From contig CBFHRK010000001.1 in NCBI GenBank assembly GCA_965658225.1, positions 2,335-66,334 on the forward strand: a stretch of DNA of 64,000 nt. Reading direction: 5' to 3'. The notes beneath the pieces are model-generated. The model was given only the letters and a program-made list of their open reading frames with translations, was not told where the DNA came from and ran no database searches. Position 1 is the stretch's first letter; the number at the start of each line of letters is the position of its first letter. Both the position numbers and the translations under genes were made by a program. The stretch comes from Flavobacteriales bacterium. Its GTDB lineage: Bacteria; Bacteroidota; Bacteroidia; Flavobacteriales; ECT2AJA-044. Below are positions 1 through 64,000 of the stretch, one piece after another.

Positions 1-330
1 ACCTATCCGAAAACCGGCGGCATATTGGACTTCGGCAAAAAGTTAAAGGTTCGCGGACATGCTTGGGCTGGCGAACGCAATGTCAAAAGCATGCAAGTGA
101 GCATCGATTTTGGCGCTACGTGGCAACTGGCCGAATTAGAAGCGCCAATTAACCGTTTGGCATGGCAACACTGGGAAGCCACCTTGGATTTTCCTCAGAA
201 AGGTTATTATGAAGTTTGGGCGAAAGCCACAGATGACCAAGGCGTTTCCCAACCCATGATTACTCCCGGATGGAACCCAAAAGGCTATTTGAATAATGCA
301 ACACACCGCATTGCAATTAAAGTTGTTTAA
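1..330 (+). CDS. Sulfite oxidase-family molybdopterin enzyme (SoxC/SorA-like), C-terminal dimerisation domain; 5'-truncated by the window
   Basis: Frame is open from base 1 (TYPKTGG...). Motifs VRGHAWAG, VSIDFGATW, NRLAWQHW, YYEVWAKATD and WNPKGYLNN are typical of the Mo-co oxidoreductase dimer domain. Confidence 0.9.
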   Translation, partial: TYPKTGGILDFGKKLKVRGHAWAGERNVKSMQVSIDFGATWQLAELEAPINRLAWQHWEATLDFPQKGYYEVWAKATDDQGVSQPMITPGWNPKGYLNNATHRIAIKVV

Positions 331-337
331 GTAGGTC

Positions 338-829
338 GTGCGGATGAAGGAAGGGAATAACAAAGAATCTGTTTTAAAGCTACTTTCGAGCCTAACCGGC
401 TTGGTGGTATTGTCCATGATGCTGGTATCTGTGTTCTCCATTTATTTAATCCGGCCACAGACCTTTGACGTGGGCCACCTGTTTCCCGATCCGCCCGAGA
501 GGGCGAAAGCGAGCAATTTAGCGACTGAAGATGCCTCTGAAAAAGTTGAAAACGGAATCCACTTGGCAACGGGACTTGTATTCGATGATCGATTCGACAT
601 TGTACGATCGAGCTGCACTTCCTGTCATAGTGCCAAGCTCATTACGCAGAATAGAATGTCGCGAGATAACTGGGAGAAGACGATTCGCTGGATGCAGGAA
701 ACGCAGAAGCTGTGGGACCTAGGGCCAAATGAACCCATGATATTAGACTATTTAGCAGAGTATTACGCACCGGTCAGTTTTGGTCGACGCAAAAACTTAG
801 AAATAACAGAATGGTACGTAATCGAATAA
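338..829 (+). CDS. Membrane-anchored monoheme cytochrome c (SorB-like partner of the sulfite oxidase)
   Basis: N-terminal hydrophobic helix and a single CTSCH motif, followed by LITQNRMSRDNWEKTIRWMQ. Lies directly after the Mo enzyme. Confidence 0.85.
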   Translation: MRMKEGNNKESVLKLLSSLTGLVVLSMMLVSVFSIYLIRPQTFDVGHLFPDPPERAKASNLATEDASEKVENGIHLATGLVFDDRFDIVRSSCTSCHSAKLITQNRMSRDNWEKTIRWMQETQKLWDLGPNEPMILDYLAEYYAPVSFGRRKNLEITEWYVIE

Positions 830-1779
830 TAGGAATCGTTTTAATTCTTATAGTATTTGGGGCCTGCGGCCCGAAAGAAAACAGTTCGGCGGTGGAAGAA
901 ATTTCCGATTCCCCAATGGAAGTTGCTGTTTCAGACCTCAGCCCCTATTTGCTCAGTATCTCGGAAGCGGAGAATGCGGCGAACATCGATTCTTACGTAT
1001 TCATCGACCTTCGGAAAAAAGAGGCCTTTCAAACAGGACATATCCCCGGAGCCCGCTCGGTATGGCGGCCAGATATTCAAAACTTGGACCTCCCCTATGG
1101 CGGAATGCGCGCAACTAAAGAGTCGCTCGCCGAACTGATGGGCAAACTCGGGATTTCAACCGAAAAAAAGATTGTCATTTACGACGAAAAAGGCAATGTG
1201 GATGCTGCACGCTTATGGTGGATGCTGCAGCTGTACGGTCACGAAGATAGCTACCTGTTTAACGGTGGGCTTTCTGCCTGGAAAAACGCCTCATTGCCAT
1301 TAGATACGGCTGATTCAAATCATGCCACTACCCTATTTGAATTTACCGGTGAGGGGAAACAAGACTGGTTAGCAAACAAAGAGGAGGTACTTGATTTTTC
1401 TCAAAGTAATTCGGGGGTTTTACTGGACACTCGGAGCGAAAAGGAGTTTACCGGAGAAGAAATGAAATCAGGTGCGTTTCGCTCGGGTCACATTCCTGGG
1501 GCAAAATGGATCGATTACATCTACGCCATCCGTTACAATAGCGATCAAGAGTTTTTGACACTTGAAGAATTAACTGAAGTGTATACTTCGATGGGCGCTT
1601 CCAAAGACACGCCCATTATTGTTTATTGTCAAAGTGGTGTTCGATCGGCGCACACAACCTTTGTTCTTCGGGAGTTGTTAGGATTCGAGAATGTGAAGAA
1701 TTACGACGGATCGTGGATCGAGTGGAGTTATTTTAATGAATTGCCTATCGCGGTGGTTTCGAAAGACGAAACACCCTAA
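811..1779 (+). CDS. Tandem-domain rhodanese/sulfurtransferase, predicted lipoprotein
   Basis: Lipobox VFGAC, GHIPGA twice, active-site loop YCQSGVRS and C-terminal YDGSWIEW signature. Confidence 0.92.
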   Translation: MVRNRIIGIVLILIVFGACGPKENSSAVEEISDSPMEVAVSDLSPYLLSISEAENAANIDSYVFIDLRKKEAFQTGHIPGARSVWRPDIQNLDLPYGGMRATKESLAELMGKLGISTEKKIVIYDEKGNVDAARLWWMLQLYGHEDSYLFNGGLSAWKNASLPLDTADSNHATTLFEFTGEGKQDWLANKEEVLDFSQSNSGVLLDTRSEKEFTGEEMKSGAFRSGHIPGAKWIDYIYAIRYNSDQEFLTLEELTEVYTSMGASKDTPIIVYCQSGVRSAHTTFVLRELLGFENVKNYDGSWIEWSYFNELPIAVVSKDETP

Positions 1780-1791
1780 AAAGAAAGCTAT

Positions 1792-2697
1792 ATGGAACGT
1801 TATTTTGATGCCTTTTGGCAAGCAACAACCAATTTCGCAGGATATACTTGGCGCGAAATTACATTTCAAGTAGATCCTTGGTATGTGAATTATTTCTGGT
1901 GGCTGGTGGTACTTTCGCTGGCTGTATGGGGACTTGAAATTGCCTTCCCGTGGAGGAAAAACCAAGCCATTGTTCGCAAAGACTTCTGGCTCGATGCATT
2001 CTACATGTTCTTCAACTTTTACATTTTTAAGATTGTCATTTTCATGGCGTTCTCTGAATGGACGTGGATGTTCGTGTCCGATATTTTTGGACAAGGTTGG
2101 GAAAACAAGCTCATATTGGTTGACATGCAGAAGTACCCGCAGTGGTTACAGTTACTCGTGTTCTTCGTGGCAACTGATTTTGTTCAATGGTTTACACATG
2201 TGCTTTTGCATCGCGTACCTTTCTTTTGGCGCTTTCACAAGGTGCACCACAGTGTGGAGGAAATGGGCTTTGCCGCCCACCTCCGCTATCACTGGATGGA
2301 AAACGTATTCTACACCCCAATGAAGTACATTATGGTAATGCTGATTGGGAATTTTTATCCTAGCCAAGCTTTTATCGTATTCTACGTTGCAATCGCCATT
2401 GGGCACTTGAATCACGCCAATATCCATCTCACCTACGGGCCTTTAAAGTATATTTTCAATAATCCAGTGATGCACTTGTGGCACCATGTATACAATTTGC
2501 CTAACGGCAAGAAATACGGGCTCAACTACGGAATCTCTTTGAGCCTATGGGATTATATTTTTGGAACGGCGAGTATCCCAGAAGACGATGCGAATATCAA
2601 ACTAGGTTTTCCAGGAATGAATCACTTTCCAAAAACGTTTTGGAGTCAACTCGGCTACGGCTGGAATTTAACGAAATTCGAAAAAAAGGAAGAGTGA
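1792..2697 (+). CDS. Sterol desaturase/fatty acid hydroxylase family membrane di-iron protein
   Basis: His boxes HVLLH, FHKVHH, HLNH and HLWHH, plus several transmembrane stretches. Confidence 0.9.
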   Translation: MERYFDAFWQATTNFAGYTWREITFQVDPWYVNYFWWLVVLSLAVWGLEIAFPWRKNQAIVRKDFWLDAFYMFFNFYIFKIVIFMAFSEWTWMFVSDIFGQGWENKLILVDMQKYPQWLQLLVFFVATDFVQWFTHVLLHRVPFFWRFHKVHHSVEEMGFAAHLRYHWMENVFYTPMKYIMVMLIGNFYPSQAFIVFYVAIAIGHLNHANIHLTYGPLKYIFNNPVMHLWHHVYNLPNGKKYGLNYGISLSLWDYIFGTASIPEDDANIKLGFPGMNHFPKTFWSQLGYGWNLTKFEKKEE

Positions 2698-2820
2698 CCA
2701 TCAGGCCGCCAGGCCCAATAAAAAGAATACAAAAGCGCAGTAGAAAACCCATTATTTGGCAAGGGCATGCATTGGCATCTGATTCATCCCAAAAAAATTA
2801 GCTGAGTTTCTTTGGTTGGA

Positions 2821-4326
2821 TTAAAATTGATGCGTGTAACCAATGATCATGTTCGTTTGGAAGTGCGTGAGCTTTGTTTCTGTTGGAACCGTACCCGTTA
2901 ACACCTCATACGTTTCGTCATTGAAATCTATTGGATTAACCATATTTGCAATAGGTTCTCGGTCATCAGCTTTTCCGGTGGCTAAATGAAAAACTAGGGT
3001 GAATTTTCCCGATTTTGTTGGCACAGTGAAACCCGCATTGTAATGTATAAAATCAATTTCCAGGGGGAGTAAGGACATAGCTCCTTCCCATTCCTTGGAT
3101 TGCTCTGTTCGGTGATAATATTTGTCCGTTCTAAACCCTCCATGTACACTCCACCCATTCTTTAAAAAGTGTTCATAGCCGATTCCCCAGTTAAATACAG
3201 CGCGGTTACTTTCATAGATAGTCATGTAATTAGGGCGCTCAAGAAAGGGCTCCAGAAAGGGCGGATTGATTAGATCCCGCCGTTGATCTCCTCGAATTAC
3301 GGCGTAGGTATCTATCGAGAAGAAGTATTCACCAGACCACATTATCCTTGCCGATTGAAGCGCATATTCAGCTCCGAATCCAATTGATAAAGGCTTTTTA
3401 TGATTGGTTGAAATCTTTTTGATTTTGTCACTTACTCGATAGTCGAACAGACCATTTACTAAGGTATAGTCCAGAGAGTACGGTTTTCCTAAATTTTGCT
3501 GTTGTTGGTCACGCGTTACGTACCCTAAATCAATAAGTGGCATGCTTAAATTGATACTTGGTGCGGTTGCAGTAAGCCCTAATTTTAAACGCCCTTTTTC
3601 AAATGCTAAGCCTGCTTTCAGAATCACTTGGAAGTTTTCAAACTGAACTCTTTGAAGTGTTGTGTTTCTGGTTGTGTACCATGGTACAGTAGTTCCGTCT
3701 GGCAAATTCACAAAATTCGTCATTGGATAAGCTTCCAGGACCTTTTCAAATCGATTCAATTGCCAACGATAAGTCCCGAATACCGAGAGCCCAAAAGAAA
3801 AGTAATCATTTAAGGGTCTTCCTACACCAATGCCAACCCATTGCTCGCTGAGTTCTTGGAAATAATCCAATGAACCTGAAAAATGCTCTAAACCATCGAT
3901 GGATTGGATAACATCAAAATCTTCTTCATGACGCTCATTAATGATCTTGAACCCGTAATGTCTTGAGAGCCAGTTAAAATTTATATGCCAAGGATTTTCC
4001 TCTTTGCCTACCTCAAAAACACCACTGAGCATTTGAGGGTAGAGTAAATATCCCCCTGTAAATACATCAACTTCTGGCCCTAGCCCATTTTCGAGCTTAA
4101 AATAGCGGTAACCATATACGTTCCCGGAGACAGAAATATCTGGATCCTTGATAAACCCCAGCGCGCCCGGATTGTAAAAAGCAGCACTGTTATCTCGCAC
4201 CCCTGCAATCACATTTCCCGCAACTGCCGAACTCGGTGCTCCAAAAGTTTGAAACCAATAATTATTGTCTTGGGCCGATATCCCGGAATGAATGAATACA
4301 AAAATGAAGAGGATCACCTTCGCCAT
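2821..4326 (-). CDS. FadL/OMPP1-like outer-membrane beta-barrel
   Basis: Signal peptide, hatch motif AAFYNPGAL and C-terminal aromatic residue (YTHQF). Start moved to the ATG at 4326 (track: 4341). Confidence 0.65.
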   Translation of the reverse strand: MAKVILFIFVFIHSGISAQDNNYWFQTFGAPSSAVAGNVIAGVRDNSAAFYNPGALGFIKDPDISVSGNVYGYRYFKLENGLGPEVDVFTGGYLLYPQMLSGVFEVGKEENPWHINFNWLSRHYGFKIINERHEEDFDVIQSIDGLEHFSGSLDYFQELSEQWVGIGVGRPLNDYFSFGLSVFGTYRWQLNRFEKVLEAYPMTNFVNLPDGTTVPWYTTRNTTLQRVQFENFQVILKAGLAFEKGRLKLGLTATAPSINLSMPLIDLGYVTRDQQQQNLGKPYSLDYTLVNGLFDYRVSDKIKKISTNHKKPLSIGFGAEYALQSARIMWSGEYFFSIDTYAVIRGDQRRDLINPPFLEPFLERPNYMTIYESNRAVFNWGIGYEHFLKNGWSVHGGFRTDKYYHRTEQSKEWEGAMSLLPLEIDFIHYNAGFTVPTKSGKFTLVFHLATGKADDREPIANMVNPIDFNDETYEVLTGTVPTETKLTHFQTNMIIGYTHQF

Positions 4327-4350
4327 AGCCCGAAGATACACAACTAACTG

Positions 4351-6819
4351 TCATTTTTTAGACCAAATATTGAGATCCTTAGGGTCCTGAACCTTTTGCT
4401 TTAATAAGGCGAGTTCAAGAACCTCATCCATGTACTCTACATAGTGGAATTTCAATCCCTTTACGTACTGCTCAGGAATTTCTTCAATATCTTTTCTGTT
4501 TTCAGCACAAAGTATGAGCTCTTTGATGTCGGCCCGCTTTGCGGCTAAGATCTTCTCTTTAATTCCGCCAACCGGCATCACGCGTCCTCTCAGCGTGATT
4601 TCACCTGTCATGGCCAATTTAGCTTTCACTTTACGCTGCGTGTACAAAGAAGCCAAACTGGTTAGCATGGTAACTCCCGCCGAAGGACCATCTTTAGGAG
4701 TCGCTCCGGCCGGTACGTGAATGTGCAAGTTCCAATGATCAAAAATGCGGTAGTCGAGCCCGAGCTTATCCGCATTCGATTTCAAATACTCAAAGGCAAT
4801 CGTTGCGCTTTCTTTCATCACATCGCCCAGGTTTCCTGTGAGCTTCATCATTCCTTTTCCTCTGCTTAAAGAGGATTCGATAAAGAGAATATCTCCGCCG
4901 CTAGGCGTCCATGCAAGTCCGGTTACCACCCCAGCTACGCTGTTGTCTTGATAGCGTTCGCGATTTACCTTTTCAGGCCCGAGAATATCCGTCACTTGCT
5001 CCACTCCTACTTTCTCCGAAAACTCCTGTTCCATAGCAATGCTTTTCGCCGCGTTGCGAACGACTTTTGCGATTTGCTTTTCAAGTCCACGAACTCCCGA
5101 TTCACGGGTGTAGCGCTCAACAATGTACTCCATTCCCTTTTTGGAAATTTGTACCTGACCTTTCTTAATTCCGTGCGCTTCAATTTGCTTTGGCAACAAA
5201 TGGCGTTTGGCTATTTCAACTTTTTCTTCAACGGTGTATCCAGAAATTTCAATAATCTCCATTCGGTCGCGCAATGCAGGCTGAATAGATTGCAAGCTAT
5301 TCGCAGTGGCGATAAACAAAACTTTAGACAAATCGTACCCCATTTCAAGGTAGTTATCGTAAAATTCACTGTTCTGCTCTGGATCGAGCACTTCCAACAT
5401 AGCCGAACTGGGGTCGCCATGTAAATCGCGCGTGAGCTTGTCAATTTCGTCCAATACAAACACTGGATTCGAAGTCTCGGCCTTTTTTAGGCTTTGAACA
5501 ATTCGTCCGGGCATGGCTCCGATATAGGTTTTGCGGTGACCGCGAACTTCCGCTTCATCGCGCAACCCGCCCAAGCTCATGCGCACATACTTCCGACCTA
5601 AAGCTCGTGCAACGGATTTCCCTAACGAAGTTTTACCAACCCCGGGAGGACCATACAAACATAAAATTGGCGCTTTCATATCGCCCTTCAATTTAAGTAC
5701 GGCCAAGTGTTCAATTATGCGTTCTTTCACTTTCTCAAGCCCATAGTGATCGCGATCAAGGACTTTTTGGGCGTGTTTCAAGTCGAAGTTATCCGCTGAA
5801 TATTCGTTCCACGGAAGTTCGAGCAATAGGTCCAAATAATTCCGCTGAACCGTGAAATCGGGCGCTTGAGAATTCATTCTTCGAAGCTTGTTTAGCTCCT
5901 TCATAAATGTTTCTCCAACTTTCTCCGGCCAGTTTTTTGAGGCTGCCTTTTGTTCCATTTCCTGAAACTCGGCTTCAAACGTTTTATCGCCTAATTCTTC
6001 TTGAATCGTTTTCATCTGCTGATGCAAGAAGTATTCGCGCTGTTGCTTATCGATGTCTACTTTTACTTTACTCTGAATTTCATTCTTCATTTCAAGCAAT
6101 TGCAGCTCAGAAGTAAGGTGTTTCAGTGTGTGCTGAGATCGAACATTGAGTTCGGCCATTTCGAGCATCTTTTGTTTCTCTCCAACTTCCAAATTCATAT
6201 TTGATGAAATGAAGTTGACCAAAAAGCTCGGGCTCTCAATATTATTGATCGCAAAAGAAGCCTCGGACGGGATATTCGGCGAGTCCTTGATGATTTGAAG
6301 CGCTAAATCCTTGATAGCGACAACGGTAGCATTAAACTTTTCATCGTTCTGCTCCGGCTTCACCTCTTCCATTGGGCGAATCAAAGCTTTAAAATACGGA
6401 TCTGTCTCCGTCATTTTCTCCAGATGGAAACGCTTTTTCCCTTGGATAATAACCGTTGTATTCCCATCAGGCATACGGAACATACGAATGATGCGCGCCA
6501 TGGTTCCCACCTTGTACACGTCGTTCTCCGCAGGTTCTTCAATTTTTTTGTCTAGTTGAGCAACTACACCAATCGTTTTATCTCCGGCGTAGGCGTCTTT
6601 AATGAGTTTAATGCTTTTATCGCGGCCTACGGTGATAGGAATTACTACTCCTGGGAATAGAACGGTGTTTCGAAGTGGAAGAATAGGCAAGTCTTGCGGT
6701 ACTTCTTCTGCATTCATTTGCTCCTCATCTTCAGAGGTCATTAGCGGAATAAACTCGCTATCCTCTTCCGTATAAGATCCAGATGAAAAGCCGCGTATGT
6801 CAAAATCGGATAAATCCAT
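4351..6819 (-). CDS. lon: ATP-dependent Lon protease
   Basis: LPILPLRN N-domain, Walker [17 protein letters not shown] catalytic Ser region and GGIKEK catalytic Lys. Confidence 0.99.
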
Positions 6820-6911
6820 ATTGTCGTATTGTCAGTTTGAGGGCATGTTTTAGCCCTTTCGGGCGGATGTTCCCTATAAGCAATGGTCGTGCCACAGAAG
6901 AACCTGTCAGG

Positions 6912-8099
6912 TTACTTCCCTTCTTGCGCCTCCTGATAGAGGTGCTCAAAAATGGCGCGTTCCATATCGTCAAAAGGAACACTTCTTCGCTCCATTACGC
7001 GCTCAGCCACTTCTTCAGCCTTCCCTAATTTGAAATCAGTCATTCCTCCAGCGCCTCCCCAACTAAAGCTAGGAATAAAGTTTCGGGGAAAGCCCCCGCC
7101 GAAAATATTGGCAGAGACTCCTACAACCGTTCCTGTATTGAACATAGTGTTAATGCCACTTTTACTGTGGTCGCCCATAATTAAACCACAAAACTGTAAC
7201 CCTGTTGGAATAAATCGTCCCGCCGGATAATTCCACACTTTGACCTCAGCGTAGTTGTTTTTGAGGTTCGAATTATTCGTGTCGGCACCGAGATTGCACC
7301 ATTCGCCGATTACACTATTGCCCAAGAAGCCATCGTGCCCTTTGTTCGAATAGCCAATGAGAATAGAGTTGTTGACCTCGCCTCCAACTTTAGAATGGGG
7401 TCCGACCGTAGTTGCACCGTATATTTTAGCCCCCATTTTTAGCGTGGAATGATCGCACAGAGCCAATCCGCCGCGCACTATGGAGCCTTCCATAATAGTG
7501 GCTTCTGCTCCGAGGTATATGGGGCCGGTGGTGCTATTAAGAGTGGAAGCCTCCGCTGACGCTCCTTCTTCTAAAAAGATACGATCACCAATCAGGGTAT
7601 TGGTCGCTGAAATTGGCGCGCTTGCTCGTCCCTCCGTGAGGAGGTTGAAATCATTTTCTAATTCAAGGGCGTTATTGCTAAACAAATCCCACGGATACTG
7701 AATATGAACGAAAGGACCTTCGAAATACACCGACTTCATGCTTTCGACAGCCCCCTCTTCCATGCCTTGAAGATCCGTTTTACAAGCAATCAAGATCCCC
7801 TCTTCATCCGTATCGGACTTCGCCCGAAGGACTTCGTGATTTTCAAGAGATCGGATTGCTTCAAATAGCTCATCCGTTGCGCAGATCGATCCGTTTATTA
7901 AAACATTCTCTTCTACTTCGACGACAGGCCACTTCGTGCTTAAATACTCTTCCGTTAATGTAGTCGTTGTCAATCCACTTCTCCGTTCCCACTTTTCGCG
8001 GAGAGTGAGAATTCCGCAGCGTAAATCGGCTACGGGCCGAGTGAAGGTAAGAGGTAAAAGGTTGCTCCTTTCGGGTCCGTCAAAAAGAATAATGTTCAT
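6912..8099 (-). CDS. GlmU-family putative sugar nucleotidyltransferase/hexapeptide acyltransferase (Bacteroidota type)
   Basis: LLPLTFTRPVADLRCGILT N-terminus, followed by hexapeptide-repeat region (GPIYLG, VGGEVNNS, GFLGNSVIGEWCNLGA). Confidence 0.85.
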   Translation of the reverse strand: MNIILFDGPERSNLLPLTFTRPVADLRCGILTLREKWERRSGLTTTTLTEEYLSTKWPVVEVEENVLINGSICATDELFEAIRSLENHEVLRAKSDTDEEGILIACKTDLQGMEEGAVESMKSVYFEGPFVHIQYPWDLFSNNALELENDFNLLTEGRASAPISATNTLIGDRIFLEEGASAEASTLNSTTGPIYLGAEATIMEGSIVRGGLALCDHSTLKMGAKIYGATTVGPHSKVGGEVNNSILIGYSNKGHDGFLGNSVIGEWCNLGADTNNSNLKNNYAEVKVWNYPAGRFIPTGLQFCGLIMGDHSKSGINTMFNTGTVVGVSANIFGGGFPRNFIPSFSWGGAGGMTDFKLGKAEEVAERVMERRSVPFDDMERAIFEHLYQEAQEGK

Positions 8100-8126
8100 G
8101 TCAATTTCATTTGCCTCACGAAAATA

Positions 8127-8330
8127 GGGAAATATTGCAGCCCGCTGTTGCGGACCGCATTAGAATAATGAATGGGAAATAGTGCAACCCGTTGTTGCGG
8201 GCCGCATTAGAATAATGAATGGGAAATAGTGCAACCCGTTGTTGCGGGCCGCATTAGAATAATAAATGGGAATTATTGCTGCCCGTTGTTGCTGACCGCA
8301 TTAGAATAATAAATAGGAAATAGTGCAGCC
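8127..8330. repeat. 47-bp tandem repeat, 4 full copies plus 1 partial
   Basis: Units at 8127-8173, 8174-8220, 8221-8267, 8268-8314 and partial 8315-8330. Consensus GGGAAATAGTGCAACCCGTTGTTGCGGGCCGCATTAGAATAATRAAT, with no spacers. Confidence 0.97.
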
Positions 8331-8414
8331 TGCCGGAGCGGAGCGGAATTAGCATGATAAAAATGAAGTGGTTTCCGCTTTGAAGGTCATGTGCTAAAGA
8401 AAAAACAGGGAAAC

Positions 8415-8444
8415 AAAAAAACCCCGCTGTGGCGGGGTTTCTTT
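8415..8444. terminator. Intrinsic terminator downstream of rpmE2
   Basis: AAACCCCGC-TGTG-GCGGGGTTT stem-loop flanked by an A-run (U-tail on the minus strand). Confidence 0.85.
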
Positions 8445-8466
8445 ATAAATTCGAATAAATCGAAAC

Positions 8467-8721
8467 TTATTTTTTCGAGAACTTCGCGTACTTGTTCTTG
8501 AACTTATCGATACGACCAGCGGTATCAACCAATTTCATTTTACCCGTGTAGTACGGATGAGATGAACTCGAGATCTCCATTTTGATCAATGGGTACTCAA
8601 CTCCGTCAATTTCTACTGTATCTCTTGTTTCTGCGCAAGAACGGGTAAGAATTGTATATCCATCGCTCATGTCGCGCATTGCAACCATTCGATAATTCTC
8701 TGGGTGGATTCCTTCTTTCAT
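8467..8721 (-). CDS. rpmE2: 50S ribosomal protein L31 type B
   Basis: MKEGIHPENYR...EISSSSHPYYTGKMKLVDTAGRIDKF with no Zn-binding Cys pairs. Start moved to the ATG at 8721. Confidence 0.97.
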   Translation of the reverse strand: MKEGIHPENYRMVAMRDMSDGYTILTRSCAETRDTVEIDGVEYPLIKMEISSSSHPYYTGKMKLVDTAGRIDKFKNKYAKFSKK

Positions 8722-8744
8722 GACTTCAATCATTTATTGGAGCG

Positions 8745-8752
8745 CAAAAATA
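8745..8752 (-). promoter_or_regulatory. Bacteroidota -7 promoter element for rpmE2
   Basis: The minus strand reads TATTTTTG (TAnnTTTG consensus) about 24 nt upstream of the ATG. Confidence 0.6.
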
Positions 8753-8819
8753 CAGAGATTTAAAGAACTGACAAATAGTTTTGTGAAATAAATCTCGATT
8801 TCGTTCGTAGTAAACTATG

Positions 8820-8827
8820 TACTTTTG
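8820..8827 (+). promoter_or_regulatory. Bacteroidota -7 promoter element
   Basis: TACTTTTG lies 6 nt before the ATG at 8834. Confidence 0.55.
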
Positions 8828-8833
8828 TCGCTT

Positions 8834-10309
8834 ATGAAAAATGCCGGGCTATTCTTCTTCTTTCTAATTGTTCTTTTCGCCTCCTGTCGAAAAGAGCGTC
8901 AAGTGACTACGAGCGCGAATGCAAAACTAAGTTTTAGCAATGACACGGTTATTTTCGACACTGTATTTACCACCATTGGCTCTGCTACCCGGAGTTTTAA
9001 AATTTACAATCGAAACAGTAGCGCAGTAAGTATTGACCAAATTCTTCTGGCGGGTAAAGAAAATAGTTTGTTTCGCATGAACGTAGATGGCACCGCCACT
9101 GATGAGCTTCGGGATGTGGTACTCGACGGCGGAGACAGCATCTACGTCTTTGCTGAAGTGACCATTGACCCGCTTAACGATAACAATCCACTTATTGTCA
9201 ACGATTCCATCATTTTCATAACCAACGGCAACCGACAGTCCGTTCTATTAGAAGCCTGGGGTCAAGACGCCTACTTTTATTACCCCGATCAAGACCTACT
9301 AGATAGCGATGGAAATGTAATTTTGAGGTACTCTATTATTGATTGTGATGCTTTGTGGATGAACGACAAACCGCATGTGATATACGGTTTTGCAGTCGTT
9401 GACGAAGACTGTGAACTCACTGTTTCTGGCGGGACCAACATTCACTTGCACGACAGAGCCGTGCTTTGGGTTTTTGACGGGGGAACCCTAAAAATTGAAG
9501 GTCAATCGGGGAATGAAGTGCTCATTCAAGGAGATCGATTAGAACCTGAATACGAAGAAGAGCCTGGCCAATGGGGCTTCATTTGGCTCAGTGCCGGTAG
9601 TTTAAACAACACCATCGATTATGCGACGATCAAAAATGGAACGGTCGGACTCCGAGTTGATACTACTGCTGGGCCGGGACAAACGAATTTAGTTATCCGA
9701 AATTCGGTGATCCGCAACATGGCTTCGGTCGGAATACTAGGGCAAGGAACAAAGTTGCTCGCACAAAATGTTGAAATCAGCAACTGCGGAATTCACAATG
9801 TGGTATGTCAATTAGGTGGCGAATACCGATACGAACATTGCACCATTAGTGGATATTGGAATGGAGGCTCACGAGGTACACCTTCTGTCCTACTCAACAA
9901 CTGGTACGAAGATGCTAACGGGAATATAATCCCGCGCGATCTGATTGAAGCCTACTTTGGAAACAGCATTATTTACGGTACTAATTTGAATGAACTCGGA
10001 TTTGACCGAAATGACGACGCGTCCTTTGAGTTCTTTTTTGAAAACGACATAATTCGATTGAGGAAAAGCGATTTCAATGATTTTACTTGGCTCGATTTTG
10101 AAGATGTGAATTATTTTAGTGAAATTTCATGGAATGTAGACCCGAAATTCATCGACCCACAAATGGGTAATGTTCAGCTCGATAGCCTCAGTGGTGCCCT
10201 TGACATTGCCGGTCTAACACTTAGTCAGCAAATCCCTTTTGACCTATTGGGTGTCTCTCGATTGAATGACACAGGTCCTGATTTAGGCGCTTATGAGCGT
10301 GTCGAATAA
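8834..10309 (+). CDS. Conserved lipoprotein with Ig-like N-terminal region and parallel beta-helix repeats
   Basis: Lipobox LFASC, LSFSNDTVIFDTVF motif and repeated beta-helix-like strands (IRNSVIRN, NVEISNCG, YEHCTI). Confidence 0.75.
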   Translation: MKNAGLFFFFLIVLFASCRKERQVTTSANAKLSFSNDTVIFDTVFTTIGSATRSFKIYNRNSSAVSIDQILLAGKENSLFRMNVDGTATDELRDVVLDGGDSIYVFAEVTIDPLNDNNPLIVNDSIIFITNGNRQSVLLEAWGQDAYFYYPDQDLLDSDGNVILRYSIIDCDALWMNDKPHVIYGFAVVDEDCELTVSGGTNIHLHDRAVLWVFDGGTLKIEGQSGNEVLIQGDRLEPEYEEEPGQWGFIWLSAGSLNNTIDYATIKNGTVGLRVDTTAGPGQTNLVIRNSVIRNMASVGILGQGTKLLAQNVEISNCGIHNVVCQLGGEYRYEHCTISGYWNGGSRGTPSVLLNNWYEDANGNIIPRDLIEAYFGNSIIYGTNLNELGFDRNDDASFEFFFENDIIRLRKSDFNDFTWLDFEDVNYFSEISWNVDPKFIDPQMGNVQLDSLSGALDIAGLTLSQQIPFDLLGVSRLNDTGPDLGAYERVE

Positions 10310-10348
10310 GGAGCTTCAAAGTAGAGCCTTGTCGCGAGTTTCTCTTGA

Positions 10349-11410
10349 TTAAACCACCTTCAAAAAGGAAACAGTGTTCACCCCATCCGCATACTCCCAC
10401 AGCTCGGGACGCTGAGAATCGCCCGGTGCTACGCGCATTGGCCACGATTCGTTTCTGCTTACGATGCATTGCAGCTGATCTTTATCGGCTAAAAGTCGAC
10501 TTCTCAATTTTTCGCGATCTGAATACTCCTCATAAAAAACCGTACTCACGGGAGCTTTTAACTTCTCGTCTTTCTTGAGCAGCATAAAGCCGTTTTCGAG
10601 CACTTCGTCCCGATTCATTACAAAAATGGCCCGGTGGTAATCGTAGTTGTTCGCATATTTATGGTGCTCGATAATATCTTTAAAAGGGTAAACAGCTCCA
10701 AAAAACCGATCCAAATTGAATCCTTCCGGGAGGAAGATTTTAGAGACATTACGACAGCCCATACCAAAGTATCGAAGCATATCTTGGCCAATGAGCGCCA
10801 ATTCTTCTTCTGTTTCTTCTCCGTCGAGGATAGCTACGGAAGATCTGTTTTTTCTAATCAATGACGGTTTATCGCGGAAGTAGTATTCGAAATAGCGCGC
10901 TGTATTTCCAGATCCGGTGGCAATAACAGCATCGACCTCGCCTAATCGCTCTTCGGTAAATGAGAATCGGCCCGAAAATTTAGGCTCAATTTCTTCGAGC
11001 AAACGCCCTACAACGGGTAACAAATGATTGTCATCGCTGCTCAATTTAGCACGAAGTATATATCCGGCCGCTAGGACGGAAAGCATATCGTGAAAACCTA
11101 CCAGCGGAATATTCCCGGCCATAATTACGCCGACCTTGCGGTCCGATAACTCCTCCGGCATATTTTCAAGATCGAACCATTTATTCACGGCATCGGACCG
11201 AAGAGCTTGCGCCCAGGCGCCAATGGCATACCTCACATTGCTCGGAGTAAACCACGCGTTCTTTTCAAATTGATTGTCAATGAGCGCATGGAAAGCCTCA
11301 AAATAGGTGTCATTTAAGGCGTGTTCGGAACGGTTTCCATTTGGTCCGAACTGACCGAGAAAAGAACCGAGCGAAATAAGTGCCGATTTACGAGCTTCGA
11401 TTGGGAACAT
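10349..11410 (-). CDS. Acyl-CoA reductase (LuxC-like)
   Basis: VGVIMAGNIPLVGFHD, VIATGSGNTARYFEYYF and YFGMGCRNVSK. Start moved to the ATG at 11410. Confidence 0.93.
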   Translation of the reverse strand: MFPIEARKSALISLGSFLGQFGPNGNRSEHALNDTYFEAFHALIDNQFEKNAWFTPSNVRYAIGAWAQALRSDAVNKWFDLENMPEELSDRKVGVIMAGNIPLVGFHDMLSVLAAGYILRAKLSSDDNHLLPVVGRLLEEIEPKFSGRFSFTEERLGEVDAVIATGSGNTARYFEYYFRDKPSLIRKNRSSVAILDGEETEEELALIGQDMLRYFGMGCRNVSKIFLPEGFNLDRFFGAVYPFKDIIEHHKYANNYDYHRAIFVMNRDEVLENGFMLLKKDEKLKAPVSTVFYEEYSDREKLRSRLLADKDQLQCIVSRNESWPMRVAPGDSQRPELWEYADGVNTVSFLKVV

Positions 11411-11427
11411 TGACCGTGATTTGTTGT

Positions 11428-11448
11428 TATATTTGCCGTGCAAAGGTA
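11428..11448. promoter_or_regulatory. Pair of overlapping divergent -7 promoter elements
   Basis: TATATTTG on plus (11428-11435) towards the ferredoxin and TACCTTTG on minus (11448-11441) towards the acyl-CoA reductase. Confidence 0.55.
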
Positions 11449-11478
11449 CAAGGTTAAACCTAAAAAAGAAGTTCTGAG

Positions 11479-11826
11479 ATGGCTATAAAGATTACAGATG
11501 AATGCATTAATTGTGGCGCATGCGAACCAGAATGCCCGAATAACGCAATTTATGAAGGTGGTGAAGAGTGGCGTTTTGCGGACGGAACAAGCCTGACGGG
11601 CACGGTAACTTCGAAAACGGGAATTACAGCGGATGCCGGAGAAGCACAAGAACCTGTAGACTATGATGTTTATTACATCGTAACTGATAAATGCACGGAG
11701 TGTCAAGGTTTCCATGAAGAACCACAATGCGCGGCCGTTTGCCCAGTAGATTGCTGCGTACCGGATGAAGCACATGTAGAAACAGAAGCCGAATTGCTAG
11801 AAAAAAAGGATTTCTTGCACTTATAA
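11479..11826 (+). CDS. 2x[4Fe-4S] dicluster ferredoxin
   Basis: [11 protein letters not shown] and [22 protein letters not shown] motifs. Confidence 0.97.
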
Positions 11827-11844
11827 GAAAATAGACTTAACAAG

Positions 11845-11874
11845 AAGCCGTTCCCCTTGGAGCGGCTTTTTTAT
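11845..11874 (+). terminator. Intrinsic terminator after the ferredoxin
   Basis: AAGCCGTTCC-CCTT-GGAGCGGCTT stem followed by a T-run. Confidence 0.8.
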
Positions 11875-11899
11875 TTTTGGCGAATCTTGTTTTAACTCT

Positions 11900-12745
11900 A
11901 TGAAAAAAACAATCCTCATTTTCTTTTTGATCTTATCAACAACAACGGCATGGTCGCAAGACAATAGCTACGGCGAAGAAAAAACCACCATGGACCGCTG
12001 GGAAGATGAGCTCGGCATGATGGGGCAAGTAGTATTGAACGGGCGAACAGACTCCATTAAACGAGTGCAAAATGAATACATGCGCGCTGGCTTTCGGGAA
12101 ATGCTAAAGCAAAAAGAGAGTTTTCGTCACTCTTTCGATCGACTTCGGACGGTTTCGAAACTAATGGCCCCTGATGAGAAATTCCGGATTTATACATGGA
12201 CACTTCCACTTGAAAATGGTCAACACGAATTCTATGGGTTCATTCAAATCCCCGAGGAAGACGAATTTAGAGTAGTTGAGCTAAACGATTCGTACCTAAC
12301 AATGGAAAATCCTCAATTTAGTTTGGGCTCTGCCGACGAGTGGTATGGAGCATTGTATTACGAGATTAGAAAAGAAAGCTACAAAGGCGACGATTACTAC
12401 ACCCTACTCGGGTGGAATGGTAAAGACCGATTCTCGAATCAAAAACTCATTGAAATTGTACATTTTGACATCGCAGACCGACCGCGTTTCGGAAAAGCTA
12501 TTATTCACGTGGATTCAAAGCCGAGAACGCGCTTCATTTTAGAATACGCCGAAGACGCGGGAATGAGTTTGCGATGGGATAAAGGACTCAAAATGTATGT
12601 CTTTGATCATCTAGTGCCGCGCGATGGCGCTCAGCCCGGTATGTACGCTTTTTACGTGCCCGATTTCTCATACGACGGTCTGAAATTTGAAAAGGGCATA
12701 TTTCAATTGAAAGAGAATATTGAAGCTAAAAACGGACGGAATTAG
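11900..12745 (+). CDS. Conserved secreted hypothetical protein (Bacteroidota)
   Basis: Signal peptide, WYGALYY, YYTLLGWNG and FYVPDFSYDG motifs. No function recognised. Confidence 0.75.
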   Translation: MKKTILIFFLILSTTTAWSQDNSYGEEKTTMDRWEDELGMMGQVVLNGRTDSIKRVQNEYMRAGFREMLKQKESFRHSFDRLRTVSKLMAPDEKFRIYTWTLPLENGQHEFYGFIQIPEEDEFRVVELNDSYLTMENPQFSLGSADEWYGALYYEIRKESYKGDDYYTLLGWNGKDRFSNQKLIEIVHFDIADRPRFGKAIIHVDSKPRTRFILEYAEDAGMSLRWDKGLKMYVFDHLVPRDGAQPGMYAFYVPDFSYDGLKFEKGIFQLKENIEAKNGRN

Positions 12746-12852
12746 CGATCCATATAGTCCAATGGGGCAGTGTGGCGATATTGGGCTGCATCGGTCGTTG
12801 AAAACGCTTAAAAAGTAATCTTCTCATAATCGTTCTCACTTTTAATAATTCC

Positions 12853-12860
12853 TACTTTTG
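12853..12860 (+). promoter_or_regulatory. -7 promoter element for serC
   Basis: TACTTTTG about 20 nt upstream of the ATG at 12881. Confidence 0.6.
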
Positions 12861-12880
12861 GGACGGAAAAACTCCTTATT

Positions 12881-13951
12881 ATGAAGAAACACAATTATAG
12901 CGCAGGACCTTGTATTTTACCCGAAACCGTATTTGAACAATCGGCTGAGGCAATTCGCAATTTCGAGGGCATGGGACTTTCTCTCCTTGAGATATCGCAC
13001 CGTTCAAAAGAATTTGTTGCCGTTATGGAAGAGGCTCGAGCCCTTTCAAAAGAGCTCTTAGGGCTTGGCGACGATTACGAAGCTTTGTTTCTTCAAGGAG
13101 GCGCTAGCTTAGAGTTCCTCATGGTGCCTTACAACCTAATGAAAGAGGGCGGAAAAGCAGCCTACATGGACACGGGTACATGGGCCAATAAAGCTATCAA
13201 AGAAGCTAAGCACCTCGGCGAAGTGGATGTCGTCGCCAGCTCAAAAGACGCAAATTACAATTACGTACCTACTGATTTTGAGGTTCCAAGCGATATCGAT
13301 TATTTCCATTGCACTTCGAACAACACCATTTTTGGAACTTCCATGAAATCGTTCCCTGATGTTGCTGCACCCTTAGTTTGTGACATGTCCTCGGATATTT
13401 TTAGTCGGGTGCTCGACTTCAAAAAATTTGACCTGATTTACGCCGGAGCGCAAAAAAATATGGGTCCCGCCGGAACCACTCTAGTGCTTGTAAAAAAAGA
13501 CATCCTCGGAAAAACAGGACGCTCTATTCCATCAATGCTCGACTATTCATTGCATATCAGCAAAGATAGCATGTACAATACACCGGCTGTTTTTCCGGTT
13601 TTTGCATCGCTCCTTACACTGCGCCATTTAAAGGAGAATGGCGGGATTGCGGCGGCCGAGAAAAAGAATCAAGCCAAAGCCGATTTACTTTACGCAGAGA
13701 TCGATCGCAACCCGCTTTTCGAAGGTACGGTGCAGCTTGGGAGTCGCTCTAACATGAATGCGTGCTTCTTATTAAAAGACGAGGCCCTAGCTCCTACTTT
13801 TGACGCGCTTTGGAATGAGGCTAGAATCAATGGATTAAAAGGGCATCGGTCCGTAGGAGGATATCGCGCCTCTATGTACAATGCTTTGCCGCTTTCAAGT
13901 GTGCAAGTATTGGTTGATGTAATGAAGAATTTAGAACAGAAACACGGATAA
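12881..13951 (+). CDS. serC: Phosphoserine aminotransferase
   Basis: HNYSAGP, LFLQGGAS, DMSSDI, YAGAQKNMGPAG (PLP Lys) and GHRSVGGYRAS. Confidence 0.99.
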   Translation: MKKHNYSAGPCILPETVFEQSAEAIRNFEGMGLSLLEISHRSKEFVAVMEEARALSKELLGLGDDYEALFLQGGASLEFLMVPYNLMKEGGKAAYMDTGTWANKAIKEAKHLGEVDVVASSKDANYNYVPTDFEVPSDIDYFHCTSNNTIFGTSMKSFPDVAAPLVCDMSSDIFSRVLDFKKFDLIYAGAQKNMGPAGTTLVLVKKDILGKTGRSIPSMLDYSLHISKDSMYNTPAVFPVFASLLTLRHLKENGGIAAAEKKNQAKADLLYAEIDRNPLFEGTVQLGSRSNMNACFLLKDEALAPTFDALWNEARINGLKGHRSVGGYRASMYNALPLSSVQVLVDVMKNLEQKHG

Positions 13952-13954
13952 AAC

Positions 13955-14914
13955 ATGAAGATCTTAGCAAATGACGGCTTCGCAGCGAACGGAGTTTCCC
14001 TATTGGAAGTAGCAGGTCACGAAGTATTATTAAACAAAGTAGCACAAGAGCAACTAGCAGATTTCATTAATGAGAATGGCGTTGAAGTTCTTCTTGTACG
14101 CTCAGCAACGAAGGTGCGGAAAGACCTTATTGATGCTTGCCCGGAATTGAAGTTTATTGGTCGCGGAGGCGTTGGAATGGACAACATCGATGTGGCCTAT
14201 GCACGCGAGCAAGGGCGACGCGTTCAAAACACACCGGCCGCTTCAAGCGAATCGGTGGCTGAACTGGTATTTGCTCATTTATACGGAGGTGTGCGCTTCT
14301 TGTATCACAGTAATCGCGAAATGCCCTTAGAAGGAGAGTCCAATTTTGGGGCCTTGAAAAAGGCCTACGCGGGTGGTCGTGAATTAAGAGGAAAAACCCT
14401 CGGGGTTCTTGGTTTTGGCCGCATTGGTCAGGCAACAGCCAAAATCGCCCTTGGAGTTGGAATGAACGTGGTTTACCACGATCCCTTCTTGGAGAAGGCG
14501 AATCTAACCCTTCCCTTTTTCGACGGCCGTTCACTCGATTTTGAATTCGAATCCATTTCGAAAGAGGAATTATTGGCTCAATCTGATTTCATCACGCTTC
14601 ACATGCCGGCGCAAAGCGATGGGAATTATGTGATTGGTGAAAAAGAAATGGCAAATATGAAAAAAGGTGCTGCCATTGTAAACGCTGCACGCGGTGGTGT
14701 AGTGAGCGAAGTTGCTTTATTGAAAGCGCTCGACGACGAGCATTTATCTTTTGCAGCTCTGGATGTTTTTGAAACAGAGCCTACTCCGCCCGTTCAAGTG
14801 CTCATGCATCCGAAATTGAGCTTGAGCCCCCATATTGGTGCCGCGACGGAAGAAGCTCAAGATCGAATTGCCTCGGAAATGGCGAACTACATTATTGAAT
14901 TTGCGAAAGGATAA
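13955..14914 (+). CDS. serA: D-3-phosphoglycerate dehydrogenase (no ACT domain)
   Basis: GRGGVGMDNID, GFGRIG, VNAARGG and SPHIGAAT. Directly downstream of serC. Confidence 0.93.
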   Translation: MKILANDGFAANGVSLLEVAGHEVLLNKVAQEQLADFINENGVEVLLVRSATKVRKDLIDACPELKFIGRGGVGMDNIDVAYAREQGRRVQNTPAASSESVAELVFAHLYGGVRFLYHSNREMPLEGESNFGALKKAYAGGRELRGKTLGVLGFGRIGQATAKIALGVGMNVVYHDPFLEKANLTLPFFDGRSLDFEFESISKEELLAQSDFITLHMPAQSDGNYVIGEKEMANMKKGAAIVNAARGGVVSEVALLKALDDEHLSFAALDVFETEPTPPVQVLMHPKLSLSPHIGAATEEAQDRIASEMANYIIEFAKG

Positions 14915-14954
14915 TTCCAAATGAATTTGAATTGTTAAGTTTCAAAACGCACAC

Positions 14955-14992
14955 AAAGAAAAGCCCGAACATTCCCGTTTGGGCTTTTCTTT
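14955..14992. terminator. Bidirectional-type intrinsic terminator after serA
   Basis: AAAGAAAAGCCCGAAC-ATTCCC-GTTTGGGCTTTTCTTT inverted repeat. Confidence 0.8.
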
Positions 14993-15041
14993 TGCCCTAC
15001 CTTTTCTTTTATCTTCGCTTCACTAACACAAGAAGAATACA

Positions 15042-16277
15042 TTGGCGAAAATTATTCCATTTCGGGCGCTTCGGCCTCCGCGCGACGTTGTTCATTTGGT
15101 GGCTTCCAGAAGTTACGTGAGCTATACAAAGGAATCGCTCCGCGATAAATTGGAGAACAACCCTTATACTTTTCTCCACATCATTAATCCGGATTGGGAT
15201 TCGGAGGAACTTTCGGGAACCGAAAAATTCAAAGCGGTCAAATCCGCTTTCGAATCGTTCCGAGAGGAAGGAATTTTCATAGAGGAAAAACAACCTGCTT
15301 TTTATTTATACGAGCAGGTGGCACATGGCGAACACTTCATTGGCTGGATTGCCGGTGCTGCCGTTTCTGATTACGAAAACGGTGTCATTAAAAAACACGA
15401 AGACACGCTCTCCTCTCGGGAATCCATGTTCAAGGAGTATCTTGAGGTTACGGATTTCAATGCGGAGCCGGTACTTCTCGCCTATCCTGATCAAACGGGA
15501 CTCGATGATTTAATGGACAAATACAGAGTTCAACGACCGGAATACGAATACTATACTACAGATAAGCATTTGCATCGTTTGTGGTTGGTTTTCGATGAAA
15601 TGGACATCGAAAAAATCCAACAGTATTTCGAAAACATGTCGGCTGTTTATATTGCCGATGGGCATCACCGGTCTGCGTCTTCCGCTCTTCTCGCCGAAGA
15701 GCTTGCTGGTCGGAATGCGAACCCATCTATTGAATCACAGCATTTCTTAGCCTTTTTCATTCCAGAAAGCCGCCTTCATATTTGGGATTACAATCGATTA
15801 GTCAAAGACCTGAACGGATTAACTGCCGAGGCATTCATTGATGCTTTAAAAGTCTCTTTTTCGGTTAAGCGCCTAGCGGCGCGAGAAAACCCGAAGCCAC
15901 AAAAGAAGCACGATCTGGCTCTTTACCTTGATGGGTCTTGGTATCAGCTCACCTATGATGCCTCTTCTATTGACCCCACCGATCCTGTTTCCGATTTAGA
16001 CGTTCATATTCTAACTCAGAAAGTACTGGCTCCAATTCTGGGCATTCAAGATTTGCGTACGGACAATCGAATCGATTTCATGGACGGTCGCAAAGAACTT
16101 GAAGGTCTACGCGCCAAAGTAGATTCAGGGGCGTTTAAAGCGGCTTTCGCGCTTTATCCGGTTTCAGTGAACCAATTGAAACGGGTTTCCGATGCTGGAA
16201 AAACAATGCCGCCAAAGAGCACCTATATTGAACCTAAACTAAGAAGCGGTTTAACTGTTTACCCCATAAACGGATAA
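15042..16277 (+). CDS. DUF1015 family protein
   Basis: IIPFRALRP, IKKHEDTL, YIADGHHR and MPPKSTYIEPKLRSGL. Has a TTG start and is commonly linked to serC/serA. Confidence 0.92.
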   Translation: MAKIIPFRALRPPRDVVHLVASRSYVSYTKESLRDKLENNPYTFLHIINPDWDSEELSGTEKFKAVKSAFESFREEGIFIEEKQPAFYLYEQVAHGEHFIGWIAGAAVSDYENGVIKKHEDTLSSRESMFKEYLEVTDFNAEPVLLAYPDQTGLDDLMDKYRVQRPEYEYYTTDKHLHRLWLVFDEMDIEKIQQYFENMSAVYIADGHHRSASSALLAEELAGRNANPSIESQHFLAFFIPESRLHIWDYNRLVKDLNGLTAEAFIDALKVSFSVKRLAARENPKPQKKHDLALYLDGSWYQLTYDASSIDPTDPVSDLDVHILTQKVLAPILGIQDLRTDNRIDFMDGRKELEGLRAKVDSGAFKAAFALYPVSVNQLKRVSDAGKTMPPKSTYIEPKLRSGLTVYPING

Positions 16278-16291
16278 GCCCTGCAAAAACG

Positions 16292-16948
16292 ATGAGTTCG
16301 ATTACTGAAAAATTATTGCGTATTAAAGCGGAGCTTCCAAAGCACGTTACGCTTATTGCGGTAAGTAAAACCAAGCCAAACGAGGCCATTGAGGAAGCTT
16401 ACGGAACAGGGCACCGCGAATTTGGGGAGAATAAAGTACAAGAAATTCAGAGTAAAGTGCCTGCTTTACCCGAAGATATCCACTGGCATTTTATTGGGCA
16501 TTTACAGCGGAATAAAGTAAAATACATTGCCCCCAGCGTGCATTTGATTCACGGGGTCGACAGTTTACGACTGGCGATAGAAATTAGTAAAAGAGCAGAA
16601 CAAAACGCGCGTGTAATCGATGTCCTTTTACAAGTTCACATTGCCGAAGAGAGCACGAAATTTGGATTCGATTTCGATGAGCTATACGCCTTGGTGGAGT
16701 CTAAAGAACTCGAATCGTTATCGGGTATAAATATTCGAGGCCTCATGGGCATGGCCACCTTTACCGAGAATAAGGATCAAGTTCGGCGCGAATTTCAAAA
16801 ACTCAAAGCGGGTTTCGATAAAATAAAAACTTCCTTCTCGAATTGCGATACGCTCTCAATGGGAATGAGCAATGATTATAAAATCGCAATTGAAGAAGGA
16901 AGCACTATGGTGCGCATTGGCACCGATATTTTTGGAGGTCGCTTTTAG
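16292..16948 (+). CDS. yggS: PLP homeostasis protein YggS/PROSC
   Basis: LIAVSKTKP, FGENKVQE, WHFIGHLQRNK and LSMGMSNDY...GSTMVRIG. Confidence 0.97.
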   Translation: MSSITEKLLRIKAELPKHVTLIAVSKTKPNEAIEEAYGTGHREFGENKVQEIQSKVPALPEDIHWHFIGHLQRNKVKYIAPSVHLIHGVDSLRLAIEISKRAEQNARVIDVLLQVHIAEESTKFGFDFDELYALVESKELESLSGINIRGLMGMATFTENKDQVRREFQKLKAGFDKIKTSFSNCDTLSMGMSNDYKIAIEEGSTMVRIGTDIFGGRF

Positions 16949-17571
16949 AAGCGGTAACCCAAGGAAAGAATCAATTGACTGGTTCGGCTATCAACATCGA
17001 ATTGTCGGCCTGCAAAGGTCATGGTACTCGTTTGGCTATTGAAACCATCCTCGTATTTCAAGTCGATTAGTAGCTTCCATACGTCAAAGCCGATTCCGGC
17101 CTGATAGCCCCAGAAAGTACCATCTTGAAAGTTGATATCGATACCCTCGCTTTCGTTGGTAATTACACGACTAGCTACCGGACCGGCATTCATACGTAAC
17201 GGTCCAAGCTTGAGTCCGAGCATAATCGGAAAGTCGAGACGAGTGTACGCAATTCGCGCATTATCTGTACCGGTGGGTACTCCGTTTTCGTACTCGTCTA
17301 TTAAAACTTCTGTATTGAGCTTGGTGAATAAAGCTTCTGGTTGAATGTAAAGTCCCAATAGCTTGAAGCGGGTATAGAGTCCTAAATGGTAACCGTAGTC
17401 ATCAGCGCCACTCGTTATTTTTTGTTCTAGGTCGTTATCCCATTCTAGTAATTCATCAGCGGTAACATCGGCTCGGTTGATTCCGGCGCGCAAGCCCATT
17501 TGAAATACCTGTGCATATCCGCCCAAACTAAAGGCTAAAAGCACAACTAAGGTTACTATTTTCTTCTGCAT
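16945..17571 (-). CDS. Outer-membrane beta-barrel (PorT/OmpA-like porin family)
   Basis: Signal peptide from MQKKIV, alternating beta-strands and C-terminal LSLGYRF. Start moved to the ATG at 17571. Confidence 0.8.
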   Translation of the reverse strand: MQKKIVTLVVLLAFSLGGYAQVFQMGLRAGINRADVTADELLEWDNDLEQKITSGADDYGYHLGLYTRFKLLGLYIQPEALFTKLNTEVLIDEYENGVPTGTDNARIAYTRLDFPIMLGLKLGPLRMNAGPVASRVITNESEGIDINFQDGTFWGYQAGIGFDVWKLLIDLKYEDGFNSQTSTMTFAGRQFDVDSRTSQLILSLGYRF

Positions 17572-17590
17572 GACTTCTTGTTTAGCGTTT

Positions 17591-18538
17591 CTATTTCGCC
17601 AAGAACTCCAGAATGTTTTTTTCAACGCGCTCGGCAATTTTTTCAGTATTTGCCTTTTCAAAAGTCTCTCCGGTAATTTGCTCGTACAATTCAATGTATC
17701 GCTCGCTTACCGAAGCTACATACTCGTTGGTCATTTCTGGAACTACCTGACCTTCTTTGCCCTGGAAGCCTCCTGCAATAAGCCATTGTCGAACGAATTC
17801 TTTCGACAATTGCTTTTGTTTTTCTCCACGCGCCTGACGTTCTTCATACCCATCGGCGTAAAAATACCGACTCGAATCTGGAGTGTGGATTTCATCGATT
17901 AGAACAATGGTACCGTCGTCTAATTTTCCGAATTCATACTTGGTATCTACCAAGATCAAACCCCGTTCCCGAGCCATTTCTGTACCTCGAGCAAACAACC
18001 GGCGCGTATAGTCTTCCAGCTGCACGTAGTCACTTTCAACAACTATGCCATGTTTCAAAATATCTTCTCTACTAATGTCTTCGTCGTGCCCCTCCTCTGC
18101 TTTCGTAGCTGGCGTGATAATAGGTTCTGGAAAACGATCGTTCTCGATCATGCCGTTAGGCATGGAAACTCCGCAAAGCTCGCGTTTGCCCGCTGCATAC
18201 TCTCGTGCGGCATGCCCCGATAAGTAGCCTCGAATGACCATTTCAATGCGGAATGGATTAGCTTTCCGACCTACCGCAACTTGCGGATCCGGGGCAGCCA
18301 CCAACCAATTCGGCACGATATCTTCTGTGGCTTTCATGAATTTTGCGGCGATCTGATTTAGTACTTGCCCTTTGTAGGGAATCCCCTTTGGAAGTACGAC
18401 ATCGAAGGCTGATATTCGATCACTGGCTACCATTACCAACACGTCGTCATTAATAGTGTACACATCGCGCACCTTTCCTTTATAGAAGTGCGTTTGATTG
18501 GGGAATTCGAAATGGGTTTCGTTTAGCGGCTGTGCCAT
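17591..18538 (-). CDS. purC: SAICAR synthase
   Basis: [26 protein letters not shown] and [10 protein letters not shown]. Confidence 0.99.
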
Positions 18539-18541
18539 GTT

Positions 18542-19510
18542 TTAATCCTTTTTTTCGTGTATATCATAGGCCTTTATTACCCTCTTTACCAACCGGTGGC
18601 GAATTACATCTTTTTCATCTAATTCGAGCACCGAAATACCCTCTACATCATTCAAAATACTCAGCGCTTCCAGTAGGCCCGATCGTTGATTCCGTGGCAA
18701 ATCGATTTGTGAAGCATCGCCCGTAATCACAAATTTCGCCGATTTCCCCATTCGCGTTAAAAACATTTTCATTTGCGAGTGAGTCGTGTTCTGCGCCTCA
18801 TCGAGAATCACAAAGGCGTTGTCAAGCGTGCGACCGCGCATAAAGGCTAGCGGCGCAATTTGAATAATATGGTTTTCGATGTAGTACTGAAGCTTCTCAT
18901 TGGGAATCATATCGCGCAAGGCATCGTAGAGCGGCTGCAAATAGGGGTCAAGCTTTTCTTTTAAATCGCCCGGCAGAAACCCTAAATTTTCTCCGGCCTC
19001 TACGGCCGGACGAGTAAGCACGATTTTACGAACTTCTTTCCTTCGCAGGGCGCGAGCAGCCAACGCCACCGCGGTATAGGTCTTTCCGGTTCCGGCCGGA
19101 CCAACGGCAAAAAGAAGATCGTTCTTGTCGATAAGCTCCACCATTTTACGCTGATTGGCTGTGCGAGCGCGAATCATACGGCCATTAGTTCCATGTAAAA
19201 GCACATCTCCGCCCGATTCCGATAATTCGTTTGCATCCTCAACCATCAATCGCTCAATATGACCTTCCGTAAGCTGATTGTACTTGTTCAAGTGCTCAAG
19301 CATTAGGTTGAATTTCAACTCAAATTGATCTATTAAATCATCGGGGCCAATGGCTGTAATTTGATTTCCACGCGAGATCAATTTGATCTGCGGAAAATAC
19401 GTTTTGATCAATGAAAGCTTTTTGTTTTGAGCCCCTAAAACATCTAGAGGGTCAACGTTCTGAAGAGGGAAAATGCGTTCGCTCAAATTGGTTACTTTTG
19501 GGTCTCGCAA
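18542..19510 (-). CDS. phoH: PhoH-family ATPase
   Basis: GPAGTGKT, RPAVEAGE, APLAFMRGRTL and DEAQN. Exact start uncertain. Confidence 0.96.
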   Translation of the reverse strand: MRDPKVTNLSERIFPLQNVDPLDVLGAQNKKLSLIKTYFPQIKLISRGNQITAIGPDDLIDQFELKFNLMLEHLNKYNQLTEGHIERLMVEDANELSESGGDVLLHGTNGRMIRARTANQRKMVELIDKNDLLFAVGPAGTGKTYTAVALAARALRRKEVRKIVLTRPAVEAGENLGFLPGDLKEKLDPYLQPLYDALRDMIPNEKLQYYIENHIIQIAPLAFMRGRTLDNAFVILDEAQNTTHSQMKMFLTRMGKSAKFVITGDASQIDLPRNQRSGLLEALSILNDVEGISVLELDEKDVIRHRLVKRVIKAYDIHEKKD

Positions 19511-19551
19511 ATTAAGGAACTTTCTCCGATAAAAAGCCGATTTGCACTCCT

Positions 19552-20367
19552 ATGGCAGTCATTACGCTTACCACGGATTACGGAACAAAAGATTACTACG
19601 CAGCAGCGGTGAAAGGTGCTATTTTGACCCAATTACCCGAGGCACAGGTAGTCGATATCACCCATGATATTCAACCTTTTAACCTTTCCGAAGCTGCTTA
19701 TATACTGAGAAATGCCTATCACAACTTTCCGAAAGGCAGCATCCATATTATTGGAATCGATTCTGAATTGACGTCCTCTAAACCGCACCTTGCGGTGGCG
19801 ATTGACGATCATTTTTTCATAGCGGCGGACACTGGAATATTCAATTTGTTGTTTCCGAGCCTTCGCCCAGAGAGCATAATTGAACTGAACATTGCCCAAG
19901 ATTTAGACGGCTACTCGTTCCCGGCCCGCGATGTTTTTGTAAAGGCGGCTTGTCACTTAGCTCGGGGCGGAAAAATATCCTTGTTGGGAAGTCCAAAAAA
20001 GGCTTTTGTAGAAATGAAAGGACTTCAACCGAGCATTTCTTCAGACGGCAAAGAAATTACGGCAGCTGTGCTGTATATCGATAGGTTTGGGAATGTGGTT
20101 ACCAACGTAACGCGATCTATTTTCAAGGACGTGGGCAAAGGTCGATCCTTTACCATTGAATTACCGAGACAGCGGTTTTCAAAAGACCAGTTTAAAATTA
20201 TCCGCAAGCAATACTCAGAAGTGAATGAAGGACAGGCCTTGGCCTTGTTCAATTCAGCGGGTCACCTTGAAATTTCCATCGCAAAAAGCGACCTGCAAAG
20301 TGTTGGTGGCGCCTCCACCCTACTCGGGTTGAATTACGGCGAAAACATTAAAATATCCTTCTCATGA
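19552..20367 (+). CDS. SAM hydrolase/SAM-dependent halogenase family (DUF62)
   Basis: ITLTTDYG, VDITHDIQPF, FPARDVF, YIDRFGN and FNSAGHLEI. Confidence 0.93.
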   Translation: MAVITLTTDYGTKDYYAAAVKGAILTQLPEAQVVDITHDIQPFNLSEAAYILRNAYHNFPKGSIHIIGIDSELTSSKPHLAVAIDDHFFIAADTGIFNLLFPSLRPESIIELNIAQDLDGYSFPARDVFVKAACHLARGGKISLLGSPKKAFVEMKGLQPSISSDGKEITAAVLYIDRFGNVVTNVTRSIFKDVGKGRSFTIELPRQRFSKDQFKIIRKQYSEVNEGQALALFNSAGHLEISIAKSDLQSVGGASTLLGLNYGENIKISFS

Positions 20368-20657
20368 TCATTCGAATTGTTAAAATGACCTTCCGGCCGG
20401 AGGCCGTTACAGACTTTTTACACATCTTTGAAGGGGTTAAAGATCATATTAGAGCCTTTGAAGGGTGCGCGCGACTAGAGCTGCTGCAGCATTTAGACGA
20501 CAGCCACGTGATGTTCACCTATTCTTGGTGGAACACTCCTGAAGACCTTGAAGCTTATCGGCAGTCTGCTCTTTTTTCAGAAACCTGGTTAAAAACAAAA
20601 GCGCTTTTCGGTAGAAAGCCCGAAGCCTGGAGCGTAAATAAAATGGTTGAATTGTAA
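20364..20657 (+). CDS. Antibiotic biosynthesis monooxygenase (ABM)-domain protein
   Basis: MIIRIVKMTFRPE...FTYSWW...YRQSALF ferredoxin-like pattern. ATGA overlap with the upstream gene. Confidence 0.85.
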   Translation: MIIRIVKMTFRPEAVTDFLHIFEGVKDHIRAFEGCARLELLQHLDDSHVMFTYSWWNTPEDLEAYRQSALFSETWLKTKALFGRKPEAWSVNKMVEL

Positions 20658-21388
20658 TGTGGAGTTTATTTCGAAAAGAAATAAGTAGTTTTTTGAGTTC
20701 CATCATCGGGTACCTAGTCATCATGGTGTTTCTGTTGATCAACTCCCTGTTCTTATGGGTGTTTCATGGAGATTTCAACTTGATCAATGCGGGTTATGCT
20801 TCGTTGGACGGACTCTTCATTTTGGCCCCATTTATTTTTATGTTTTTGGTTCCCGCCATTACCATGAGAATGTTTGCCGATGAGCATAAAGGCGGTACCA
20901 TGGAGCTTTTAGCGACCAGGCCAATAAGTGACGCGGGCATTGTATTCGCTAAATTTTTAGCCGGTTGGGTGCTCGTTTTACTTTCTTTGCTACCCACGCT
21001 ACTCTATTACTATTCCATTTATCAACTTGGAGCTCCTGTGGGTAACTTAGATTCGGGCGGAATTGCCGGTTCTTATGTCGGCTTGTTCCTTCTTGGAGGC
21101 GCGTATGTGAGCATCGGGCTCTTTGCCTCTAGTTTAACAAGTAATCAAATTGTCGCTTTTATCGTCGCTCTTTTGCTCTGTTTCATTCTGTATATGGGAC
21201 TTGATAGTATTGCTTCATGGTCGATGCTGGGAGGCGCTGATTACCTTTTTGAGCAATTGGGCATGTCGATTCATTACAATAGTTTGAGCCGCGGTGTTAT
21301 TGACTCCCGAGACATCATCTACTTCGGTAGTATAATGATTGGGTTTGGGTTTCTAACTCAAACTGCTCTTTTAAGTCGTAAGTGGTAA
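20657..21388 (+). CDS. gldF: Gliding motility ABC transporter permease GldF
   Basis: FRKEISSFLSSIIGY, PAITMRMFADE, GTMELL and SRGVIDSRDIIYF. Confidence 0.95.
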   Translation: MWSLFRKEISSFLSSIIGYLVIMVFLLINSLFLWVFHGDFNLINAGYASLDGLFILAPFIFMFLVPAITMRMFADEHKGGTMELLATRPISDAGIVFAKFLAGWVLVLLSLLPTLLYYYSIYQLGAPVGNLDSGGIAGSYVGLFLLGGAYVSIGLFASSLTSNQIVAFIVALLLCFILYMGLDSIASWSMLGGADYLFEQLGMSIHYNSLSRGVIDSRDIIYFGSIMIGFGFLTQTALLSRKW

Positions 21389-23100
21389 TGAATAAAAGAA
21401 ACGATTTAATAAGACTATTTATGATGATGAGCATTCTTGTGCTCGTCAACATTCTCGGGTCGTTCCGATTCTTTCGGATCGACCTGACCGCTGAAAAAAG
21501 ATACACACTTTCCGATGCAACGGTAGCGTTATTGGAATCATTAGATGATAAGGTTCTCTTTCGGGTATACTTGGAAGGGACTTTCCCGGCCGGATTCAAG
21601 CGCTTGAGTAACGAAACAAAAAGAATGCTTCGTGAATTTAAGGCCTACAGCGACAATATTGAATACGAATTTGTGGATCCAACGGCGGCGGAAAGTGAGG
21701 ACGATCGACAAGATTTGTACCGCCAATTAACAGAAAAAGGTTTAGAGGGAACTCGTTTAGAAATAAATGAAGGCGATGCTCAAAGTACCCAAATCATTTT
21801 CCCAGGAGGTCTCGTTTATTACAAAGGCCGAGAAGGTGTAATTAAACTACTAAAGAGTCAAATCGGTGCCAGCGCTGAAGCGCAGTTAAATAATTCGGTT
21901 CAGTCGCTCGAATTCGAATTAGCCAATACCCTTCGGAAACTACAAGTAGGAAAAAGAAAAGGAATTGGCTTTGTTGAAGGGCACGGTGAATTGTCGGACC
22001 TGGAAACGGAAGGAATTGCCCGTGTCTTGAAAGATACCTACGATATGGCGCGCCTCGATTTACGAAGCTTTGAAGTTGATTCTGTAACAGGTGAAATTTC
22101 GATTGGCAAAAAACTTAAACAGCTCAATCGGTTCGACTTATTAGTTGTTGCAAAACCGAGGGAGCGGTACTCAGATCTCGACAAGTATTTGATGGATCAG
22201 TACATTATGAATGGCGGAAAGGTAATTTGGTTGATCGATCGCGTTTTCGCGGATATCGATTCTTTAGCGAATAAAAGTGCCGCCTTATCTTTCCCACTTG
22301 ATCTAAACCTCGACGACATTCTTTTCCGCTACGGAGTGAGAATTAACCAGGATCTGGTTCAAGATGCTCAATCGGCCCCTATTCCTGTAGTGGTGAACGA
22401 AGTCAATGGAGCTCCTCAATACGAGTACTTCCCGTGGGTGTATTTCCCTTTAGCTCTTCCTGCAGCGCAACATCCGATCACAAATAACCTAAACGCGGTA
22501 AAATTTGAATTCCCATCGTCATTGGACACCATAGTTTCTCCGGGAGTCAAGAAAACATTTTTAATTCAATCGTCGCCATATACCAAGGTAAGCCAGGCGC
22601 CAACAAATATTAGTCTGCGCACATTAAACGAACCGCCAAAAAGGGAAGAATTTAATCGAGGCGCTAAATCTTTGGCTGTTTTACTGGAGGGCACCTTTAC
22701 TTCGAACTTCAAAAACCGAATTCAGCCGCGCGACGGTAATGGCGAAGAATTGACTGTGCTGGGCGAAAGCAAGCCTACCGCGCAAATTGTCATCGCAGAT
22801 GGAGATGTAGTTAAGAACCAATTTCAAAATGGACGTGCGCTGAAACTCGGGTACGATAAATATACTGGGGCACAATATGGCAATGAAGACTTCTTCCTAA
22901 ATGCTGTTGATTATTTACTGGACGATTCAGGATTGATTTCCGTTCGCTCACGAGAGTTAAGATTGAGGTTACTGGATAGCACTAAAATTCAGGAAGGAAC
23001 ATCTTATTGGAAAATACTAAATGTAGCAGTACCGCCACTCTTTGTGCTTTTAACTGGACTGGGACTTACTTTTTGGAGACGGAGGAAATACGGAAGATAA
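21382..23100 (+). CDS. gldG: Gliding motility ABC transporter auxiliary component GldG
   Basis: RIDLTAEKRYTLS, GHGEL, DQYIMNGGK and LGYDKYTG...YGNEDF. Follows gldF. Confidence 0.95.
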   Translation: MVMNKRNDLIRLFMMMSILVLVNILGSFRFFRIDLTAEKRYTLSDATVALLESLDDKVLFRVYLEGTFPAGFKRLSNETKRMLREFKAYSDNIEYEFVDPTAAESEDDRQDLYRQLTEKGLEGTRLEINEGDAQSTQIIFPGGLVYYKGREGVIKLLKSQIGASAEAQLNNSVQSLEFELANTLRKLQVGKRKGIGFVEGHGELSDLETEGIARVLKDTYDMARLDLRSFEVDSVTGEISIGKKLKQLNRFDLLVVAKPRERYSDLDKYLMDQYIMNGGKVIWLIDRVFADIDSLANKSAALSFPLDLNLDDILFRYGVRINQDLVQDAQSAPIPVVVNEVNGAPQYEYFPWVYFPLALPAAQHPITNNLNAVKFEFPSSLDTIVSPGVKKTFLIQSSPYTKVSQAPTNISLRTLNEPPKREEFNRGAKSLAVLLEGTFTSNFKNRIQPRDGNGEELTVLGESKPTAQIVIADGDVVKNQFQNGRALKLGYDKYTGAQYGNEDFFLNAVDYLLDDSGLISVRSRELRLRLLDSTKIQEGTSYWKILNVAVPPLFVLLTGLGLTFWRRRKYGR

Positions 23101-23101
23101 T

Positions 23102-24103
23102 ATGAAAAACAAGAATTTAGTTTACGCAGTAATCCTCATCGCCCTCGTTGCTTTGGTGGTATGGTTCTCATTCTTTAAAAATGAAAACACGACACGTCCG
23201 CAACTCTATAATTTCTCTGTGACCGACACTGCTTCGATTGTACAGATTACCATCCAAAACAAGCGTCCTCAAAAAACGGTCTTGACAAAAACGGAAGAAG
23301 GTTGGAAAGTTAGCGACCAGTACTTTGTGCGGCCCAATGCGATACGAACGCTACTAGAGACCTTATACCGTCAGGAAATGAGAACCTTTACGCCGGAAGC
23401 GGCAAAAGAGCGAATTTTAAATATGATGTCGACTCAAGGCACGGAAGTTATTGTAGAGAGTGCTGAAGGAACGATGCTTCACTTTTTTGTGGGCGGTAAC
23501 GCTCCCGACATGCTGGGTACTTATATGATGATAAAAGGTTCGGACGGACCGTATGCTGTGCATATTCCAGGTTTTAACGGGTTTTTAAGTAGTCGGTATT
23601 TTTCAGACCCCGCTCAATGGCGCGATCGTACTTTGGTCAGCGCACCGGCATCAAAAATAACCGAAGTAACGTTGAACTATACGAATGCACCCGTTTCGAG
23701 TTTTCGGATCACCAAAGATGATTCGGGAATTATTAGTGTTGTGAACCCGGTCACTGGAGCTGCCCTACCGTTCAAGGAAGAGGCTGTGCGAGGCTACCTC
23801 GAAGATTTCAAACGCATTTACTTTGAAGGAGTTATTTCGCCAGAAGATCGTATTTGGCCGAAGCGCGATTCTATTGTGAATAGTATCCCGGTTTTCACCC
23901 TTCGGGTGGATCAGAAAAATGGGAAAACGTGGGCATTTGAAGCCTTTAACAAATCGGCTCAAGTGGGCGAAACAGACAGTGAAGGAAACGTTCAAGCCTT
24001 TGACCGCGATCGTTACTACGCTTTGTTAAATGACACTGATTTCGTTTTGATTCAGAACTACGCCTTGAGACGAATTCTTCGAGAAGCGAGTTACTTCGAA
24101 TAG
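23102..24103 (+). CDS. DUF4340-like membrane-anchored protein of the gldFG locus
   Basis: N-terminal transmembrane segment and HIPGFNGFLSSRY...WRDR. Operonic with gldG. Confidence 0.75.
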   Translation: MKNKNLVYAVILIALVALVVWFSFFKNENTTRPQLYNFSVTDTASIVQITIQNKRPQKTVLTKTEEGWKVSDQYFVRPNAIRTLLETLYRQEMRTFTPEAAKERILNMMSTQGTEVIVESAEGTMLHFFVGGNAPDMLGTYMMIKGSDGPYAVHIPGFNGFLSSRYFSDPAQWRDRTLVSAPASKITEVTLNYTNAPVSSFRITKDDSGIISVVNPVTGAALPFKEEAVRGYLEDFKRIYFEGVISPEDRIWPKRDSIVNSIPVFTLRVDQKNGKTWAFEAFNKSAQVGETDSEGNVQAFDRDRYYALLNDTDFVLIQNYALRRILREASYFE

Positions 24104-24159
24104 TTATTAGTTGTTAAAAAGTCGTTGATTTCTTTTCGGGCCGTAGGCCCTTAAAAAAT

Positions 24160-24167
24160 TATATTTG
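24160..24167 (+). promoter_or_regulatory. -7 promoter element for dnaN
   Basis: TATATTTG about 50 nt upstream of the ATG at 24218. Confidence 0.55.
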
Positions 24168-24217
24168 CTACTAGGCAAAAATAGGCGCTAACGCCATCAT
24201 AATAAGATTAGAACGGA

Positions 24218-25339
24218 ATGAAATTCATTGTTTCAAGCACACAGTTACTTCGCGAATTACAAACGATTAACGGCGTTATTAACAGCAGTAATACGCTTCC
24301 AATTTTGGACAACTTCTTGTTTGAAATCAGCGCTAACGAGTTGAAAGTAACGGCTTCAGATTTAGAAACCACCATTTCTACCAAGCTCACTGTGCAAAGT
24401 GATGAAGAAGGCAGCGCAGCCATTCCATCTCGGCTTTTACTAGATACGCTCAAAACATTTCCAGAGCAACCATTAACCTTCTTAATGGACAGCGAAGCGA
24501 AAAAAGTAGAGCTCAGTTCCGATTATGGAAAATACTCCCTCTCCTACCTGGACGGAGAAGAATTCCCAAAGGTTCAGGAACTCGAAGATCCAAGTAAAGC
24601 ATCCATTAAGCCCGAAATTTTAGCCACAGCGATTAACAAAACTTTGTTTGCCAGTGGCAATGATGATTTACGTCCGGTGATGTCTGGTGTTTTCTTTCAA
24701 TTCAATACTGAATTTGTGCGTTTCGTTTCTACCGATGCCCATAAATTGGTTCGTTACACTCGTACAGATGCCACTACGGATCAATCGGCAGAGTTTATAA
24801 TGCCAAAGAAACCATTGAATCTTTTGAAGGGTATTTTGGGATCTGCACAGGGCGATGTTCAAATTGAGTACAACGAAAGCAATGCTCGTTTCCTATTCGA
24901 CGGTATCGATTTAAGCTGCCGTCTTATCGACGGGAAATACCCGAATTACGAGGCCGTAATTCCGCAAACAAATCCAAATAAGCTAACCGTAAACAGATCT
25001 GCTTTCTTGAGTTCAGTGAAACGTGTGAGCATCTTCTCAAATAAAACAACTCATCAGATTCGCTTGAAAATTGCAGGGAATGAATTGCAAATTAGTGCCG
25101 AAGATTTGGATTTCGCGAATAAAGCAGATGAGCGCTTGACTTGCCAATACGAAGGAGAAGACATCGAAATAGGTTTCAACTCGCGCTTCTTAGTTGAAAT
25201 GCTCAGTAATTTGGAAGCCGAAAACGTAAATCTGGAAATGTCGGCCCCAAATAGAGCCGGAATTCTACTCCCACTTGACGGAAGTGAAGACGGTGAAGAT
25301 GTGTTAATGTTGGTGATGCCGGTAATGTTGAATAACTAA
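24218..25339 (+). CDS. dnaN: DNA polymerase III beta sliding clamp
   Basis: MKFIVSS, LPILDNFLFE, RPVMSGVF, DGKYPNYEAVIP and IGFNSRFL. Confidence 0.99.
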   Translation: MKFIVSSTQLLRELQTINGVINSSNTLPILDNFLFEISANELKVTASDLETTISTKLTVQSDEEGSAAIPSRLLLDTLKTFPEQPLTFLMDSEAKKVELSSDYGKYSLSYLDGEEFPKVQELEDPSKASIKPEILATAINKTLFASGNDDLRPVMSGVFFQFNTEFVRFVSTDAHKLVRYTRTDATTDQSAEFIMPKKPLNLLKGILGSAQGDVQIEYNESNARFLFDGIDLSCRLIDGKYPNYEAVIPQTNPNKLTVNRSAFLSSVKRVSIFSNKTTHQIRLKIAGNELQISAEDLDFANKADERLTCQYEGEDIEIGFNSRFLVEMLSNLEAENVNLEMSAPNRAGILLPLDGSEDGEDVLMLVMPVMLNN

Positions 25340-25495
25340 GTCAAGGTAGATCCCTTCCTTTTCTCCTGAGCTTTGATGAACGATATAGAGCTTCGTTGGG
25401 AGCTCATCTTCGATGCGTGTTATCATATTGATCATTGTGAACAATTCAACGAATAATTATTTGTTGGACTAATCCGCTCTTGGTACTTTTCGAGA

Positions 25496-26161
25496 GTGAA
25501 GCAAAGCAAATTATTTGTGGTTGGAGATGTGCATGGATGTCTCCTTACTTTTCAAGCTCTTTTGGATCAACATTGGGATCCGGAGAAAGAAATTCTTATT
25601 CAAGTAGGCGACCTAATTAACAAAGGACGGTTCAGCGTAGATACGGTTTTCTTTTGTAAAGAACTCGAACAGAAGTATCCTGGTCGCGTTGCCTTCATCA
25701 AGGGAAACCACGAATGGGATATGCTTCAATATTTATTGGGAAGTCCGCGCTTAAAGTGGCTTCGAGGTGGTGGATCTAAAATATTGCGAGACCTAGCGAA
25801 GAAGCCCGAAAACTACGGTCCTTTTTTGACATGGATAAAAGAATTGCCTCTTATTTGGGAAAATGAAACGGTGCATATTTCGCACGCGGGTTGGTCATTA
25901 TCGTCTCCAAACCCATTGGAAGAAGATAACAGTTTGAGTGTGCTGAACAATCGACGACCAATACTCAATATCGGTAAAACCCAAATCATAGGGCACACGC
26001 CTCAAAAAAATGGAAAACCCAAGTACGATAAACGAGCAAATTGCTGGACCGTCGATACCGGTGCTTATATGGGTATTGGGTTGACGGGGGTAAAAGTGGG
26101 CAAAAAAGGCAAGGTTAAAGAAGTTTGTTTTATACCGACCATTAAGAAAGACTTGCCTTAA
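25496..26161 (+). CDS. Calcineurin-like metallophosphoesterase (ApaH/PP1-like)
   Basis: GDVHG, GDLINKG, GNHE, HAG, IIGHTP and VDTGAY. Has a GTG start. Confidence 0.92.
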   Translation: MKQSKLFVVGDVHGCLLTFQALLDQHWDPEKEILIQVGDLINKGRFSVDTVFFCKELEQKYPGRVAFIKGNHEWDMLQYLLGSPRLKWLRGGGSKILRDLAKKPENYGPFLTWIKELPLIWENETVHISHAGWSLSSPNPLEEDNSLSVLNNRRPILNIGKTQIIGHTPQKNGKPKYDKRANCWTVDTGAYMGIGLTGVKVGKKGKVKEVCFIPTIKKDLP

Positions 26162-27522
26162 TGTATTGCATTGTCGATATAGAAACCACCGGGGGTAGCA
26201 GTAAAACAGAGCGTATTACGGAAATTGCTATGTACAAGCACGATGGATTCAAAATTGTGGATGAATGGCAATCCCTTATAAATCCTGAAAAACGGATTCC
26301 CTACCACATTACTGGACTAACTGGAATTACCAATGAAATGGTGGCAAATGCCCCAAAATTCTACCAGGTAGCGAAAGAAGTGGTAGAGTTTACAGAGGGC
26401 ACTATTTTCGTGGCGCACAACTCTAAATTCGACTATAATTTTTTCAAATCCGAATTTCGGGCCTTGGGATACGAATATGAACGGCCGACACTTTGTACCG
26501 TAAAACTGAGCAGGGCAATCATACCAAAAAAGAGATCGTACAGTTTGGGAAAATTGTGCGCGGAGCTTGGAATTGAGATTTCAGCGAGGCACCGAGCTGC
26601 TGGTGATGCCCGGGCAACGGTCTCGCTATTCGAGCTGCTACTAGCCGAGGATAATGGAGGATTGATTACGGAGAACCCATCGGCCCGAAAGGGCGATTAC
26701 GCAAGTGGGCTCAGTCCAAAAATTGTGCAGAATTTACCAGCGAAAACCGGAGTCTATTACTTGTATGATGCAGACAATATGTTGATTTACGTTGGTAAGA
26801 GCACCAATATTAAGTCGCGAATTCTTCAGCATTTAAACAACTACGAAACGGAACGGGGTGTGACGATGATGCAAGAAATTGCCTCGATCTCTTTCGAGTT
26901 AACCGGCAGCGAATTGATTTCACTTCTTTTGGAGAGCTATGAAATAAAGAAGCATCGCCCCAAATTTAATCGAGCATCGCGCCGTAATTCATATGATTAT
27001 GGTCTTTATCACGAGCTCGATGATCGCGGATACGAAACGCTCAAAGTAAAATCGCAGAAAAACGGTCCGGTACCTTTATGTACCTATTCGACCGCCACCG
27101 AAGGAAGAAGGCATTTAGAATATTTGAAAGAAGAATATGAATTATGTCCGTGTTTGTGCGGGCTTTATAAAAGTGATAAAGGATGCTTTCACGTTTCCAT
27201 TGGTCAATGCTCGGGAGCGGATATAGAAAAAGAGTCTCCAGAAGATTATAACGAACGCGTCCAAAAAGTGCTGGACCACTTTGCCTACCCCAAACCCAAC
27301 TTTTTCATTTTAGATGAAGGTCGCGATCCCAATGAACACTCGATCGTACTAATTGAAGAAGGCCGTTATTCGGGCTTTGGCTATGTATCGAAGGAAGTTT
27401 CGATAGCGCTAATTGACCAGGTTCGCTTGTATGTAACTCCTTATGAAGATAATAGGCACACACAAAGTCTCATCCTCGGGCATTTGAGAAACAACCCAAA
27501 ATCTGATGTTCGATATTTTTGA
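26161..27522 (+). CDS. DEDDh 3'-5' exonuclease (DnaQ-like) fused to a GIY-YIG/UvrC-like domain
   Basis: VDIETTG, VAHNSKFD and HRAAGDA, then GVYYLYD...IYVGKS. Confidence 0.92.
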   Translation: MYCIVDIETTGGSSKTERITEIAMYKHDGFKIVDEWQSLINPEKRIPYHITGLTGITNEMVANAPKFYQVAKEVVEFTEGTIFVAHNSKFDYNFFKSEFRALGYEYERPTLCTVKLSRAIIPKKRSYSLGKLCAELGIEISARHRAAGDARATVSLFELLLAEDNGGLITENPSARKGDYASGLSPKIVQNLPAKTGVYYLYDADNMLIYVGKSTNIKSRILQHLNNYETERGVTMMQEIASISFELTGSELISLLLESYEIKKHRPKFNRASRRNSYDYGLYHELDDRGYETLKVKSQKNGPVPLCTYSTATEGRRHLEYLKEEYELCPCLCGLYKSDKGCFHVSIGQCSGADIEKESPEDYNERVQKVLDHFAYPKPNFFILDEGRDPNEHSIVLIEEGRYSGFGYVSKEVSIALIDQVRLYVTPYEDNRHTQSLILGHLRNNPKSDVRYF

Positions 27523-27583
27523 AACGCGGCGTGAGGCCTTATCAATTCTTTTATCTTTAAAGCTCGCACTAAAAACCTTTACT

Positions 27584-28294
27584 ATGAAAAAAATACTCTT
27601 TTTGTCGCTGATCCTATTCACTTTTATTGGTTGTGAAATGGGAGTGACTGGGAACGGGAACGTGGTTAAGCGATCTATTTCTGTCAGCGATTTCAATCAA
27701 TTAGAAGTGAACGGTGCCTTTCATACCATGATTCGTCAGGGCGACGAACCGAGCTTAGAAGTAGAAATGGATGAAAACCTTTTTCAATATATAGAAATTG
27801 AGCAAGAGGCGGGTGAATTGACCATCGAAACTGAGCGCCCCATCCGTAAGTCAAAAGCGCGGAACTTGTACCTCACTGTGGTAAATCTGGAAGACATTCA
27901 AGTAAACGGGGCAAATGAAGTAGAAACGCGGGGTGGCCTCAAAGGGAATTCCCTTTCTATTCAGGCCAACGGAGCAAGTGAATTAAAAATTGAATACGAG
28001 GGTTCTAGATTGACCATGGAAGCGAATGGCGGTTCTGAAATAAACTTGCGCGGATCTGTAGACGATTTAGGTATAGAAGTGACTGGTGCGGCCGAAGTTC
28101 GGGCCTTCGAAATGCGTGCGTCTTCAGTTAAAGTAGGGGTGTCTGGAGCGGCGGAGACAGACGTTTGGGCCATAGATCAATTAAGTGTTTCTGCTTCGGG
28201 TGCAAGTGATGTGCGCTTTAAAGGCAATCCAAAAATTAACAAATCAACCAGCGGAGCAAGTACTATTTCTCCATATTCCAAAGACGAAGAATAA
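27584..28294 (+). CDS. Head GIN domain/DUF2807 lipoprotein
   Basis: Lipobox FIGC, TGNGNV and repeated GASE/GAAE beta-helix strands. Start moved to the ATG at 27584. Confidence 0.88.
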   Translation: MKKILFLSLILFTFIGCEMGVTGNGNVVKRSISVSDFNQLEVNGAFHTMIRQGDEPSLEVEMDENLFQYIEIEQEAGELTIETERPIRKSKARNLYLTVVNLEDIQVNGANEVETRGGLKGNSLSIQANGASELKIEYEGSRLTMEANGGSEINLRGSVDDLGIEVTGAAEVRAFEMRASSVKVGVSGAAETDVWAIDQLSVSASGASDVRFKGNPKINKSTSGASTISPYSKDEE

Positions 28295-28295
28295 A

Positions 28296-30014
28296 ATGAT
28301 TGAAAAAGAGATTCTCGAACGAGCCGAAGTATGGCTAAATGGCGCTTATGATGAAGACACTAAGTCCGCAATAAAGGAGCTCATAGAAACGGACCCTAAA
28401 GGACTTGCCGATGCGTTTTACACGGATCTTGAATTTGGAACGGGCGGAATGCGCGGGATAATGGGTCCGGGAACGAACCGCATTAACAAGTATACTTTGG
28501 GGATGGCTACTCAAGGCCTGTGTAATTACATGGCGCAATGCTTTCCTAATGAGCCGTTGAAAGTGGCAATCGCTTTTGACTGCCGGAATAATTCGGATGT
28601 TTTTGCCCGTCAAGTTGCAGAGGTATTTAGCGCGAACGGAGTTCACGTTTATTTATTCGAAAGCCTCCGCCCTACGCCGGAGTTGAGTTTTGCCGTTAGG
28701 CATTTGAATTGTCATTCTGGAATTGTATTGACCGCATCTCACAATCCGAAAGAATACAACGGCTACAAGGTGTATTGGAATGATGGCGCGCAGATTGTTC
28801 GCCCCCACGACGGCAAGATCATTGCTGAAGTAAAAAAGATTACGTCTCCCGACGAAGTGAAATTTGACGGACGGGAAGAACTCATCGAGCCGATAGGCTC
28901 GGAAATCGATGAGGCATTTTATGAAGCGAGTGTAGCCCAAGGATTTGATGTGCGTGGTAAAGATGATTTTAAGGTTGTATTTACTTCAATTCACGGAACC
29001 TCCATTAACGGCATACCTCAAGTACTCGAAAAAGCGAACTTCAAGAATGTTTGGATTGTGCCGGAACAAGCAAAACCAGATGGAAATTTCCCTACGGTTG
29101 TATCGCCTAATCCGGAAGAGCCGGAAGCGTTGAGCATGGCGATAGCGCTGGCCAATAAGGAAGGTGCAGACATGGTGATTGGAACAGATCCTGATTCAGA
29201 TCGAATTGGAATTGCCGTGCGCAACCACTATGGTGAACTGGTTATTATGAACGGTAATCAAACGGGAGCTGTGATGACCGAGTATTTAATTAATCAATGG
29301 CGGAATACGGGTAAGCTAAAGGGAAATGAATTCATTGCCTCGACAATTGTAACGAGTGAATTATTTATAGACATAGCCGCAGCCAATAATATCGATTGTC
29401 CGATTTGCCTCACCGGATTTAAATGGATTGCCGATCTAATTCGCGAACGTGAAGGAAAAAGCACTTTTATAGGCGGTGGCGAAGAGAGTTTCGGCTATAT
29501 GGTTGGTGATTTTGTGCGCGATAAAGATGCAGTGACCTCCGCTTTAATTGCCTGCGAAATTGGTGCCGATGCTCTGGATCGAGGATCCACTTTTTACGAT
29601 GAACTCATTGCTGTTTACCTAAAATACGGTTTCTACAAAGAGCGCCTCATTAGCATTACGAAGAAAGGTCGCGACGGTGCTGCCGAGATAAAGCAAATGA
29701 TGGAAGGCTATCGATCGAATCCGCCCGTTTCCATTAATAACTCAAGGGTTGTTCGTTTATTGGATTTTCAAGAGTCGATAGAAACCAACATGGAAACGGG
29801 AGAGAAAACGAAAATTGATCTTCCAAAATCCAACGTGCTTCAGTTTTATACTGCGGACGGATCCAAGATTTCCGCGCGGCCTTCAGGAACGGAGCCTAAA
29901 ATCAAGTTTTATTTTAGTGTGAAAACGAAGCTTGAAAACAAAACTGATTTCGCAATTAAGGAAGCTTTATTGGAAAAGCGTATCGATGACATCATCGCCT
30001 CCTTAGACATTTGA
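28296..30014 (+). CDS. pgm: Phosphoglucomutase/phosphomannomutase
   Basis: FGTGGMRG, TASHNP, DPDSDR, GGEES and RPSGTEPK. Start moved to the ATG at 28296. Confidence 0.96.
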   Translation: MIEKEILERAEVWLNGAYDEDTKSAIKELIETDPKGLADAFYTDLEFGTGGMRGIMGPGTNRINKYTLGMATQGLCNYMAQCFPNEPLKVAIAFDCRNNSDVFARQVAEVFSANGVHVYLFESLRPTPELSFAVRHLNCHSGIVLTASHNPKEYNGYKVYWNDGAQIVRPHDGKIIAEVKKITSPDEVKFDGREELIEPIGSEIDEAFYEASVAQGFDVRGKDDFKVVFTSIHGTSINGIPQVLEKANFKNVWIVPEQAKPDGNFPTVVSPNPEEPEALSMAIALANKEGADMVIGTDPDSDRIGIAVRNHYGELVIMNGNQTGAVMTEYLINQWRNTGKLKGNEFIASTIVTSELFIDIAAANNIDCPICLTGFKWIADLIREREGKSTFIGGGEESFGYMVGDFVRDKDAVTSALIACEIGADALDRGSTFYDELIAVYLKYGFYKERLISITKKGRDGAAEIKQMMEGYRSNPPVSINNSRVVRLLDFQESIETNMETGEKTKIDLPKSNVLQFYTADGSKISARPSGTEPKIKFYFSVKTKLENKTDFAIKEALLEKRIDDIIASLDI

Positions 30015-30082
30015 CAGGCTTTATATAGCTGAAAAAGAGTACTTTCGCAGCCATCTAAAACGATAAGAAAAAGTACCTACTT

Positions 30083-31171
30083 ATGAAAAGAGCGCTGCTA
30101 CTACTCACAATTCTTGGATCCATTTTTACTCAAGGTCAAACCGTTACTGCTGTTGCTGTAAGTGCAAGTCCGTTAGACTGTCAGTCCTGGACCATTACCG
30201 TGGACGGAATGAAGCCGATGCCTCAGTTCTTCATTGCGGGGGACTCGTACAATGTAACAGGTTCAACGATTAATGTGACAATCAACTTTGATGCTCCGCC
30301 CATCGGGAATCCCATGTTCGCTCCCTACACGCACACCATAACTATTCCTGCCAACGCAATCCCGGCAGGCAATTACAATGTAGTTGTAAGTGCCTTTTCC
30401 CTAGTTATTGGCCAACAAACAGGCACCAACTCTACTTCAATGGTTCTGGGCTCGTGTTGTCCTGCATCCGCTAGTTTTTCAACGAATGCAACAAGCTATT
30501 GCTGGGACCAAACCATTCAAGTTTCCGACTCTTCTGCAGGAGCGACCTCGGTTGATTGGTACTTAAACAATGTTTTCGACCACAGTGGAGCTGGGGACTT
30601 TACTCTTACTGGTCTTTCCGGTGTGAATGTTATCAAACAAGTAGTCTCCGACGGGTCGTGCAGTGATTCAATCGAGGTTACGGTCGATGTAGCACCCATG
30701 CCAAGTAACGGTTTCAATGTTATTCAGTCCGGTACACAGTTTACTTTTACCGCTAGCGGAAGCAGCGCGTTTAGCTATAGTTGGGATTTCGGAGATGGGA
30801 ATACCGGAACCGGGGCGCTTGTTACACATACCTATGCTGCCGATGGTAACTACAACGCTTGTTTAGTCTCTGCGGACAATAACTCGTGCAGTGCCGATTC
30901 TTGCACCACGGTGACTGTCTCAACAATCGGATTAGAAGAAAACTCGGAATCGATCCGTATTTATCCAAACCCAGCCAGCCATATCGTGCAAATTGAAGGA
31001 GTTTCTACCACCGATATTGCTTGGTTTAACGAACTCGGACAAAGAATTGATTTGCTCGAAGAGGCTTCCTCACACGATTTCATTCACGTGTACAATGTTT
31101 CCGACCTACCGGCCGGATTGTACTATATTCAGTGGGCAGACAAAGCAGAGAAAATTCAAATTACACATTAA
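30083..31171 (+). CDS. T9SS-secreted PKD-domain protein, paralog 1 of 3
   Basis: Signal peptide, YSWDFGDG...HTYAADGNY PKD motif and IRIYPNPA...LPAGLYYI C-terminal sorting domain. Confidence 0.9.
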   Translation: MKRALLLLTILGSIFTQGQTVTAVAVSASPLDCQSWTITVDGMKPMPQFFIAGDSYNVTGSTINVTINFDAPPIGNPMFAPYTHTITIPANAIPAGNYNVVVSAFSLVIGQQTGTNSTSMVLGSCCPASASFSTNATSYCWDQTIQVSDSSAGATSVDWYLNNVFDHSGAGDFTLTGLSGVNVIKQVVSDGSCSDSIEVTVDVAPMPSNGFNVIQSGTQFTFTASGSSAFSYSWDFGDGNTGTGALVTHTYAADGNYNACLVSADNNSCSADSCTTVTVSTIGLEENSESIRIYPNPASHIVQIEGVSTTDIAWFNELGQRIDLLEEASSHDFIHVYNVSDLPAGLYYIQWADKAEKIQITH

Positions 31172-31176
31172 GCATT

Positions 31177-32265
31177 ATGAAGTATATATCTACCCTCTTT
31201 TTTATGGTCCTGTTCTCGGCTTCGTACGGCCAATTTTTGAACAGCATAACCCCCGATGCTAATCCATTTGAATGTCAGAACTTTACGATCATCGTTACTG
31301 GTGATTTACCGGCGTCTAATTATACGGTTGTAAGTCAAAATGCCACCGTTTCCGGGTCAAACCTTACGGTAAGACTCAACTTCGATGCACCTGGTTTTGG
31401 GTCTCCCACGATAACGCCATTTAGTTATGTCGCTACCGTACCGGCGAACACTGTTTCTTCGAGCGGCCCTTACACTTTGATTGTTGAAGCGTTCTTTACG
31501 GTGACCGGTCAAGTGACAAGTTCGCTCAATCAACCCATCACTATCGGCTCTTGCTGTGGTGCTGTTGCTGGGTTGGTTGCTGATAAGAACCAGTACTGTT
31601 GGGACGAGACAGTTATGATAACGGACTCATCGGCTGGGGCTACTTCAATTGATTGGTATGTAAATAATGTATTCGACCATTCAGGAGCTGGTGACTTCAC
31701 CCTTAGTGGCCTTACCGGAGCAAATACTATTAAGCAAGTTGTTTCGGACGGATCGTGCAGCGATTCAAGTGAGGTCACTGTGAATGTATCTTCTGTGCCT
31801 AACGCCGGATTCACGGTAATTCAAGCGGGAAGCCAATTCACTTTTACTGCCACAGGAGGAACAGCATTTATCTATACCTGGGATTTTGGTGATGGCAATA
31901 CCGATCAAGGAGTACTTGTTTCACACACTTATGGAGCTGACGGAAACTATAACGTTTGTTTGTCCTCGGCGAATAGCAATATGTGCGTAGCGGATTCTTG
32001 TACCACGGTAACCTTCTCTTCGATTGGATTAGAGGAGAGCTCAAAAACCATTCGCATTTATCCGAATCCGGCCAGTAATATCGTACAAATTGAAGGGGTA
32101 GCCACCACTGACATTCAATGGTACAACGAACTTGGTCAAAAAATCGAGTTACGCGAAGAAACTTCTTCGCACGATTATATTCACGTGTATGATGTTTCCG
32201 GCCTACCGGCCGGATTGTATTACATTCAGTGGGCCGACAAAGCAGAAAAGATCATCATTCAATGA
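31177..32265 (+). CDS. T9SS-secreted PKD-domain protein, paralog 2 of 3
   Basis: Same architecture as paralog 1. Start moved to the ATG at 31177. Confidence 0.9.
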   Translation: MKYISTLFFMVLFSASYGQFLNSITPDANPFECQNFTIIVTGDLPASNYTVVSQNATVSGSNLTVRLNFDAPGFGSPTITPFSYVATVPANTVSSSGPYTLIVEAFFTVTGQVTSSLNQPITIGSCCGAVAGLVADKNQYCWDETVMITDSSAGATSIDWYVNNVFDHSGAGDFTLSGLTGANTIKQVVSDGSCSDSSEVTVNVSSVPNAGFTVIQAGSQFTFTATGGTAFIYTWDFGDGNTDQGVLVSHTYGADGNYNVCLSSANSNMCVADSCTTVTFSSIGLEESSKTIRIYPNPASNIVQIEGVATTDIQWYNELGQKIELREETSSHDYIHVYDVSGLPAGLYYIQWADKAEKIIIQ

Positions 32266-33353
32266 TGAAGCGATTATTACTTGCCTCAGCACTACTCCTC
32301 ACCTCTTTTATTCAGGCGCAGTCTATTCTTGGTGTTACCTACACTCCTAACGCTCCGCTCGAGTGTCAAGATTGGACCGTAGATGTGAATGGGGAGTTAC
32401 CTGCCTTGGGCTGGGCGATCATAAACGATACGAGCTATATCACTGGAACTACCATTTTTTTGGATCTCTATTTTGATCAAGTAAACCCGGGTGCTCCGAT
32501 CATTTGGGCCTACAACCATTTGTATACATTTTCACCCGGGTCTGTTCCTGCCGGCAGTTATACGCTTACCGTTCGGAAGATTTCTCCCTTCCAAGGACAA
32601 ATTACCGCGACCAACTCACAAGCTGTAGTACTCGGCCAGTGCTGCCCTGCATCTTCTGATTTTAGTGTGAATACCGCTACCTTGTGCTGGAACGATACCG
32701 TTTTTGTTACCGACCTATCGGCCGGAACCACCAACGTCGACTGGTATGTCAATAATACATTTGATCATGCGGGTACGGGCGATTTCTACCTGACTGGACT
32801 CACAGGAAATGTGACCATCAAGCAAGTAGCAATTGATCCTGGATGTTCTGATTCAACGGAGGTAAGTGTAACTGTAAACCCGAAACCGAGCAATGGTTTT
32901 AACGTGATTCAATCGGGAACACAATATACCTTTACCGCCACGGGAAGTAGCGCTTTTAGTTACGATTGGGATTTCGGGGACGGGACTACTGACTCCGGCC
33001 CTTTGGTTTCACATACTTATGCCGCGGACGGATTGTATAACGCATGCCTCACATCTTCTGATATGAATACATGCTCAGCCGATTCCTGCACAACCATCAA
33101 TTTCTCGACGATCGGACTAGAAGAAAACACTGAATCGATCCGTATTTATCCAAATCCAGCCAATAACCTCGTGCAAATAGAAGGTGTTTCTACCACCGAT
33201 ATTGCTTGGTTTAACGAACTCGGACAAAGAATTGATTTGCTCGAAGAGGCTTCCTCACACGATTTCATTCACGTGTACGACGTTTCCGCCCTACCGGCCG
33301 GAATCTATTACATTCAGTGGGGCGATCAAGCGGAAAAGATCGTTATTCAGTAG
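32262..33353 (+). CDS. T9SS-secreted PKD-domain protein, paralog 3 of 3
   Basis: Same architecture. ATGA overlap with paralog 2 supports a start at 32262. Confidence 0.9.
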   Translation: MMKRLLLASALLLTSFIQAQSILGVTYTPNAPLECQDWTVDVNGELPALGWAIINDTSYITGTTIFLDLYFDQVNPGAPIIWAYNHLYTFSPGSVPAGSYTLTVRKISPFQGQITATNSQAVVLGQCCPASSDFSVNTATLCWNDTVFVTDLSAGTTNVDWYVNNTFDHAGTGDFYLTGLTGNVTIKQVAIDPGCSDSTEVSVTVNPKPSNGFNVIQSGTQYTFTATGSSAFSYDWDFGDGTTDSGPLVSHTYAADGLYNACLTSSDMNTCSADSCTTINFSTIGLEENTESIRIYPNPANNLVQIEGVSTTDIAWFNELGQRIDLLEEASSHDFIHVYDVSALPAGIYYIQWGDQAEKIVIQ

Positions 33354-33354
33354 T

Positions 33355-34410
33355 CTATCGGTATAATTGCTGCCGATTCAGCCAACTTCGATAACGCGCT
33401 GCATTTCTGTTATGACCGCTGAGCGTTGACGCAAATTCGTGGTACCCCGATCGATCTACGCTGGCGCACATGTACATATAGTTGTGCTGCTCGTAATTGA
33501 GCACGGCCTCCAAAGCGCGAATGCTTGGAGCCGCAATGGGTCCCGGAGGTAACCCGGCGTACAAGTAGGTGTTGTAGGGAGAATCATAGCTCAAATCTTT
33601 GGTTAAGACGCGTCGAATAACCGTATCCGGATTCACTTGTTTCAATGCGTAAATTACGGTCGGGTCCGATTGCAATTTCCAACCGCGCTTGAGTCGATTG
33701 ATGTACAATCCGGCCACCGTTTTCTGCTCATTCGGCTGAACCGTTTCTCGTTCAACGATGGAAGCCAGGGTGCTTACATCATTCGGCGACATCCCCATAG
33801 CTTCGGCTGCAGTCCTTCGATCCACATCCCAAAACTTGTCGTATTCACGTACCATTCTATTTATGAAGTCTTCGGCATCCGTATTCCAATACATCTCATA
33901 CGTATTCGGAATAAAAACGCCAAGAACCTCCTCAAGCGAAAAACCCTTGCTCTTCAGGTAGATCGGATCTTCCAGTAAATCGACTAATTGGGCCGAATCT
34001 AACTCGAGCTGACCTGAAACTACTCCAGCCAATTCATGGATATGATCAATATTGTTAAAAGTGACCATTACGGGCGTTTGTCCGCCCGATCGCAACAGGT
34101 TTACCAGGTCGTTGTTCGACATCCCGCCGAAGAGGCGGTAGCGACCCGCCTTCACTTTGGTATTATACTTTTTTAGCTTCGCCACCCATCGGAAGCCCCT
34201 TTCTGAGTGAAGGATAGAATCGCGCAGCAATGCGGCAACCACGCTATCGAAAATGGCGTCGGAAGGTATGTATAAATCGTACTCGGCCTTCTCGGCCGGA
34301 ACAGCAGGTGACCAAATCCAAACGCATGTTTGAACAACCAAAACAGATATCAACAGCACTATGGATAGTACGATGATGCGCGTGCGTGTCTTAGTCTTGG
34401 CTCGACTCAT
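33355..34410 (-). CDS. mltG: Endolytic transglycosylase MltG (YceG)
   Basis: LASIVERE, LQSDPTV, SPYNTYLYAGLPPGPI and an N-terminal transmembrane segment. Confidence 0.97.
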   Translation of the reverse strand: MSRAKTKTRTRIIVLSIVLLISVLVVQTCVWIWSPAVPAEKAEYDLYIPSDAIFDSVVAALLRDSILHSERGFRWVAKLKKYNTKVKAGRYRLFGGMSNNDLVNLLRSGGQTPVMVTFNNIDHIHELAGVVSGQLELDSAQLVDLLEDPIYLKSKGFSLEEVLGVFIPNTYEMYWNTDAEDFINRMVREYDKFWDVDRRTAAEAMGMSPNDVSTLASIVERETVQPNEQKTVAGLYINRLKRGWKLQSDPTVIYALKQVNPDTVIRRVLTKDLSYDSPYNTYLYAGLPPGPIAAPSIRALEAVLNYEQHNYMYMCASVDRSGYHEFASTLSGHNRNAARYRSWLNRQQLYR

Positions 34411-36374
34411 GGAAAAATCGTTTCTAGTTTCGCTAAGGTTTCCTGTGCCTTCTTATGATTGGGATCTACTGACAACACGTGTGTTAAATCCGCTCTCGCA
34501 TCGGCCCAACGCTCTTCGTACAAGGCCAGCCCTGCCCTATTCATGCGCGCTGGCAGATAATCTGGATGATGAGAAACCGCCTCGTTATACAGTTTTTTAC
34601 CCTTAATCAAGTCTCCCTCTTGAATGTAAAAGAACCCTAGATTATTGAGATTTTCAGCATAATACGGGTACTCCGAATAAACGAACTCCATTTGTTTGAG
34701 CGCTTCGTCTCGACGCTTTAAACTAATGAGGTTACTCGCATATTTAATGCGGAATTCGAGCTCGAACGGAGCTAACTCAACAGCTCGTTCGTAAAACAAT
34801 ACAGCTCGCTCATCATTTTCGAGATCATCAAAGCTCTGGCCTATACGATAAGCCGTCCACGCGTCGTCATTGGTGTAATCCGTTTCGGTGAGCACTCCAA
34901 GTGTGTTTTCGATACCGCGCTCTTCGATTCGTTTTGTGAGTCCGACCGCGTCATTTTTTAAGAAATACCAGTTCACTTCTTCATACAAGGGATAATTCGC
35001 TTGTTCGATATACACTTCAGCCGAATCGAGAAACTGCACATCGCTAGTGAATTTTTCATATTGCTGCAGGTACCCACGAGCGAAAGTCCTCGGATCGGGG
35101 CTCGATGAGTTCACAGCATACAAGCCCGCGAATTTTCGGATCCGGTCCACCTCTTTATTCTCATTGGTGGGCACCCGAATTTTATGATCGTGAACGGTCA
35201 CGTGCGGAATATCTATACTGGTACTCGAGGGCATGTGACATTCGACGCAGTTGAAATCCGATTGCTCGAGTGCTTCAATTTGCTCCGTACAGCCCAAGGT
35301 TGGCGGCCCTGAATGGCAGTCGGAACAGGTGCTGTTAAACGTCTCTATTTGTGTCGCCGTAACCGATTTATGAGGGTTGTGGCACGAAATGCAATTGAAT
35401 GTCTTTTCGGCGTTAATGTAGCAATCGCTGAGCTTGAAACGATCTACATGAGAAGCCATAATGAACTCGTTGTCAGCGCCTTCATACCTTGGGAGAAAAA
35501 CCGTCATTACCGAATCGAGGCGCATTCCCGGTTTAAAATCGTACCAATCTTTGCCTGGTTTTAAAACGGCATTCCCCTGTAAGTGACAACGTTGGCAAAT
35601 TTCAAACTGTAGATTTCCTTCGAGCTTCGATGGGTTTACAATCGTATAATCGATGTACTTGCTTGTATCGACTATATTCCCTTGTGATTTTTCAATGACA
35701 TGTATTTGACCCGGTCCGTGGCAACGTTCGCAGGAAATACCGTCGGGAACTCCGTTGAACTTATTTCCTGAGCCCATCTCAAATTCGGGTAGGGAATTAT
35801 GGCAACTCATACATTCGAGTCCGATAGCTCGGCCAAACCGCGTGTTTTTTCCGTTTTCGAAACCGGGAGGGAAATCGAGTTTACCGTCTTGCGTATAATA
35901 GGTGAAGGGTGCCTGATGCAAGTAGCCGTTTCTATTGGTAAGATGCGAATTGGTGTGTTGTCCGGACCCAATGATGTAATCAACTGTCTCGATGCGCTTA
36001 TGCACCGTGTCGTTATTTTCGAGTCGGTACTCCATGATCATCATCTTCTCTCCTTTCCAGAAAGGCCGGTACCACAAGTCAAGGTATTCGTCGTACAGCT
36101 TTGAGTCGGGACCCAACTGTGAAGCGCTTTTTAAGGTCGATGTTACATCAAAGGACTTGCCCATGCCTGTTTGGATGTAGGTGTCGTAGATCTCTTGGTG
36201 ACAGGCTCTACAAACTTCTTTTCCGACATAGGCGACAGTATCGTTGAGATTCTGGTATTCATTTATTGACGTTTCATCTGCAGCGTCAGAAATACCCGTT
36301 TCTGCGCGGTTGCATCGGGCCGTGAGGCCCAAAACAAAAACGATTAAAAAGAATAATACACCTAACTTCTTCAT
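34407..36374 (-). CDS. Multiheme (7 CxxCH) cytochrome c with C-terminal TPR repeats, exported
   Basis: CRACH, CMSCH, CERCH, CQRCH, CISCH, CSDCH and CVECH, a TPR-like C-terminal third and an N-terminal signal peptide. Confidence 0.9.
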   Translation of the reverse strand: MKKLGVLFFLIVFVLGLTARCNRAETGISDAADETSINEYQNLNDTVAYVGKEVCRACHQEIYDTYIQTGMGKSFDVTSTLKSASQLGPDSKLYDEYLDLWYRPFWKGEKMMIMEYRLENNDTVHKRIETVDYIIGSGQHTNSHLTNRNGYLHQAPFTYYTQDGKLDFPPGFENGKNTRFGRAIGLECMSCHNSLPEFEMGSGNKFNGVPDGISCERCHGPGQIHVIEKSQGNIVDTSKYIDYTIVNPSKLEGNLQFEICQRCHLQGNAVLKPGKDWYDFKPGMRLDSVMTVFLPRYEGADNEFIMASHVDRFKLSDCYINAEKTFNCISCHNPHKSVTATQIETFNSTCSDCHSGPPTLGCTEQIEALEQSDFNCVECHMPSSTSIDIPHVTVHDHKIRVPTNENKEVDRIRKFAGLYAVNSSSPDPRTFARGYLQQYEKFTSDVQFLDSAEVYIEQANYPLYEEVNWYFLKNDAVGLTKRIEERGIENTLGVLTETDYTNDDAWTAYRIGQSFDDLENDERAVLFYERAVELAPFELEFRIKYASNLISLKRRDEALKQMEFVYSEYPYYAENLNNLGFFYIQEGDLIKGKKLYNEAVSHHPDYLPARMNRAGLALYEERWADARADLTHVLSVDPNHKKAQETLAKLETIFP

Positions 36375-36895
36375 TGAAACTTCTGAAGTAAGATTTCGTC
36401 GTGCCAGACCTTACCTTCGCGAATCCAGCGTTTTTTAATACCGACCTCTTCAAAGCCCGCTTGCACAAACAGCCTCAAACTCGCTTCGTTTGTTGCTAGT
36501 ATATTACAAAACACTTGTTCTAAATCGTATTGTTCAAACGCGTAGTCAATAGCCAGTTGGAGGGCCTCTTTGGCGTAACCGTTTCTGCGTTCTTCGATAT
36601 CGGCAATGCAAATACCAATACCGAGACGTTTGTTGAACGGGTCGAATTCAAAGAGATCGACATTCCCGATGGTTTTTTCAGGATCGAGGCAATCGATCAT
36701 GAGTCTCATTTGGCCGAATTCATAAAGGTCTTTATCGGCGTGATCGAGGTAATCTTGCAAAAGGTCGCTTGAAAAAGGTGCGCGCGTTTGAGTAATGAGC
36801 CATACGGCTGGGTCGTTTTCCCATTCGAATAGTAGGTTTAAATCCCTTTTTTCGGGCGCGCGCAGCTGTATTCGCTGTCCTTTCAGGTTTACCAT
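36371..36895 (-). CDS. GNAT acetyltransferase (RimJ/RimL/SpeG-like)
   Basis: LRAPE, IGNVDLFEFD, RRNGYAKEAL and NEASLRLF. Start moved to the ATG at 36895. Confidence 0.92.
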   Translation of the reverse strand: MVNLKGQRIQLRAPEKRDLNLLFEWENDPAVWLITQTRAPFSSDLLQDYLDHADKDLYEFGQMRLMIDCLDPEKTIGNVDLFEFDPFNKRLGIGICIADIEERRNGYAKEALQLAIDYAFEQYDLEQVFCNILATNEASLRLFVQAGFEEVGIKKRWIREGKVWHDEILLQKFQ

Positions 36896-37662
36896 TTCAC
36901 GGTTCCTTTGAAGGTTTCTTCGGCCGGACCAACAAGCTGGATGTTTGTGTAGCCATCCTCTACTTTTTTCCAATGCACTTGCACTTCTCCACCGGGGAAA
37001 CGGAGGGCAATTGGGCCTTCGGCCCGATTTTTCTGCTGTGCCCATACAAGGGCTGCCGCGGTGGCACCCGTACCGCATGAAAGCGTTTCGTCTTCTACGC
37101 CGCGTTCATAGGTACGTATTTCCAGGAAGTCGTTGTGGTCCACAACAAAATTTACGTTGATTCCATCCTGCCGATAGGCAGAACTGTAGCGTATACCGCG
37201 CCCCTCGCCCACTACATCGAACTCGTGCAATTGATCTACAAACCGGACCAAATGCGGAGAGCCCGTATCAAGTACATGATTTCCGTCGATGGTGGAAATG
37301 GACGAAACATCGTTCATATGCAGAGCTACTCCTTGCGGAACCAGTTCGGCATGATGAAGGCCATCGATGGCTCGGAATTCAGTTCGGCCCGAAATAAGGC
37401 CTAGTTCATGGGCGAATTTCACCGTGCAACGGCCGCCATTTCCGCACATAGAACCTTCGTGTCCGTCGGCATTGAAATAGACCATTTTGAAATCGGAACG
37501 CTCGTCATTTTGAAGGAGTATGAGTCCGTCCGCACCAATGCCAAAGCGACGATCGCAGAGATACGCTATTTGCTCGGCCTGCTCGGCCGGAAATTTTTGA
37601 TTGCGATCATCGATTAAAATGAAATCGTTTCCTGTACCCTGATATTTAGAGAATTCAATCAA
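36889..37662 (-). CDS. dapF: Diaminopimelate epimerase
   Basis: KYQGTGNDF, MCGNGGRC, TGSPH and ERGVEDETLSCGTG. Has a TTG start. Confidence 0.98.
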   Translation of the reverse strand: MIEFSKYQGTGNDFILIDDRNQKFPAEQAEQIAYLCDRRFGIGADGLILLQNDERSDFKMVYFNADGHEGSMCGNGGRCTVKFAHELGLISGRTEFRAIDGLHHAELVPQGVALHMNDVSSISTIDGNHVLDTGSPHLVRFVDQLHEFDVVGEGRGIRYSSAYRQDGINVNFVVDHNDFLEIRTYERGVEDETLSCGTGATAAALVWAQQKNRAEGPIALRFPGGEVQVHWKKVEDGYTNIQLVGPAEETFKGTVKW

Positions 37663-37828
37663 TATGCTCGCGCAATTATTCGTTGATGGCGAAAAGATAC
37701 GGAGAAATGCGATTTTATTCTCTTTGGAAAAACTCTTGATTAAGCTCGTTTGCCTTTATTCGACAAGAACGCCAACAGATTTATAAAGAGTTATTTATTT
37801 TTAAGCATAGCGTTCGAATTTGAATATG

Positions 37829-38174
37829 CTACTCCTTAACGATCCGCGTTCCTTTAAATCCCTGAATCGTAAGTGCCACCGCTGAATCTCCGTCTAGAAT
37901 AAAAGCGTATTCCTCGCCATCATCATCGGCAAAAAAAGATGTGTCCGATTCGGGTAATAAGTTAAACGTCTCTACATAGAAATCCGAACCAGATAAGAGT
38001 CTACCCGACCGCACCATCTTCAATAACTCCCAACACAATAGATGGGTGTACGCCATTATCAACGCGCGCCCGAATATTTTCTTTGACCTTCTCGGAAATC
38101 AAAGATTCTTTTACTTGGCCGAATAGGCTCAATCCAACAATAAAGGCAATCAGGGTAAAAAATGTGTTTTTCAT
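37829..38174 (-). pseudogene. Remnant of a secreted serine hydrolase (beta-lactamase family)-like gene: N-terminus joined out of frame to a C-terminal fragment
   Basis: 38174-38001 encodes MKNTFFTLIAFIVGLSLFGQVKESLISEKVKENIRARVDNGVHPSIVLGVIEDGAVG*. The +1 frame continues GRLLSGSDFYVETFNLLPESDTSFF...GTRIVKE* to 37829. Confidence 0.55.
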
Positions 38175-38376
38175 TATGGTTGGAATAATGTTTTATTATG
38201 AGGTCCTTTTAATTTAATTCCAGTTCGGGATTACCTGATTAGCTACGGTAATGCAGACTTACGGACTTACGGCCCGATAGGCGCAAAAACGGACGTTCAC
38301 ATCGGCCCGAAGGGCCATAGACCGCTAATATTGAGCAATGTTACAAGGTGTCGAATCTAAAGAAACCCGAAATGCT

Positions 38377-38484
38377 CTAATAGTAAAACAAAACGCCCAC
38401 TTGAAATATGGCCCAGCTAATCAAGAGATATGAAATGCGCGCTTTGACTACGTTGCGTCGCTGAAGATCCTTTAAAAAGCTCAT
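38377..38484 (-). pseudogene. Decayed 5' end of an 'ELKRRNV'-type membrane/TPR (adenylate-cyclase-associated) gene
   Basis: Encodes MSFLKDLQRRNVVKARISYLLISWAIFQVGVLFYY*, resembling the N-terminal motif MSFxxELKRRNVxKAxIxYxxxxWxxxQV, and stops after 35 codons. Confidence 0.55.
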
Positions 38485-38696
38485 TCTTGACCAAGATACA
38501 ACCAAAATAGTATCTACGCGAGAAATACATCAATAAGGTAAAGCTGTGGGAAACATATGTACATTCTGCAAGCGCGACGACAACGATCTTTTTTGCTCAC
38601 ATTCCGTAAATCGTTAAAATCGTGTTAAATTGGATATCAACCGCAACAATGAATCTCTTCATTTCGTTTTTTGATCGAATACAAACACAGAAACTC

Positions 38697-40184
38697 ATGA
38701 AAAAAATACTTGGAACTTTCGCTACCGGGCTCCTAGGTGGCGTCGTAGCACTCGGAAGCTATTCCTATTTTTTGGAAGCTCCCGCCAGCGAATCACAAAT
38801 GGTTTTACAAGCCTCCTCGCCTACTTATTTTGAATCGAATGAACCCAAAGTGAGTTTTACCCGCTCCGGAGTCCCCGCGTCCATAGGGAGTGTAGATTTT
38901 GTACCCGCTGCAGAAAAAACGCTTTCGTCCGTAGTTCATGTTGAGGCGCGCGGTGAACAAGAAATTGCCTATTCCTCGCCCTTAGAAGAATTCTTTTACG
39001 GCGGTGGACAAGGGCAGCGAAGATCGCTACCGAGTATGAGTTCAGGTAGCGGAGTTATTATCGCCGAAGACGGATACATAGTCACCAACAACCACGTCAT
39101 CGAAAATGCCGCTCAAATCCGTGTGACGCTTGATGATAACCGAGTATTTAAAGCCGATTTAGTGGGAACGGACCCCAATACGGACATCGCCCTTTTGAAA
39201 GTAGACGAGAAGGAGTTGCCTTACATAGGTTTTTCTAATTCCGACGAAGTACGGGTAGGTGAATGGGTACTTGCAGTTGGGAATCCGTTTAATTTGACCA
39301 GTACCGTAACCGCAGGTATTGTTTCGGCAAAAGGCAGAAGCATCAATATTATTCCGGAACGCTTTGCGATTGAGTCGTTCATTCAGACAGACGCCGCGGT
39401 AAATCCGGGGAATTCGGGCGGAGCCTTGGTAAATACGGACGGTGCGCTTATTGGGATTAACACGGCCATATCAACCCGAACAGGGTCTTTTGAAGGTTAT
39501 AGTTTTGCAGTCCCTTCGAATATGGTAAGTAAAGTTGTTAAAGACTTAATGGAGTACGGTACGGTTCAACGCGCTTTCATTGGAGTGAATATTCGCGACG
39601 TAAACGCTGAGCTCGCGAAAGAATACAAACTCGATCTAAATAATGGTGTGTTCGTAGGCGGCCTTTCCGAAGGCGGAGCGGCTGGAGAAGCGGGTATTGA
39701 AGTAGGCGATATTATTGTTGCGGTGAACGAGGTGCCTGTAGACCGCACCTCTGAATTACAAGAACAAATTGCCCGGTATCGCCCTGGCGACCGTGTAAAC
39801 GTTCGTGTAAATCGGGAAGGAAATGAAGAAACAATTAGTGTGGTGCTGCGCAATATGCAGGGGAACACCAATCTGGTGAACAAAGAAGAATTGTACACGA
39901 GTCGCTTTTTAGGGGCTGTCTTAGAAAAGCCCAGTACGGCTGAACTCAACCGTTTGGGAATTGAAAACGGAGTCATTGTTAAATCGCTCCAAGGCGGAAA
40001 ATTTCGATCGGAAGGAATCAAAGAGGGCTTTTTAATTACTGAGATTACGGTGGACAAAGAAACTTTTAAAATTGAAGAGCCCAAAGATGTATCCGCGGCT
40101 CTGTCGAATAAAAAAGATGTGGGAGTCTTCTTAAAAGGCGTCTACCCCGATGGTGATGTACGCTACTACGCCTTTGGCATGTAA
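38697..40184 (+). CDS. degP: DegP/HtrA (Do/DeqQ) serine protease with two PDZ domains
   Basis: GSGVII, TNNHV, DIALL, QTDAAVNPGNSGG and PDZ GVFVGG. Start moved to the ATG at 38697. Confidence 0.95.
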   Translation: MKKILGTFATGLLGGVVALGSYSYFLEAPASESQMVLQASSPTYFESNEPKVSFTRSGVPASIGSVDFVPAAEKTLSSVVHVEARGEQEIAYSSPLEEFFYGGGQGQRRSLPSMSSGSGVIIAEDGYIVTNNHVIENAAQIRVTLDDNRVFKADLVGTDPNTDIALLKVDEKELPYIGFSNSDEVRVGEWVLAVGNPFNLTSTVTAGIVSAKGRSINIIPERFAIESFIQTDAAVNPGNSGGALVNTDGALIGINTAISTRTGSFEGYSFAVPSNMVSKVVKDLMEYGTVQRAFIGVNIRDVNAELAKEYKLDLNNGVFVGGLSEGGAAGEAGIEVGDIIVAVNEVPVDRTSELQEQIARYRPGDRVNVRVNREGNEETISVVLRNMQGNTNLVNKEELYTSRFLGAVLEKPSTAELNRLGIENGVIVKSLQGGKFRSEGIKEGFLITEITVDKETFKIEEPKDVSAALSNKKDVGVFLKGVYPDGDVRYYAFGM

Positions 40185-40324
40185 AATCGGGCCGTGAGGC
40201 CCTGGAAAAGAAATGAAGAATTGGGTTTGGAATCCTACTTGGTCAGCTAAAGAAGCTCCTAGGTGGGATTCTTTTCTTAGTATCCGTTTTTAATTTTGGG
40301 GTTCCAAATCAGGGTAATAAAGGT

Positions 40325-40332
40325 TACTTTTG
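40325..40332 (+). promoter_or_regulatory. -7 promoter element for gap
   Basis: TACTTTTG about 47 nt upstream of the ATG at 40380. Confidence 0.55.
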
Positions 40333-40379
40333 CGACGTCATTCAACGCACTTTATTAACTACACAAAAGCAGAGGCGAA

Positions 40380-41822
40380 ATGAACCCATCTTATGAAGAA
40401 CATGTAGCACTTCGTGCCAAGCACGATAAAGCCGCAGCAGAATTTGTGAAAATTGTTACCGATTTATGGCTCGACAAATCCATTGAAGTAACACTCTTCC
40501 GCAAACCCCTTTTAGACCAGAGCATTAGCGAAATCTTAAACACGCACAATTACGCGCGTCAAATTAAAGGAGAGCCCATTACCATAGAAGAGACTTTGGC
40601 GCTCGTTCGCGTTATTTCGTCTATTGATGTGGCTCCTTCCAGACTCGACATTGGTCGTTTAAGCGCTGAATGGCTAAAAGAGCAAGACGCTTTCGAAACC
40701 ATGGAAGCATTTGTGCACGCCAAACTGGATCACATGATCGACGCTTCTTTCGACCTTGTTCCTAAAGATGTAGTCCTTTACGGGTTTGGACGAATTGGTC
40801 GTTTATTAGCTCGTATCCTTATTTCGAAAGAAGGACGCGGCGAGCAGCTGCGCTTGCGCGCCATTGTAACTCGCGATACTACGGAAGAGCAGTTAGTGAA
40901 AAGAGCTTCTACTCTTCGCCAAGATTCCGTTCACGGGCATTTTCCAGGAACGGTAGAAGTAGATGTTGAGAACTATCGTTTAATCGTTAATGGTAGACCC
41001 ATCCAAATTATTAGTGCCGCTCAACCAGAAGACATCGATTATACCCAGTACGGAATTAACGATGCCTTGGTTATTGACAACACCGGTGCGTTCCGGGATC
41101 ATGAAGCTCTATCGCGCCATTTAGTATCTAAAGGTGCCGAGAAAGTTCTTTTCACGGCTCCGGGTAAAGGTGTACCGAATGTTGTTCACGGTGTAAACCA
41201 AAATGACTTTGATCCGGCAGATACGAATGTTTGGTCAGCGGCTTCATGTACAACGAATGCTATTACGCCCGTCTTGAAAGTAATTCAAGATGAGTACAAT
41301 GTGATAAAAGGGCATATAGAGACGGTACATGCCTATACAAACGACCAAAATTTGGTCGATAACATGCACAAAAAATACCGTCGTGGTCGGGCAGCAGCCT
41401 TGAATATGGTTATAACCGAAACGGGTGCTGGTCAGGCCGTCTCTAAGGCGCTTCCCGTTCTTGAGGGCAAGCTTACCTCGAACGCAATTCGCGTTCCTAC
41501 CCCGAATGGATCATTGGCGATTCTAAGCTTAACCGTTGAAAAGAAAACGAGTAAAGAAGACGTCAATTTAACGATGCGCAAAGCGGCCTTATACAGTGAA
41601 TTAGTAGAGCAAATAGAGTACTCAATGGACGATGAGTTAGTATCGAGCGATATCGTTGGACGCACTGCTCCATCGATTTTCGATAGCCCAGCTACTATTG
41701 TAAGCGGCGATGGTCACAGCATGAACTTGTACGTTTGGTACGACAATGAGTTCGGCTATAGTTGTCAAGTAATGCGTTTAGCAAAATATATTGCGGGCGT
41801 GCGACGCTTGAGATACTATTAA
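40380..41822 (+). CDS. gap: Glyceraldehyde-3-phosphate dehydrogenase, long form with N-terminal extension
   Basis: YGFGRIGR, AASCTTN, ETVHAYT, RVPTPNGS and WYDNEFGY. Confidence 0.96.
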   Translation: MNPSYEEHVALRAKHDKAAAEFVKIVTDLWLDKSIEVTLFRKPLLDQSISEILNTHNYARQIKGEPITIEETLALVRVISSIDVAPSRLDIGRLSAEWLKEQDAFETMEAFVHAKLDHMIDASFDLVPKDVVLYGFGRIGRLLARILISKEGRGEQLRLRAIVTRDTTEEQLVKRASTLRQDSVHGHFPGTVEVDVENYRLIVNGRPIQIISAAQPEDIDYTQYGINDALVIDNTGAFRDHEALSRHLVSKGAEKVLFTAPGKGVPNVVHGVNQNDFDPADTNVWSAASCTTNAITPVLKVIQDEYNVIKGHIETVHAYTNDQNLVDNMHKKYRRGRAAALNMVITETGAGQAVSKALPVLEGKLTSNAIRVPTPNGSLAILSLTVEKKTSKEDVNLTMRKAALYSELVEQIEYSMDDELVSSDIVGRTAPSIFDSPATIVSGDGHSMNLYVWYDNEFGYSCQVMRLAKYIAGVRRLRYY

Positions 41823-41843
41823 AACATTCCGAGAGTTAAAGAC

Positions 41844-41877
41844 AAAGCCGTTCTGATTTTCAGAGCGGCTTTTTTTT
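41844..41877 (+). terminator. Intrinsic terminator after gap
   Basis: AAAGCCGTTCTG-ATTTT-CAGAGCGGCTTT stem followed by a T-run. Confidence 0.85.
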
Positions 41878-42049
41878 ACCCTTTCAGACCCTTTCGGAAA
41901 TACGCTACATTTAGTTCAAATTGTCAAAAGCCGCGCAATTATGAAATTCAGTTGCTGATCCTAAAAGAATAAGCGCATTTGCAGTAAGGAAAATAAAGGT
42001 CGCTTCGCTCTTTATCATCCCCCGCCATTCTCGTTCGTTATTGCAGGAA

Positions 42050-42739
42050 CTAAAGCAACGCTCTCAGCTCCTTTAAATGCTGGATCTCATAAGTTACCGG
42101 CTCTTGGTGTAGTACTTTATGCGGATTAAAGAATACTTGATCCCAACCGGCCTGTTTCGCTCCTATAATGTCGGCTTCTAAGTTATCGCCGATCATTAAA
42201 CTGCGTTCTTTTGAGGCCCCTGTTCTGCTCAGCGCATATCGGAAAATATTGTGATGCGGCTTGCGAACGCCCGCCTGCTCTGAGGTTACGATCACATCAA
42301 AATGATCACCCAAGGTGCTTTCCTTGAGCTTGATGTGCTGCACTTCCTCAAATCCATTCGTGATAATATGCAACTCATAGCGTTCCTTCAAGTAAACGAG
42401 CGTTTCAATAGCTTCCGGGAATAGGTTCTTCTTATATGGCGAACGAGCGAGGTATTCTTTTTCCATCCATTTTGCGACCTCACGGTCGGATATCCCAAAT
42501 TCCTCCAACGTGCGCAAAAAACGAGTTATGCGCAGCGTAGCTTTATCAATTTCCCCATTTCGATACTTCTTCCACATTCGATCGTTATGAACGCGGTAGC
42601 GCGGAAAAAACTCATCGAGCCGCAGGCTCCCATGATGAAGCGGAAGCTCCGCCAATAGCTCGCCTAGCGTCTCTTGCGCATTGGCGTCAAAATCCCACAG
42701 CGTATGATCTAAATCGAAAAAAAGATGATCGTACTTCAT
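42050..42739 (-). CDS. yjjG: YjjG-family HAD noncanonical pyrimidine nucleotidase
   Basis: FFDLDHTLWDF, IITNGF, KPH and MIGDNLEADI. Confidence 0.92.
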   Translation of the reverse strand: MKYDHLFFDLDHTLWDFDANAQETLGELLAELPLHHGSLRLDEFFPRYRVHNDRMWKKYRNGEIDKATLRITRFLRTLEEFGISDREVAKWMEKEYLARSPYKKNLFPEAIETLVYLKERYELHIITNGFEEVQHIKLKESTLGDHFDVIVTSEQAGVRKPHHNIFRYALSRTGASKERSLMIGDNLEADIIGAKQAGWDQVFFNPHKVLHQEPVTYEIQHLKELRALL

Positions 42740-42740
42740 T

Positions 42741-43391
42741 CTATAATTTCGTTCCGAAAGCTAGATCTCCCGCATCTCCTAACCCCGGTACAATGTATTT
42801 CTTGGCGTTCATATCAGGGTCAATTGCAGCAACGTACAAGTCTCCAATTCCTGTCAAATTTTTTTGAACATATTCGACGCCTTCCCGACTTGCAATCACC
42901 GATAAGCAATCAACTCGCTTCGGCTTTCCCCGTGACAACAGAGCCTCATAAGCCAATACCATCGACTGCCCCGTGGCCAACATGGGATCGCAAAGTATCA
43001 CGTGGCGATTGGTTAAATCGGGACTCGCCATATACTCAATTTTCACTTCAAAGGAATGATCTTCTTCTACATCGCGATACGCACTTATGAATGCATTATC
43101 AGCTCCGTCGAACACATCGAGCACACCTACATGTAATGGAACTCCCGCCCGTAATATACTCGCAACGACAGGGTTAGAACTTGGAACCGGAACCTCTGCT
43201 ACAGCCATGGGCGTATTCACTAATCGCAAATTGTACGTGAATGATTTGCTCAATTCGTAGGCGAGTGCGAATCCAATTCGCTTGATGTTTTCACGAAATC
43301 GAAACCGATCACGCTGAATTTTTTCGTCTCTTATTTCGGCCATATACTGATTTACAATACTCGGCGTGCTACTTAAATCGAATACATTCAT
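42741..43391 (-). CDS. upp: Uracil phosphoribosyltransferase
   Basis: SILRAG, DPMLATGQS and IVPGLGDAGD. Start probably at the ATG at 43391. Confidence 0.97.
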   Translation of the reverse strand: MNVFDLSSTPSIVNQYMAEIRDEKIQRDRFRFRENIKRIGFALAYELSKSFTYNLRLVNTPMAVAEVPVPSSNPVVASILRAGVPLHVGVLDVFDGADNAFISAYRDVEEDHSFEVKIEYMASPDLTNRHVILCDPMLATGQSMVLAYEALLSRGKPKRVDCLSVIASREGVEYVQKNLTGIGDLYVAAIDPDMNAKKYIVPGLGDAGDLAFGTKL

Positions 43392-43393
43392 AA

Positions 43394-44275
43394 TTAAGGT
43401 TGATACCATTTGAGGTACCAGGGCAGTCGGTTAATGATTAGCTCGGGAATTGATTTTTCCTCAGGCTTTAATCGGTCCGCGAGGACCTTTGGCAAAACCG
43501 TTCCGTCTACTTCCAAAAATACGGGAAAGGGTTCCGATTCCGCAATAATTGCTTGTACTAATAGCGTCTCGGGCCAGCGATCGGCATCCACTCGCTTTCC
43601 CGCCAAGGTGTGAAGGGTAATGCGATCGGCATCGTAAAAGATATAGGCCCCCGCCGCCAAAGTATTTTGTCGGTCGTACAAGCTCCACACCTGCCCTTTT
43701 CTTTTGTGCTGACCTACATGAAGTAAATGCTTTAATCGCTCGAGACTTTGACCATCAAATGCATGTTTTGGGTTTTGTTGTTCGACTAAAAGTTCGATCA
43801 ATGCTTCAGGTGGATCGTTCCGGAATACCGTGTAATCGAGTTCTCGTTTGACATACTCCGAATTGCTTTTGATGTGTTCAGAAGGGGTCTTTCCCGGACC
43901 ACACTGCCATTGATAAACAAGGGAATTGATTGGTGAAATTCTCGGCGAGTTTTGCTCGTTTAGATGCCAGCGAACAAACGCGTACTCTTCAGGAACGGCC
44001 AACAAGAAATCGCTGAGTAAGGATTCATCGATCTCGGGACCAACGACTCCAAGCTGATAGGTCCACGGAGGCATAGCACCAATCTGCTTCCCGTATTTCT
44101 CATACTTGGGCAACGGCATTACCGCTTCATAGTCGTTCAGAACGAGCGCGTCCCAACGGTCTACAACCGTATCGAGAAACCAAGAAAAGGTATACGGTCT
44201 TCCTTTTCCGTATTTACGTACCGTTTTGTTCCAAGCCTCCTCATTGAGATCGTCTTGGCGAACAAATTTTATCAT
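43394..44275 (-). CDS. Hypothetical protein, probable FemAB/GNAT-like acyltransferase fold
   Basis: WFLDTVVDRWDALVLNDYEAVMPLP motif, in the wecB-deacetylase cluster. Fold is inferred. Confidence 0.6.
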   Translation of the reverse strand: MIKFVRQDDLNEEAWNKTVRKYGKGRPYTFSWFLDTVVDRWDALVLNDYEAVMPLPKYEKYGKQIGAMPPWTYQLGVVGPEIDESLLSDFLLAVPEEYAFVRWHLNEQNSPRISPINSLVYQWQCGPGKTPSEHIKSNSEYVKRELDYTVFRNDPPEALIELLVEQQNPKHAFDGQSLERLKHLLHVGQHKRKGQVWSLYDRQNTLAAGAYIFYDADRITLHTLAGKRVDADRWPETLLVQAIIAESEPFPVFLEVDGTVLPKVLADRLKPEEKSIPELIINRLPWYLKWYQP

Positions 44276-44284
44276 AGTGGTGAA

Positions 44285-45592
44285 TTAATCCGAATGCGCC
44301 GCATCCAGCAGTCCTTCGTAATAATGCCTCCACCCCCTCCAAAGTTTATTTTCAGAAACAGATTCGTTATGCCAAACCGAAATAAAAGTGCCTTGAACGT
44401 CTTTTACCGCCTTCAATACAGGAAGTGTTTTTTCAAGCGCTTCGGGTGCATCCATTTTTTGGTAGAACTTTAAAATACCTTCCATGGCCGCAAATGGGTG
44501 GATTTTTAGTGGCGTCATGAATTCTAAATCGAGGTCGTAAAAGTAAAACGGTGTGCAGGTTCCGGCCCTAAACCCGAGCTGAGATGCGTAGCCCATGGTG
44601 TAATCATCCGTAATATCTAAATCCAAAAGGTTTCGGTAGGTTTCCGGAATAGTCAGCTTCAAAAAGTGCTGCCTGCTTCTAGTTATCTCTCGATGCGTTA
44701 TTCCTCCCAATCGCTGCACTTCGTCTGCCAAGCGCTTTTTCTTCTTATTGCTACCATACGACGGGTGGATTCCAATTTGTGCGTAATCGGCAATTCCTTT
44801 AATCAATCGTCGAAATCGAGGGTTTGTGTACGGTACATTCTTATCATTTAGTCCGTAATCGGCTAAAAGGAAAAAGTAAATCGTAGGGACTTTATACTTC
44901 TCTTGGATCGACTTCAAATACGGGAAAGTGTCGTACGGATCGGGCCGCAGGCCCAAAAGAACAGAAATACGCTCGACAATTTCGCGACCGTTCAGCTGGG
45001 TAACCGCCCTAAAGAATCCGCCCATACCCCGCATCAAGCCTTTCCCAGTATAGGAATAGGCATTGTCTACGTCAATTGTATTAATGAAGGAAAAGCTTCG
45101 TTCGGGCCATTTGAATTCGGGGAACGCTTGAGATAAAATCTCTTTAATCTTGAGTGCCCATTCATCGACTACTGGTCGCTGCAAAAAATGTGCTTTATAG
45201 GCAACCGACGACTCAGCAGAAAAACGTTCATGCTTATCCTTGATATGAGGCAAGTACTCTTCATAACGCGACAGCAAGTAAAAAGAAGCTGCAAAGGGAT
45301 CGAAAGGCAAGGCCGATGGCGTAGGCACTGGGAACAATGAAATTACGTCGTCTAATTCGCTGGGTTTTGGATCCCACTCATTGATTCCCGTTTCAAACAG
45401 CAGTGAGCTATTCCTAAAAAACACTTCATTTCCCAAGGGGCGTGGGGCATAGCTCATTTTAGGTCCCTTGTGCTCAATGAATTCAGAAACTTCGGTCGTG
45501 ACTTCTACCGAGACTTTAAGCATTTCGGCAAAAACCTGCTTAAAGGCGTACAATACACGCGGGTTCTTTTTATGTGCATACACCAAAATCAT
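44285..45592 (-). CDS. Polysaccharide deacetylase family protein with N-terminal DUF7033-like domain
   Basis: FDPFAASFYLLSRYEEY, TIDVD, IGIHPSY, RQHFL and VWHNE. ATGA overlap with wecB supports a start at 45592. Confidence 0.85.
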   Translation of the reverse strand: MILVYAHKKNPRVLYAFKQVFAEMLKVSVEVTTEVSEFIEHKGPKMSYAPRPLGNEVFFRNSSLLFETGINEWDPKPSELDDVISLFPVPTPSALPFDPFAASFYLLSRYEEYLPHIKDKHERFSAESSVAYKAHFLQRPVVDEWALKIKEILSQAFPEFKWPERSFSFINTIDVDNAYSYTGKGLMRGMGGFFRAVTQLNGREIVERISVLLGLRPDPYDTFPYLKSIQEKYKVPTIYFFLLADYGLNDKNVPYTNPRFRRLIKGIADYAQIGIHPSYGSNKKKKRLADEVQRLGGITHREITRSRQHFLKLTIPETYRNLLDLDITDDYTMGYASQLGFRAGTCTPFYFYDLDLEFMTPLKIHPFAAMEGILKFYQKMDAPEALEKTLPVLKAVKDVQGTFISVWHNESVSENKLWRGWRHYYEGLLDAAHSD

Positions 45593-46719
45593 CCGAACAC
45601 CTTCCAAATATGTTCGGCAATCAAGTTGGCCGCATCGCCATTCCCAAAGGTCCCTTTAACTGGACCGGTTTTTGGCTCAGCAGCTAAACGTTTCCATGTA
45701 GCTTCAATCAATCCCGAATCGCAATCAACGATGGTTGCGAAGGTATTGTCAACCAATTCGTTCCATTCCGTTTCAGAGCGTAATATTACGCTAGGCGTTC
45801 CAAAAAAGAAGGCTTCCTTGGGTATTCCGCCGCTATCAGTAATGACGAATCGAGCATCGCGAACGAGTGCCAGGGTTTCAAAATAAGTCGTGGGCGATTC
45901 AAAAAGAAACCTTTTGTGTCCGTGAATTTTTGGCCAAAACTCCGGATAATGGGTGTCAATGGCTGTTCGTGTACGAGGATGACAAGGGAAATAAAGCATC
46001 GCTCCCGAGGCTTCCGTATTGTACAGGACGCTATTCAGAATTGTTGTAAGTCGAGCCGGGTCATTGGTATTCTCGGCTCTATGCAACGTAAAGAGCACAA
46101 AGTCATCGGGATCTAATCCAGCCGGGAGGCTGGCTTTATTACTGAAATACAAAGCGTTATCGTACATCACGTCACCCGTAAGCTGAACGCTCGGGTTTAC
46201 AACTGTTGGCTCACCTACGGCTCGATTCGTAATGCCTTCAGCCTTCAACTGTTCCACCGCTGCCTCCACCGGGCAAGCCAGAACACAACTTAAATGATCC
46301 GTTAAATGTCGGTTTACTTCTTCGGGCATACTCCGATTATAGGAGCGCAAGCCGGCTTCTACGTGAACAAGGGGCAATTCTAGGTCGCTCGCGGCCAGGG
46401 CTGCACCCAGCGTAGTATTCGTATCGCCATATACCAAAACCACATCAGGCCGATTTTCTTCCCAAAGCTTGTGAAGCTCCATGGTTATTCTGGCTGTTTG
46501 AACGGCGGGTTTACCGCTTCCTACCCCGAGGTTGTATTTCGGGTTGGGCAATTCTAATTCCCGAAAGAAAACATCGGACATGTTATCGTCGTAATGCTGG
46601 CCCGAGTGAATGAGCGTTTCTTCTATTCGACCCGCATAATCGGCCCGCAATACACGATCTAATGCGGCAGACTTTATAAACTGAGGTCGAGCCCCTACAA
46701 CTGTGTGAAGTTTTATCAT
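45589..46719 (-). CDS. wecB: UDP-N-acetylglucosamine 2-epimerase (non-hydrolysing)
   Basis: GARPQFIK, HSGQHYD, VYGDTNTT, HVEAGLRS and TDSGG. Confidence 0.96.
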   Translation of the reverse strand: MIKLHTVVGARPQFIKSAALDRVLRADYAGRIEETLIHSGQHYDDNMSDVFFRELELPNPKYNLGVGSGKPAVQTARITMELHKLWEENRPDVVLVYGDTNTTLGAALAASDLELPLVHVEAGLRSYNRSMPEEVNRHLTDHLSCVLACPVEAAVEQLKAEGITNRAVGEPTVVNPSVQLTGDVMYDNALYFSNKASLPAGLDPDDFVLFTLHRAENTNDPARLTTILNSVLYNTEASGAMLYFPCHPRTRTAIDTHYPEFWPKIHGHKRFLFESPTTYFETLALVRDARFVITDSGGIPKEAFFFGTPSVILRSETEWNELVDNTFATIVDCDSGLIEATWKRLAAEPKTGPVKGTFGNGDAANLIAEHIWKVFG

Positions 46720-46722
46720 GAA

Positions 46723-47418
46723 CTAAAGTTCGTTATTATCGGCAAAGCTAAAATAATCCTGTTCAGTCACTATTAAGTGATCCAGGACCTTAATATCTAA
46801 TAATTCGCCCGCATTTTTAACTCGCTCAGTAAGTTTTCGATCGGCAGTGCTCGGGGATTTGTTCCCACTCGGATGATTGTGGGCGATGATTATAGACGTA
46901 GCTCCGCAATAAAAGCCCTCCCTAAACAGAAGACGAATATCGACCACCGTACCGCTGATTCCGCCTTTACTAATAGGTCCTTTTTGAAGAATTTTATTGG
47001 CGTTATTCAAATACAGCACCCAGAATTGCTCGTGATTTAAATCGCCCAGCGTAGGTTGAAGGAGTTCGAAAGCCTGGCGGCTCGATTGAATCGTTTGTCG
47101 TTCAAGCGCTTCTGCTCCAGCCCTTCTCCGGCCTAATTCCAAAGCGGCTAGTATCCTAACCGCTTTTGCCTCACCAATTCCATGCATCGCGATTAATCGC
47201 TGGAAATCGAGCTTTCCCAGTTCTTTCAAATTACCTTCTACAGACTTCAACAAAACTCGAGCAAGATCTACCGCGCTTTTATCTCGTGTTCCCGACCCAA
47301 TTAAAATGGCTAAAAGCTCGGCATGACTCATCTGATGCCTGCCCCAATTAATCATTTTTTCACGCGGTCGATCTTCTTTCGCCCAAAAGCGAATTCCCCT
47401 TTCTTTTGAATAATTCAT
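46723..47418 (-). CDS. radC: RadC-family JAB-domain protein
   Basis: DRPREK, HhH GIGEAKA and AHNHPSG...S..D...LDHLI. Confidence 0.96.
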   Translation of the reverse strand: MNYSKERGIRFWAKEDRPREKMINWGRHQMSHAELLAILIGSGTRDKSAVDLARVLLKSVEGNLKELGKLDFQRLIAMHGIGEAKAVRILAALELGRRRAGAEALERQTIQSSRQAFELLQPTLGDLNHEQFWVLYLNNANKILQKGPISKGGISGTVVDIRLLFREGFYCGATSIIIAHNHPSGNKSPSTADRKLTERVKNAGELLDIKVLDHLIVTEQDYFSFADNNEL

Positions 47419-47582
47419 TATTCAAAGTACCACGTTGTCAAGGCCATAGACAAGAACCCATCAGACTCTGAAAGTCGAATCGAGACTTATTCATGTTTTC
47501 GGACCTTCTTTCGAACATTAAATTATCACTCCAGAGCCACTTTGAACCCAATTCAATCATCGAAAACTAGTACCTTCAAGGC

Positions 47583-48911
47583 ATGAACGTATACACCCCT
47601 GCAGACCTTAAAACGGTGTCCGTATTAGAAAGTGTTCCCGACTACGAGCTGCAGTGGCTGATTGATCACGCTACCTTCCAAACGTATAAAGAGGGTGAAT
47701 ACGTCTTTAAAAAAGGAGACGCTGCCGATGAAATGTACATTCTTATGGAAGGGCGTGTGCTTTTCTACTTGGAACAAAATGGTCAACGGCGCGATATGGG
47801 CGAAGCTAAAAAAGGCACCTTAACAGGTCTCCTTCCCTATTCGCGATTAACTCATGCAACCGGTAATGGCGTCGTTATTAAACATGTAGAGTTATTGTCG
47901 GTTCATCGCGATATCATTCAAAAAATGATTGTTGAATGTCCGCTTTTAACTACTGCGCTCGTTCACCACATGACTTCGAGAGTGCGAGATTTCACGAATA
48001 CTCAACAACAAGTAGACAAACTCGCGGCGCTCGGAAAACTTTCTGCCGGACTCGCACACGAGCTTAACAACCCTGCCTCGGCGATCGTGCGCAGCGCTGA
48101 CGTGCTCAAACAACATCTTGGACATGTGCCCGATCGGTTTAAAAAGGTCTTGTCAATGCGAATGGAAGAATCGGCCATTAACGTTGTAAATGGGTTAGCT
48201 GATCAAAAAATTCTCGAAGTGATTAAAGACATCCCAATGCTCGAGCGTTCCGATCTTGAAGACGACTTGCTCGATTGGCTCGAGGACCACGATATTGATT
48301 TTAGTGAAGAATGGGTCGAACAGCTATTAGACTTTAACTTCTCTACTGATGACCTAGAAACCATTTGTAGCGCAACGGGTGCAGAAGCTCTTGGACCATC
48401 ACTAGGTTGGTTGGTCAACGTGCTCACTACAGAGAAATTAGTAGAAGAAATAAAAGATGATTTGAACTCGACCATGTCGCAGTACTTAATCGATCAAATA
48501 AATAGTATTGAGAACATTGAAGTCAGCGGCCAAACAGAGATTTGCAGAGTGGAAGGCTCGGATCGACTCGAAAAGGTGGTGCTTAAAAACCGAACTGATC
48601 AATCCGAGATTGAATTAGAGGCAACGGCACTCTTTATTTTCATCGGCGCGAAACCCTACACGGAGTGGCTGAACGATGACTACTTGCGCGATTCGAAAGA
48701 GTTTTTACTTTCGGGGCGTGATTTAACAAGCCATCCAGAATACAAAAAACGTTGGAAGCTAGAAAGAGACCCTTATATACTTGAAACATCCGTTCCCGGT
48801 GTATTTACGGCCGGAGACGCACGTAGTGGAGCCATGAATAGAGTTGCCTCTGCCGTAGGAGAAGGCGCAATGAGTATTAGTCTCGTTCATCGTTACCTCA
48901 GCGAAAATTAA
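47583..48911 (+). CDS. Chimeric ORF: cNMP-binding domain and HisKA of a sensor kinase fused in frame to the C-terminal third of a thioredoxin-reductase-like protein
   Basis: YVFKKGDAADEMYILMEG (cNMP) and GLAHELNNP (H-box), with no HATPase. Then DDLNSTMSQYLIDQI...FIFIGAKP...TSVPGVFTAGD...RVASAVGEG. Confidence 0.8.
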   Translation: MNVYTPADLKTVSVLESVPDYELQWLIDHATFQTYKEGEYVFKKGDAADEMYILMEGRVLFYLEQNGQRRDMGEAKKGTLTGLLPYSRLTHATGNGVVIKHVELLSVHRDIIQKMIVECPLLTTALVHHMTSRVRDFTNTQQQVDKLAALGKLSAGLAHELNNPASAIVRSADVLKQHLGHVPDRFKKVLSMRMEESAINVVNGLADQKILEVIKDIPMLERSDLEDDLLDWLEDHDIDFSEEWVEQLLDFNFSTDDLETICSATGAEALGPSLGWLVNVLTTEKLVEEIKDDLNSTMSQYLIDQINSIENIEVSGQTEICRVEGSDRLEKVVLKNRTDQSEIELEATALFIFIGAKPYTEWLNDDYLRDSKEFLLSGRDLTSHPEYKKRWKLERDPYILETSVPGVFTAGDARSGAMNRVASAVGEGAMSISLVHRYLSEN

Positions 48912-48915
48912 CCCC

Positions 48916-50073
48916 ATGATAGAGCGTTTTAAACAAATTCGGAAGTATACCGAAGATCTTTGTCTTCCCCTTCAAGTAGAAGATTATATTCCTCAAGCGG
49001 TGGTGGATGTGAGTCCACCTAAATGGCATCTCGCCCATACTACTTGGTTTTTCGAAACGTTCATCTTAAAGCCACACGCTCCTGGTTATCAAGTGTTTCA
49101 AGAGAAATACAGCTTCCTTTTCAACTCCTATTACGAATCTATTGGAGATCGTGTTTTCCGCGATCATCGCGGACATATGAGTCGGCCCACGGTTTCAGAA
49201 GTGTATGATTACCGAGCGTATGTAAACGAGCACATGGTCGAGTTTTTGGAGAATTCCGAGGTTCCAAATTTCCTTAATGAGGTTTTGGCCTTAGGTCTTC
49301 AGCACGAGCAACAACACCAAGAGTTACTCATAACGGACTTAAAGTTCACACTCTCTCGAAACCCCTTGTTTCCAGCGTACGACTTAAATAACACTTGGGA
49401 GACTAATTTTCCTTCGCCGGCGGAAAACCAATGGGTTGAATTGGCTGAAGGGCTCTACGATATAGGCTACTCGGGAAGCGATTTTTGTTTCGACAATGAA
49501 TTGGGTCGGCATAAAGTATATCTCGCAGGTTGTCGTGCCGCCACAAATTACGTGACTAATGAAGAGTATTTGGCCTTCATGAACGATGGTGGATATACTG
49601 ATTTTCGTCATTGGCTCAGTGAAGCGTGGGGAATGGTTCAAGAAAAAGGGTGGAATGCTCCTTTGCACTGGCATCAAATCGATGGTCAGTGGCACGAGTA
49701 TCAATTGAACGGGTTGGTCCCGATCGAGCCGAAGGCTCCGGTGCGCCATATTAGCTACTTTGAGGCCGATGCTTATGCCGCCTGGTCAGGTAAGCGGTTG
49801 CTCACCGAATTCGAGCGTGAAGCGCTTGATAACGCCCTCACGGGCGGATGGCTATGGGAGTGGACGGGAAGTGCGTATCTGCCCTACCCGCGCTTCTCCA
49901 AAGCGGAAGGCGCCATTGGCGAATACAACGGAAAATTCATGGTGAATCAAATGGTACTTCGCGGCGGGTCATTGGCATCGCCTTTGGGTCATGTCAATCG
50001 ACCGACATATAGAAATTTCTTTCATCCGCATCTTAGATGGCAATTTAACGGGATCAGACTCGCGAGTAAATGA
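48916..50073 (+). CDS. egtB: Ergothioneine sulfoxide synthase EgtB
   Basis: SPPKWHLAHTTWFFE, HEQQHQEL iron-binding motif, FGE-sulfatase C-terminal domain and RNFFHP. Confidence 0.93.
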   Translation: MIERFKQIRKYTEDLCLPLQVEDYIPQAVVDVSPPKWHLAHTTWFFETFILKPHAPGYQVFQEKYSFLFNSYYESIGDRVFRDHRGHMSRPTVSEVYDYRAYVNEHMVEFLENSEVPNFLNEVLALGLQHEQQHQELLITDLKFTLSRNPLFPAYDLNNTWETNFPSPAENQWVELAEGLYDIGYSGSDFCFDNELGRHKVYLAGCRAATNYVTNEEYLAFMNDGGYTDFRHWLSEAWGMVQEKGWNAPLHWHQIDGQWHEYQLNGLVPIEPKAPVRHISYFEADAYAAWSGKRLLTEFEREALDNALTGGWLWEWTGSAYLPYPRFSKAEGAIGEYNGKFMVNQMVLRGGSLASPLGHVNRPTYRNFFHPHLRWQFNGIRLASK

Positions 50074-50999
50074 TTATATACACACCCAACAAAGCTTTTG
50101 GTAAAGATATTCTTCATTGGGGACGCAGCTGGACAATGCGGCGCTTAATCTATTTCACCTTAATTATTGGTGCAATAACTGGACTTATTTGCGCTCCTAT
50201 AGTACATCTGGAAGTCACGGAAGAACTAAAAATGAATCCGTCCGTTTTTTCGTTTTTAGGGATTGTGCTAAGTATTTTATTGGTATTTAGAACCAATACG
50301 GCCTATGATCGATGGTGGGAAGGCAGAAAGCAATGGGGCGCACTCGTGAACAACTGTCGCAACCTAGCCATCTTGGTGCAAACCTCCTTTCCCAAAAATG
50401 ATCTAAGCTCCCGTACATTTATGGCCGTGCATATCAGCAACTTCTGTATCGCTTTCAAGGAACATTTGCGCGAGGGAACTAAACTAGAGGAGTTGATTGA
50501 TGTCTCCAGAGAAGAGCTGACGGTTTACGAATCCAAAGACCATGTGCCCAATCACATTGCATTAGAAATTCAACAATGCCTGCATGATGCCTATCGGGCC
50601 GAGGCCATAGGGCCGGAGGACCACCGAAACATGAAAGAACAGTGGCAATCATTGCTCGATATTTTAGGTGCATGCGAGCGTATTAAAAAGACGCCAATTC
50701 CCTTTAGCTACGCGGTTCATATCCGATTATTCATTTTGGCCTACACAGTGCTCCTTCCCTTCGCTTTAGTGGCAAGTTTTGAGTATTGGACGGTACCCTT
50801 AGTCATGTTCATATTTTATGCCTTCATGGGAGTTCAAATGATGGCCGAAGAAATTGAAGATCCTTTTGGGCTCGATTGTAACGACCTCCCAACGGGCACC
50901 ATTGCTCACACAATAAAAAACAACGTTTTCGAAATTTTAGAAAACAAATCGCACCAGGGCCTTCGTCTGGAATTACACGATTACGATAAAATACATTGA
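50070..50999 (+). CDS. Bestrophin-family (YneE/VCCN1-like) anion channel
   Basis: LVFRTNTAYDRWWEGRKQWG, ERIKKTPIPFSY and EIEDPFG.D.NDLP. Confidence 0.95.
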   Translation: MIIYTPNKAFGKDILHWGRSWTMRRLIYFTLIIGAITGLICAPIVHLEVTEELKMNPSVFSFLGIVLSILLVFRTNTAYDRWWEGRKQWGALVNNCRNLAILVQTSFPKNDLSSRTFMAVHISNFCIAFKEHLREGTKLEELIDVSREELTVYESKDHVPNHIALEIQQCLHDAYRAEAIGPEDHRNMKEQWQSLLDILGACERIKKTPIPFSYAVHIRLFILAYTVLLPFALVASFEYWTVPLVMFIFYAFMGVQMMAEEIEDPFGLDCNDLPTGTIAHTIKNNVFEILENKSHQGLRLELHDYDKIH

Positions 51000-51000
51000 C

Positions 51001-51942
51001 ATGCCCACTTTTGCAGAGGATGTCCTGGCCGGACTAAGCAAAGAAGAGAAATCTATCAGTTCAAAATACTTTTACGACGCCAAAGGCAGCGCTATTTTTC
51101 AGGCGATCATGCGTATGCCAACGTACTACCTAACTGATTCAGAATTTGAGATTTTAGAAACGAATAAAGCTGAAATTCTCGAGCTCTTCACGGAAGACCA
51201 AGGTCCATTCAACTTGGTCGAGTTTGGAGCTGGAGATGGATTAAAGACGAAAATACTGATCGAATTCTTTTTAAAAGAAAACGTTGATTTCACCTACGCT
51301 CCTATTGACATTTCACGAGATGCGCTGAACAACTTATCTGATGATTTACGGAGCAAGTGGCCCGATTTAAAAATTAACCCGCTGCACACAGACTATTTCA
51401 ATGGTTTAGATGTATTACAAAAGGAAGAGCGAAGAAATATCGTTCTCTTTTTAGGTTCCAATCTGGGGAATTTCGATCCCAAGGGAGCTCAGGTATTCCT
51501 ATCAGAAATACGCGCGCATCTAAAATCCAAGGATGGTTTATTTATTGGTCTGGACTTACAGAAAGATCCACATGTAATCCTACGGGCATACAATGACCCG
51601 GAAGGCATCACAAAGTCGTTTAACCTTAATTTATTGAATCGCATCAACGAGGAGCTCGGAGGCCATTTTGACCCCATGAAATTTGATTTCTACTGCTCCT
51701 ATTCGCCCGAAACAGGTGAGGTGCGCTCCTATATAGTGAGTAAAACGGACCAAAAAGTTCGGATCGATTCACTAAACTTTGAAGCCCAGTTCAAACAATG
51801 GGAAACGATTCATACCGAAATAAGTAGGAAGTTTAAGCTGGACAGGATGCCGAAGCTCGCGAATGAAAATGGTTTTGAATTCGTCTCGAATACGCTTGAC
51901 TGCAAGCACTATTTCGTAAACTCCTATTGGAGGGTAAAATGA
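51001..51942 (+). CDS. egtD: L-histidine N-alpha-methyltransferase EgtD
   Basis: SSKYFYDAKGS, PTYYLT, LVEFGAGDG.KT, FLGSNLGNF and IHTEISRKF. Confidence 0.95.
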   Translation: MPTFAEDVLAGLSKEEKSISSKYFYDAKGSAIFQAIMRMPTYYLTDSEFEILETNKAEILELFTEDQGPFNLVEFGAGDGLKTKILIEFFLKENVDFTYAPIDISRDALNNLSDDLRSKWPDLKINPLHTDYFNGLDVLQKEERRNIVLFLGSNLGNFDPKGAQVFLSEIRAHLKSKDGLFIGLDLQKDPHVILRAYNDPEGITKSFNLNLLNRINEELGGHFDPMKFDFYCSYSPETGEVRSYIVSKTDQKVRIDSLNFEAQFKQWETIHTEISRKFKLDRMPKLANENGFEFVSNTLDCKHYFVNSYWRVK

Positions 51943-51943
51943 A

Positions 51944-51968
51944 AAAGGTCGCTCAATGAGCGACCTTT
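51944..51968. terminator. Bidirectional terminator between convergent egtD and rpsT
   Basis: AAAGGTCGCTC-AAT-GAGCGACCTTT perfect inverted repeat. Confidence 0.85.
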
Positions 51969-51993
51969 AGTCTTTTTCAAAAGCCAATTTCTA

Positions 51994-52245
51994 TCAGGCG
52001 CTAGCGATCTGATTCATCATACCACTCTTTAGGTTTGCCGCCTTTTTCTTGTGGATAACATTGGTTTTAGCCAAGCGGTCGATCATACTCGCCACTTGCG
52101 GGTAACGCTCTTCCATTTGTTTTTTGTCGGTCATACCACGAAATTCACGCAATGCATTACGCATTGTTTTGTGGTAATAACGATTGCGCAAGCGACGAAC
52201 TTCAGTGCTGCGGATTCTCTTTAATGCTGACTTATGATTAGCCAT
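51994..52245 (-). CDS. rpsT: 30S ribosomal protein S20
   Basis: [12 protein letters not shown]...[20 protein letters not shown]. Confidence 0.99.
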
Positions 52246-52266
52246 AATACTTCTTCTTATTCTTTG

Positions 52267-52338
52267 TAGCCCGTAGGGGATTCGAACCCCTGCTACCAGG
52301 ATGAAAACCTGGCGTCCTAACCCCTAGACGAACGGGCC
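52267..52338 (-). tRNA. tRNA-Glu (TTC)
   Basis: GGCCCGTTCGTCTAGGGGTTAGGACGCCAGGTTTTCATCCTGGTAGCAGGGGTTCGAATCCCCTACGGGCTA, with TTC anticodon loop and GTTCGAATC T-loop. CCA is not encoded. Confidence 0.97.
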
Positions 52339-52365
52339 GCGTTGCCTCTATTATTTTAGGGAGTG

Positions 52366-52373
52366 CAAATGTA
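52366..52373 (-). promoter_or_regulatory. -7 promoter element for tRNA-Glu/rpsT
   Basis: The minus strand reads TACATTTG, 28 nt upstream of the tRNA 5' end. Confidence 0.6.
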
Positions 52374-52443
52374 ACGCACATTTTTCTTCTCACAAAGAAA
52401 TGAGTGAAAAAAAATTCAACCTCATCTTCTTTCGAAGCGCTAA

Positions 52444-53919
52444 TTAATACGCTCGTGCAAAAACCACCCTTCTATTTGACGGCGCTCCCGTTAAAATACA
52501 AGCTCCTTTTTCTTCTTTACCCTCAAGTGGAATACAGCGAATAGTCGCTTTAGTCATCTCTTTAATTTTCTCTTCCGTCTCTGGAGTCCCATCCCAATGG
52601 GCGTACACAAATCCGCCTTTCTTTTTAATGATTGATTCAAATTCTTCCCAAGTATCCGCTCTATGTGTATTTTCCTCTCTGTAATCTACAGCTTTATTGA
52701 ACATATTCATTTGAATCTGCTCCAATAAATGAGTGACTTTAGCCTCCAAATCCGATTGCTGAAGAAACTCTTTTTCAAGGGTGTCGCGACGAGCCAATTC
52801 CACCGTGCCATTTTCTAAATCGCGGGGTCCCATTGCTATTCGGAGGGGAACTCCTTTGAGTTCATACTCATTGAATTTCCAACCTGGTTTGTACGTATCC
52901 CGATCATCGAGATGTACACGAACTCCCGCTTTGCGCAAGCCTGTCTGAATTTCTTTTAACTTCTCAACAACAGCATCTCTTTGTTCATCGCTTCGGTAGA
53001 TAGGAACCAACACCACTTGATGTGGAGCTAAGTTTGGGGGTAAAACCAATCCGTTATCATCGCTATGCGTCATTATCAAAGCGCCCATTAAACGGGTGCT
53101 TACACCCCATGAAGTTGCCCAAACATATTCTAATTTCCCTTCTTTGCTTTGGAATTTTACATCGAAAGCTTTTGCGAAATTCTGACCCAAGAAATGTGAA
53201 GTCCCGGCCTGAAGTGCTTTCCCATCTTGCATCAACGCTTCAATACAATAGGTCTCTAAAGCTCCGGCGAAACGCTCGTTTGGACTCTTCACCCCTTGTA
53301 ATACTGGGATTCCCATGTATTCTTCGGCGAAGGTCGCATAAACACCCAGCATTTGCTCTGCTTCGGCAATGGCCTCTGTTTTCGTTGCATGCGCCGTGTG
53401 ACCTTCTTGCCATAAGAATTCAGCCGTTCTCAGAAACAAACGTGTTCTCATTTCCCACCGAACCACATTTGCCCATTGATTAATCAAAAGAGGTAAGTCT
53501 CGATAGCTCTGAATCCATCTGCGATAAGTGTCCCAAATGATGGTCTCCGATGTAGGGCGAACAATCAATTCTTCTTCGAGCTTAGCCGTTTCGTCTACCA
53601 CGATTCCGCTTCCATCTTCAGCGTTCTTCAAACGGTAATGAGTAACCACGGCACATTCCTTGGCAAAACCTTCAACATGACTCGCCTCCTTACTGAAATA
53701 CGATTTCGGAATAAAGAGTGGGAAATAAGCATTTACGTGTCCGGTTTCTTTAAACATACGATCGAGCTCAGCCTGCATGCGTTCCCATATTGCATACCCA
53801 TACGGCTTAATCACCATGGATCCACGGACACCGGAGTTCTCAGCCAAGTCGGCCATATTGACTAACTCGTTGTACCACTTACTATAATCTTCAGATCTCT
53901 TCGTTAACTTTTGGGCCAT
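52444..53919 (-). CDS. proS: Prolyl-tRNA synthetase (archaeal/eukaryote-like type)
   Basis: [36 protein letters not shown] and C-terminal FARAY. Confidence 0.99.
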
Positions 53920-53970
53920 CAGAATTTATGGTATAAAATTTGTACCTTCTTGGATAAACAATTTAGCCAC

Positions 53971-53978
53971 CAAAGGTA
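53971..53978 (-). promoter_or_regulatory. -7 promoter element for proS
   Basis: The minus strand reads TACCTTTG about 50 nt upstream of the start. Confidence 0.5.
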
Positions 53979-54004
53979 TTAAAACTACCCGCTAAAATCA
54001 GCGT

Positions 54005-55264
54005 ATGAAAAAGACACTTCCCCTTATAGTACTATGCGCCTCGATATTATCGAGTTGCTCTTCCAGTTATTTAGCCCAAAACGGTGAATTCGACGGGGTT
54101 TATGATCCCGGCGGTGACGCCGTTGTTTATTACGCTTCTGAGAGCGAACAAGGACAAGAAGAACCAGTAGCGGATTACGATTATGTTGACCCGGAATTTG
54201 ATCCGAGCAATATGAGCGAATACGAATACTCTTCAAGAATCAGACGATTCCATTCAGATGCCGATTTTGGTTACTACGACCCTTATTTTACAAATATGGG
54301 TTACTACAATCCGAATCCAGGAAACTTTGGAACAAGTATTTATTCGGACGTTTATGGTTTCGGGGGAATGCCATACGGAAGCGGATTTGGCAACGGCTGG
54401 AATACCGGAATGGGTTGGAATTCATGGAGCGGTTGGAGCTTCACTTTAGGCTATAGCTGGGGTAACCCGTATGGGCCTTACGGCCCGATGGGTGGCTTCG
54501 GATACAATCCCTATAATCCTTGGAACCCTTTTAACCCTTGGAACCCTTACGGAGGGTTCGGAAACCCTTATTGCCCAAATTATTTCAACTCACTAGACGT
54601 GAACTCGTTTGTGTATGCCCCAAGAGGTCAAAGTCAACCGAATCAGGCCGGATACGTTCAAAATGCCTATCAAGGGGCTTTGAAGTCCGGAACAATAACT
54701 CCTCCGGTCTATGAAGAATTAGTAGCTTCTGCAGAGCCTGTTAGTCGATCTACTAGAACAGTTAAAAATGAATCACCAACAGTGGTGCAATCTGCCCGCG
54801 GAGTAAGTAGCCGTGCAAATCTTACAAGTGTGAACGACCGCTCAACAAGTGTTCGTAAGAACACTCCAGAAAGAATAGAATCTCGAGACATACAAACGCG
54901 TGCCAATTCATATTATCGCCAAATGGAACGATACGCTCGCGGTCAAAATGAATTCTTAAATCGATTTGAACGGTCAGGAACTCCGTCGCGCTCACAAAGC
55001 AACAATTTCCTTGAGCGCCTCGAGCAAGCAACGCGTCAATGGAATGTAGAATCGATGCCGAGTAACAGCCGTGGATGGCAATCTCCTAGCCTAAATCGTA
55101 ACCAAGGAGGTGAATCTCCTGTATTCAGAGGAAATAATGGAGGTAGTGGATCAAGCCCGACCTTCAGGAGCGGTGGAACGAACTCGCGCAGTGGTGGATC
55201 ATCAGGTGGCGGGTCGCGCGGCGGATCAACTGGTGGTGGATCAAGAGGTGGCGGAAGACGATAA
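54005..55264 (+). CDS. Low-complexity lipoprotein (Tyr/Gly/Pro/Asn-rich core, Gly/Ser/Arg tail)
   Basis: Lipobox LSSC, YSSRIRRFH, NPYNPWNPFNPWNPY and C-terminal GGSSGGGSRGG repeats. Confidence 0.8.
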   Translation: MKKTLPLIVLCASILSSCSSSYLAQNGEFDGVYDPGGDAVVYYASESEQGQEEPVADYDYVDPEFDPSNMSEYEYSSRIRRFHSDADFGYYDPYFTNMGYYNPNPGNFGTSIYSDVYGFGGMPYGSGFGNGWNTGMGWNSWSGWSFTLGYSWGNPYGPYGPMGGFGYNPYNPWNPFNPWNPYGGFGNPYCPNYFNSLDVNSFVYAPRGQSQPNQAGYVQNAYQGALKSGTITPPVYEELVASAEPVSRSTRTVKNESPTVVQSARGVSSRANLTSVNDRSTSVRKNTPERIESRDIQTRANSYYRQMERYARGQNEFLNRFERSGTPSRSQSNNFLERLEQATRQWNVESMPSNSRGWQSPSLNRNQGGESPVFRGNNGGSGSSPTFRSGGTNSRSGGSSGGGSRGGSTGGGSRGGGRR

Positions 55265-55268
55265 TCAG

Positions 55269-56723
55269 ATGAAAAAATCGCTCTTCCTCCTATTTATACT
55301 GACCGCTCTTATCGGGGTGGGTCAAACGGCTCAAGACGCCCTTCAATACTCCTTAATCAATTATTACGGAAGTGCCCGATTTGATGCCATGGGCGGGGCG
55401 TTTAACGCGCTCGGTGGCGACTACTCGGCAGTGCTTATAAATCCTGCCGGAGGCAGCATTTATAAAACGACTCAAATGGAATTCACACTCGGCGTAAGTA
55501 GTGACGAGAATAGCGCATTCTACAACAACAGTCCGGCGCGAGATGTCAACTCAAACGTTTATGTAGGCACCGTTGGATTGGTAAAGCGTTATGAAGATGC
55601 CCTGCGATCGCCTAATTGGTCAGATTTGACATTCACAATTGGTTTTGCTCGACTCAACGACTTCAACCGAAAACAGCAAATTCAAGGTGAAGCGGATATC
55701 TCAAGAGCGGATTATTTCACTGATTTAGCGCAAGGAACTCCCTACGAAGATTTAGCCTTTGAATATCCTTTTGACGCGGAATTAGCTTGGTACACCTTTC
55801 TAATCGATACTCTAGGAACTCCCGATAATTATATCTCCCTCGTTGAAAATCCGGGCGGAACCCAGCAAGAGCGAATTAATTCTTCAGGATCTCAAAACGA
55901 AATCAACCTAGGTCTAAGTACGTGTTATGCGAACAGCCTGCATTTTGGAGCGTCGATAGGCATCCCTATTATAAACTACAACGAAGAGCGGTATTATGAC
56001 GAAACAGAATTAGATTCTGCTACGAATACCGTTGGAGGTTGGTCGTACAATCAGTTTTTAGAATCCTCCGGTGGCGGATTTAACCTAAAACTCGGAGTAA
56101 TTTACCGTCCCGTGAACTGGCTCCGTTTAGCAGCGGCATACCACAGTCCGAGTTGGTACACGATGGAGGAGTTTTACAGCAGCTCCATGAGGACTAATTT
56201 CTCTGATGGTGGAACCATTACACGCGATTCTCCCGAAGGAAATTACACCTACGAATTGCGCACCCCTGGCCGATGGCACTTCGGCGCAGCAGTGGTTATT
56301 GCTCCGGCTGGAGTTATTTCCGTCGATTATGAGTTAGTTGATTACAGCAACGCGCAATTTGGCTCGTTAGACGGATTTGATTTTGGACCAACGAACACTC
56401 AAATAGCGAATAGTTACTCGAACAGTAACGTTTTAAGAGTGGGCACGGAATGGCGCGCTAAAAACTTGTATTTCAGGGGTGGTTATCAAGCTTGGGGCAG
56501 TCCACTCAATAACGCCTCTCCATTCAGCTACGATAGAACCAGTATATCGGGGGGTATAGGATTCCGAAGTCATAGCTTTCAGCTCGACTTCACCTATATG
56601 GTAACGGAAGTAAACTCGACCCGTTATTTATACGCAACTGTGGACGGACAAGAAACCAATCCGGTTTCTATAAGCAATAGAGAGCAGCGCTTTGTTGTGA
56701 CTGCGGGATTCCCAATTCGGTAG
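55269..56723 (+). CDS. OMPP1/FadL/TodX family outer-membrane protein
   Basis: GSARFDAMGGAFNALGGD.S....NPAG hatch motif and beta-strand pattern. Start moved to the ATG at 55269. Confidence 0.88.
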   Translation: MKKSLFLLFILTALIGVGQTAQDALQYSLINYYGSARFDAMGGAFNALGGDYSAVLINPAGGSIYKTTQMEFTLGVSSDENSAFYNNSPARDVNSNVYVGTVGLVKRYEDALRSPNWSDLTFTIGFARLNDFNRKQQIQGEADISRADYFTDLAQGTPYEDLAFEYPFDAELAWYTFLIDTLGTPDNYISLVENPGGTQQERINSSGSQNEINLGLSTCYANSLHFGASIGIPIINYNEERYYDETELDSATNTVGGWSYNQFLESSGGGFNLKLGVIYRPVNWLRLAAAYHSPSWYTMEEFYSSSMRTNFSDGGTITRDSPEGNYTYELRTPGRWHFGAAVVIAPAGVISVDYELVDYSNAQFGSLDGFDFGPTNTQIANSYSNSNVLRVGTEWRAKNLYFRGGYQAWGSPLNNASPFSYDRTSISGGIGFRSHSFQLDFTYMVTEVNSTRYLYATVDGQETNPVSISNREQRFVVTAGFPIR

Positions 56724-58193
56724 TTATTTTAACGTTTTGAGCGCACTTTTGGCCTGTCGCTGATAACTTGCCGCATAAGGGTAGTTGTTGTACTCCAAGG
56801 AAGCGTTAAAATGGATTTCCGCTTTTTCCAATTCGCCTTTTGAAAGGTACAATTCGGCCATTCGAATGTGACTCGCCGGAACTAAGTATGTTCTTGAATC
56901 AAAAGGGATTTTAACTGTTCTTTGGTACTCATCAATGGCTTGCAATGCATTCCCTTTTCGCTCGTAGATGCGCGCTCGATAATAATGCCAAAGTTGATTA
57001 TTCAAAGTACTTGAAAATAAGTGCGGATTTATGCTTTCAAGCATTTTTTCCGCCTTCTCCAGGTTTCCCGAGTCGAAAGCCAATCGCACTTGCAACAAAT
57101 TCGGATGGGGTCGCACTTGCGATTCGAAAACGGCTTGTTTGTCGGCTCCTACAAATGCCTTGCCTTTCGCCTTTATTTCCTTGGTATAAAGTAAATAAGA
57201 GCTTTCATCGCCTTGAAGTAGAAAATGCCAACTCAAATACAAATAAGCCGATTTCAAGTAGTTTTGTCCCGGATACTGATTAATGAAATAGAGTAATTGG
57301 TTTTCAGCTTCGTCACTACGGTTACGAACAAGCGTTTTTCCGAAAGAGTATTCCAAGTACCAAAGTCCTAGGTTTCCTTTTCCTTTTTTAACTCGAGTGA
57401 GTATATCAATCGCCAATTGGCCTTTCCCCGATCTTGTTAAGTATTCGGATTTAAGAAATAAAAAGAGCGGATATTCGAGCGCCTCTTGCTCCGTAACAAG
57501 CACCTCTTGTTCAACTTCGACATTCAGTGTTACATAGGCCGTTGTAAAACGTGCGTGCAGCAGGTCCATCGAATTCCCTTTCGCACTTTGCGACAAACGA
57601 TTCAAAATCCGCTTTCCTTTGGCTATGTTGCCATTGAGTCCAACTACGGAAGCATACCATTGGTAATTTTCTGGAATTGCTCCCATAACCAACTGCATTA
57701 TCCCCCAGCCTAGCATGTTGGATGACAAAAGTGAATCTTGCCGATAGGCAGTTTCGTACAAATTATAACTGCGGTAAATATCCATTGCCGCGCTTAAACT
57801 GCTTTCGGAGCTCAAGTGAACAAACCCGCGTTTGAGGTATAACTCACCCAAAAGACCCGCTCTTCGAGGATGACTTTTAGGAAGGTCTGAGACCTTTTTG
57901 AAAAGGTTATCGTAGTGGTTAAACAACCGAGCTTTATCTTCCGACCGTTCTGTGTTCATGAACTGAATTAGGTCCACGTCTGATTGAATGTAAAACGGAA
58001 CAAGATTGTCGGGGTCTTTTGAGCTCAGGCTGTCTAGAATCGTTTTAGCCTTCTTGAACTGAAATTTAAACACCAAGTCATATGCACGGTCGAACTCTGT
58101 TGACCATGTGAAATGGGGAGTGCCCTGTAGAAAATATGAATTGGTGAGAAGCGCACAAAAAACGAGTGCATACCTCAGTGTCAAAAATTTCAT
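56724..58193 (-). CDS. TPR-repeat exported protein
   Basis: Signal-like N-terminus and helical repeats (YYRARIYERKG, HIRMAELYLSKG). Confidence 0.75.
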   Translation of the reverse strand: MKFLTLRYALVFCALLTNSYFLQGTPHFTWSTEFDRAYDLVFKFQFKKAKTILDSLSSKDPDNLVPFYIQSDVDLIQFMNTERSEDKARLFNHYDNLFKKVSDLPKSHPRRAGLLGELYLKRGFVHLSSESSLSAAMDIYRSYNLYETAYRQDSLLSSNMLGWGIMQLVMGAIPENYQWYASVVGLNGNIAKGKRILNRLSQSAKGNSMDLLHARFTTAYVTLNVEVEQEVLVTEQEALEYPLFLFLKSEYLTRSGKGQLAIDILTRVKKGKGNLGLWYLEYSFGKTLVRNRSDEAENQLLYFINQYPGQNYLKSAYLYLSWHFLLQGDESSYLLYTKEIKAKGKAFVGADKQAVFESQVRPHPNLLQVRLAFDSGNLEKAEKMLESINPHLFSSTLNNQLWHYYRARIYERKGNALQAIDEYQRTVKIPFDSRTYLVPASHIRMAELYLSKGELEKAEIHFNASLEYNNYPYAASYQRQAKSALKTLK

Positions 58194-58200
58194 GCAACAA

Positions 58201-58233
58201 AAAAAGGGTTTCTTACAATAAGAAACCCTTTTT
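58201..58233. terminator. Intrinsic terminator after the zinc-ribbon gene
   Basis: AAAAAGGGTTTCTTA-CAA-TAAGAAACCCTTTTT perfect inverted repeat. Confidence 0.85.
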
Positions 58234-58252
58234 CAGTGCTATTTCGTACGAA

Positions 58253-59044
58253 TCAGAAACTAGATCCAGCAAAAAGTTTTGCCATTTTCTCTTCTTCTTC
58301 TCCAGCAAGCTCCGGATCTACTAAAATACGTCCACAGTGCTCACTCGTCATGATTTTCTTGCGTTGTGCAATTTCCATTTGCTGCTGTGGTGGAATGGTA
58401 AAGAAGGAACCACCCGTAGCGCCGCGCTCAACAGTAACTACGGCAAGTCCATTTTTCGAGTTTCCGCGGATTCTATTGTAAGCGCCTAATAAGCGTTCTT
58501 CGATTTGCTTCTCGAACTCCGTCGCCTTTTTAAGCAACGCCTTCTCTTCTTTTTCCGTTTCTTTCAAAATTGTATCCAACTCAGCTTTCTTGTGCTCAAG
58601 GTGCTTGCTGCGCTCTTCCAGTTTTGATTTAGAAACATCCAACACTTCGTTTTTCGCTTCAATCTTCGCTTTGAATTCTTTGATTCGCTTTTCAGCAAGC
58701 TCGATTTCAAGCGTTTGGAATTCAATTTCTTTGGTCAGGGCATCAAATTCACGGTTGTTACGAACCTTCATTTGCTGTCCTTCGTATTTCTTGATTAGCT
58801 CTTGAGCATCGGCAATCAGGTTTTTCTTTGCTGTAATTTCAGCATCGAGTTCGCCAATTTCTCCTTCGAACTTCTCAATTCGCTTCGTTAATCCAGAGAT
58901 TTCATCTTCAAGATCTTCAACCTCTAATGGTAATTCACCTCGTACTGAGCGAATCTTATCGATTCTTGAATGCACTAATTGAAGGTCAAATAACGCGCGG
59001 AGCTTCTCCTCCACTGAAATTTCTTTCTTTGTTGACTTCGCCAT
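58253..59044 (-). CDS. Coiled-coil/C4 zinc-ribbon (DUF164-like) protein
   Basis: Long coiled coil, VRNNREFDAL and C-terminal degenerate ribbon GGSFFTIP...EHCGRIL. Operonic with Nif3. Confidence 0.9.
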   Translation of the reverse strand: MAKSTKKEISVEEKLRALFDLQLVHSRIDKIRSVRGELPLEVEDLEDEISGLTKRIEKFEGEIGELDAEITAKKNLIADAQELIKKYEGQQMKVRNNREFDALTKEIEFQTLEIELAEKRIKEFKAKIEAKNEVLDVSKSKLEERSKHLEHKKAELDTILKETEKEEKALLKKATEFEKQIEERLLGAYNRIRGNSKNGLAVVTVERGATGGSFFTIPPQQQMEIAQRKKIMTSEHCGRILVDPELAGEEEEKMAKLFAGSSF

Positions 59045-59048
59045 AAGT

Positions 59049-60152
59049 CTATAAATAGTTGATGGGATTTGTATTCACTTCCGACAAAAGGACTGCAAAT
59101 TTAGCAAATTTTTGCATAAGCAACTCTTTTATAAGCACTTTAGTAAACTGCTCACTTTCATAATGGCCTATGTCAGCAATCATTAGATCGTCTTCAGCAT
59201 CAAAGAATTGATGGTATTTGTAATCTCCGGTTATGAAAACATCTGCCTTAGCGCCTTTTGCCGCTGGTAAAAGGAAGCTCCCCGCTCCCCCGCAAATGGC
59301 AATGCGCTGCACTTTTTCTTTTGTCGGACGTGTGTGACGAATCAAGGGGGTTTTCATTTTATCTTTTAGGTCACGTAAAAACGCTATTGCATCTGTCGGG
59401 TTTTCTAAATCACCTATCATACCTGCACCCACTTCTCTAAGTGCGTTTCTCAGTGGATAAAGGTCGTAGGCTACTTCTTCGTACGGGTGACTATTTACCA
59501 AAGCCTGTACTACCTTTCCTTCGTGCCTTCTCGGCACGATTAACTCGAGCCGCGTTTCCTCTTCTTTATGAAGCTTCCCTTTCTCGCCCACAAATGGCTG
59601 GGTGTCTTCACCTGCTTTAAAGGTTCCTTCCCCTTTTGTACTGAAGCTACAGTCGGAATAGTCGCCGATTGAGCCAGCCCCCACTTCAAACAAGGATAAG
59701 CGTACAGCTTCAAGATGGGCATTGGGCACAAAAGTTACCAGTTTACTAAGCAATTCTTTCTTAGGGGCAAGAATTTCAACATTTTGTAATCCTAAACGCC
59801 GCGCAATTTCCGCATTCACTCCAGGCAACACATTGTCCAAGTTTGTGTGAATGGCATAAATCCCGATATCGTTTTTAATAGCCAACATCACCGTTCTTTG
59901 TACATAGTCGGTACCGTTAAACTTTTTGAGTCCTTCAAACACAATGGGGTGATGCGCAATAATGAGCTCACATTTCTTGTTAATGGCCTCTTGAACCACC
60001 TCTTCTGTACAGTCCAAGGAAACCAAAACCTTGCTTACTTCTGCGTCTTTTTGGCCCACAATAAGCCCGCTGTTATCGTAACCCTCTTGATATTCGAGTG
60101 GCGCTATCGACTCTAAATACGATGTTATTTCACCTATTCGCATTACTTTCAA
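59049..60152 (-). CDS. Nif3-like dinuclear metal centre protein (DUF34)
   Basis: YDNSGLIVG, IIAHHP, YAIHTNLD, HPYEEVAYD and IGHYESE. Start may be 60143. Confidence 0.96.
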   Translation of the reverse strand: MKVMRIGEITSYLESIAPLEYQEGYDNSGLIVGQKDAEVSKVLVSLDCTEEVVQEAINKKCELIIAHHPIVFEGLKKFNGTDYVQRTVMLAIKNDIGIYAIHTNLDNVLPGVNAEIARRLGLQNVEILAPKKELLSKLVTFVPNAHLEAVRLSLFEVGAGSIGDYSDCSFSTKGEGTFKAGEDTQPFVGEKGKLHKEEETRLELIVPRRHEGKVVQALVNSHPYEEVAYDLYPLRNALREVGAGMIGDLENPTDAIAFLRDLKDKMKTPLIRHTRPTKEKVQRIAICGGAGSFLLPAAKGAKADVFITGDYKYHQFFDAEDDLMIADIGHYESEQFTKVLIKELLMQKFAKFAVLLSEVNTNPINYL

Positions 60153-60187
60153 TTTGCCTCTAAAGTATAAATCTTACGTTTGTATCC

Positions 60188-61231
60188 ATGCTTAAAAGCC
60201 TTTCAAAGATTTATGGTTTTTTCGTTCGTAAACGGAATCGCGAATTCGATTCGGGAAAGCGACCCGGCGTTGCTTTTGAGTTACCCATCATATCGGTGGG
60301 TAATTTGAATACGGGCGGAACAGGTAAAACGCCGCATGTAGAATACCTTATTGAGCTTCTGAGTCCTCATTTTTCAGTGGCCATTTTAAGCAGAGGATAC
60401 CGTCGAAAAACAAAAGGTTTTCGATTGGGAAGTAACATCGATTCCGCAGATACTCTAGGCGACGAACCCTTCCAATACCTTCGAAAATTCGGTACAAATT
60501 CAACCGTAAAAGAGACGACTGGAAAGCATGTTTCTGTGGCCGTTTCTGAAAGTCGGGTAATTGGTGTTTCTGAATTAATTGCTCGGTGTAATCCGGAAGT
60601 CATTTTACTGGACGATGCTTTTCAACACCGAAAAATAAAACCCGGCTTCCAAATAGTACTGACCACCTTTCAAGAGCCCTACACGCGCGACTCCCTGATT
60701 CCTGCGGGTCGCCTGCGAGAGTCAATTGACGGAGCAGACCGAGCCGATGCGGTGGTGGTTACAAAATGCCCGACGGAATCAACTGATGAAGAACTAATCG
60801 AACTCGGAATGGAGTTACAGTTAAAAGACCATCAAGAGCTGTTCTTCAGTTCTTTTCAATACGGCTCCATCCGCCCGGAGGGCGAAATAATTATCGAATC
60901 TCCCAAACGCGCCTATGCACTTTGTGGAATAGCCAAGCCCGATCCGTTTCTGCAAGAAATCAAGAAACACTTTGAGTTAAAAGGAATTCAAATACATCGC
61001 GATCACCATCGGTTTACGAAAAAAGATATTCAGCGCCTACGGCGCGATGCTACCCCTTTCCTAAACGGAGAAACCATAATTTTAACAACTGAAAAAGATT
61101 TCATGCGTCTACTTCCACTAAAAGATTTATGGCGCGATTTACCCATTTACACTTGGCCCATCAAGCCAGTATTAAAAGCTCACGAGCAATTTGACTCAAT
61201 GATACTCGACTATGTTAGAAAAAGTAAATAA
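60188..61231 (+). CDS. lpxK: Tetraacyldisaccharide 4'-kinase
   Basis: SVGNLNTGGTGKTP, LSRGY, DDAFQH, PAGRLRE and TTEKD. Confidence 0.97.
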   Translation: MLKSLSKIYGFFVRKRNREFDSGKRPGVAFELPIISVGNLNTGGTGKTPHVEYLIELLSPHFSVAILSRGYRRKTKGFRLGSNIDSADTLGDEPFQYLRKFGTNSTVKETTGKHVSVAVSESRVIGVSELIARCNPEVILLDDAFQHRKIKPGFQIVLTTFQEPYTRDSLIPAGRLRESIDGADRADAVVVTKCPTESTDEELIELGMELQLKDHQELFFSSFQYGSIRPEGEIIIESPKRAYALCGIAKPDPFLQEIKKHFELKGIQIHRDHHRFTKKDIQRLRRDATPFLNGETIILTTEKDFMRLLPLKDLWRDLPIYTWPIKPVLKAHEQFDSMILDYVRKSK

Positions 61232-62027
61232 GGCCGTATCCTATTTAAAAGAACAACTGCCCGGAACACCGGAATGCGGAATTATTTTAGGCACCGGATT
61301 GGCTGGGTTGGCCGAAAAAATCGAAAACCCTCAGTACATCCCCTATTCAGAAATTCCCTATTTCCCTAAATCGACCGTCCAAGGGCATCCCGGACGAATG
61401 ATCTACGGAGAACTCGGAGGTAAGAAAGTGCTGGCCATGCAAGGGCGTATCCACTATTATGAAGGGTACGACATGAAAGAAGTTACCTTCCCAGTGCGCG
61501 TATTGAGCCTCATAGGCATTGAACTGCTGATTCTATCCAACGCTTCGGGTGGAGTAAATCCGGATTTCGAGATCGGAGACATTATGCTCATCAGCGACCA
61601 CATTAACCTACAACCCGAAAACCCACTAAGAGGGGTAAACGTCGATGAATGGGGACCCAGATTCCCCGACATGAGCGAGGCCTACGATGAAACAAATAGG
61701 GCAGCTATGCGCCAAATCGCTAAGAGTGAAGGCGTTCTCCTTCGTGAAGGTATCTACGCATCTGTTCCAGGACCCAATTTTGAAACTCCGGCCGAATATG
61801 CTTATATCCGTAGAATTGGCGCCGACGCTGTGGGGATGAGTACGGTACCAGAAGTAATTGTTGCGCGTCACATGAACCTCAAGTGCCTTGCCCTTTCCGT
61901 AATCACGGATTTAGGCGTTGAAGGGAGTATTGTAGAGATCACCCATGAAGAAGTTCAAGAGGTAGCGCAGAAAAGTGAAAAGGTACTGACAAAGTTGGTC
62001 GAACGTTTTTTAGAGGATCGCGGTTAG
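61212..62027 (+). CDS. punA: Purine-nucleoside phosphorylase (trimeric type)
   Basis: ILGTGL, STVQGHPG, QGRIHYYEG, GPNFETPAE and VGMSTVPE. Confidence 0.96.
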   Translation: MLEKVNKAVSYLKEQLPGTPECGIILGTGLAGLAEKIENPQYIPYSEIPYFPKSTVQGHPGRMIYGELGGKKVLAMQGRIHYYEGYDMKEVTFPVRVLSLIGIELLILSNASGGVNPDFEIGDIMLISDHINLQPENPLRGVNVDEWGPRFPDMSEAYDETNRAAMRQIAKSEGVLLREGIYASVPGPNFETPAEYAYIRRIGADAVGMSTVPEVIVARHMNLKCLALSVITDLGVEGSIVEITHEEVQEVAQKSEKVLTKLVERFLEDRG

Positions 62028-62059
62028 ACTCGTATCTTTGCAGACTTAAAGAAAGAAAT

Positions 62060-63514
62060 TTGGAAATTCCTTACGATAAATACGAGCCCGTTATTGGACT
62101 AGAAGTGCATATTCAACTTCTTACAAAATCCAAGGCTTATTCTCCGGACGCTACCGAATATGGAAATGCGCCTAATTCAAATGTGCACCCTACTTCATTA
62201 GGACACCCCGGAACCTTGCCGATTGCAAATACGCGTACGGTAGAATTTGCGGTTCGACTCGGACTAGCGGTTGGCGCCGACATTCGAGAAGTAAATGAGT
62301 ACGCTCGAAAGAATTACTTCTACGCCGATTTACCTAAAGGCTATCAAATTACTCAAGACGACACTCCGATTTGTACGGGCGGTTCCGTGCGAATAAAAGA
62401 CAAAGACGGTAATCCGAAAACGATTAACCTGACACGAATCCATATGGAAGAGGATTCGGGAAAATCGATCCACGATATTGATCCGTTTAACACGCTTATT
62501 GATTTAAATAGAGCTGGAGTTCCTTTGCTCGAAATTGTTTCTGAACCGGAAATTGCGAATGCCCAAGAAGCCTACAACTACCTCTTAGAAATTAGAAAGC
62601 TCGTTCGCTATTTAGAAATATGTGATGGCAATATGGAGGAGGGCTCTCTTCGTTGCGACGCGAATATATCGGTCCGCCCGAAGGGCGAAACCAAGCTAGG
62701 CACACGAAATGAGGTGAAGAACATCAATTCGATGAGGAATGTGATGCGGGCGATTGAAAGCGAGATCAAGCGCCAGATCGAGGTAATAGAAGGCGGGGGT
62801 GTTATTGACCAAGAAACCCGTGGATTTGATGCAGTTACAGGTGGAACCACTATTTTGAGATCCAAAGAAGACGCGCACGACTACCGTTATTTCACGGAGC
62901 CGGATTTAGCACCCGTATTAGTTAAACAGGAATATGTTGACCAAGTAAAAAGTGAACTCCCTCCGCTTCCCGACGAGCTTTTTGATCGATACACAAACAG
63001 TTTTGGCTTATCGGATTACGACGCTCAAATCTTGACAGACAGCAAAGAAATTGCCTTGTATTTTGAAGAGATGACGCGCCATACCAAAAACCATAAGGCT
63101 GCGGCCAACTGGATGATGGGATCGATTAAGTCTTATTTGAACGACCAGGCCATTGAAATAACCGACTTCCCTATCTCACCGAAGGCGATTACCGAAATTA
63201 TTGAACTAATAGACAGCGGAGTAATTAGCAATAGCCAAGCGGCACAAAAACTTTTCCCGGCATTATTAGAGCAGCCTTCCGCCTCACCCAAGGCTTTGGC
63301 TGAGGCTAACGGCTGGATCCAAGAAAGTGACGACGACGCCCTTATCGCTTGGGCGGCAGAAGCCATCGCCATGTACCCAGACAAAGTTGAAGAGTACAAG
63401 AATGGAAAGAAAGGATTGATTGGACTCTTTATGGGAGAAGTGATGAAGATGTCGCGCGGAAAGGCCGATCCAAAAAAAGCAAGCAGCATAATTAGAGAAC
63501 AATTAGAATCATGA
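62060..63514 (+). CDS. gatB: Asp/Glu-tRNA amidotransferase subunit B
   Basis: IGLEVHIQL, RKNYFYADLPKGYQITQ, HMEEDSGKS, LRCDANIS and YRYFTEPDL. Has a TTG start. Confidence 0.98.
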   Translation: MEIPYDKYEPVIGLEVHIQLLTKSKAYSPDATEYGNAPNSNVHPTSLGHPGTLPIANTRTVEFAVRLGLAVGADIREVNEYARKNYFYADLPKGYQITQDDTPICTGGSVRIKDKDGNPKTINLTRIHMEEDSGKSIHDIDPFNTLIDLNRAGVPLLEIVSEPEIANAQEAYNYLLEIRKLVRYLEICDGNMEEGSLRCDANISVRPKGETKLGTRNEVKNINSMRNVMRAIESEIKRQIEVIEGGGVIDQETRGFDAVTGGTTILRSKEDAHDYRYFTEPDLAPVLVKQEYVDQVKSELPPLPDELFDRYTNSFGLSDYDAQILTDSKEIALYFEEMTRHTKNHKAAANWMMGSIKSYLNDQAIEITDFPISPKAITEIIELIDSGVISNSQAAQKLFPALLEQPSASPKALAEANGWIQESDDDALIAWAAEAIAMYPDKVEEYKNGKKGLIGLFMGEVMKMSRGKADPKKASSIIREQLES

Positions 63515-64000
63515 CAAAATATTTTTTGACCTTCATTGCCACCGCCGGAATTTTCTGGTCGTGCTCGAGTAATCCGGAAAGCACCGCTCTACCTCAAGAG
63601 TCGATGACAACCATCAGCGGCACCCTGGATGGAGCCGGGAAAATTGTTCTTGGTCAGTTGAATCCGAATCAAATCGATAATATCGATACCGTATTCGCCA
63701 ATGAAGGCGCTTTTAAGTTTGATGTTGCAACGGAAACAACCTCGTTTTACACCCTTCTATTCGAAAATGGCATGCAAATGTTGCTTGCCGCCGAACCCGG
63801 AGAGCATATTGAACTGAACGGTGTTGTATCCAACGGAAGCATAGAATATACAGTTACCGGATCAGAGAAAAGCGAAGTGCTGCGACAAATCAATATGAAG
63901 GCTATTGAGAGTTCAAGCCGCATTCAAGCGTTGAACACGGAACTACAGAGCTACCAGGGACAGCCCGATTTTAACCAAAAACGCGAGGTTCTTGTTGAAA
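63511..64000 (+). CDS. Lipoprotein, probably DUF4369/TlpA-like thioredoxin family; 3'-truncated by the window (absent from the ORF track)
   Basis: The ATG at 63511 overlaps the gatB stop. MTKYFLTFIATAGIFWSC lipobox, and the frame is open to the window end. The family call is inferred because the thioredoxin domain is not visible. Confidence 0.65.
   Translation, partial: MTKYFLTFIATAGIFWSCSSNPESTALPQESMTTISGTLDGAGKIVLGQLNPNQIDNIDTVFANEGAFKFDVATETTSFYTLLFENGMQMLLAAEPGEHIELNGVVSNGSIEYTVTGSEKSEVLRQINMKAIESSSRIQALNTELQSYQGQPDFNQKREVLVE

Follow-up and report, generated by a model that had tools for sequence, protein, structure and literature searches.

A tagged mini-hairpin family in the genes of a Flavobacteriales genus, possibly a signal read on single-stranded DNA

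The window, i.e. the whole 64-kb stretch of DNA that was analysed, carries seven perfect hairpins with a GGGCC stem, which an earlier note on this DNA had described as GGGCC-N3-4-GGCCC. All seven were recovered at the starts given for them (860, 24138, 36317, 37013, 40189, 44942 and 54473). Five of them lie within long ORFs. With the tag included, these are the copies at 860-874 (minus strand, loop GCA), 36315-36330 (plus strand, tag ATC, loop GTGA, antisense to the gene at LGLTAR), 37013-37027 (minus strand, loop GAA, sense, NRAEGP), 44940-44954 (plus strand, tag ATC, loop GCA, antisense, LGLRPD) and 54473-54488 (minus strand, tag ATC, loop GTAA, in the ORF 54005-55264). The other two are located on the plus strand downstream of stop codons. 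The copy at 24136-24150 (tag TTC, loop GTA) is intergenic, 33 nt past the stop codon of an ORF ending at 24103, and the copy at 40187-40202 (tag ATC, loop GTGA) begins 3 nt past the stop codon of an ORF ending at 40184. The stretches 36314-36330 and 40186-40202 are identical, as had been stated. When the copies are brought into one orientation, all seven loops begin with G and end with A and all seven stems follow TC (five times as ATC, twice as TTC). Dinucleotide shuffles of the window gave a mean of 0.05 GGGCC hairpins and a maximum of one, which bears out the claim that this number is hardly expected by chance.

In the whole genome 123 GGGCC hairpins exist, 118 with a G...A loop and 117 with TC in front. 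The control proposed for this count, a synonymous-codon shuffle in the ORFs, erased essentially all in-ORF copies. The motif WTC-GGGCC is real but had been drawn too narrowly: the whole hairpin family has more than 50 stem variants, of which GGGCC is just one, with about 9% of the copies. Of the parts supposed to be constant, the TC tag and the G...A loop ends hold throughout the family whereas GGGCC does not; a fixed stem length of 5 bp and the inner CC/GG pairs have to be added.

The family follows one plan. A 5' tag, (A/T)TC, is followed by a 5-bp stem and by a loop of 3-7 nt that opens with G and closes with A, so that the whole element spans 15-19 nt and the top of the hairpin reads CC-GNA-GG or CC-GNNA-GG. 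Three of the five stem pairs are free: the three outer ones vary among sites without losing complementarity, and C-G is constant at both inner positions. In the tag the A is present in 69% of the copies, the T and the C in 100%. The 2.5-Mb genome contains 1,347 perfect copies, that is one per 1.9 kb, 35 of them in the window, and about 1,800 copies with one mismatch. The perfect copies are those flanked by TC; with every other dinucleotide as the flank, only 2-13 are obtained. Behind ATC, 939 stems measure 5 bp, four measure 4 bp and one measures 6 bp. When the eight constant letters alone were searched for, 1,326 of the 2,015 matches were paired at all three free positions, as compared to 3 of 175 in the reversed control.

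Besides the seven GGGCC copies, the plus strand of the window carries members at 490-505 (tag TC, stem CGCCC with GGGCG, loop GAGA) and 7629-7644 (tag TC, stem CCTCC with GGAGG, loop GTGA), the latter lying in the codons CTC CTC ACG GAG GGA (LLTEG). Further plus-strand members, given with stem and loop, are found at 10721-10736 (CTTCC, GGGA), 18148-18163 (ATGCC, GTTA), 20392-20406 (CGGCC, GGA), 28885-28900 (GAGCC, GATA), 34122-34138 (CCGCC, GAAGA), 37166-37181 (CTGCC, GATA), 38302-38316 (GGCCC, GAA), 42615-42629 (GAGCC, GCA), 43472-43487 (GGTCC, GCGA), 46117-46132 (CAGCC, GGGA), 49724-49738 (GAGCC, GAA), 55442-55456 (CTGCC, GGA), 60870-60884 (CGCCC, GGA) and 62673-62687 (CGCCC, GAA). On the minus strand they are located at 2497-2512 (TTGCC, GTTA), 12400-12416 (CACCC, GAGTA), 15869-15884 (GCGCC, GCTA), 18994-19010 (CGGCC, GTAGA), 23896-23910 (CACCC, GAA), 32199-32214 (CGGCC, GGTA), 34284-34300 (CGGCC, GAGAA), 37575-37591 (CGGCC, GAGCA), 42475-42490 (CGACC, GTGA), 49833-49848 (CGCCC, GTGA), 59523-59539 (GTGCC, GAGAA) and 61033-61047 (GCGCC, GTA).

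The tops of these hairpins fit the extraordinarily stable mini-hairpins with G(N)A-closed loops known from single-stranded DNA, as the earlier note had recognised. Folding as DNA was computed to yield -4.4 to -6.3 kcal/mol. For CCGAAAGG a Tm of 65 C has been published, and mini-hairpins are poorly bound by SSB (PMC13037366). Single mismatches indicate which strand folds. On the tagged strand, 100 were G·T or T·G and 19 were A·C or C·A, and when the G·T and A·C cases were split by gene direction, the ratio was 95:14 in antisense and 53:9 in sense copies. Since the G·T excess is found on the tagged strand whichever way the gene runs, the tagged strand would be the one that folds, and it would do so as single-stranded DNA and not as mRNA. 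The mismatch pattern thus points to a hairpin that acts as single-stranded DNA, in line with the DNA-level role that had been suggested in place of an mRNA role. The spacing of the copies is strand-specific as well. Same-strand pairs below 1 kb occur at 0.17-0.5 of expectation, and this exclusion reaches about 1-3 kb; opposite-strand pairs below 300 bp occur at 1.4-1.9 times expectation. This rule is unaffected by ORF boundaries and recurs in G005 and G003, two of the six genus members compared (G000-G005).

Where one ortholog has the hairpin and another lacks it, the site is of equal length in both, hence there is no signature of insertion. Rather than arriving as mobile DNA, the hairpins formed in place, through substitutions in pre-existing sequence that is mostly coding; many of these substitutions are synonymous. 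The member at 7629-7644 is an example: the peptide LLTEG is also present in outgroups, whereas the codons that form the hairpin occur in the genus only. Conservation of residues in distant relatives had been put forward as evidence against a DNA-level element, but this objection does not apply here, as a conserved peptide carries a genus-specific hairpin through codon choice. Codon-preserving controls were exceeded by far: synonymous-codon shuffles wiped out the copies in ORFs and left only the roughly 105 copies outside them. Once present, the hairpins are retained. About 154 of 173 sites of G005 are perfect at the same place in G000, and G003 shares 22 of 48 sites at about 70% nucleotide identity. 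Divergence at third codon positions was 0.09 in the stem, 0.05 in the tag and 0.24 in the loop interior, compared to 0.39 in the flanks. Compensatory stem changes are present between orthologs but rare, and at two orthologous coding loci (L006 and L010) the length of the loop has changed while the total length remained constant. As judged from these alignments, the hairpins are maintained by purifying selection on the DNA itself. What appears as purifying selection could in principle also reflect a molecular drive without benefit for the host. A test comprising only 17 sites did not show that lost sites are made up for by new ones nearby on the same strand.

All six members of the genus have the family, with 403-558 matches per species, and their loop and stem preferences vary. 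The sister genus and about 590 other Bacteroidota genomes do not have it; matches numbered 0-6 in 195 other Flavobacteriales and at most 65 in 400 Bacteroidota. Of the 1,347 copies, 1,242 (92%) lie within ORFs, which equals the coding fraction of the genome; they occupy every frame and both orientations, with 59% antisense to the host ORF. The elements are thus indeed tolerated in coding DNA. In every region tested, hairpins make equal use of the two strands. In G000 the orientation of the hairpins showed no link to the sign of the GC skew, whereas that of the genes did, and in the closed genome G003 the orientations were not segregated by replichore (p = 0.86). Hairpin-free stretches of 17.7 kb in the ribosomal-protein operon and of 12.5 kb in the tuf-rpoB region are present, which suggests that the signal is not needed everywhere.

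The family matches none of the described repeat or signal families, and the word "undescribed" in the earlier note was well chosen: REP/RAYT, NTS-Ssn, USS/DUS, HIP1 and Chi/KOPS each differ from it. REP, BIME and REPIN elements come close in form. They are short hairpins with a 5' foot tag, present in hundreds to more than 1,000 copies, with covarying stems, opposite-oriented neighbors (PMC3733652) and presumed recognition as single-stranded DNA. One pseudogene of a Y1 (HUH) transposase, with one internal stop, exists in G000. However, the matching RAYT domain (PF01797) is missing in the other five species, REPs are mainly extragenic, the compared orthologous sites reveal no insertions, and paired copies have unrelated stems, hence they are not replicated doublets. 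In addition, the REP tag is GTAG or CGTC, in contrast to (A/T)TC before a stem fixed at 5 bp. The REP-like element suggested from the window is therefore not borne out by gene content, intragenic location or substitution origin at constant length; membership in REP/REPIN-RAYT is refuted on three defining features, and mobilisation by a RAYT transposase is extremely unlikely. Cleavage by an Ssn-like nuclease specific for single-stranded DNA, which would trim incoming or exposed strands, would resemble the NTS/SRM system of Neisseria (Chenal et al. 2025, PMC11893778), where an abundant tagged hairpin in hundreds of copies is recognised on one DNA strand with a possible link to single-strand processing; the mismatch asymmetry of 100:19 likewise suggests strand-specific folding here. 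Yet NTS is a sequence-conserved palindrome of about 30 nt with a CGTC flank, grouped around genes, and SsnA requires the palindrome sequence. The present hairpins are half as long, lack the CGTC tag, have stems free in sequence and lie inside genes. Small stand-alone GIY-YIG genes of the Ssn type (cd10448) were not found in the genus, where the PF01541 matches are uvrC (~620 aa) and a gene of ~457 aa shared with outgroups. We regard such a nuclease as very unlikely. An RNA element for mRNA stability, pausing or termination could account for the two window copies downstream of stop codons, and G...A-closed loops are stable in RNA too. It is opposed by the antisense majority, by a G·T tolerance tied to the tagged strand irrespective of gene direction, by a spacing rule that disregards gene boundaries and by the absence of both a T-run 3' of the hairpin and any Rfam match, so that an RNA function is just as improbable as RAYT mobility. 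Slightly less far-fetched, but still hardly probable, is a functionless by-product of a lineage-specific mutation or repair bias, with quasi-palindrome template switching or short-patch repair as the process that would generate the hairpins and restore their pairing. The loop-length changes at constant total length suggest templated events, and the species-dependent preferences would fit. Arm-to-arm correction, however, predicts paired drift at the neutral rate, whereas third positions diverge about four times less in the stems than in the flanks and compensatory changes are rare; a mutational bias also leaves the invariant tag, the exact stem length and the same-strand exclusion unexplained.

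Two further alternatives deserve more weight. In a priming signal of the ssi, G4-origin or N4-promoter type, the hairpin would repel SSB and recruit a primase or polymerase to begin synthesis at the adjacent (A/T)TC, which would allow re-priming on exposed strands. In its central T the tag is similar to the trinucleotides used by bacterial primases (CTG, CTA), and the spacing scale of the hairpins is about the size of Okazaki fragments; the measured exclusion of about 1-3 kb would suit this role. The family has in common with these systems a mini-hairpin top, a short measured stem and a single-stranded tail by its base. The top of ssiA from RSF1010 is CCGAAGG and is bound via its 5' tail and the hairpin base, and the promoters of the N4 vRNAP have a 5-bp stem with a 3-nt GNA loop (PMC13037366). 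But a bias between leading and lagging strand is wholly absent, no PrimPol gene was found in the genus, and ssiA/ssiB (read by the primase RepB'), G4 origins (DnaG) and N4 promoters comprise one to three sites per replicon with a known enzyme, ssi signals only one or two and never thousands, as opposed to about 1,350 chromosomal sites inside genes here. In the search of the genus for the RepB' family the control was silent. Priming thus seems rather unlikely. Marginally less so, though unlikely too, is a drive through DNA uptake: strands bearing hairpins would be favoured in uptake, protection or recombination during transformation or exchange of single-stranded DNA, and the alleles would spread without host benefit, as has been proposed for USS/DUS, except that the signal would be recognised while the DNA is single-stranded. 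USS (Pasteurellaceae) and DUS (Neisseriaceae) are also lineage-specific, populate coding DNA in either orientation at a density of about one per 1-2 kb, arise through point substitutions and are depleted at the highest coding constraint. The origin by point substitution in genes, the use of both orientations, the density of about one per 2 kb and the restriction to one lineage fit this well, the scarcity of hairpins in highly expressed operons under the strongest constraint is expected from a balance of drive and constraint, and strand-specific exclusion would fit if one signal sufficed per incoming strand. Natural competence is known from relatives within this order (Riemerella; PMC7965970). 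On the other hand, the PilB/PilT-type ATPases of type IV pili (PF00437) are missing in five of the six species, and USS/DUS are fixed 9-12-mers recognised as duplexes, whereas the hairpins are defined by covarying structure with exclusion on the same strand only. An uptake signal had been among the initial suggestions; one read as a fixed double-stranded sequence does not fit, given the variable stems and the strand-specific spacing. HIP1 of cyanobacteria (GCGATCGC) is similarly highly iterated, intragenic, conserved at orthologous sites and non-randomly spaced, and its function is still debated (PMC13756078). It is, however, a fixed palindromic octamer and methylation site that has neither covarying stem nor asymmetric tag nor strand-specific exclusion. 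Chi and KOPS resemble the family in being short, over-represented, spread across the core genome and read on one strand only, but each is a fixed oligomer whose orientation strongly follows replication, whereas the hairpins use both strands equally.

The interpretation we prefer, to which we give an even chance, is that the hairpins are a selected, strand-specific signal in single-stranded DNA with a putative dedicated reader protein. Whenever the tagged strand is unwound, the hairpin would snap shut and be bound poorly by SSB; hairpin and 5' tag would then be recognised by a putative protein specific for single-stranded DNA, which might bind, nick, or load or initiate something at this place. 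Each site would cover some 1-3 kb of the strand that carries it, and this could produce the exclusion on the same strand together with neighbors on the opposite strand. The logic of tag plus hairpin is common to the family, REP-RAYT, NTS-Ssn, ssiA-RepB' and the N4 promoter hairpins. The searches yielded no candidate for the reader: of the Y1/RAYT, small GIY-YIG (Ssn), IS110-type, PrimPol and PilB/PilT-type genes, none is present throughout the genus. Somewhat more tentatively, the hairpins may be a structure-defined, strand-specific punctuation of the chromosome that a putative machine processing single-stranded DNA reads in repair, recombination, re-priming or DNA exchange. If so, they would be a previously unrecognised genomic signal, distinct from mobile repeats and sequence motifs alike, and would form a second, structural layer of information over the protein-coding sequence that makes use of the degeneracy of the genetic code. 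As punctuation, the marks number about 1,350-1,800 hairpins, with each strand marked about once per 2-4 kb.

All seven GGGCC-N3-4-GGCCC hairpins that the earlier note had reported in the window (C1:2335-66334 of the source genome, G000) were recovered in place by a pattern search, as against a mean of 0.05 and a maximum of one in dinucleotide-preserving shuffles. Five are inside long ORFs, and the other two come after stop codons, as described. The whole G000 assembly (2.5 Mb, 235 contigs, 44.5% G+C) contains 123 such hairpins. In 118 of them the loop can be oriented to begin with G and end with A; 117 of these 118 have TC upstream and 96 have ATC. However, GGGCC as the motif was too narrow. 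An unbiased count of every hairpin with a 5-bp stem in G000 revealed it to be one enriched stem in a family about ten times larger. Other stems (CGGCC, CGCCC, GCGCC, CCGCC, CTGCC, GTGCC, GAGCC and CGACC, among others) are enriched 8-24-fold and have G...A loops and an ATC flank identical to those of the GGGCC copies. Counting one stem sequence alone underestimates structure-defined families about tenfold.

The family is defined by structure, i. e. by a fixed tag, stem length and loop closure. Its general form, TC + NNNCC + G(N0-5)A + GGN'N'N', occurs 1,347 times in G000, or once per 1.9 kb (perfect copies; 665 of them on one strand, 682 on the opposite one); 35 perfect members are found in the window. 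With any dinucleotide other than TC as the flank there are 2-13 copies, with alternative loop ends 70-146 and with alternative inner pairs 90-391. Stems following ATC have 5 bp in 939 cases, 4 bp in four and 6 bp in one. At position -3, 69% of the copies have A and 17% have T, and the loops comprise 3 nt (27%), 4 nt (46%), 5 nt (19%) or 6-7 nt (8%). When sequences were required to match the eight constant letters only (TC...CCG...AGG), irrespective of pairing, the three free positions were all Watson-Crick paired in 1,326 of 2,015 matches and two of the three in 474; in the reversed-letter control, 3 of 175 were fully paired. For the window members, the predicted DNA folding energy ranges from -4.4 to -6.3 kcal/mol; the model used adds no bonus for GNA or GNNA loops. 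An Rfam search of the window yielded no family matching the hairpins, the sole match being a tRNA gene (52267-52338, minus strand).

In G000, 92% of the copies are located within long ORFs. This share is equal to the coding fraction in our rough ORF set (simple longest-ORF calls, hence approximate). The in-ORF copies are antisense in 733 and sense in 509 cases, use all three frames and are distributed evenly along the gene length. The earlier note had made its proposal depend on enrichment over codon-preserving shuffles. A synonymous shuffle in every ORF left 104-113 copies; as this residue is about the number of copies outside ORFs, the enrichment over the codon-preserving null is more than 100-fold. 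The genes that are most highly expressed and most constrained exclude the element. A protein motif was ruled out, since copies occur in all six frames and synonymous positions are frozen, and so were terminators, since a T-run is absent 3' of the hairpin and the copies are mostly intragenic. The two longest hairpin-free stretches of G000, both outside the window, are a ribosomal-protein operon (17.7 kb, C1:86276-104016) and the tuf-nusG-rplKAJL-rpoB region (12.5 kb, C2:70412-82920).

The copies originated by substitution, and their synonymous sites are strongly conserved. For comparison we sampled two other species of the genus, G005 (395 kb) and G003 (400 kb plus 40 loci). In alignments of orthologous sites, alleles with and without the hairpin are equal in length; thus the copies are not insertions. 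An example is the hairpin at window positions 7629-7644. Its peptide L-L-T-E-G is also present in outgroup genera, whereas the codons CTC CTC ACG GAG GGA are found in the genus only; in three species these codons are identical while adjacent synonymous sites have diverged. Here a genus-only codon choice makes the hairpin in a peptide shared with outgroups.

At about 84% nucleotide identity between G005 and G000, about 154 of 173 hairpins are perfect at the same site. Thirty-six of these differ solely in the loop interior, and one site shows a double compensatory change from GGGCC/GGCCC to GAGCC/GGCTC. Third-codon-position divergence is 0.39 in the 60-nt flanks and 0.24 in the loop interior, compared to 0.09 in the stems, 0.055 at the G and A loop ends and 0.05 in the tag. 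In G003, at about 70% identity to G000, a perfect hairpin persists at 22 of the 48 sites mapped, and one orthologous pair reads GGGCC/GGCCC versus GCGCC/GGCGC. The DNA itself is under purifying selection or an equivalent drive. At sites whose hairpin is confined to G003, the encoded residues are 60% identical to those of G000, just slightly below the 68% of the flanks, in a small sample. An excess of new same-strand sites near lost ones, i. e. local compensation, was not seen among the 17 sites available.

The source genome is a MAG of an uncultured member of the Flavobacteriales, and its nearest named relatives are MAGs as well. Counted by the G/C-stem subset of the family, the six species of the genus have 403-558 matches each. 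The only other genus in the same taxonomic family has 2, a further 194 Flavobacteriales have 0-6, and 400 Bacteroidota from 179 genera have at most 65, where the reversed control of the top genome gave 12. Among the genomes searched, the hairpins are therefore restricted to one genus. An assembly artefact was ruled out, because six independent assemblies carry the family and one of them is a closed chromosome of 2.84 Mb. The species differ in dialect. G000 prefers GAA, GCTA and GTGA loops and C-initial stems; G003 has mostly GTA, GTGA or GCA loops, mostly G-initial stems and, in its first 400 kb, about half the density. The G+C content of these 400 kb is 49%, versus 44.5% in the whole of G000.

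Copies with a single stem mismatch tell the two strands apart. On the tagged strand, i. e. the strand that reads tag and then hairpin, G·T and T·G together occur 100 times and A·C and C·A 19 times; the latter would be wobble pairs if the complementary strand folded. Wobble is thus tolerated on one strand. The ratio of G·T-type to A·C-type mismatches is 95:14 in antisense, 53:9 in sense and 14:3 in intergenic copies. As the asymmetry is the same in all three classes, the tagged strand appears to fold regardless of the direction of transcription. These sequence statistics point to single-stranded DNA rather than mRNA as the folding molecule. Among the single-mismatch copies of G000, the outermost pair is most often G opposite G (about 100 cases), exceeding wobble pairs; the outer pair may be partly dispensable, or two stem classes may interconvert.

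Beyond what the earlier note had found, the copies obey a spacing rule. Neighbours less than 500 bp apart in G000 have opposite orientation in 241 cases and the same orientation in 43. In a pair-correlation analysis of this genome, the observed/expected ratio of same-strand pairs was 0.17-0.5 below 1 kb, 0.76 at 1-1.5 kb and about 1 beyond 2 kb, and that of opposite-strand pairs was 1.4-1.9 below 300 bp. The same-strand deficit is equal whether the two copies share an ORF or lie in separate ORFs, whatever the relative direction of these; hence it follows the distance along the DNA, irrespective of genes. Same-strand gaps have a coefficient of variation of 0.76, versus 0.95 ± 0.03 for random placement, and fit a hard-core distance of about 1 kb followed by an exponential tail. 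Even "coverage" spacing was rejected, as there is no regularity beyond this. The rule was reproduced in G005. In G003, 68 of 95 neighbour pairs alternate in strand (p < 2e-4), and 1.23 Mb of one strand contains 8 gaps below 3 kb where 21 are expected. The rule amounts to a strand-specific exclusion zone.

No bias for a replication strand was found. In G000 the orientation of the hairpins is unrelated to the sign of the local GC skew, whereas gene orientation is related to it, and in the closed G003 chromosome the best circular bipartition fails to separate the strands (p = 0.86). The density on one strand is constant over 43% of the closed chromosome. Opposite-strand pairs less than 50 bp apart mostly lie head-to-head, tag towards tag. 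In about ten such pairs the two copies share 9 nt, which yields three-arm sites such as GGCCC-TATC-GGGCC-GATA-GGCCC, with one hairpin per strand. Examples in G000 are C2:70389-70412, C7:15672, C10:1237, C12:29176 and C13:23872; the middle arm is common to both hairpins, and each loop also serves the opposite-strand hairpin as its ATC tag. Only GGGCC/GGCCC stems permit this overlap, which may explain why the GGGCC stem is common.

The search for a partner protein covered a handful of protein families in the six species and relatives. The suggested RAYT or Y1 partner (PF01797) was not borne out: the whole genus has a single pseudogene, an IS200-type Y1 transposase in G000 (C14:24034-24375) with one internal TAA. 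PF01541 (GIY-YIG/Ssn) is represented in the genus solely by uvrC and a gene of about 457 aa common to outgroups. The window encodes a GIY-YIG protein of about 453 aa (26161-27522, domain at about 26746-26970); it is conserved in both the sister genus and other families and thus does not track the hairpins. PF01548 (IS110-type) and PF00437 (PilB/PilT) each occur in one species only and are not genus-wide. Two PilB/GspE-type ATPase genes of G001, another species of the genus (C2:28563-29549 and C1:530369-531358), are absent from the other five and may lie on an acquired element. PF09250 (PrimPol) had no match in the six species or relatives; PF16793 (RepB' primase) had none either, but as its control was equally silent this negative is uninformative. 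ORFs with hairpins on both sides, the usual setting of RAYT and ssn genes, numbered 16, all ordinary housekeeping-type and none nuclease-like.

Mini-hairpins of the C-GNA-G and C-GNNA-G type are exceptionally stable (the Tm of CCGAAAGG is 65 C), nuclease-resistant and poorly bound by SSB, and they mark protein start points on single strands, e. g. in G4-type origins (PMC13037366). The ssiA site of RSF1010 contains CCGAAGG, with RepB' gripping the 5' tail and the hairpin base, and the promoters of the N4 virion RNAP have a 5-bp stem and a 3-nt loop (PMC13037366). The strict geometry and the per-strand spacing imply a specific reader on unwound DNA with a range of 1-3 kb. Our preferred interpretation, to which we give an even chance, is that once the strand is unwound the hairpin with its 5' tag would serve as a landing or cutting site for a protein specific for single-stranded DNA, one site serving about 1-3 kb of its own strand.

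A molecular drive on single strands like that of uptake sequences is unlikely; the hairpins resemble USS and HIP1 in their spread through coding DNA, but USS/DUS are fixed duplex sequences and HIP1 a fixed palindrome, which the hairpins are not. That they are re-priming signals seems slightly less likely still: ssi and N4 hairpins occupy few sites, whereas here there are thousands and no cognate enzyme was found. The closest mechanistic analogue that we found is Ssn with its NTS/SRM repeats; Ssn proteins are GIY-YIG nucleases acting on single-stranded DNA only, which recognise tagged hairpin repeats and modulate transformation in Neisseria (PMC11893778). The hairpins share the recognition logic of SRM and REP. 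Yet SRM/Ssn comprises a nuclease gene and a conserved palindrome sequence, neither of which is present here, and restriction of single strands in the manner of Ssn is improbable. We consider a by-product of mutation or repair very improbable. The REP-like identity proposed earlier did not hold, since REP/RAYT has a transposase, extragenic location, insertion and another tag, and none of these apply; a classical REP/RAYT system is hardly credible, and the same is true of an RNA structure, as the wobble pairs lie on the tagged strand in sense and antisense copies alike.

Chi and KOPS are polar and the hairpins are not; each known family considered fails at least one testable defining feature. 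In full-text searches of the literature we found no description of the motif, nor of this combination of features with a per-strand spacing rule. We therefore rate the hairpins as a new kind of genomic feature, which does not imply a function; more conservatively, they could be placed among the iterated genomic signals as a structural variant of that class. If they are a selected signal, DNA structure constrains about 20 kb of sequence, most of it coding, with hundreds of synonymous sites among it. This would rank among the clearest cases known to us in which selection for DNA structure prevails over codon choice throughout a bacterial genome. Synonymous-site conservation in these genomes cannot be read as translational selection. 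The hairpins offer an entry point to single-strand handling (repair, recombination, priming, DNA exchange) in a lineage not yet cultured, and a new protein binding or cutting single-stranded DNA would serve as a tool, like the Ssn nucleases.

At two loci the loop itself has shifted. L006 and L010 of G003 have GTA and GCA where their G000 counterparts (C116:3431 and C29:3610) have GTAA and GCAA, with the total length unchanged. The 3' arm is displaced by one base at the expense of the flank, which takes either three substitutions or an insertion paired with a deletion. These shifts hint at templated re-writing.

Follow-up and report, generated by a model that had tools for sequence, protein, structure and literature searches.

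The window analysed here, a stretch of 64,000 nucleotides from a Flavobacteriales genome, carries a chimeric open reading frame of 442 aa at positions 47583..48911 of the forward strand, whose head derives from a cNMP-binding histidine kinase and whose tail derives from a REC-TrxR-like response regulator. The frame runs without interruption over all 442 aa to a stop codon at 48909-48911. Upstream lies a divergently oriented radC-like gene (46723-47418, reverse strand), and the intergenic region between radC and the chimera (47419..47582, forward strand) is presumed to hold the promoter and the translation start of the operon. This region was poorly conserved in comparison with the sister-species genome G005. 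A sigma-70 promoter scan was uninformative (7 matches vs 8.0 expected) and pinpointed no promoter in the intergenic region. Downstream, and likewise on the forward strand, the chimera stop is followed after a 4-nt gap by the ATG (48916) of egtB, encoding ergothioneine sulfoxide synthase (48916..50073; TIGR03440, 497.6 bits). A gene for a bacterial bestrophin-family channel, which overlaps the egtB stop (50070..50999; PF25539, 250.8 bits), and egtD for histidine N-alpha-methyltransferase (51001..51942; TIGR03438, 293.7 bits) complete the operon, which is closed by a bidirectional hairpin terminator with an 11-bp stem (51944..51968) between egtD and rpsT. An earlier note on this DNA had described the ORF as uninterrupted and as heading the egt operon at a distance of 4 nt, which these coordinates bear out.

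Within the chimera, the head comprises codons 1-292 and the tail codons 293-442, with the switch at ...LVEEIKD|DLNSTMSQYLIDQI and LVEEIKDDLNSTMSQYLIDQINSIENIEVSGQTEICR as junction peptide. A cNMP-binding (CAP-fold) domain at aa 33-116 (47679..47930, forward strand) matched Pfam PF00027 (cNMP_binding) with 45.4 bits and thus passed the cutoff of 27.5; PDB cNMP-binding domains aligned to aa 9-76. The canonical cNMP phosphate-binding cassette reads G-E-L-A ... R-[ST]-A. By eye, that of the chimera is GTLTGLLPYSRLTHA, which lacks the Glu and has the Arg without a following [ST]-A. The family-specific GLLPYSR motif is unbroken in the window. DHp helix 1 (48030..48152, forward strand), with H-box LSAGLAHELNNP and phospho-acceptor His159, was assigned from alignment and from a weak HisKA match (aa 150-190; 16.7 bits, below the Pfam cutoff of 26.9). 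The H-box is intact in the window and aligns with that of intact kinase orthologues. No Pfam match to HATPase_c was obtained anywhere in the chimera, in agreement with the earlier observation that this region is missing where it is expected; the orthologues P0004-P0007 do have PF02518.

The tail (48459..48908, forward strand) corresponds to residues 405-554 of a 554-aa REC-TrxR-like protein and covers the rear half of the NADPH domain together with the C-terminal part of the FAD domain, including its GD motif. This motif and the terminal FAD-domain helix are retained (TSVPGVFTAGDARSGAMNRVASAVGEGAM in the chimera), with an A after GD in the window and a V in all intact orthologues. The Pyr_redox_2 match (Pfam; aa 289-428) covered only profile positions 176-291 of 291, and the TrxR match (NCBIfam TIGR01292; aa 298-439) covered positions 178-300 of 300 at 67.7 bits vs a cutoff of 343.45. 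PDB TrxR chains aligned to the chimera only from about residue 184 on. Both Rossmann nucleotide-binding motifs are missing from the tail: neither the N-terminal FAD-binding GxGxxG nor the NADPH-binding GGGNSA / HRRD motifs were found in the chimera, whose junction lies directly after the RRD motif, and no redox-active CxxC was found in it. Judged from these matches, the tail consists of two half-domains, neither of them complete, from a flavoenzyme of the Rossmann type. Pfam and NCBIfam domains and the 442-aa frame agree with the initial description of an in-frame chimera of a cNMP kinase head and a TrxR tail.

Parental gene pair and deletion junction

In two syntenic relatives (L002 and L003) the gene order is radC / 465-aa kinase / 554-aa REC-TrxR / egtB / bestrophin / egtD / rpsT, with the kinase and REC-TrxR genes overlapping by 4 nt. 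The window has the same flanks, but a single 442-aa ORF where the relatives have two genes, and encodes there neither a kinase with its ATPase domain nor a receiver with a full flavoprotein. Orthology by synteny (radC upstream; egtB-bestrophin-egtD downstream) was found between the window and L002, L003 and L038. The closest full-length relatives of the head were cNMP-domain histidine kinases of 460-470 aa, with 70% identity between the head and the L002 kinase (465 aa). For the tail, the closest relative was a 554-aa REC-TrxR-like regulator (80-81% identity to residues 402-554). Such regulators bear the NCBI name 'fused response regulator/thioredoxin-disulfide reductase' (P0162), and the REC+TrxR combination is catalogued in a response-regulator census (PMC5847659). 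The chimera is orthologous to both genes of the cNMP kinase and REC-TrxR module and has the same flanking genes, but forms one polypeptide instead of two, with the catalytic and receiver parts gone.

Base-level comparison with L002 and L003 placed the junction at GATGAT (window 48456-48461), with a 4-nt microhomology GATG (48456..48459, forward strand), and gave a deletion size of 1,730 nt relative to both. At the junction the kinase reads AAAGATG|CTTCG, the TrxR-like gene CGTGATG|ATTTA and the chimera AAAGATGATTTGA; in longer context these are ...GAAATTAAAGATG|CTTCGA... (kinase), ...CGTGATG|ATTTAAGCTCGACC... (regulator) and ...GAAATAAAAGATGATTTGAACTCGACC... (chimera). Kinase codons 293-465 and regulator codons 1-404 were removed. 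The loss comprises the ATP-binding domain of the kinase, the receiver domain with the linker, and about 75% of the flavoprotein including its FAD/NADPH-binding parts. As the genes overlap in different phases and 1,730 nt equals 2 mod 3, the deletion brought the two reading frames together. This GATG-GATG deletion, mediated by microhomology, fused the ends of both signalling genes and inactivated both. A switch at about 48455 and a deletion fusing neighbouring kinase and response-regulator/TrxR genes had been proposed before; both are supported by the mapped junction and by the intact pair in L002/L003, and the proposed multi-kb size is corrected to 1,730 nt.

The lack of GxGxxG, NADPH motif and redox site in the tail had also been recognized correctly. 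Loss of the redox site by the deletion does not hold, since the parental TrxR-like type was already without CxxC: P0095 has GAATTEA at the position of CATC in TrxR and no CxxC anywhere. Therefore, the module was never a thioredoxin reductase. Natural full-length cNMP-TrxR fusions are named 'cyclic nucleotide-binding domain-containing thioredoxin-disulfide reductase' at NCBI. They would share with the chimera a cNMP-type domain upstream of TrxR-like sequence in one polypeptide, but have a complete flavoenzyme, whereas the chimera has the last 150 residues and an intervening DHp segment.

In the window's genome (2.5 Mb, 235 contigs, completeness estimated at 100%), no second kinase of this family and no second REC-TrxR were found, and the sole TrxR relative was the housekeeping TrxB (31% identity). 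With no family kinase or receiver elsewhere in the genome, the phospho-acceptor DHp would therefore be left with neither donor nor cognate receiver. The product is predicted to be unable to autophosphorylate or to bind FAD/NADPH, and would find no cognate receiver in its genome. Like Spo0B and ChpT, it combines a conserved His in a DHp segment of the four-helix-bundle type with the lack of a functional ATPase domain. Unlike the chimera, Spo0B and ChpT are conserved and have identifiable phosphorelay partners; the chimera has no partner receiver of its family and shows a nonsynonymous polymorphism in the H-box.

Junction in independent assemblies and probable exchange between two species

A Logan contig of 7,967 nt from run ERR4674074 reproduced window positions 44583-51029 with 3 mismatches, all in the bestrophin gene and 0 in the chimera. 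The identical junction, for which a search in other genomes had been suggested, was also present in four independent assemblies of a sister species, namely L001 (ERR4674678), G005 (the representative genome of that species), L027 (a marine contig of 153 kb from ENA) and L038 (an ENA scaffold). The ORF was uninterrupted in 5/6 assemblies, which counts against a decaying remnant. The back-translated degenerate junction pattern TTEKLVEEIKDDL matched one marine metagenome contig; 0 matches were obtained in the genome contigs searched, probably because near relatives were not in that set.

Window species and sister species differ by about 18-20% at the DNA level. Their 20-kb collinear background is 81-83% identical, and dS of the flanking genes between the two chimera-bearing species is 1.3-1.9. 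Per-site comparison of the window with L001 gave about 37% difference over chimera nt 1-474, 3/409 differing positions over nt 475-883 (48057..48465, forward strand; 99.3% identity), and again about 20% from nt 884 on, i.e. in the tail. The 5' edge of this near-identical patch is the codon of His159, within the most conserved DNA of the kinase. The 3' edge lies 7 nt beyond the junction; should the A at nt 884, private to the window, have arisen later, this distance becomes 23 nt. By our arithmetic, the chance of a patch edge coming to lie so near the junction (about 15 nt or less) is roughly 1-2%.

A patch of this kind might also have been produced by assembly, if the window contig had taken the deletion-bearing segment from the co-occurring sister species and the true locus were intact. 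The patch indeed differs from the sister-species strains no more than those strains differ among themselves, and the runs in which the two species occur have accession numbers close to each other (ERR4674074 and ERR4674678). Against this, the Logan contig from ERR4674074 gives the same chimera sequence, and the 1.7 kb supposedly bypassed are on no contig of the genome. The sister-shared stretch right of the junction measures just 10-26 nt, and an assembly graph built with the k-mer sizes usual for such assemblers would probably not switch paths over so short a stretch. Misassembly, which had been listed as one alternative, is very unlikely and is excluded by the independent assemblies.

Further near-identical patches were present within 20 kb between window species and sister species; the two species therefore exchange DNA. 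In the simplest reading, the patch at the junction would be a recent inter-species recombination tract that carried the deletion allele, with either one of the two species or a third one as the donor. The deletion allele would then have passed recently between two co-occurring species by short-patch homologous recombination, with crossovers probably in the conserved H-box and in a conserved DDLSSTMSQ-coding stretch. Alleles spread by such recombination are likewise carried on a short near-identical tract. In contrast to the usual exchanged alleles, the deletion junction itself was exchanged here, at the very edge of the tract. Formation of the deletion de novo by homology-facilitated illegitimate recombination was considered and rejected, since it leaves the junction in both species unexplained.

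The tail dN/dS between the two chimera-bearing species was 0.029 (dS 1.85), as compared with 0.044 for the intact orthologue pair L002/L003. Such a value could mean that the whole chimera is an old selected fusion, e.g. a phosphotransfer/phosphatase protein or a regulator of the egt operon. It is as low as that of intact orthologues and would imply strong selection if the deletion predates the species split, as the occurrence of one junction in two species with so divergent flanking genes might suggest. The position of the ORF at the head of the egt operon and the recurrence of in-frame chimeras with the same tail (see below) are in line with an old fusion. However, the 99.3% patch abutting the junction points to a recent exchange, and the low dN/dS may be inherited from the intact genes: if the patch marks an exchange, the ratio is uninformative on the chimera, because the tails spent most of their divergence time within intact genes. 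The use of this dN/dS as proof of selection was dropped once the per-site comparison had revealed the patch. Also contrary to an old selected fusion are the half-domain nature of the tail, the absence of a receiver partner or paralogous kinase from the genome, polymorphism of a neutral-like kind that includes a premature stop and an H-box change, and the persistence of frame-broken versions in relatives with intact egtB and egtD. A retained new regulator, as had been offered among the alternatives, is hence considered improbable; it is disfavoured by patch and polymorphism, less firmly so with respect to the cNMP domain. More generally, where recombination has exchanged an allele between two species, an ORF that is uninterrupted in both and has a very low dN/dS can still be a pseudogene of recent origin.

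Polymorphism in the sister species

Polymorphism was recorded in the four sister-species assemblies (L001, G005, L027 and L038), which are about 0.1-0.8% apart. Segregating sites in the chimera were 13 nonsynonymous vs 4 synonymous, and those in nine flanking genes 29 vs 46 (Fisher p=0.0065, odds ratio 5.2). Part of these polymorphisms stems from low-coverage metagenome assemblies and possibly represents errors; by our count, the nonsynonymous excess persists (7:1) when singletons of the low-coverage contig are left out. Among the changes are Gly325->stop (GGA->TGA), by which L038 loses the greater part of the tail, N162K in G005 inside the H-box, and H181Y, which is common to two sister-species assemblies. 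The window has private nonsynonymous changes in or next to the patch (G213V and S295N). At tail positions that do not vary among six intact orthologues, it has three further private changes (e.g. KGF->KEF and GDV->GDA), as compared with 0-3 at such positions in close intact lineages.

Taken together, these changes look like neutral drift. DHp and tail segments would have been drifting since the exchange without effective purifying selection. Polymorphism, nonsense allele and lack of partners together suggest a product that is in decay and no longer functions in signalling.

The 17 polymorphic sites are unevenly distributed: none falls in the cNMP domain (codons 1-137) and all are in codons 138-442, for which a probability of about 0.002 under uniformity was calculated. 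The cNMP domain may still be constrained, or its segment in the sister species may have been swept recently. In the former case, the remnant might be partly functional, with the cNMP domain, perhaps dimerised by DHp, selected as a stand-alone ligand binder and the rest of DHp and the tail drifting. Apart from the empty codons 1-137, the whole GLLPYSR motif and H-box in the window would fit such a protein, as would the complete cNMP domain in several independent remnants (G004, P0090, P0015 and P0062). But two others, P0200 (50 aa) and P0122 (96 aa), hold just part of the domain; the sister-species cNMP segment is a divergent import (37% nt distance), so that its low diversity may reflect a recent local sweep; and the sample comprises four sequences. 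Moreover, no output is known for such a protein and there is no partner in the genome. A selected ligand binder thus appears unlikely, if worth keeping in view.

Erosion of the locus across the genus

Two members of the genus (G002 and G003) have an intact kinase and REC-TrxR pair. The fusion in G004 is another one: it measures 208 aa, is made of cNMP residues 1-124 and the last 85 tail residues, and directly abuts egtB. In an abundant relative of G004, a further 182 nt are lost between two copies of GGAGTGGCC. Here the two parts are joined out of frame and the remnant extends into the start of egtB, yet both egtB and egtD are intact; the exact protein was found on at least 24 contigs. In a close relative of L002, 5,286 nt are deleted between kinase codon ~205 and a point within the end of egtD, with an imperfect microhomology of about 10 nt, which left a 266-aa fusion between radC and rpsT. 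In G001, kinase, REC-TrxR-like gene and egtB were all unmatched, with the housekeeping TrxB as the only TrxR-like match.

When 401 genomes of the order were surveyed at the DNA level, 19 had a full-length orthologue and three a partial copy, all of the latter in the window's genus. Besides the chimera of the window, at least five other independent in-frame chimeras with such a tail were found (P0062/63, P0015, P0090, P0200 and G004). The cNMP part kept amounts to 50 aa in P0200 and 96 aa in P0122, and is a complete domain in G004, P0090, P0015 and P0062. That all chimeras retain the regulator C-terminus follows from geometry, because a deletion that begins and ends within the two genes necessarily leaves it in place. 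That they are mostly in frame is largely due to ascertainment, since protein searches see in-frame products, and the count is biased accordingly. A conserved family of short cNMP+tail proteins was considered and discarded: a length-restricted search returned sporadic chimeras only, each with a different junction, among fragments of ordinary genes. In-frame fusion as a necessity for translational coupling to egtB was rejected as well, as the nonsense allele and the abundant out-of-frame remnant coexist with intact egtB/egtD.

With a probability of roughly 70%, the chimera is a recent fusion pseudogene, a signalling-dead remnant of a module of a soluble cNMP-domain histidine kinase and a Cys-less flavoprotein response regulator. 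In this respect the alternative of a fresh deletion is favoured, with the amendments that the junction is common to two species through a recent recombination patch and that the polymorphism, which includes a stop, looks neutral. The expectation that a pseudogenising deletion would show its junction only here did not hold, as the junction is not unique; the deletion nevertheless looks recent and pseudogenising. The remnant probably still heads the operon because it is recent and carries the promoter/start region for egtB-bestrophin-egtD. Operon structure and the erosion series suggest that selection protects this 5' end, which drives egtB-bestrophin-egtD, and deletions confined to the two regulatory genes would be those that spare ergothioneine synthesis.

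The feature is real and, although ordinary as a gene remnant, instructive in its history, and the genus keeps losing this signalling module. The locus offers a base-by-base record of stepwise erosion by microhomology deletions that always spares the promoter-proximal start, and also the downstream egt genes wherever those are retained. The cNMP-kinase/REC-TrxR-like module heads the ergothioneine operon in the genus, but egtB and egtD can be kept without it, which constrains ideas on a functional link between module and ergothioneine. A literature search found no study on the chimera or on such a link. For annotation, 'fusion pseudogene' is preferable to 'cyclic nucleotide-binding protein' or 'thioredoxin reductase'. 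As a gene the chimera is of little importance; as a case study it is useful.

Loss of the module might also be adaptive in streamlined marine bacteria, with the deletion allele spreading as a gene-specific sweep across species and the cNMP-DHp part selected as a kinase-less ligand binder heading the ergothioneine operon; this is speculative and rather unlikely. Genome sizes in the genus are small (2.3-2.8 Mb), and three independent junctions carry microhomologies of 4 nt, 9 nt and imperfect ~10 nt. In both its microhomology junction and the small genome, the chimera resembles the fusion pseudogenes formed by microhomology deletions in reductive genomes.

Mosaic history of the chimera gene and near-identical tracts

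DNA of the cNMP-domain segment of the chimera gene (window 47583-48056) differed by 37% from the corresponding segment of the sister species (L001, 3399-3872). The same segment differed by 29% from L002, a locus with an intact kinase and REC-TrxR pair, and was thus nearer to L002 than to L001, although L002 belongs to a more distant relative. Since the segment groups in this way, the chimera gene is, as judged from sequence comparison, a three-part mosaic whose parts have discordant histories.

Besides the near-identical patch in the chimera, five window tracts had at least 95% identity to G005, the representative genome of the sister species (40408-41408, 42008-42208, 52144-52344, 58543-59143 and 60044-60304). 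Some of these tracts fell within a GAPDH-like gene and near rpsT. Because they stand above a background of 81-83% identity, they suggest either that the two species often recombine over short patches or that these tracts are very strongly conserved.

Bestrophin gene and operon content

A bestrophin gene was found between egtB and egtD in the window (50070-50999), in L002 and L003 (both with the intact pair) and in sister-species locus L038. The loci concerned are window 50070-50999, L045 (3181-5324) and L051 (3446-5589). G004, the same-genus genome with a different fusion, and its abundant relative were without the bestrophin gene, egtB being followed directly by egtD; in both, a peptidase S41 gene was placed between radC and the remnant. 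Within the sister species (L038, 10630-11559), the nonsynonymous to synonymous ratio of the bestrophin gene was 10:6, rather high compared with other flanking genes.

Other TrxR-like fragments and domain arrangements

A 124-aa remnant (locus L047, 5001-5375) consisted of 50 aa of the cNMP domain and a 74-aa TrxR tail, and several studies together contributed 9 contigs that carry it in identical form. The remnant was flanked by lpxB on one side and by an inorganic pyrophosphatase gene, then an FGE-sulfatase-family gene, on the other. Among metagenome gene calls (proteins P0123-P0238), C-terminal fragments of TrxR-like proteins were very numerous, with lengths of exactly 145 or 167 aa. Most were located on contigs of approximately 1 kb, and these probably represent internal start codons picked on truncated genes. 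Long contigs carried a few TrxR-like fragments (P0221 of 167 aa, contig of 227 kb; P0147 of 181 aa, contig of 175 kb), which could be further remnants. Protein P0141, a gene call of 203 aa in a high-GC organism, had the domain order reversed: its TrxR-like C-terminus led directly into the first part of a cNMP-binding domain. Either another natural arrangement or read-through could account for this order.

Antisense to the chimera, a 90-aa ORF (window 48203-48475, minus strand), which nothing supports as a gene, spanned the junction and part of the near-identical patch.
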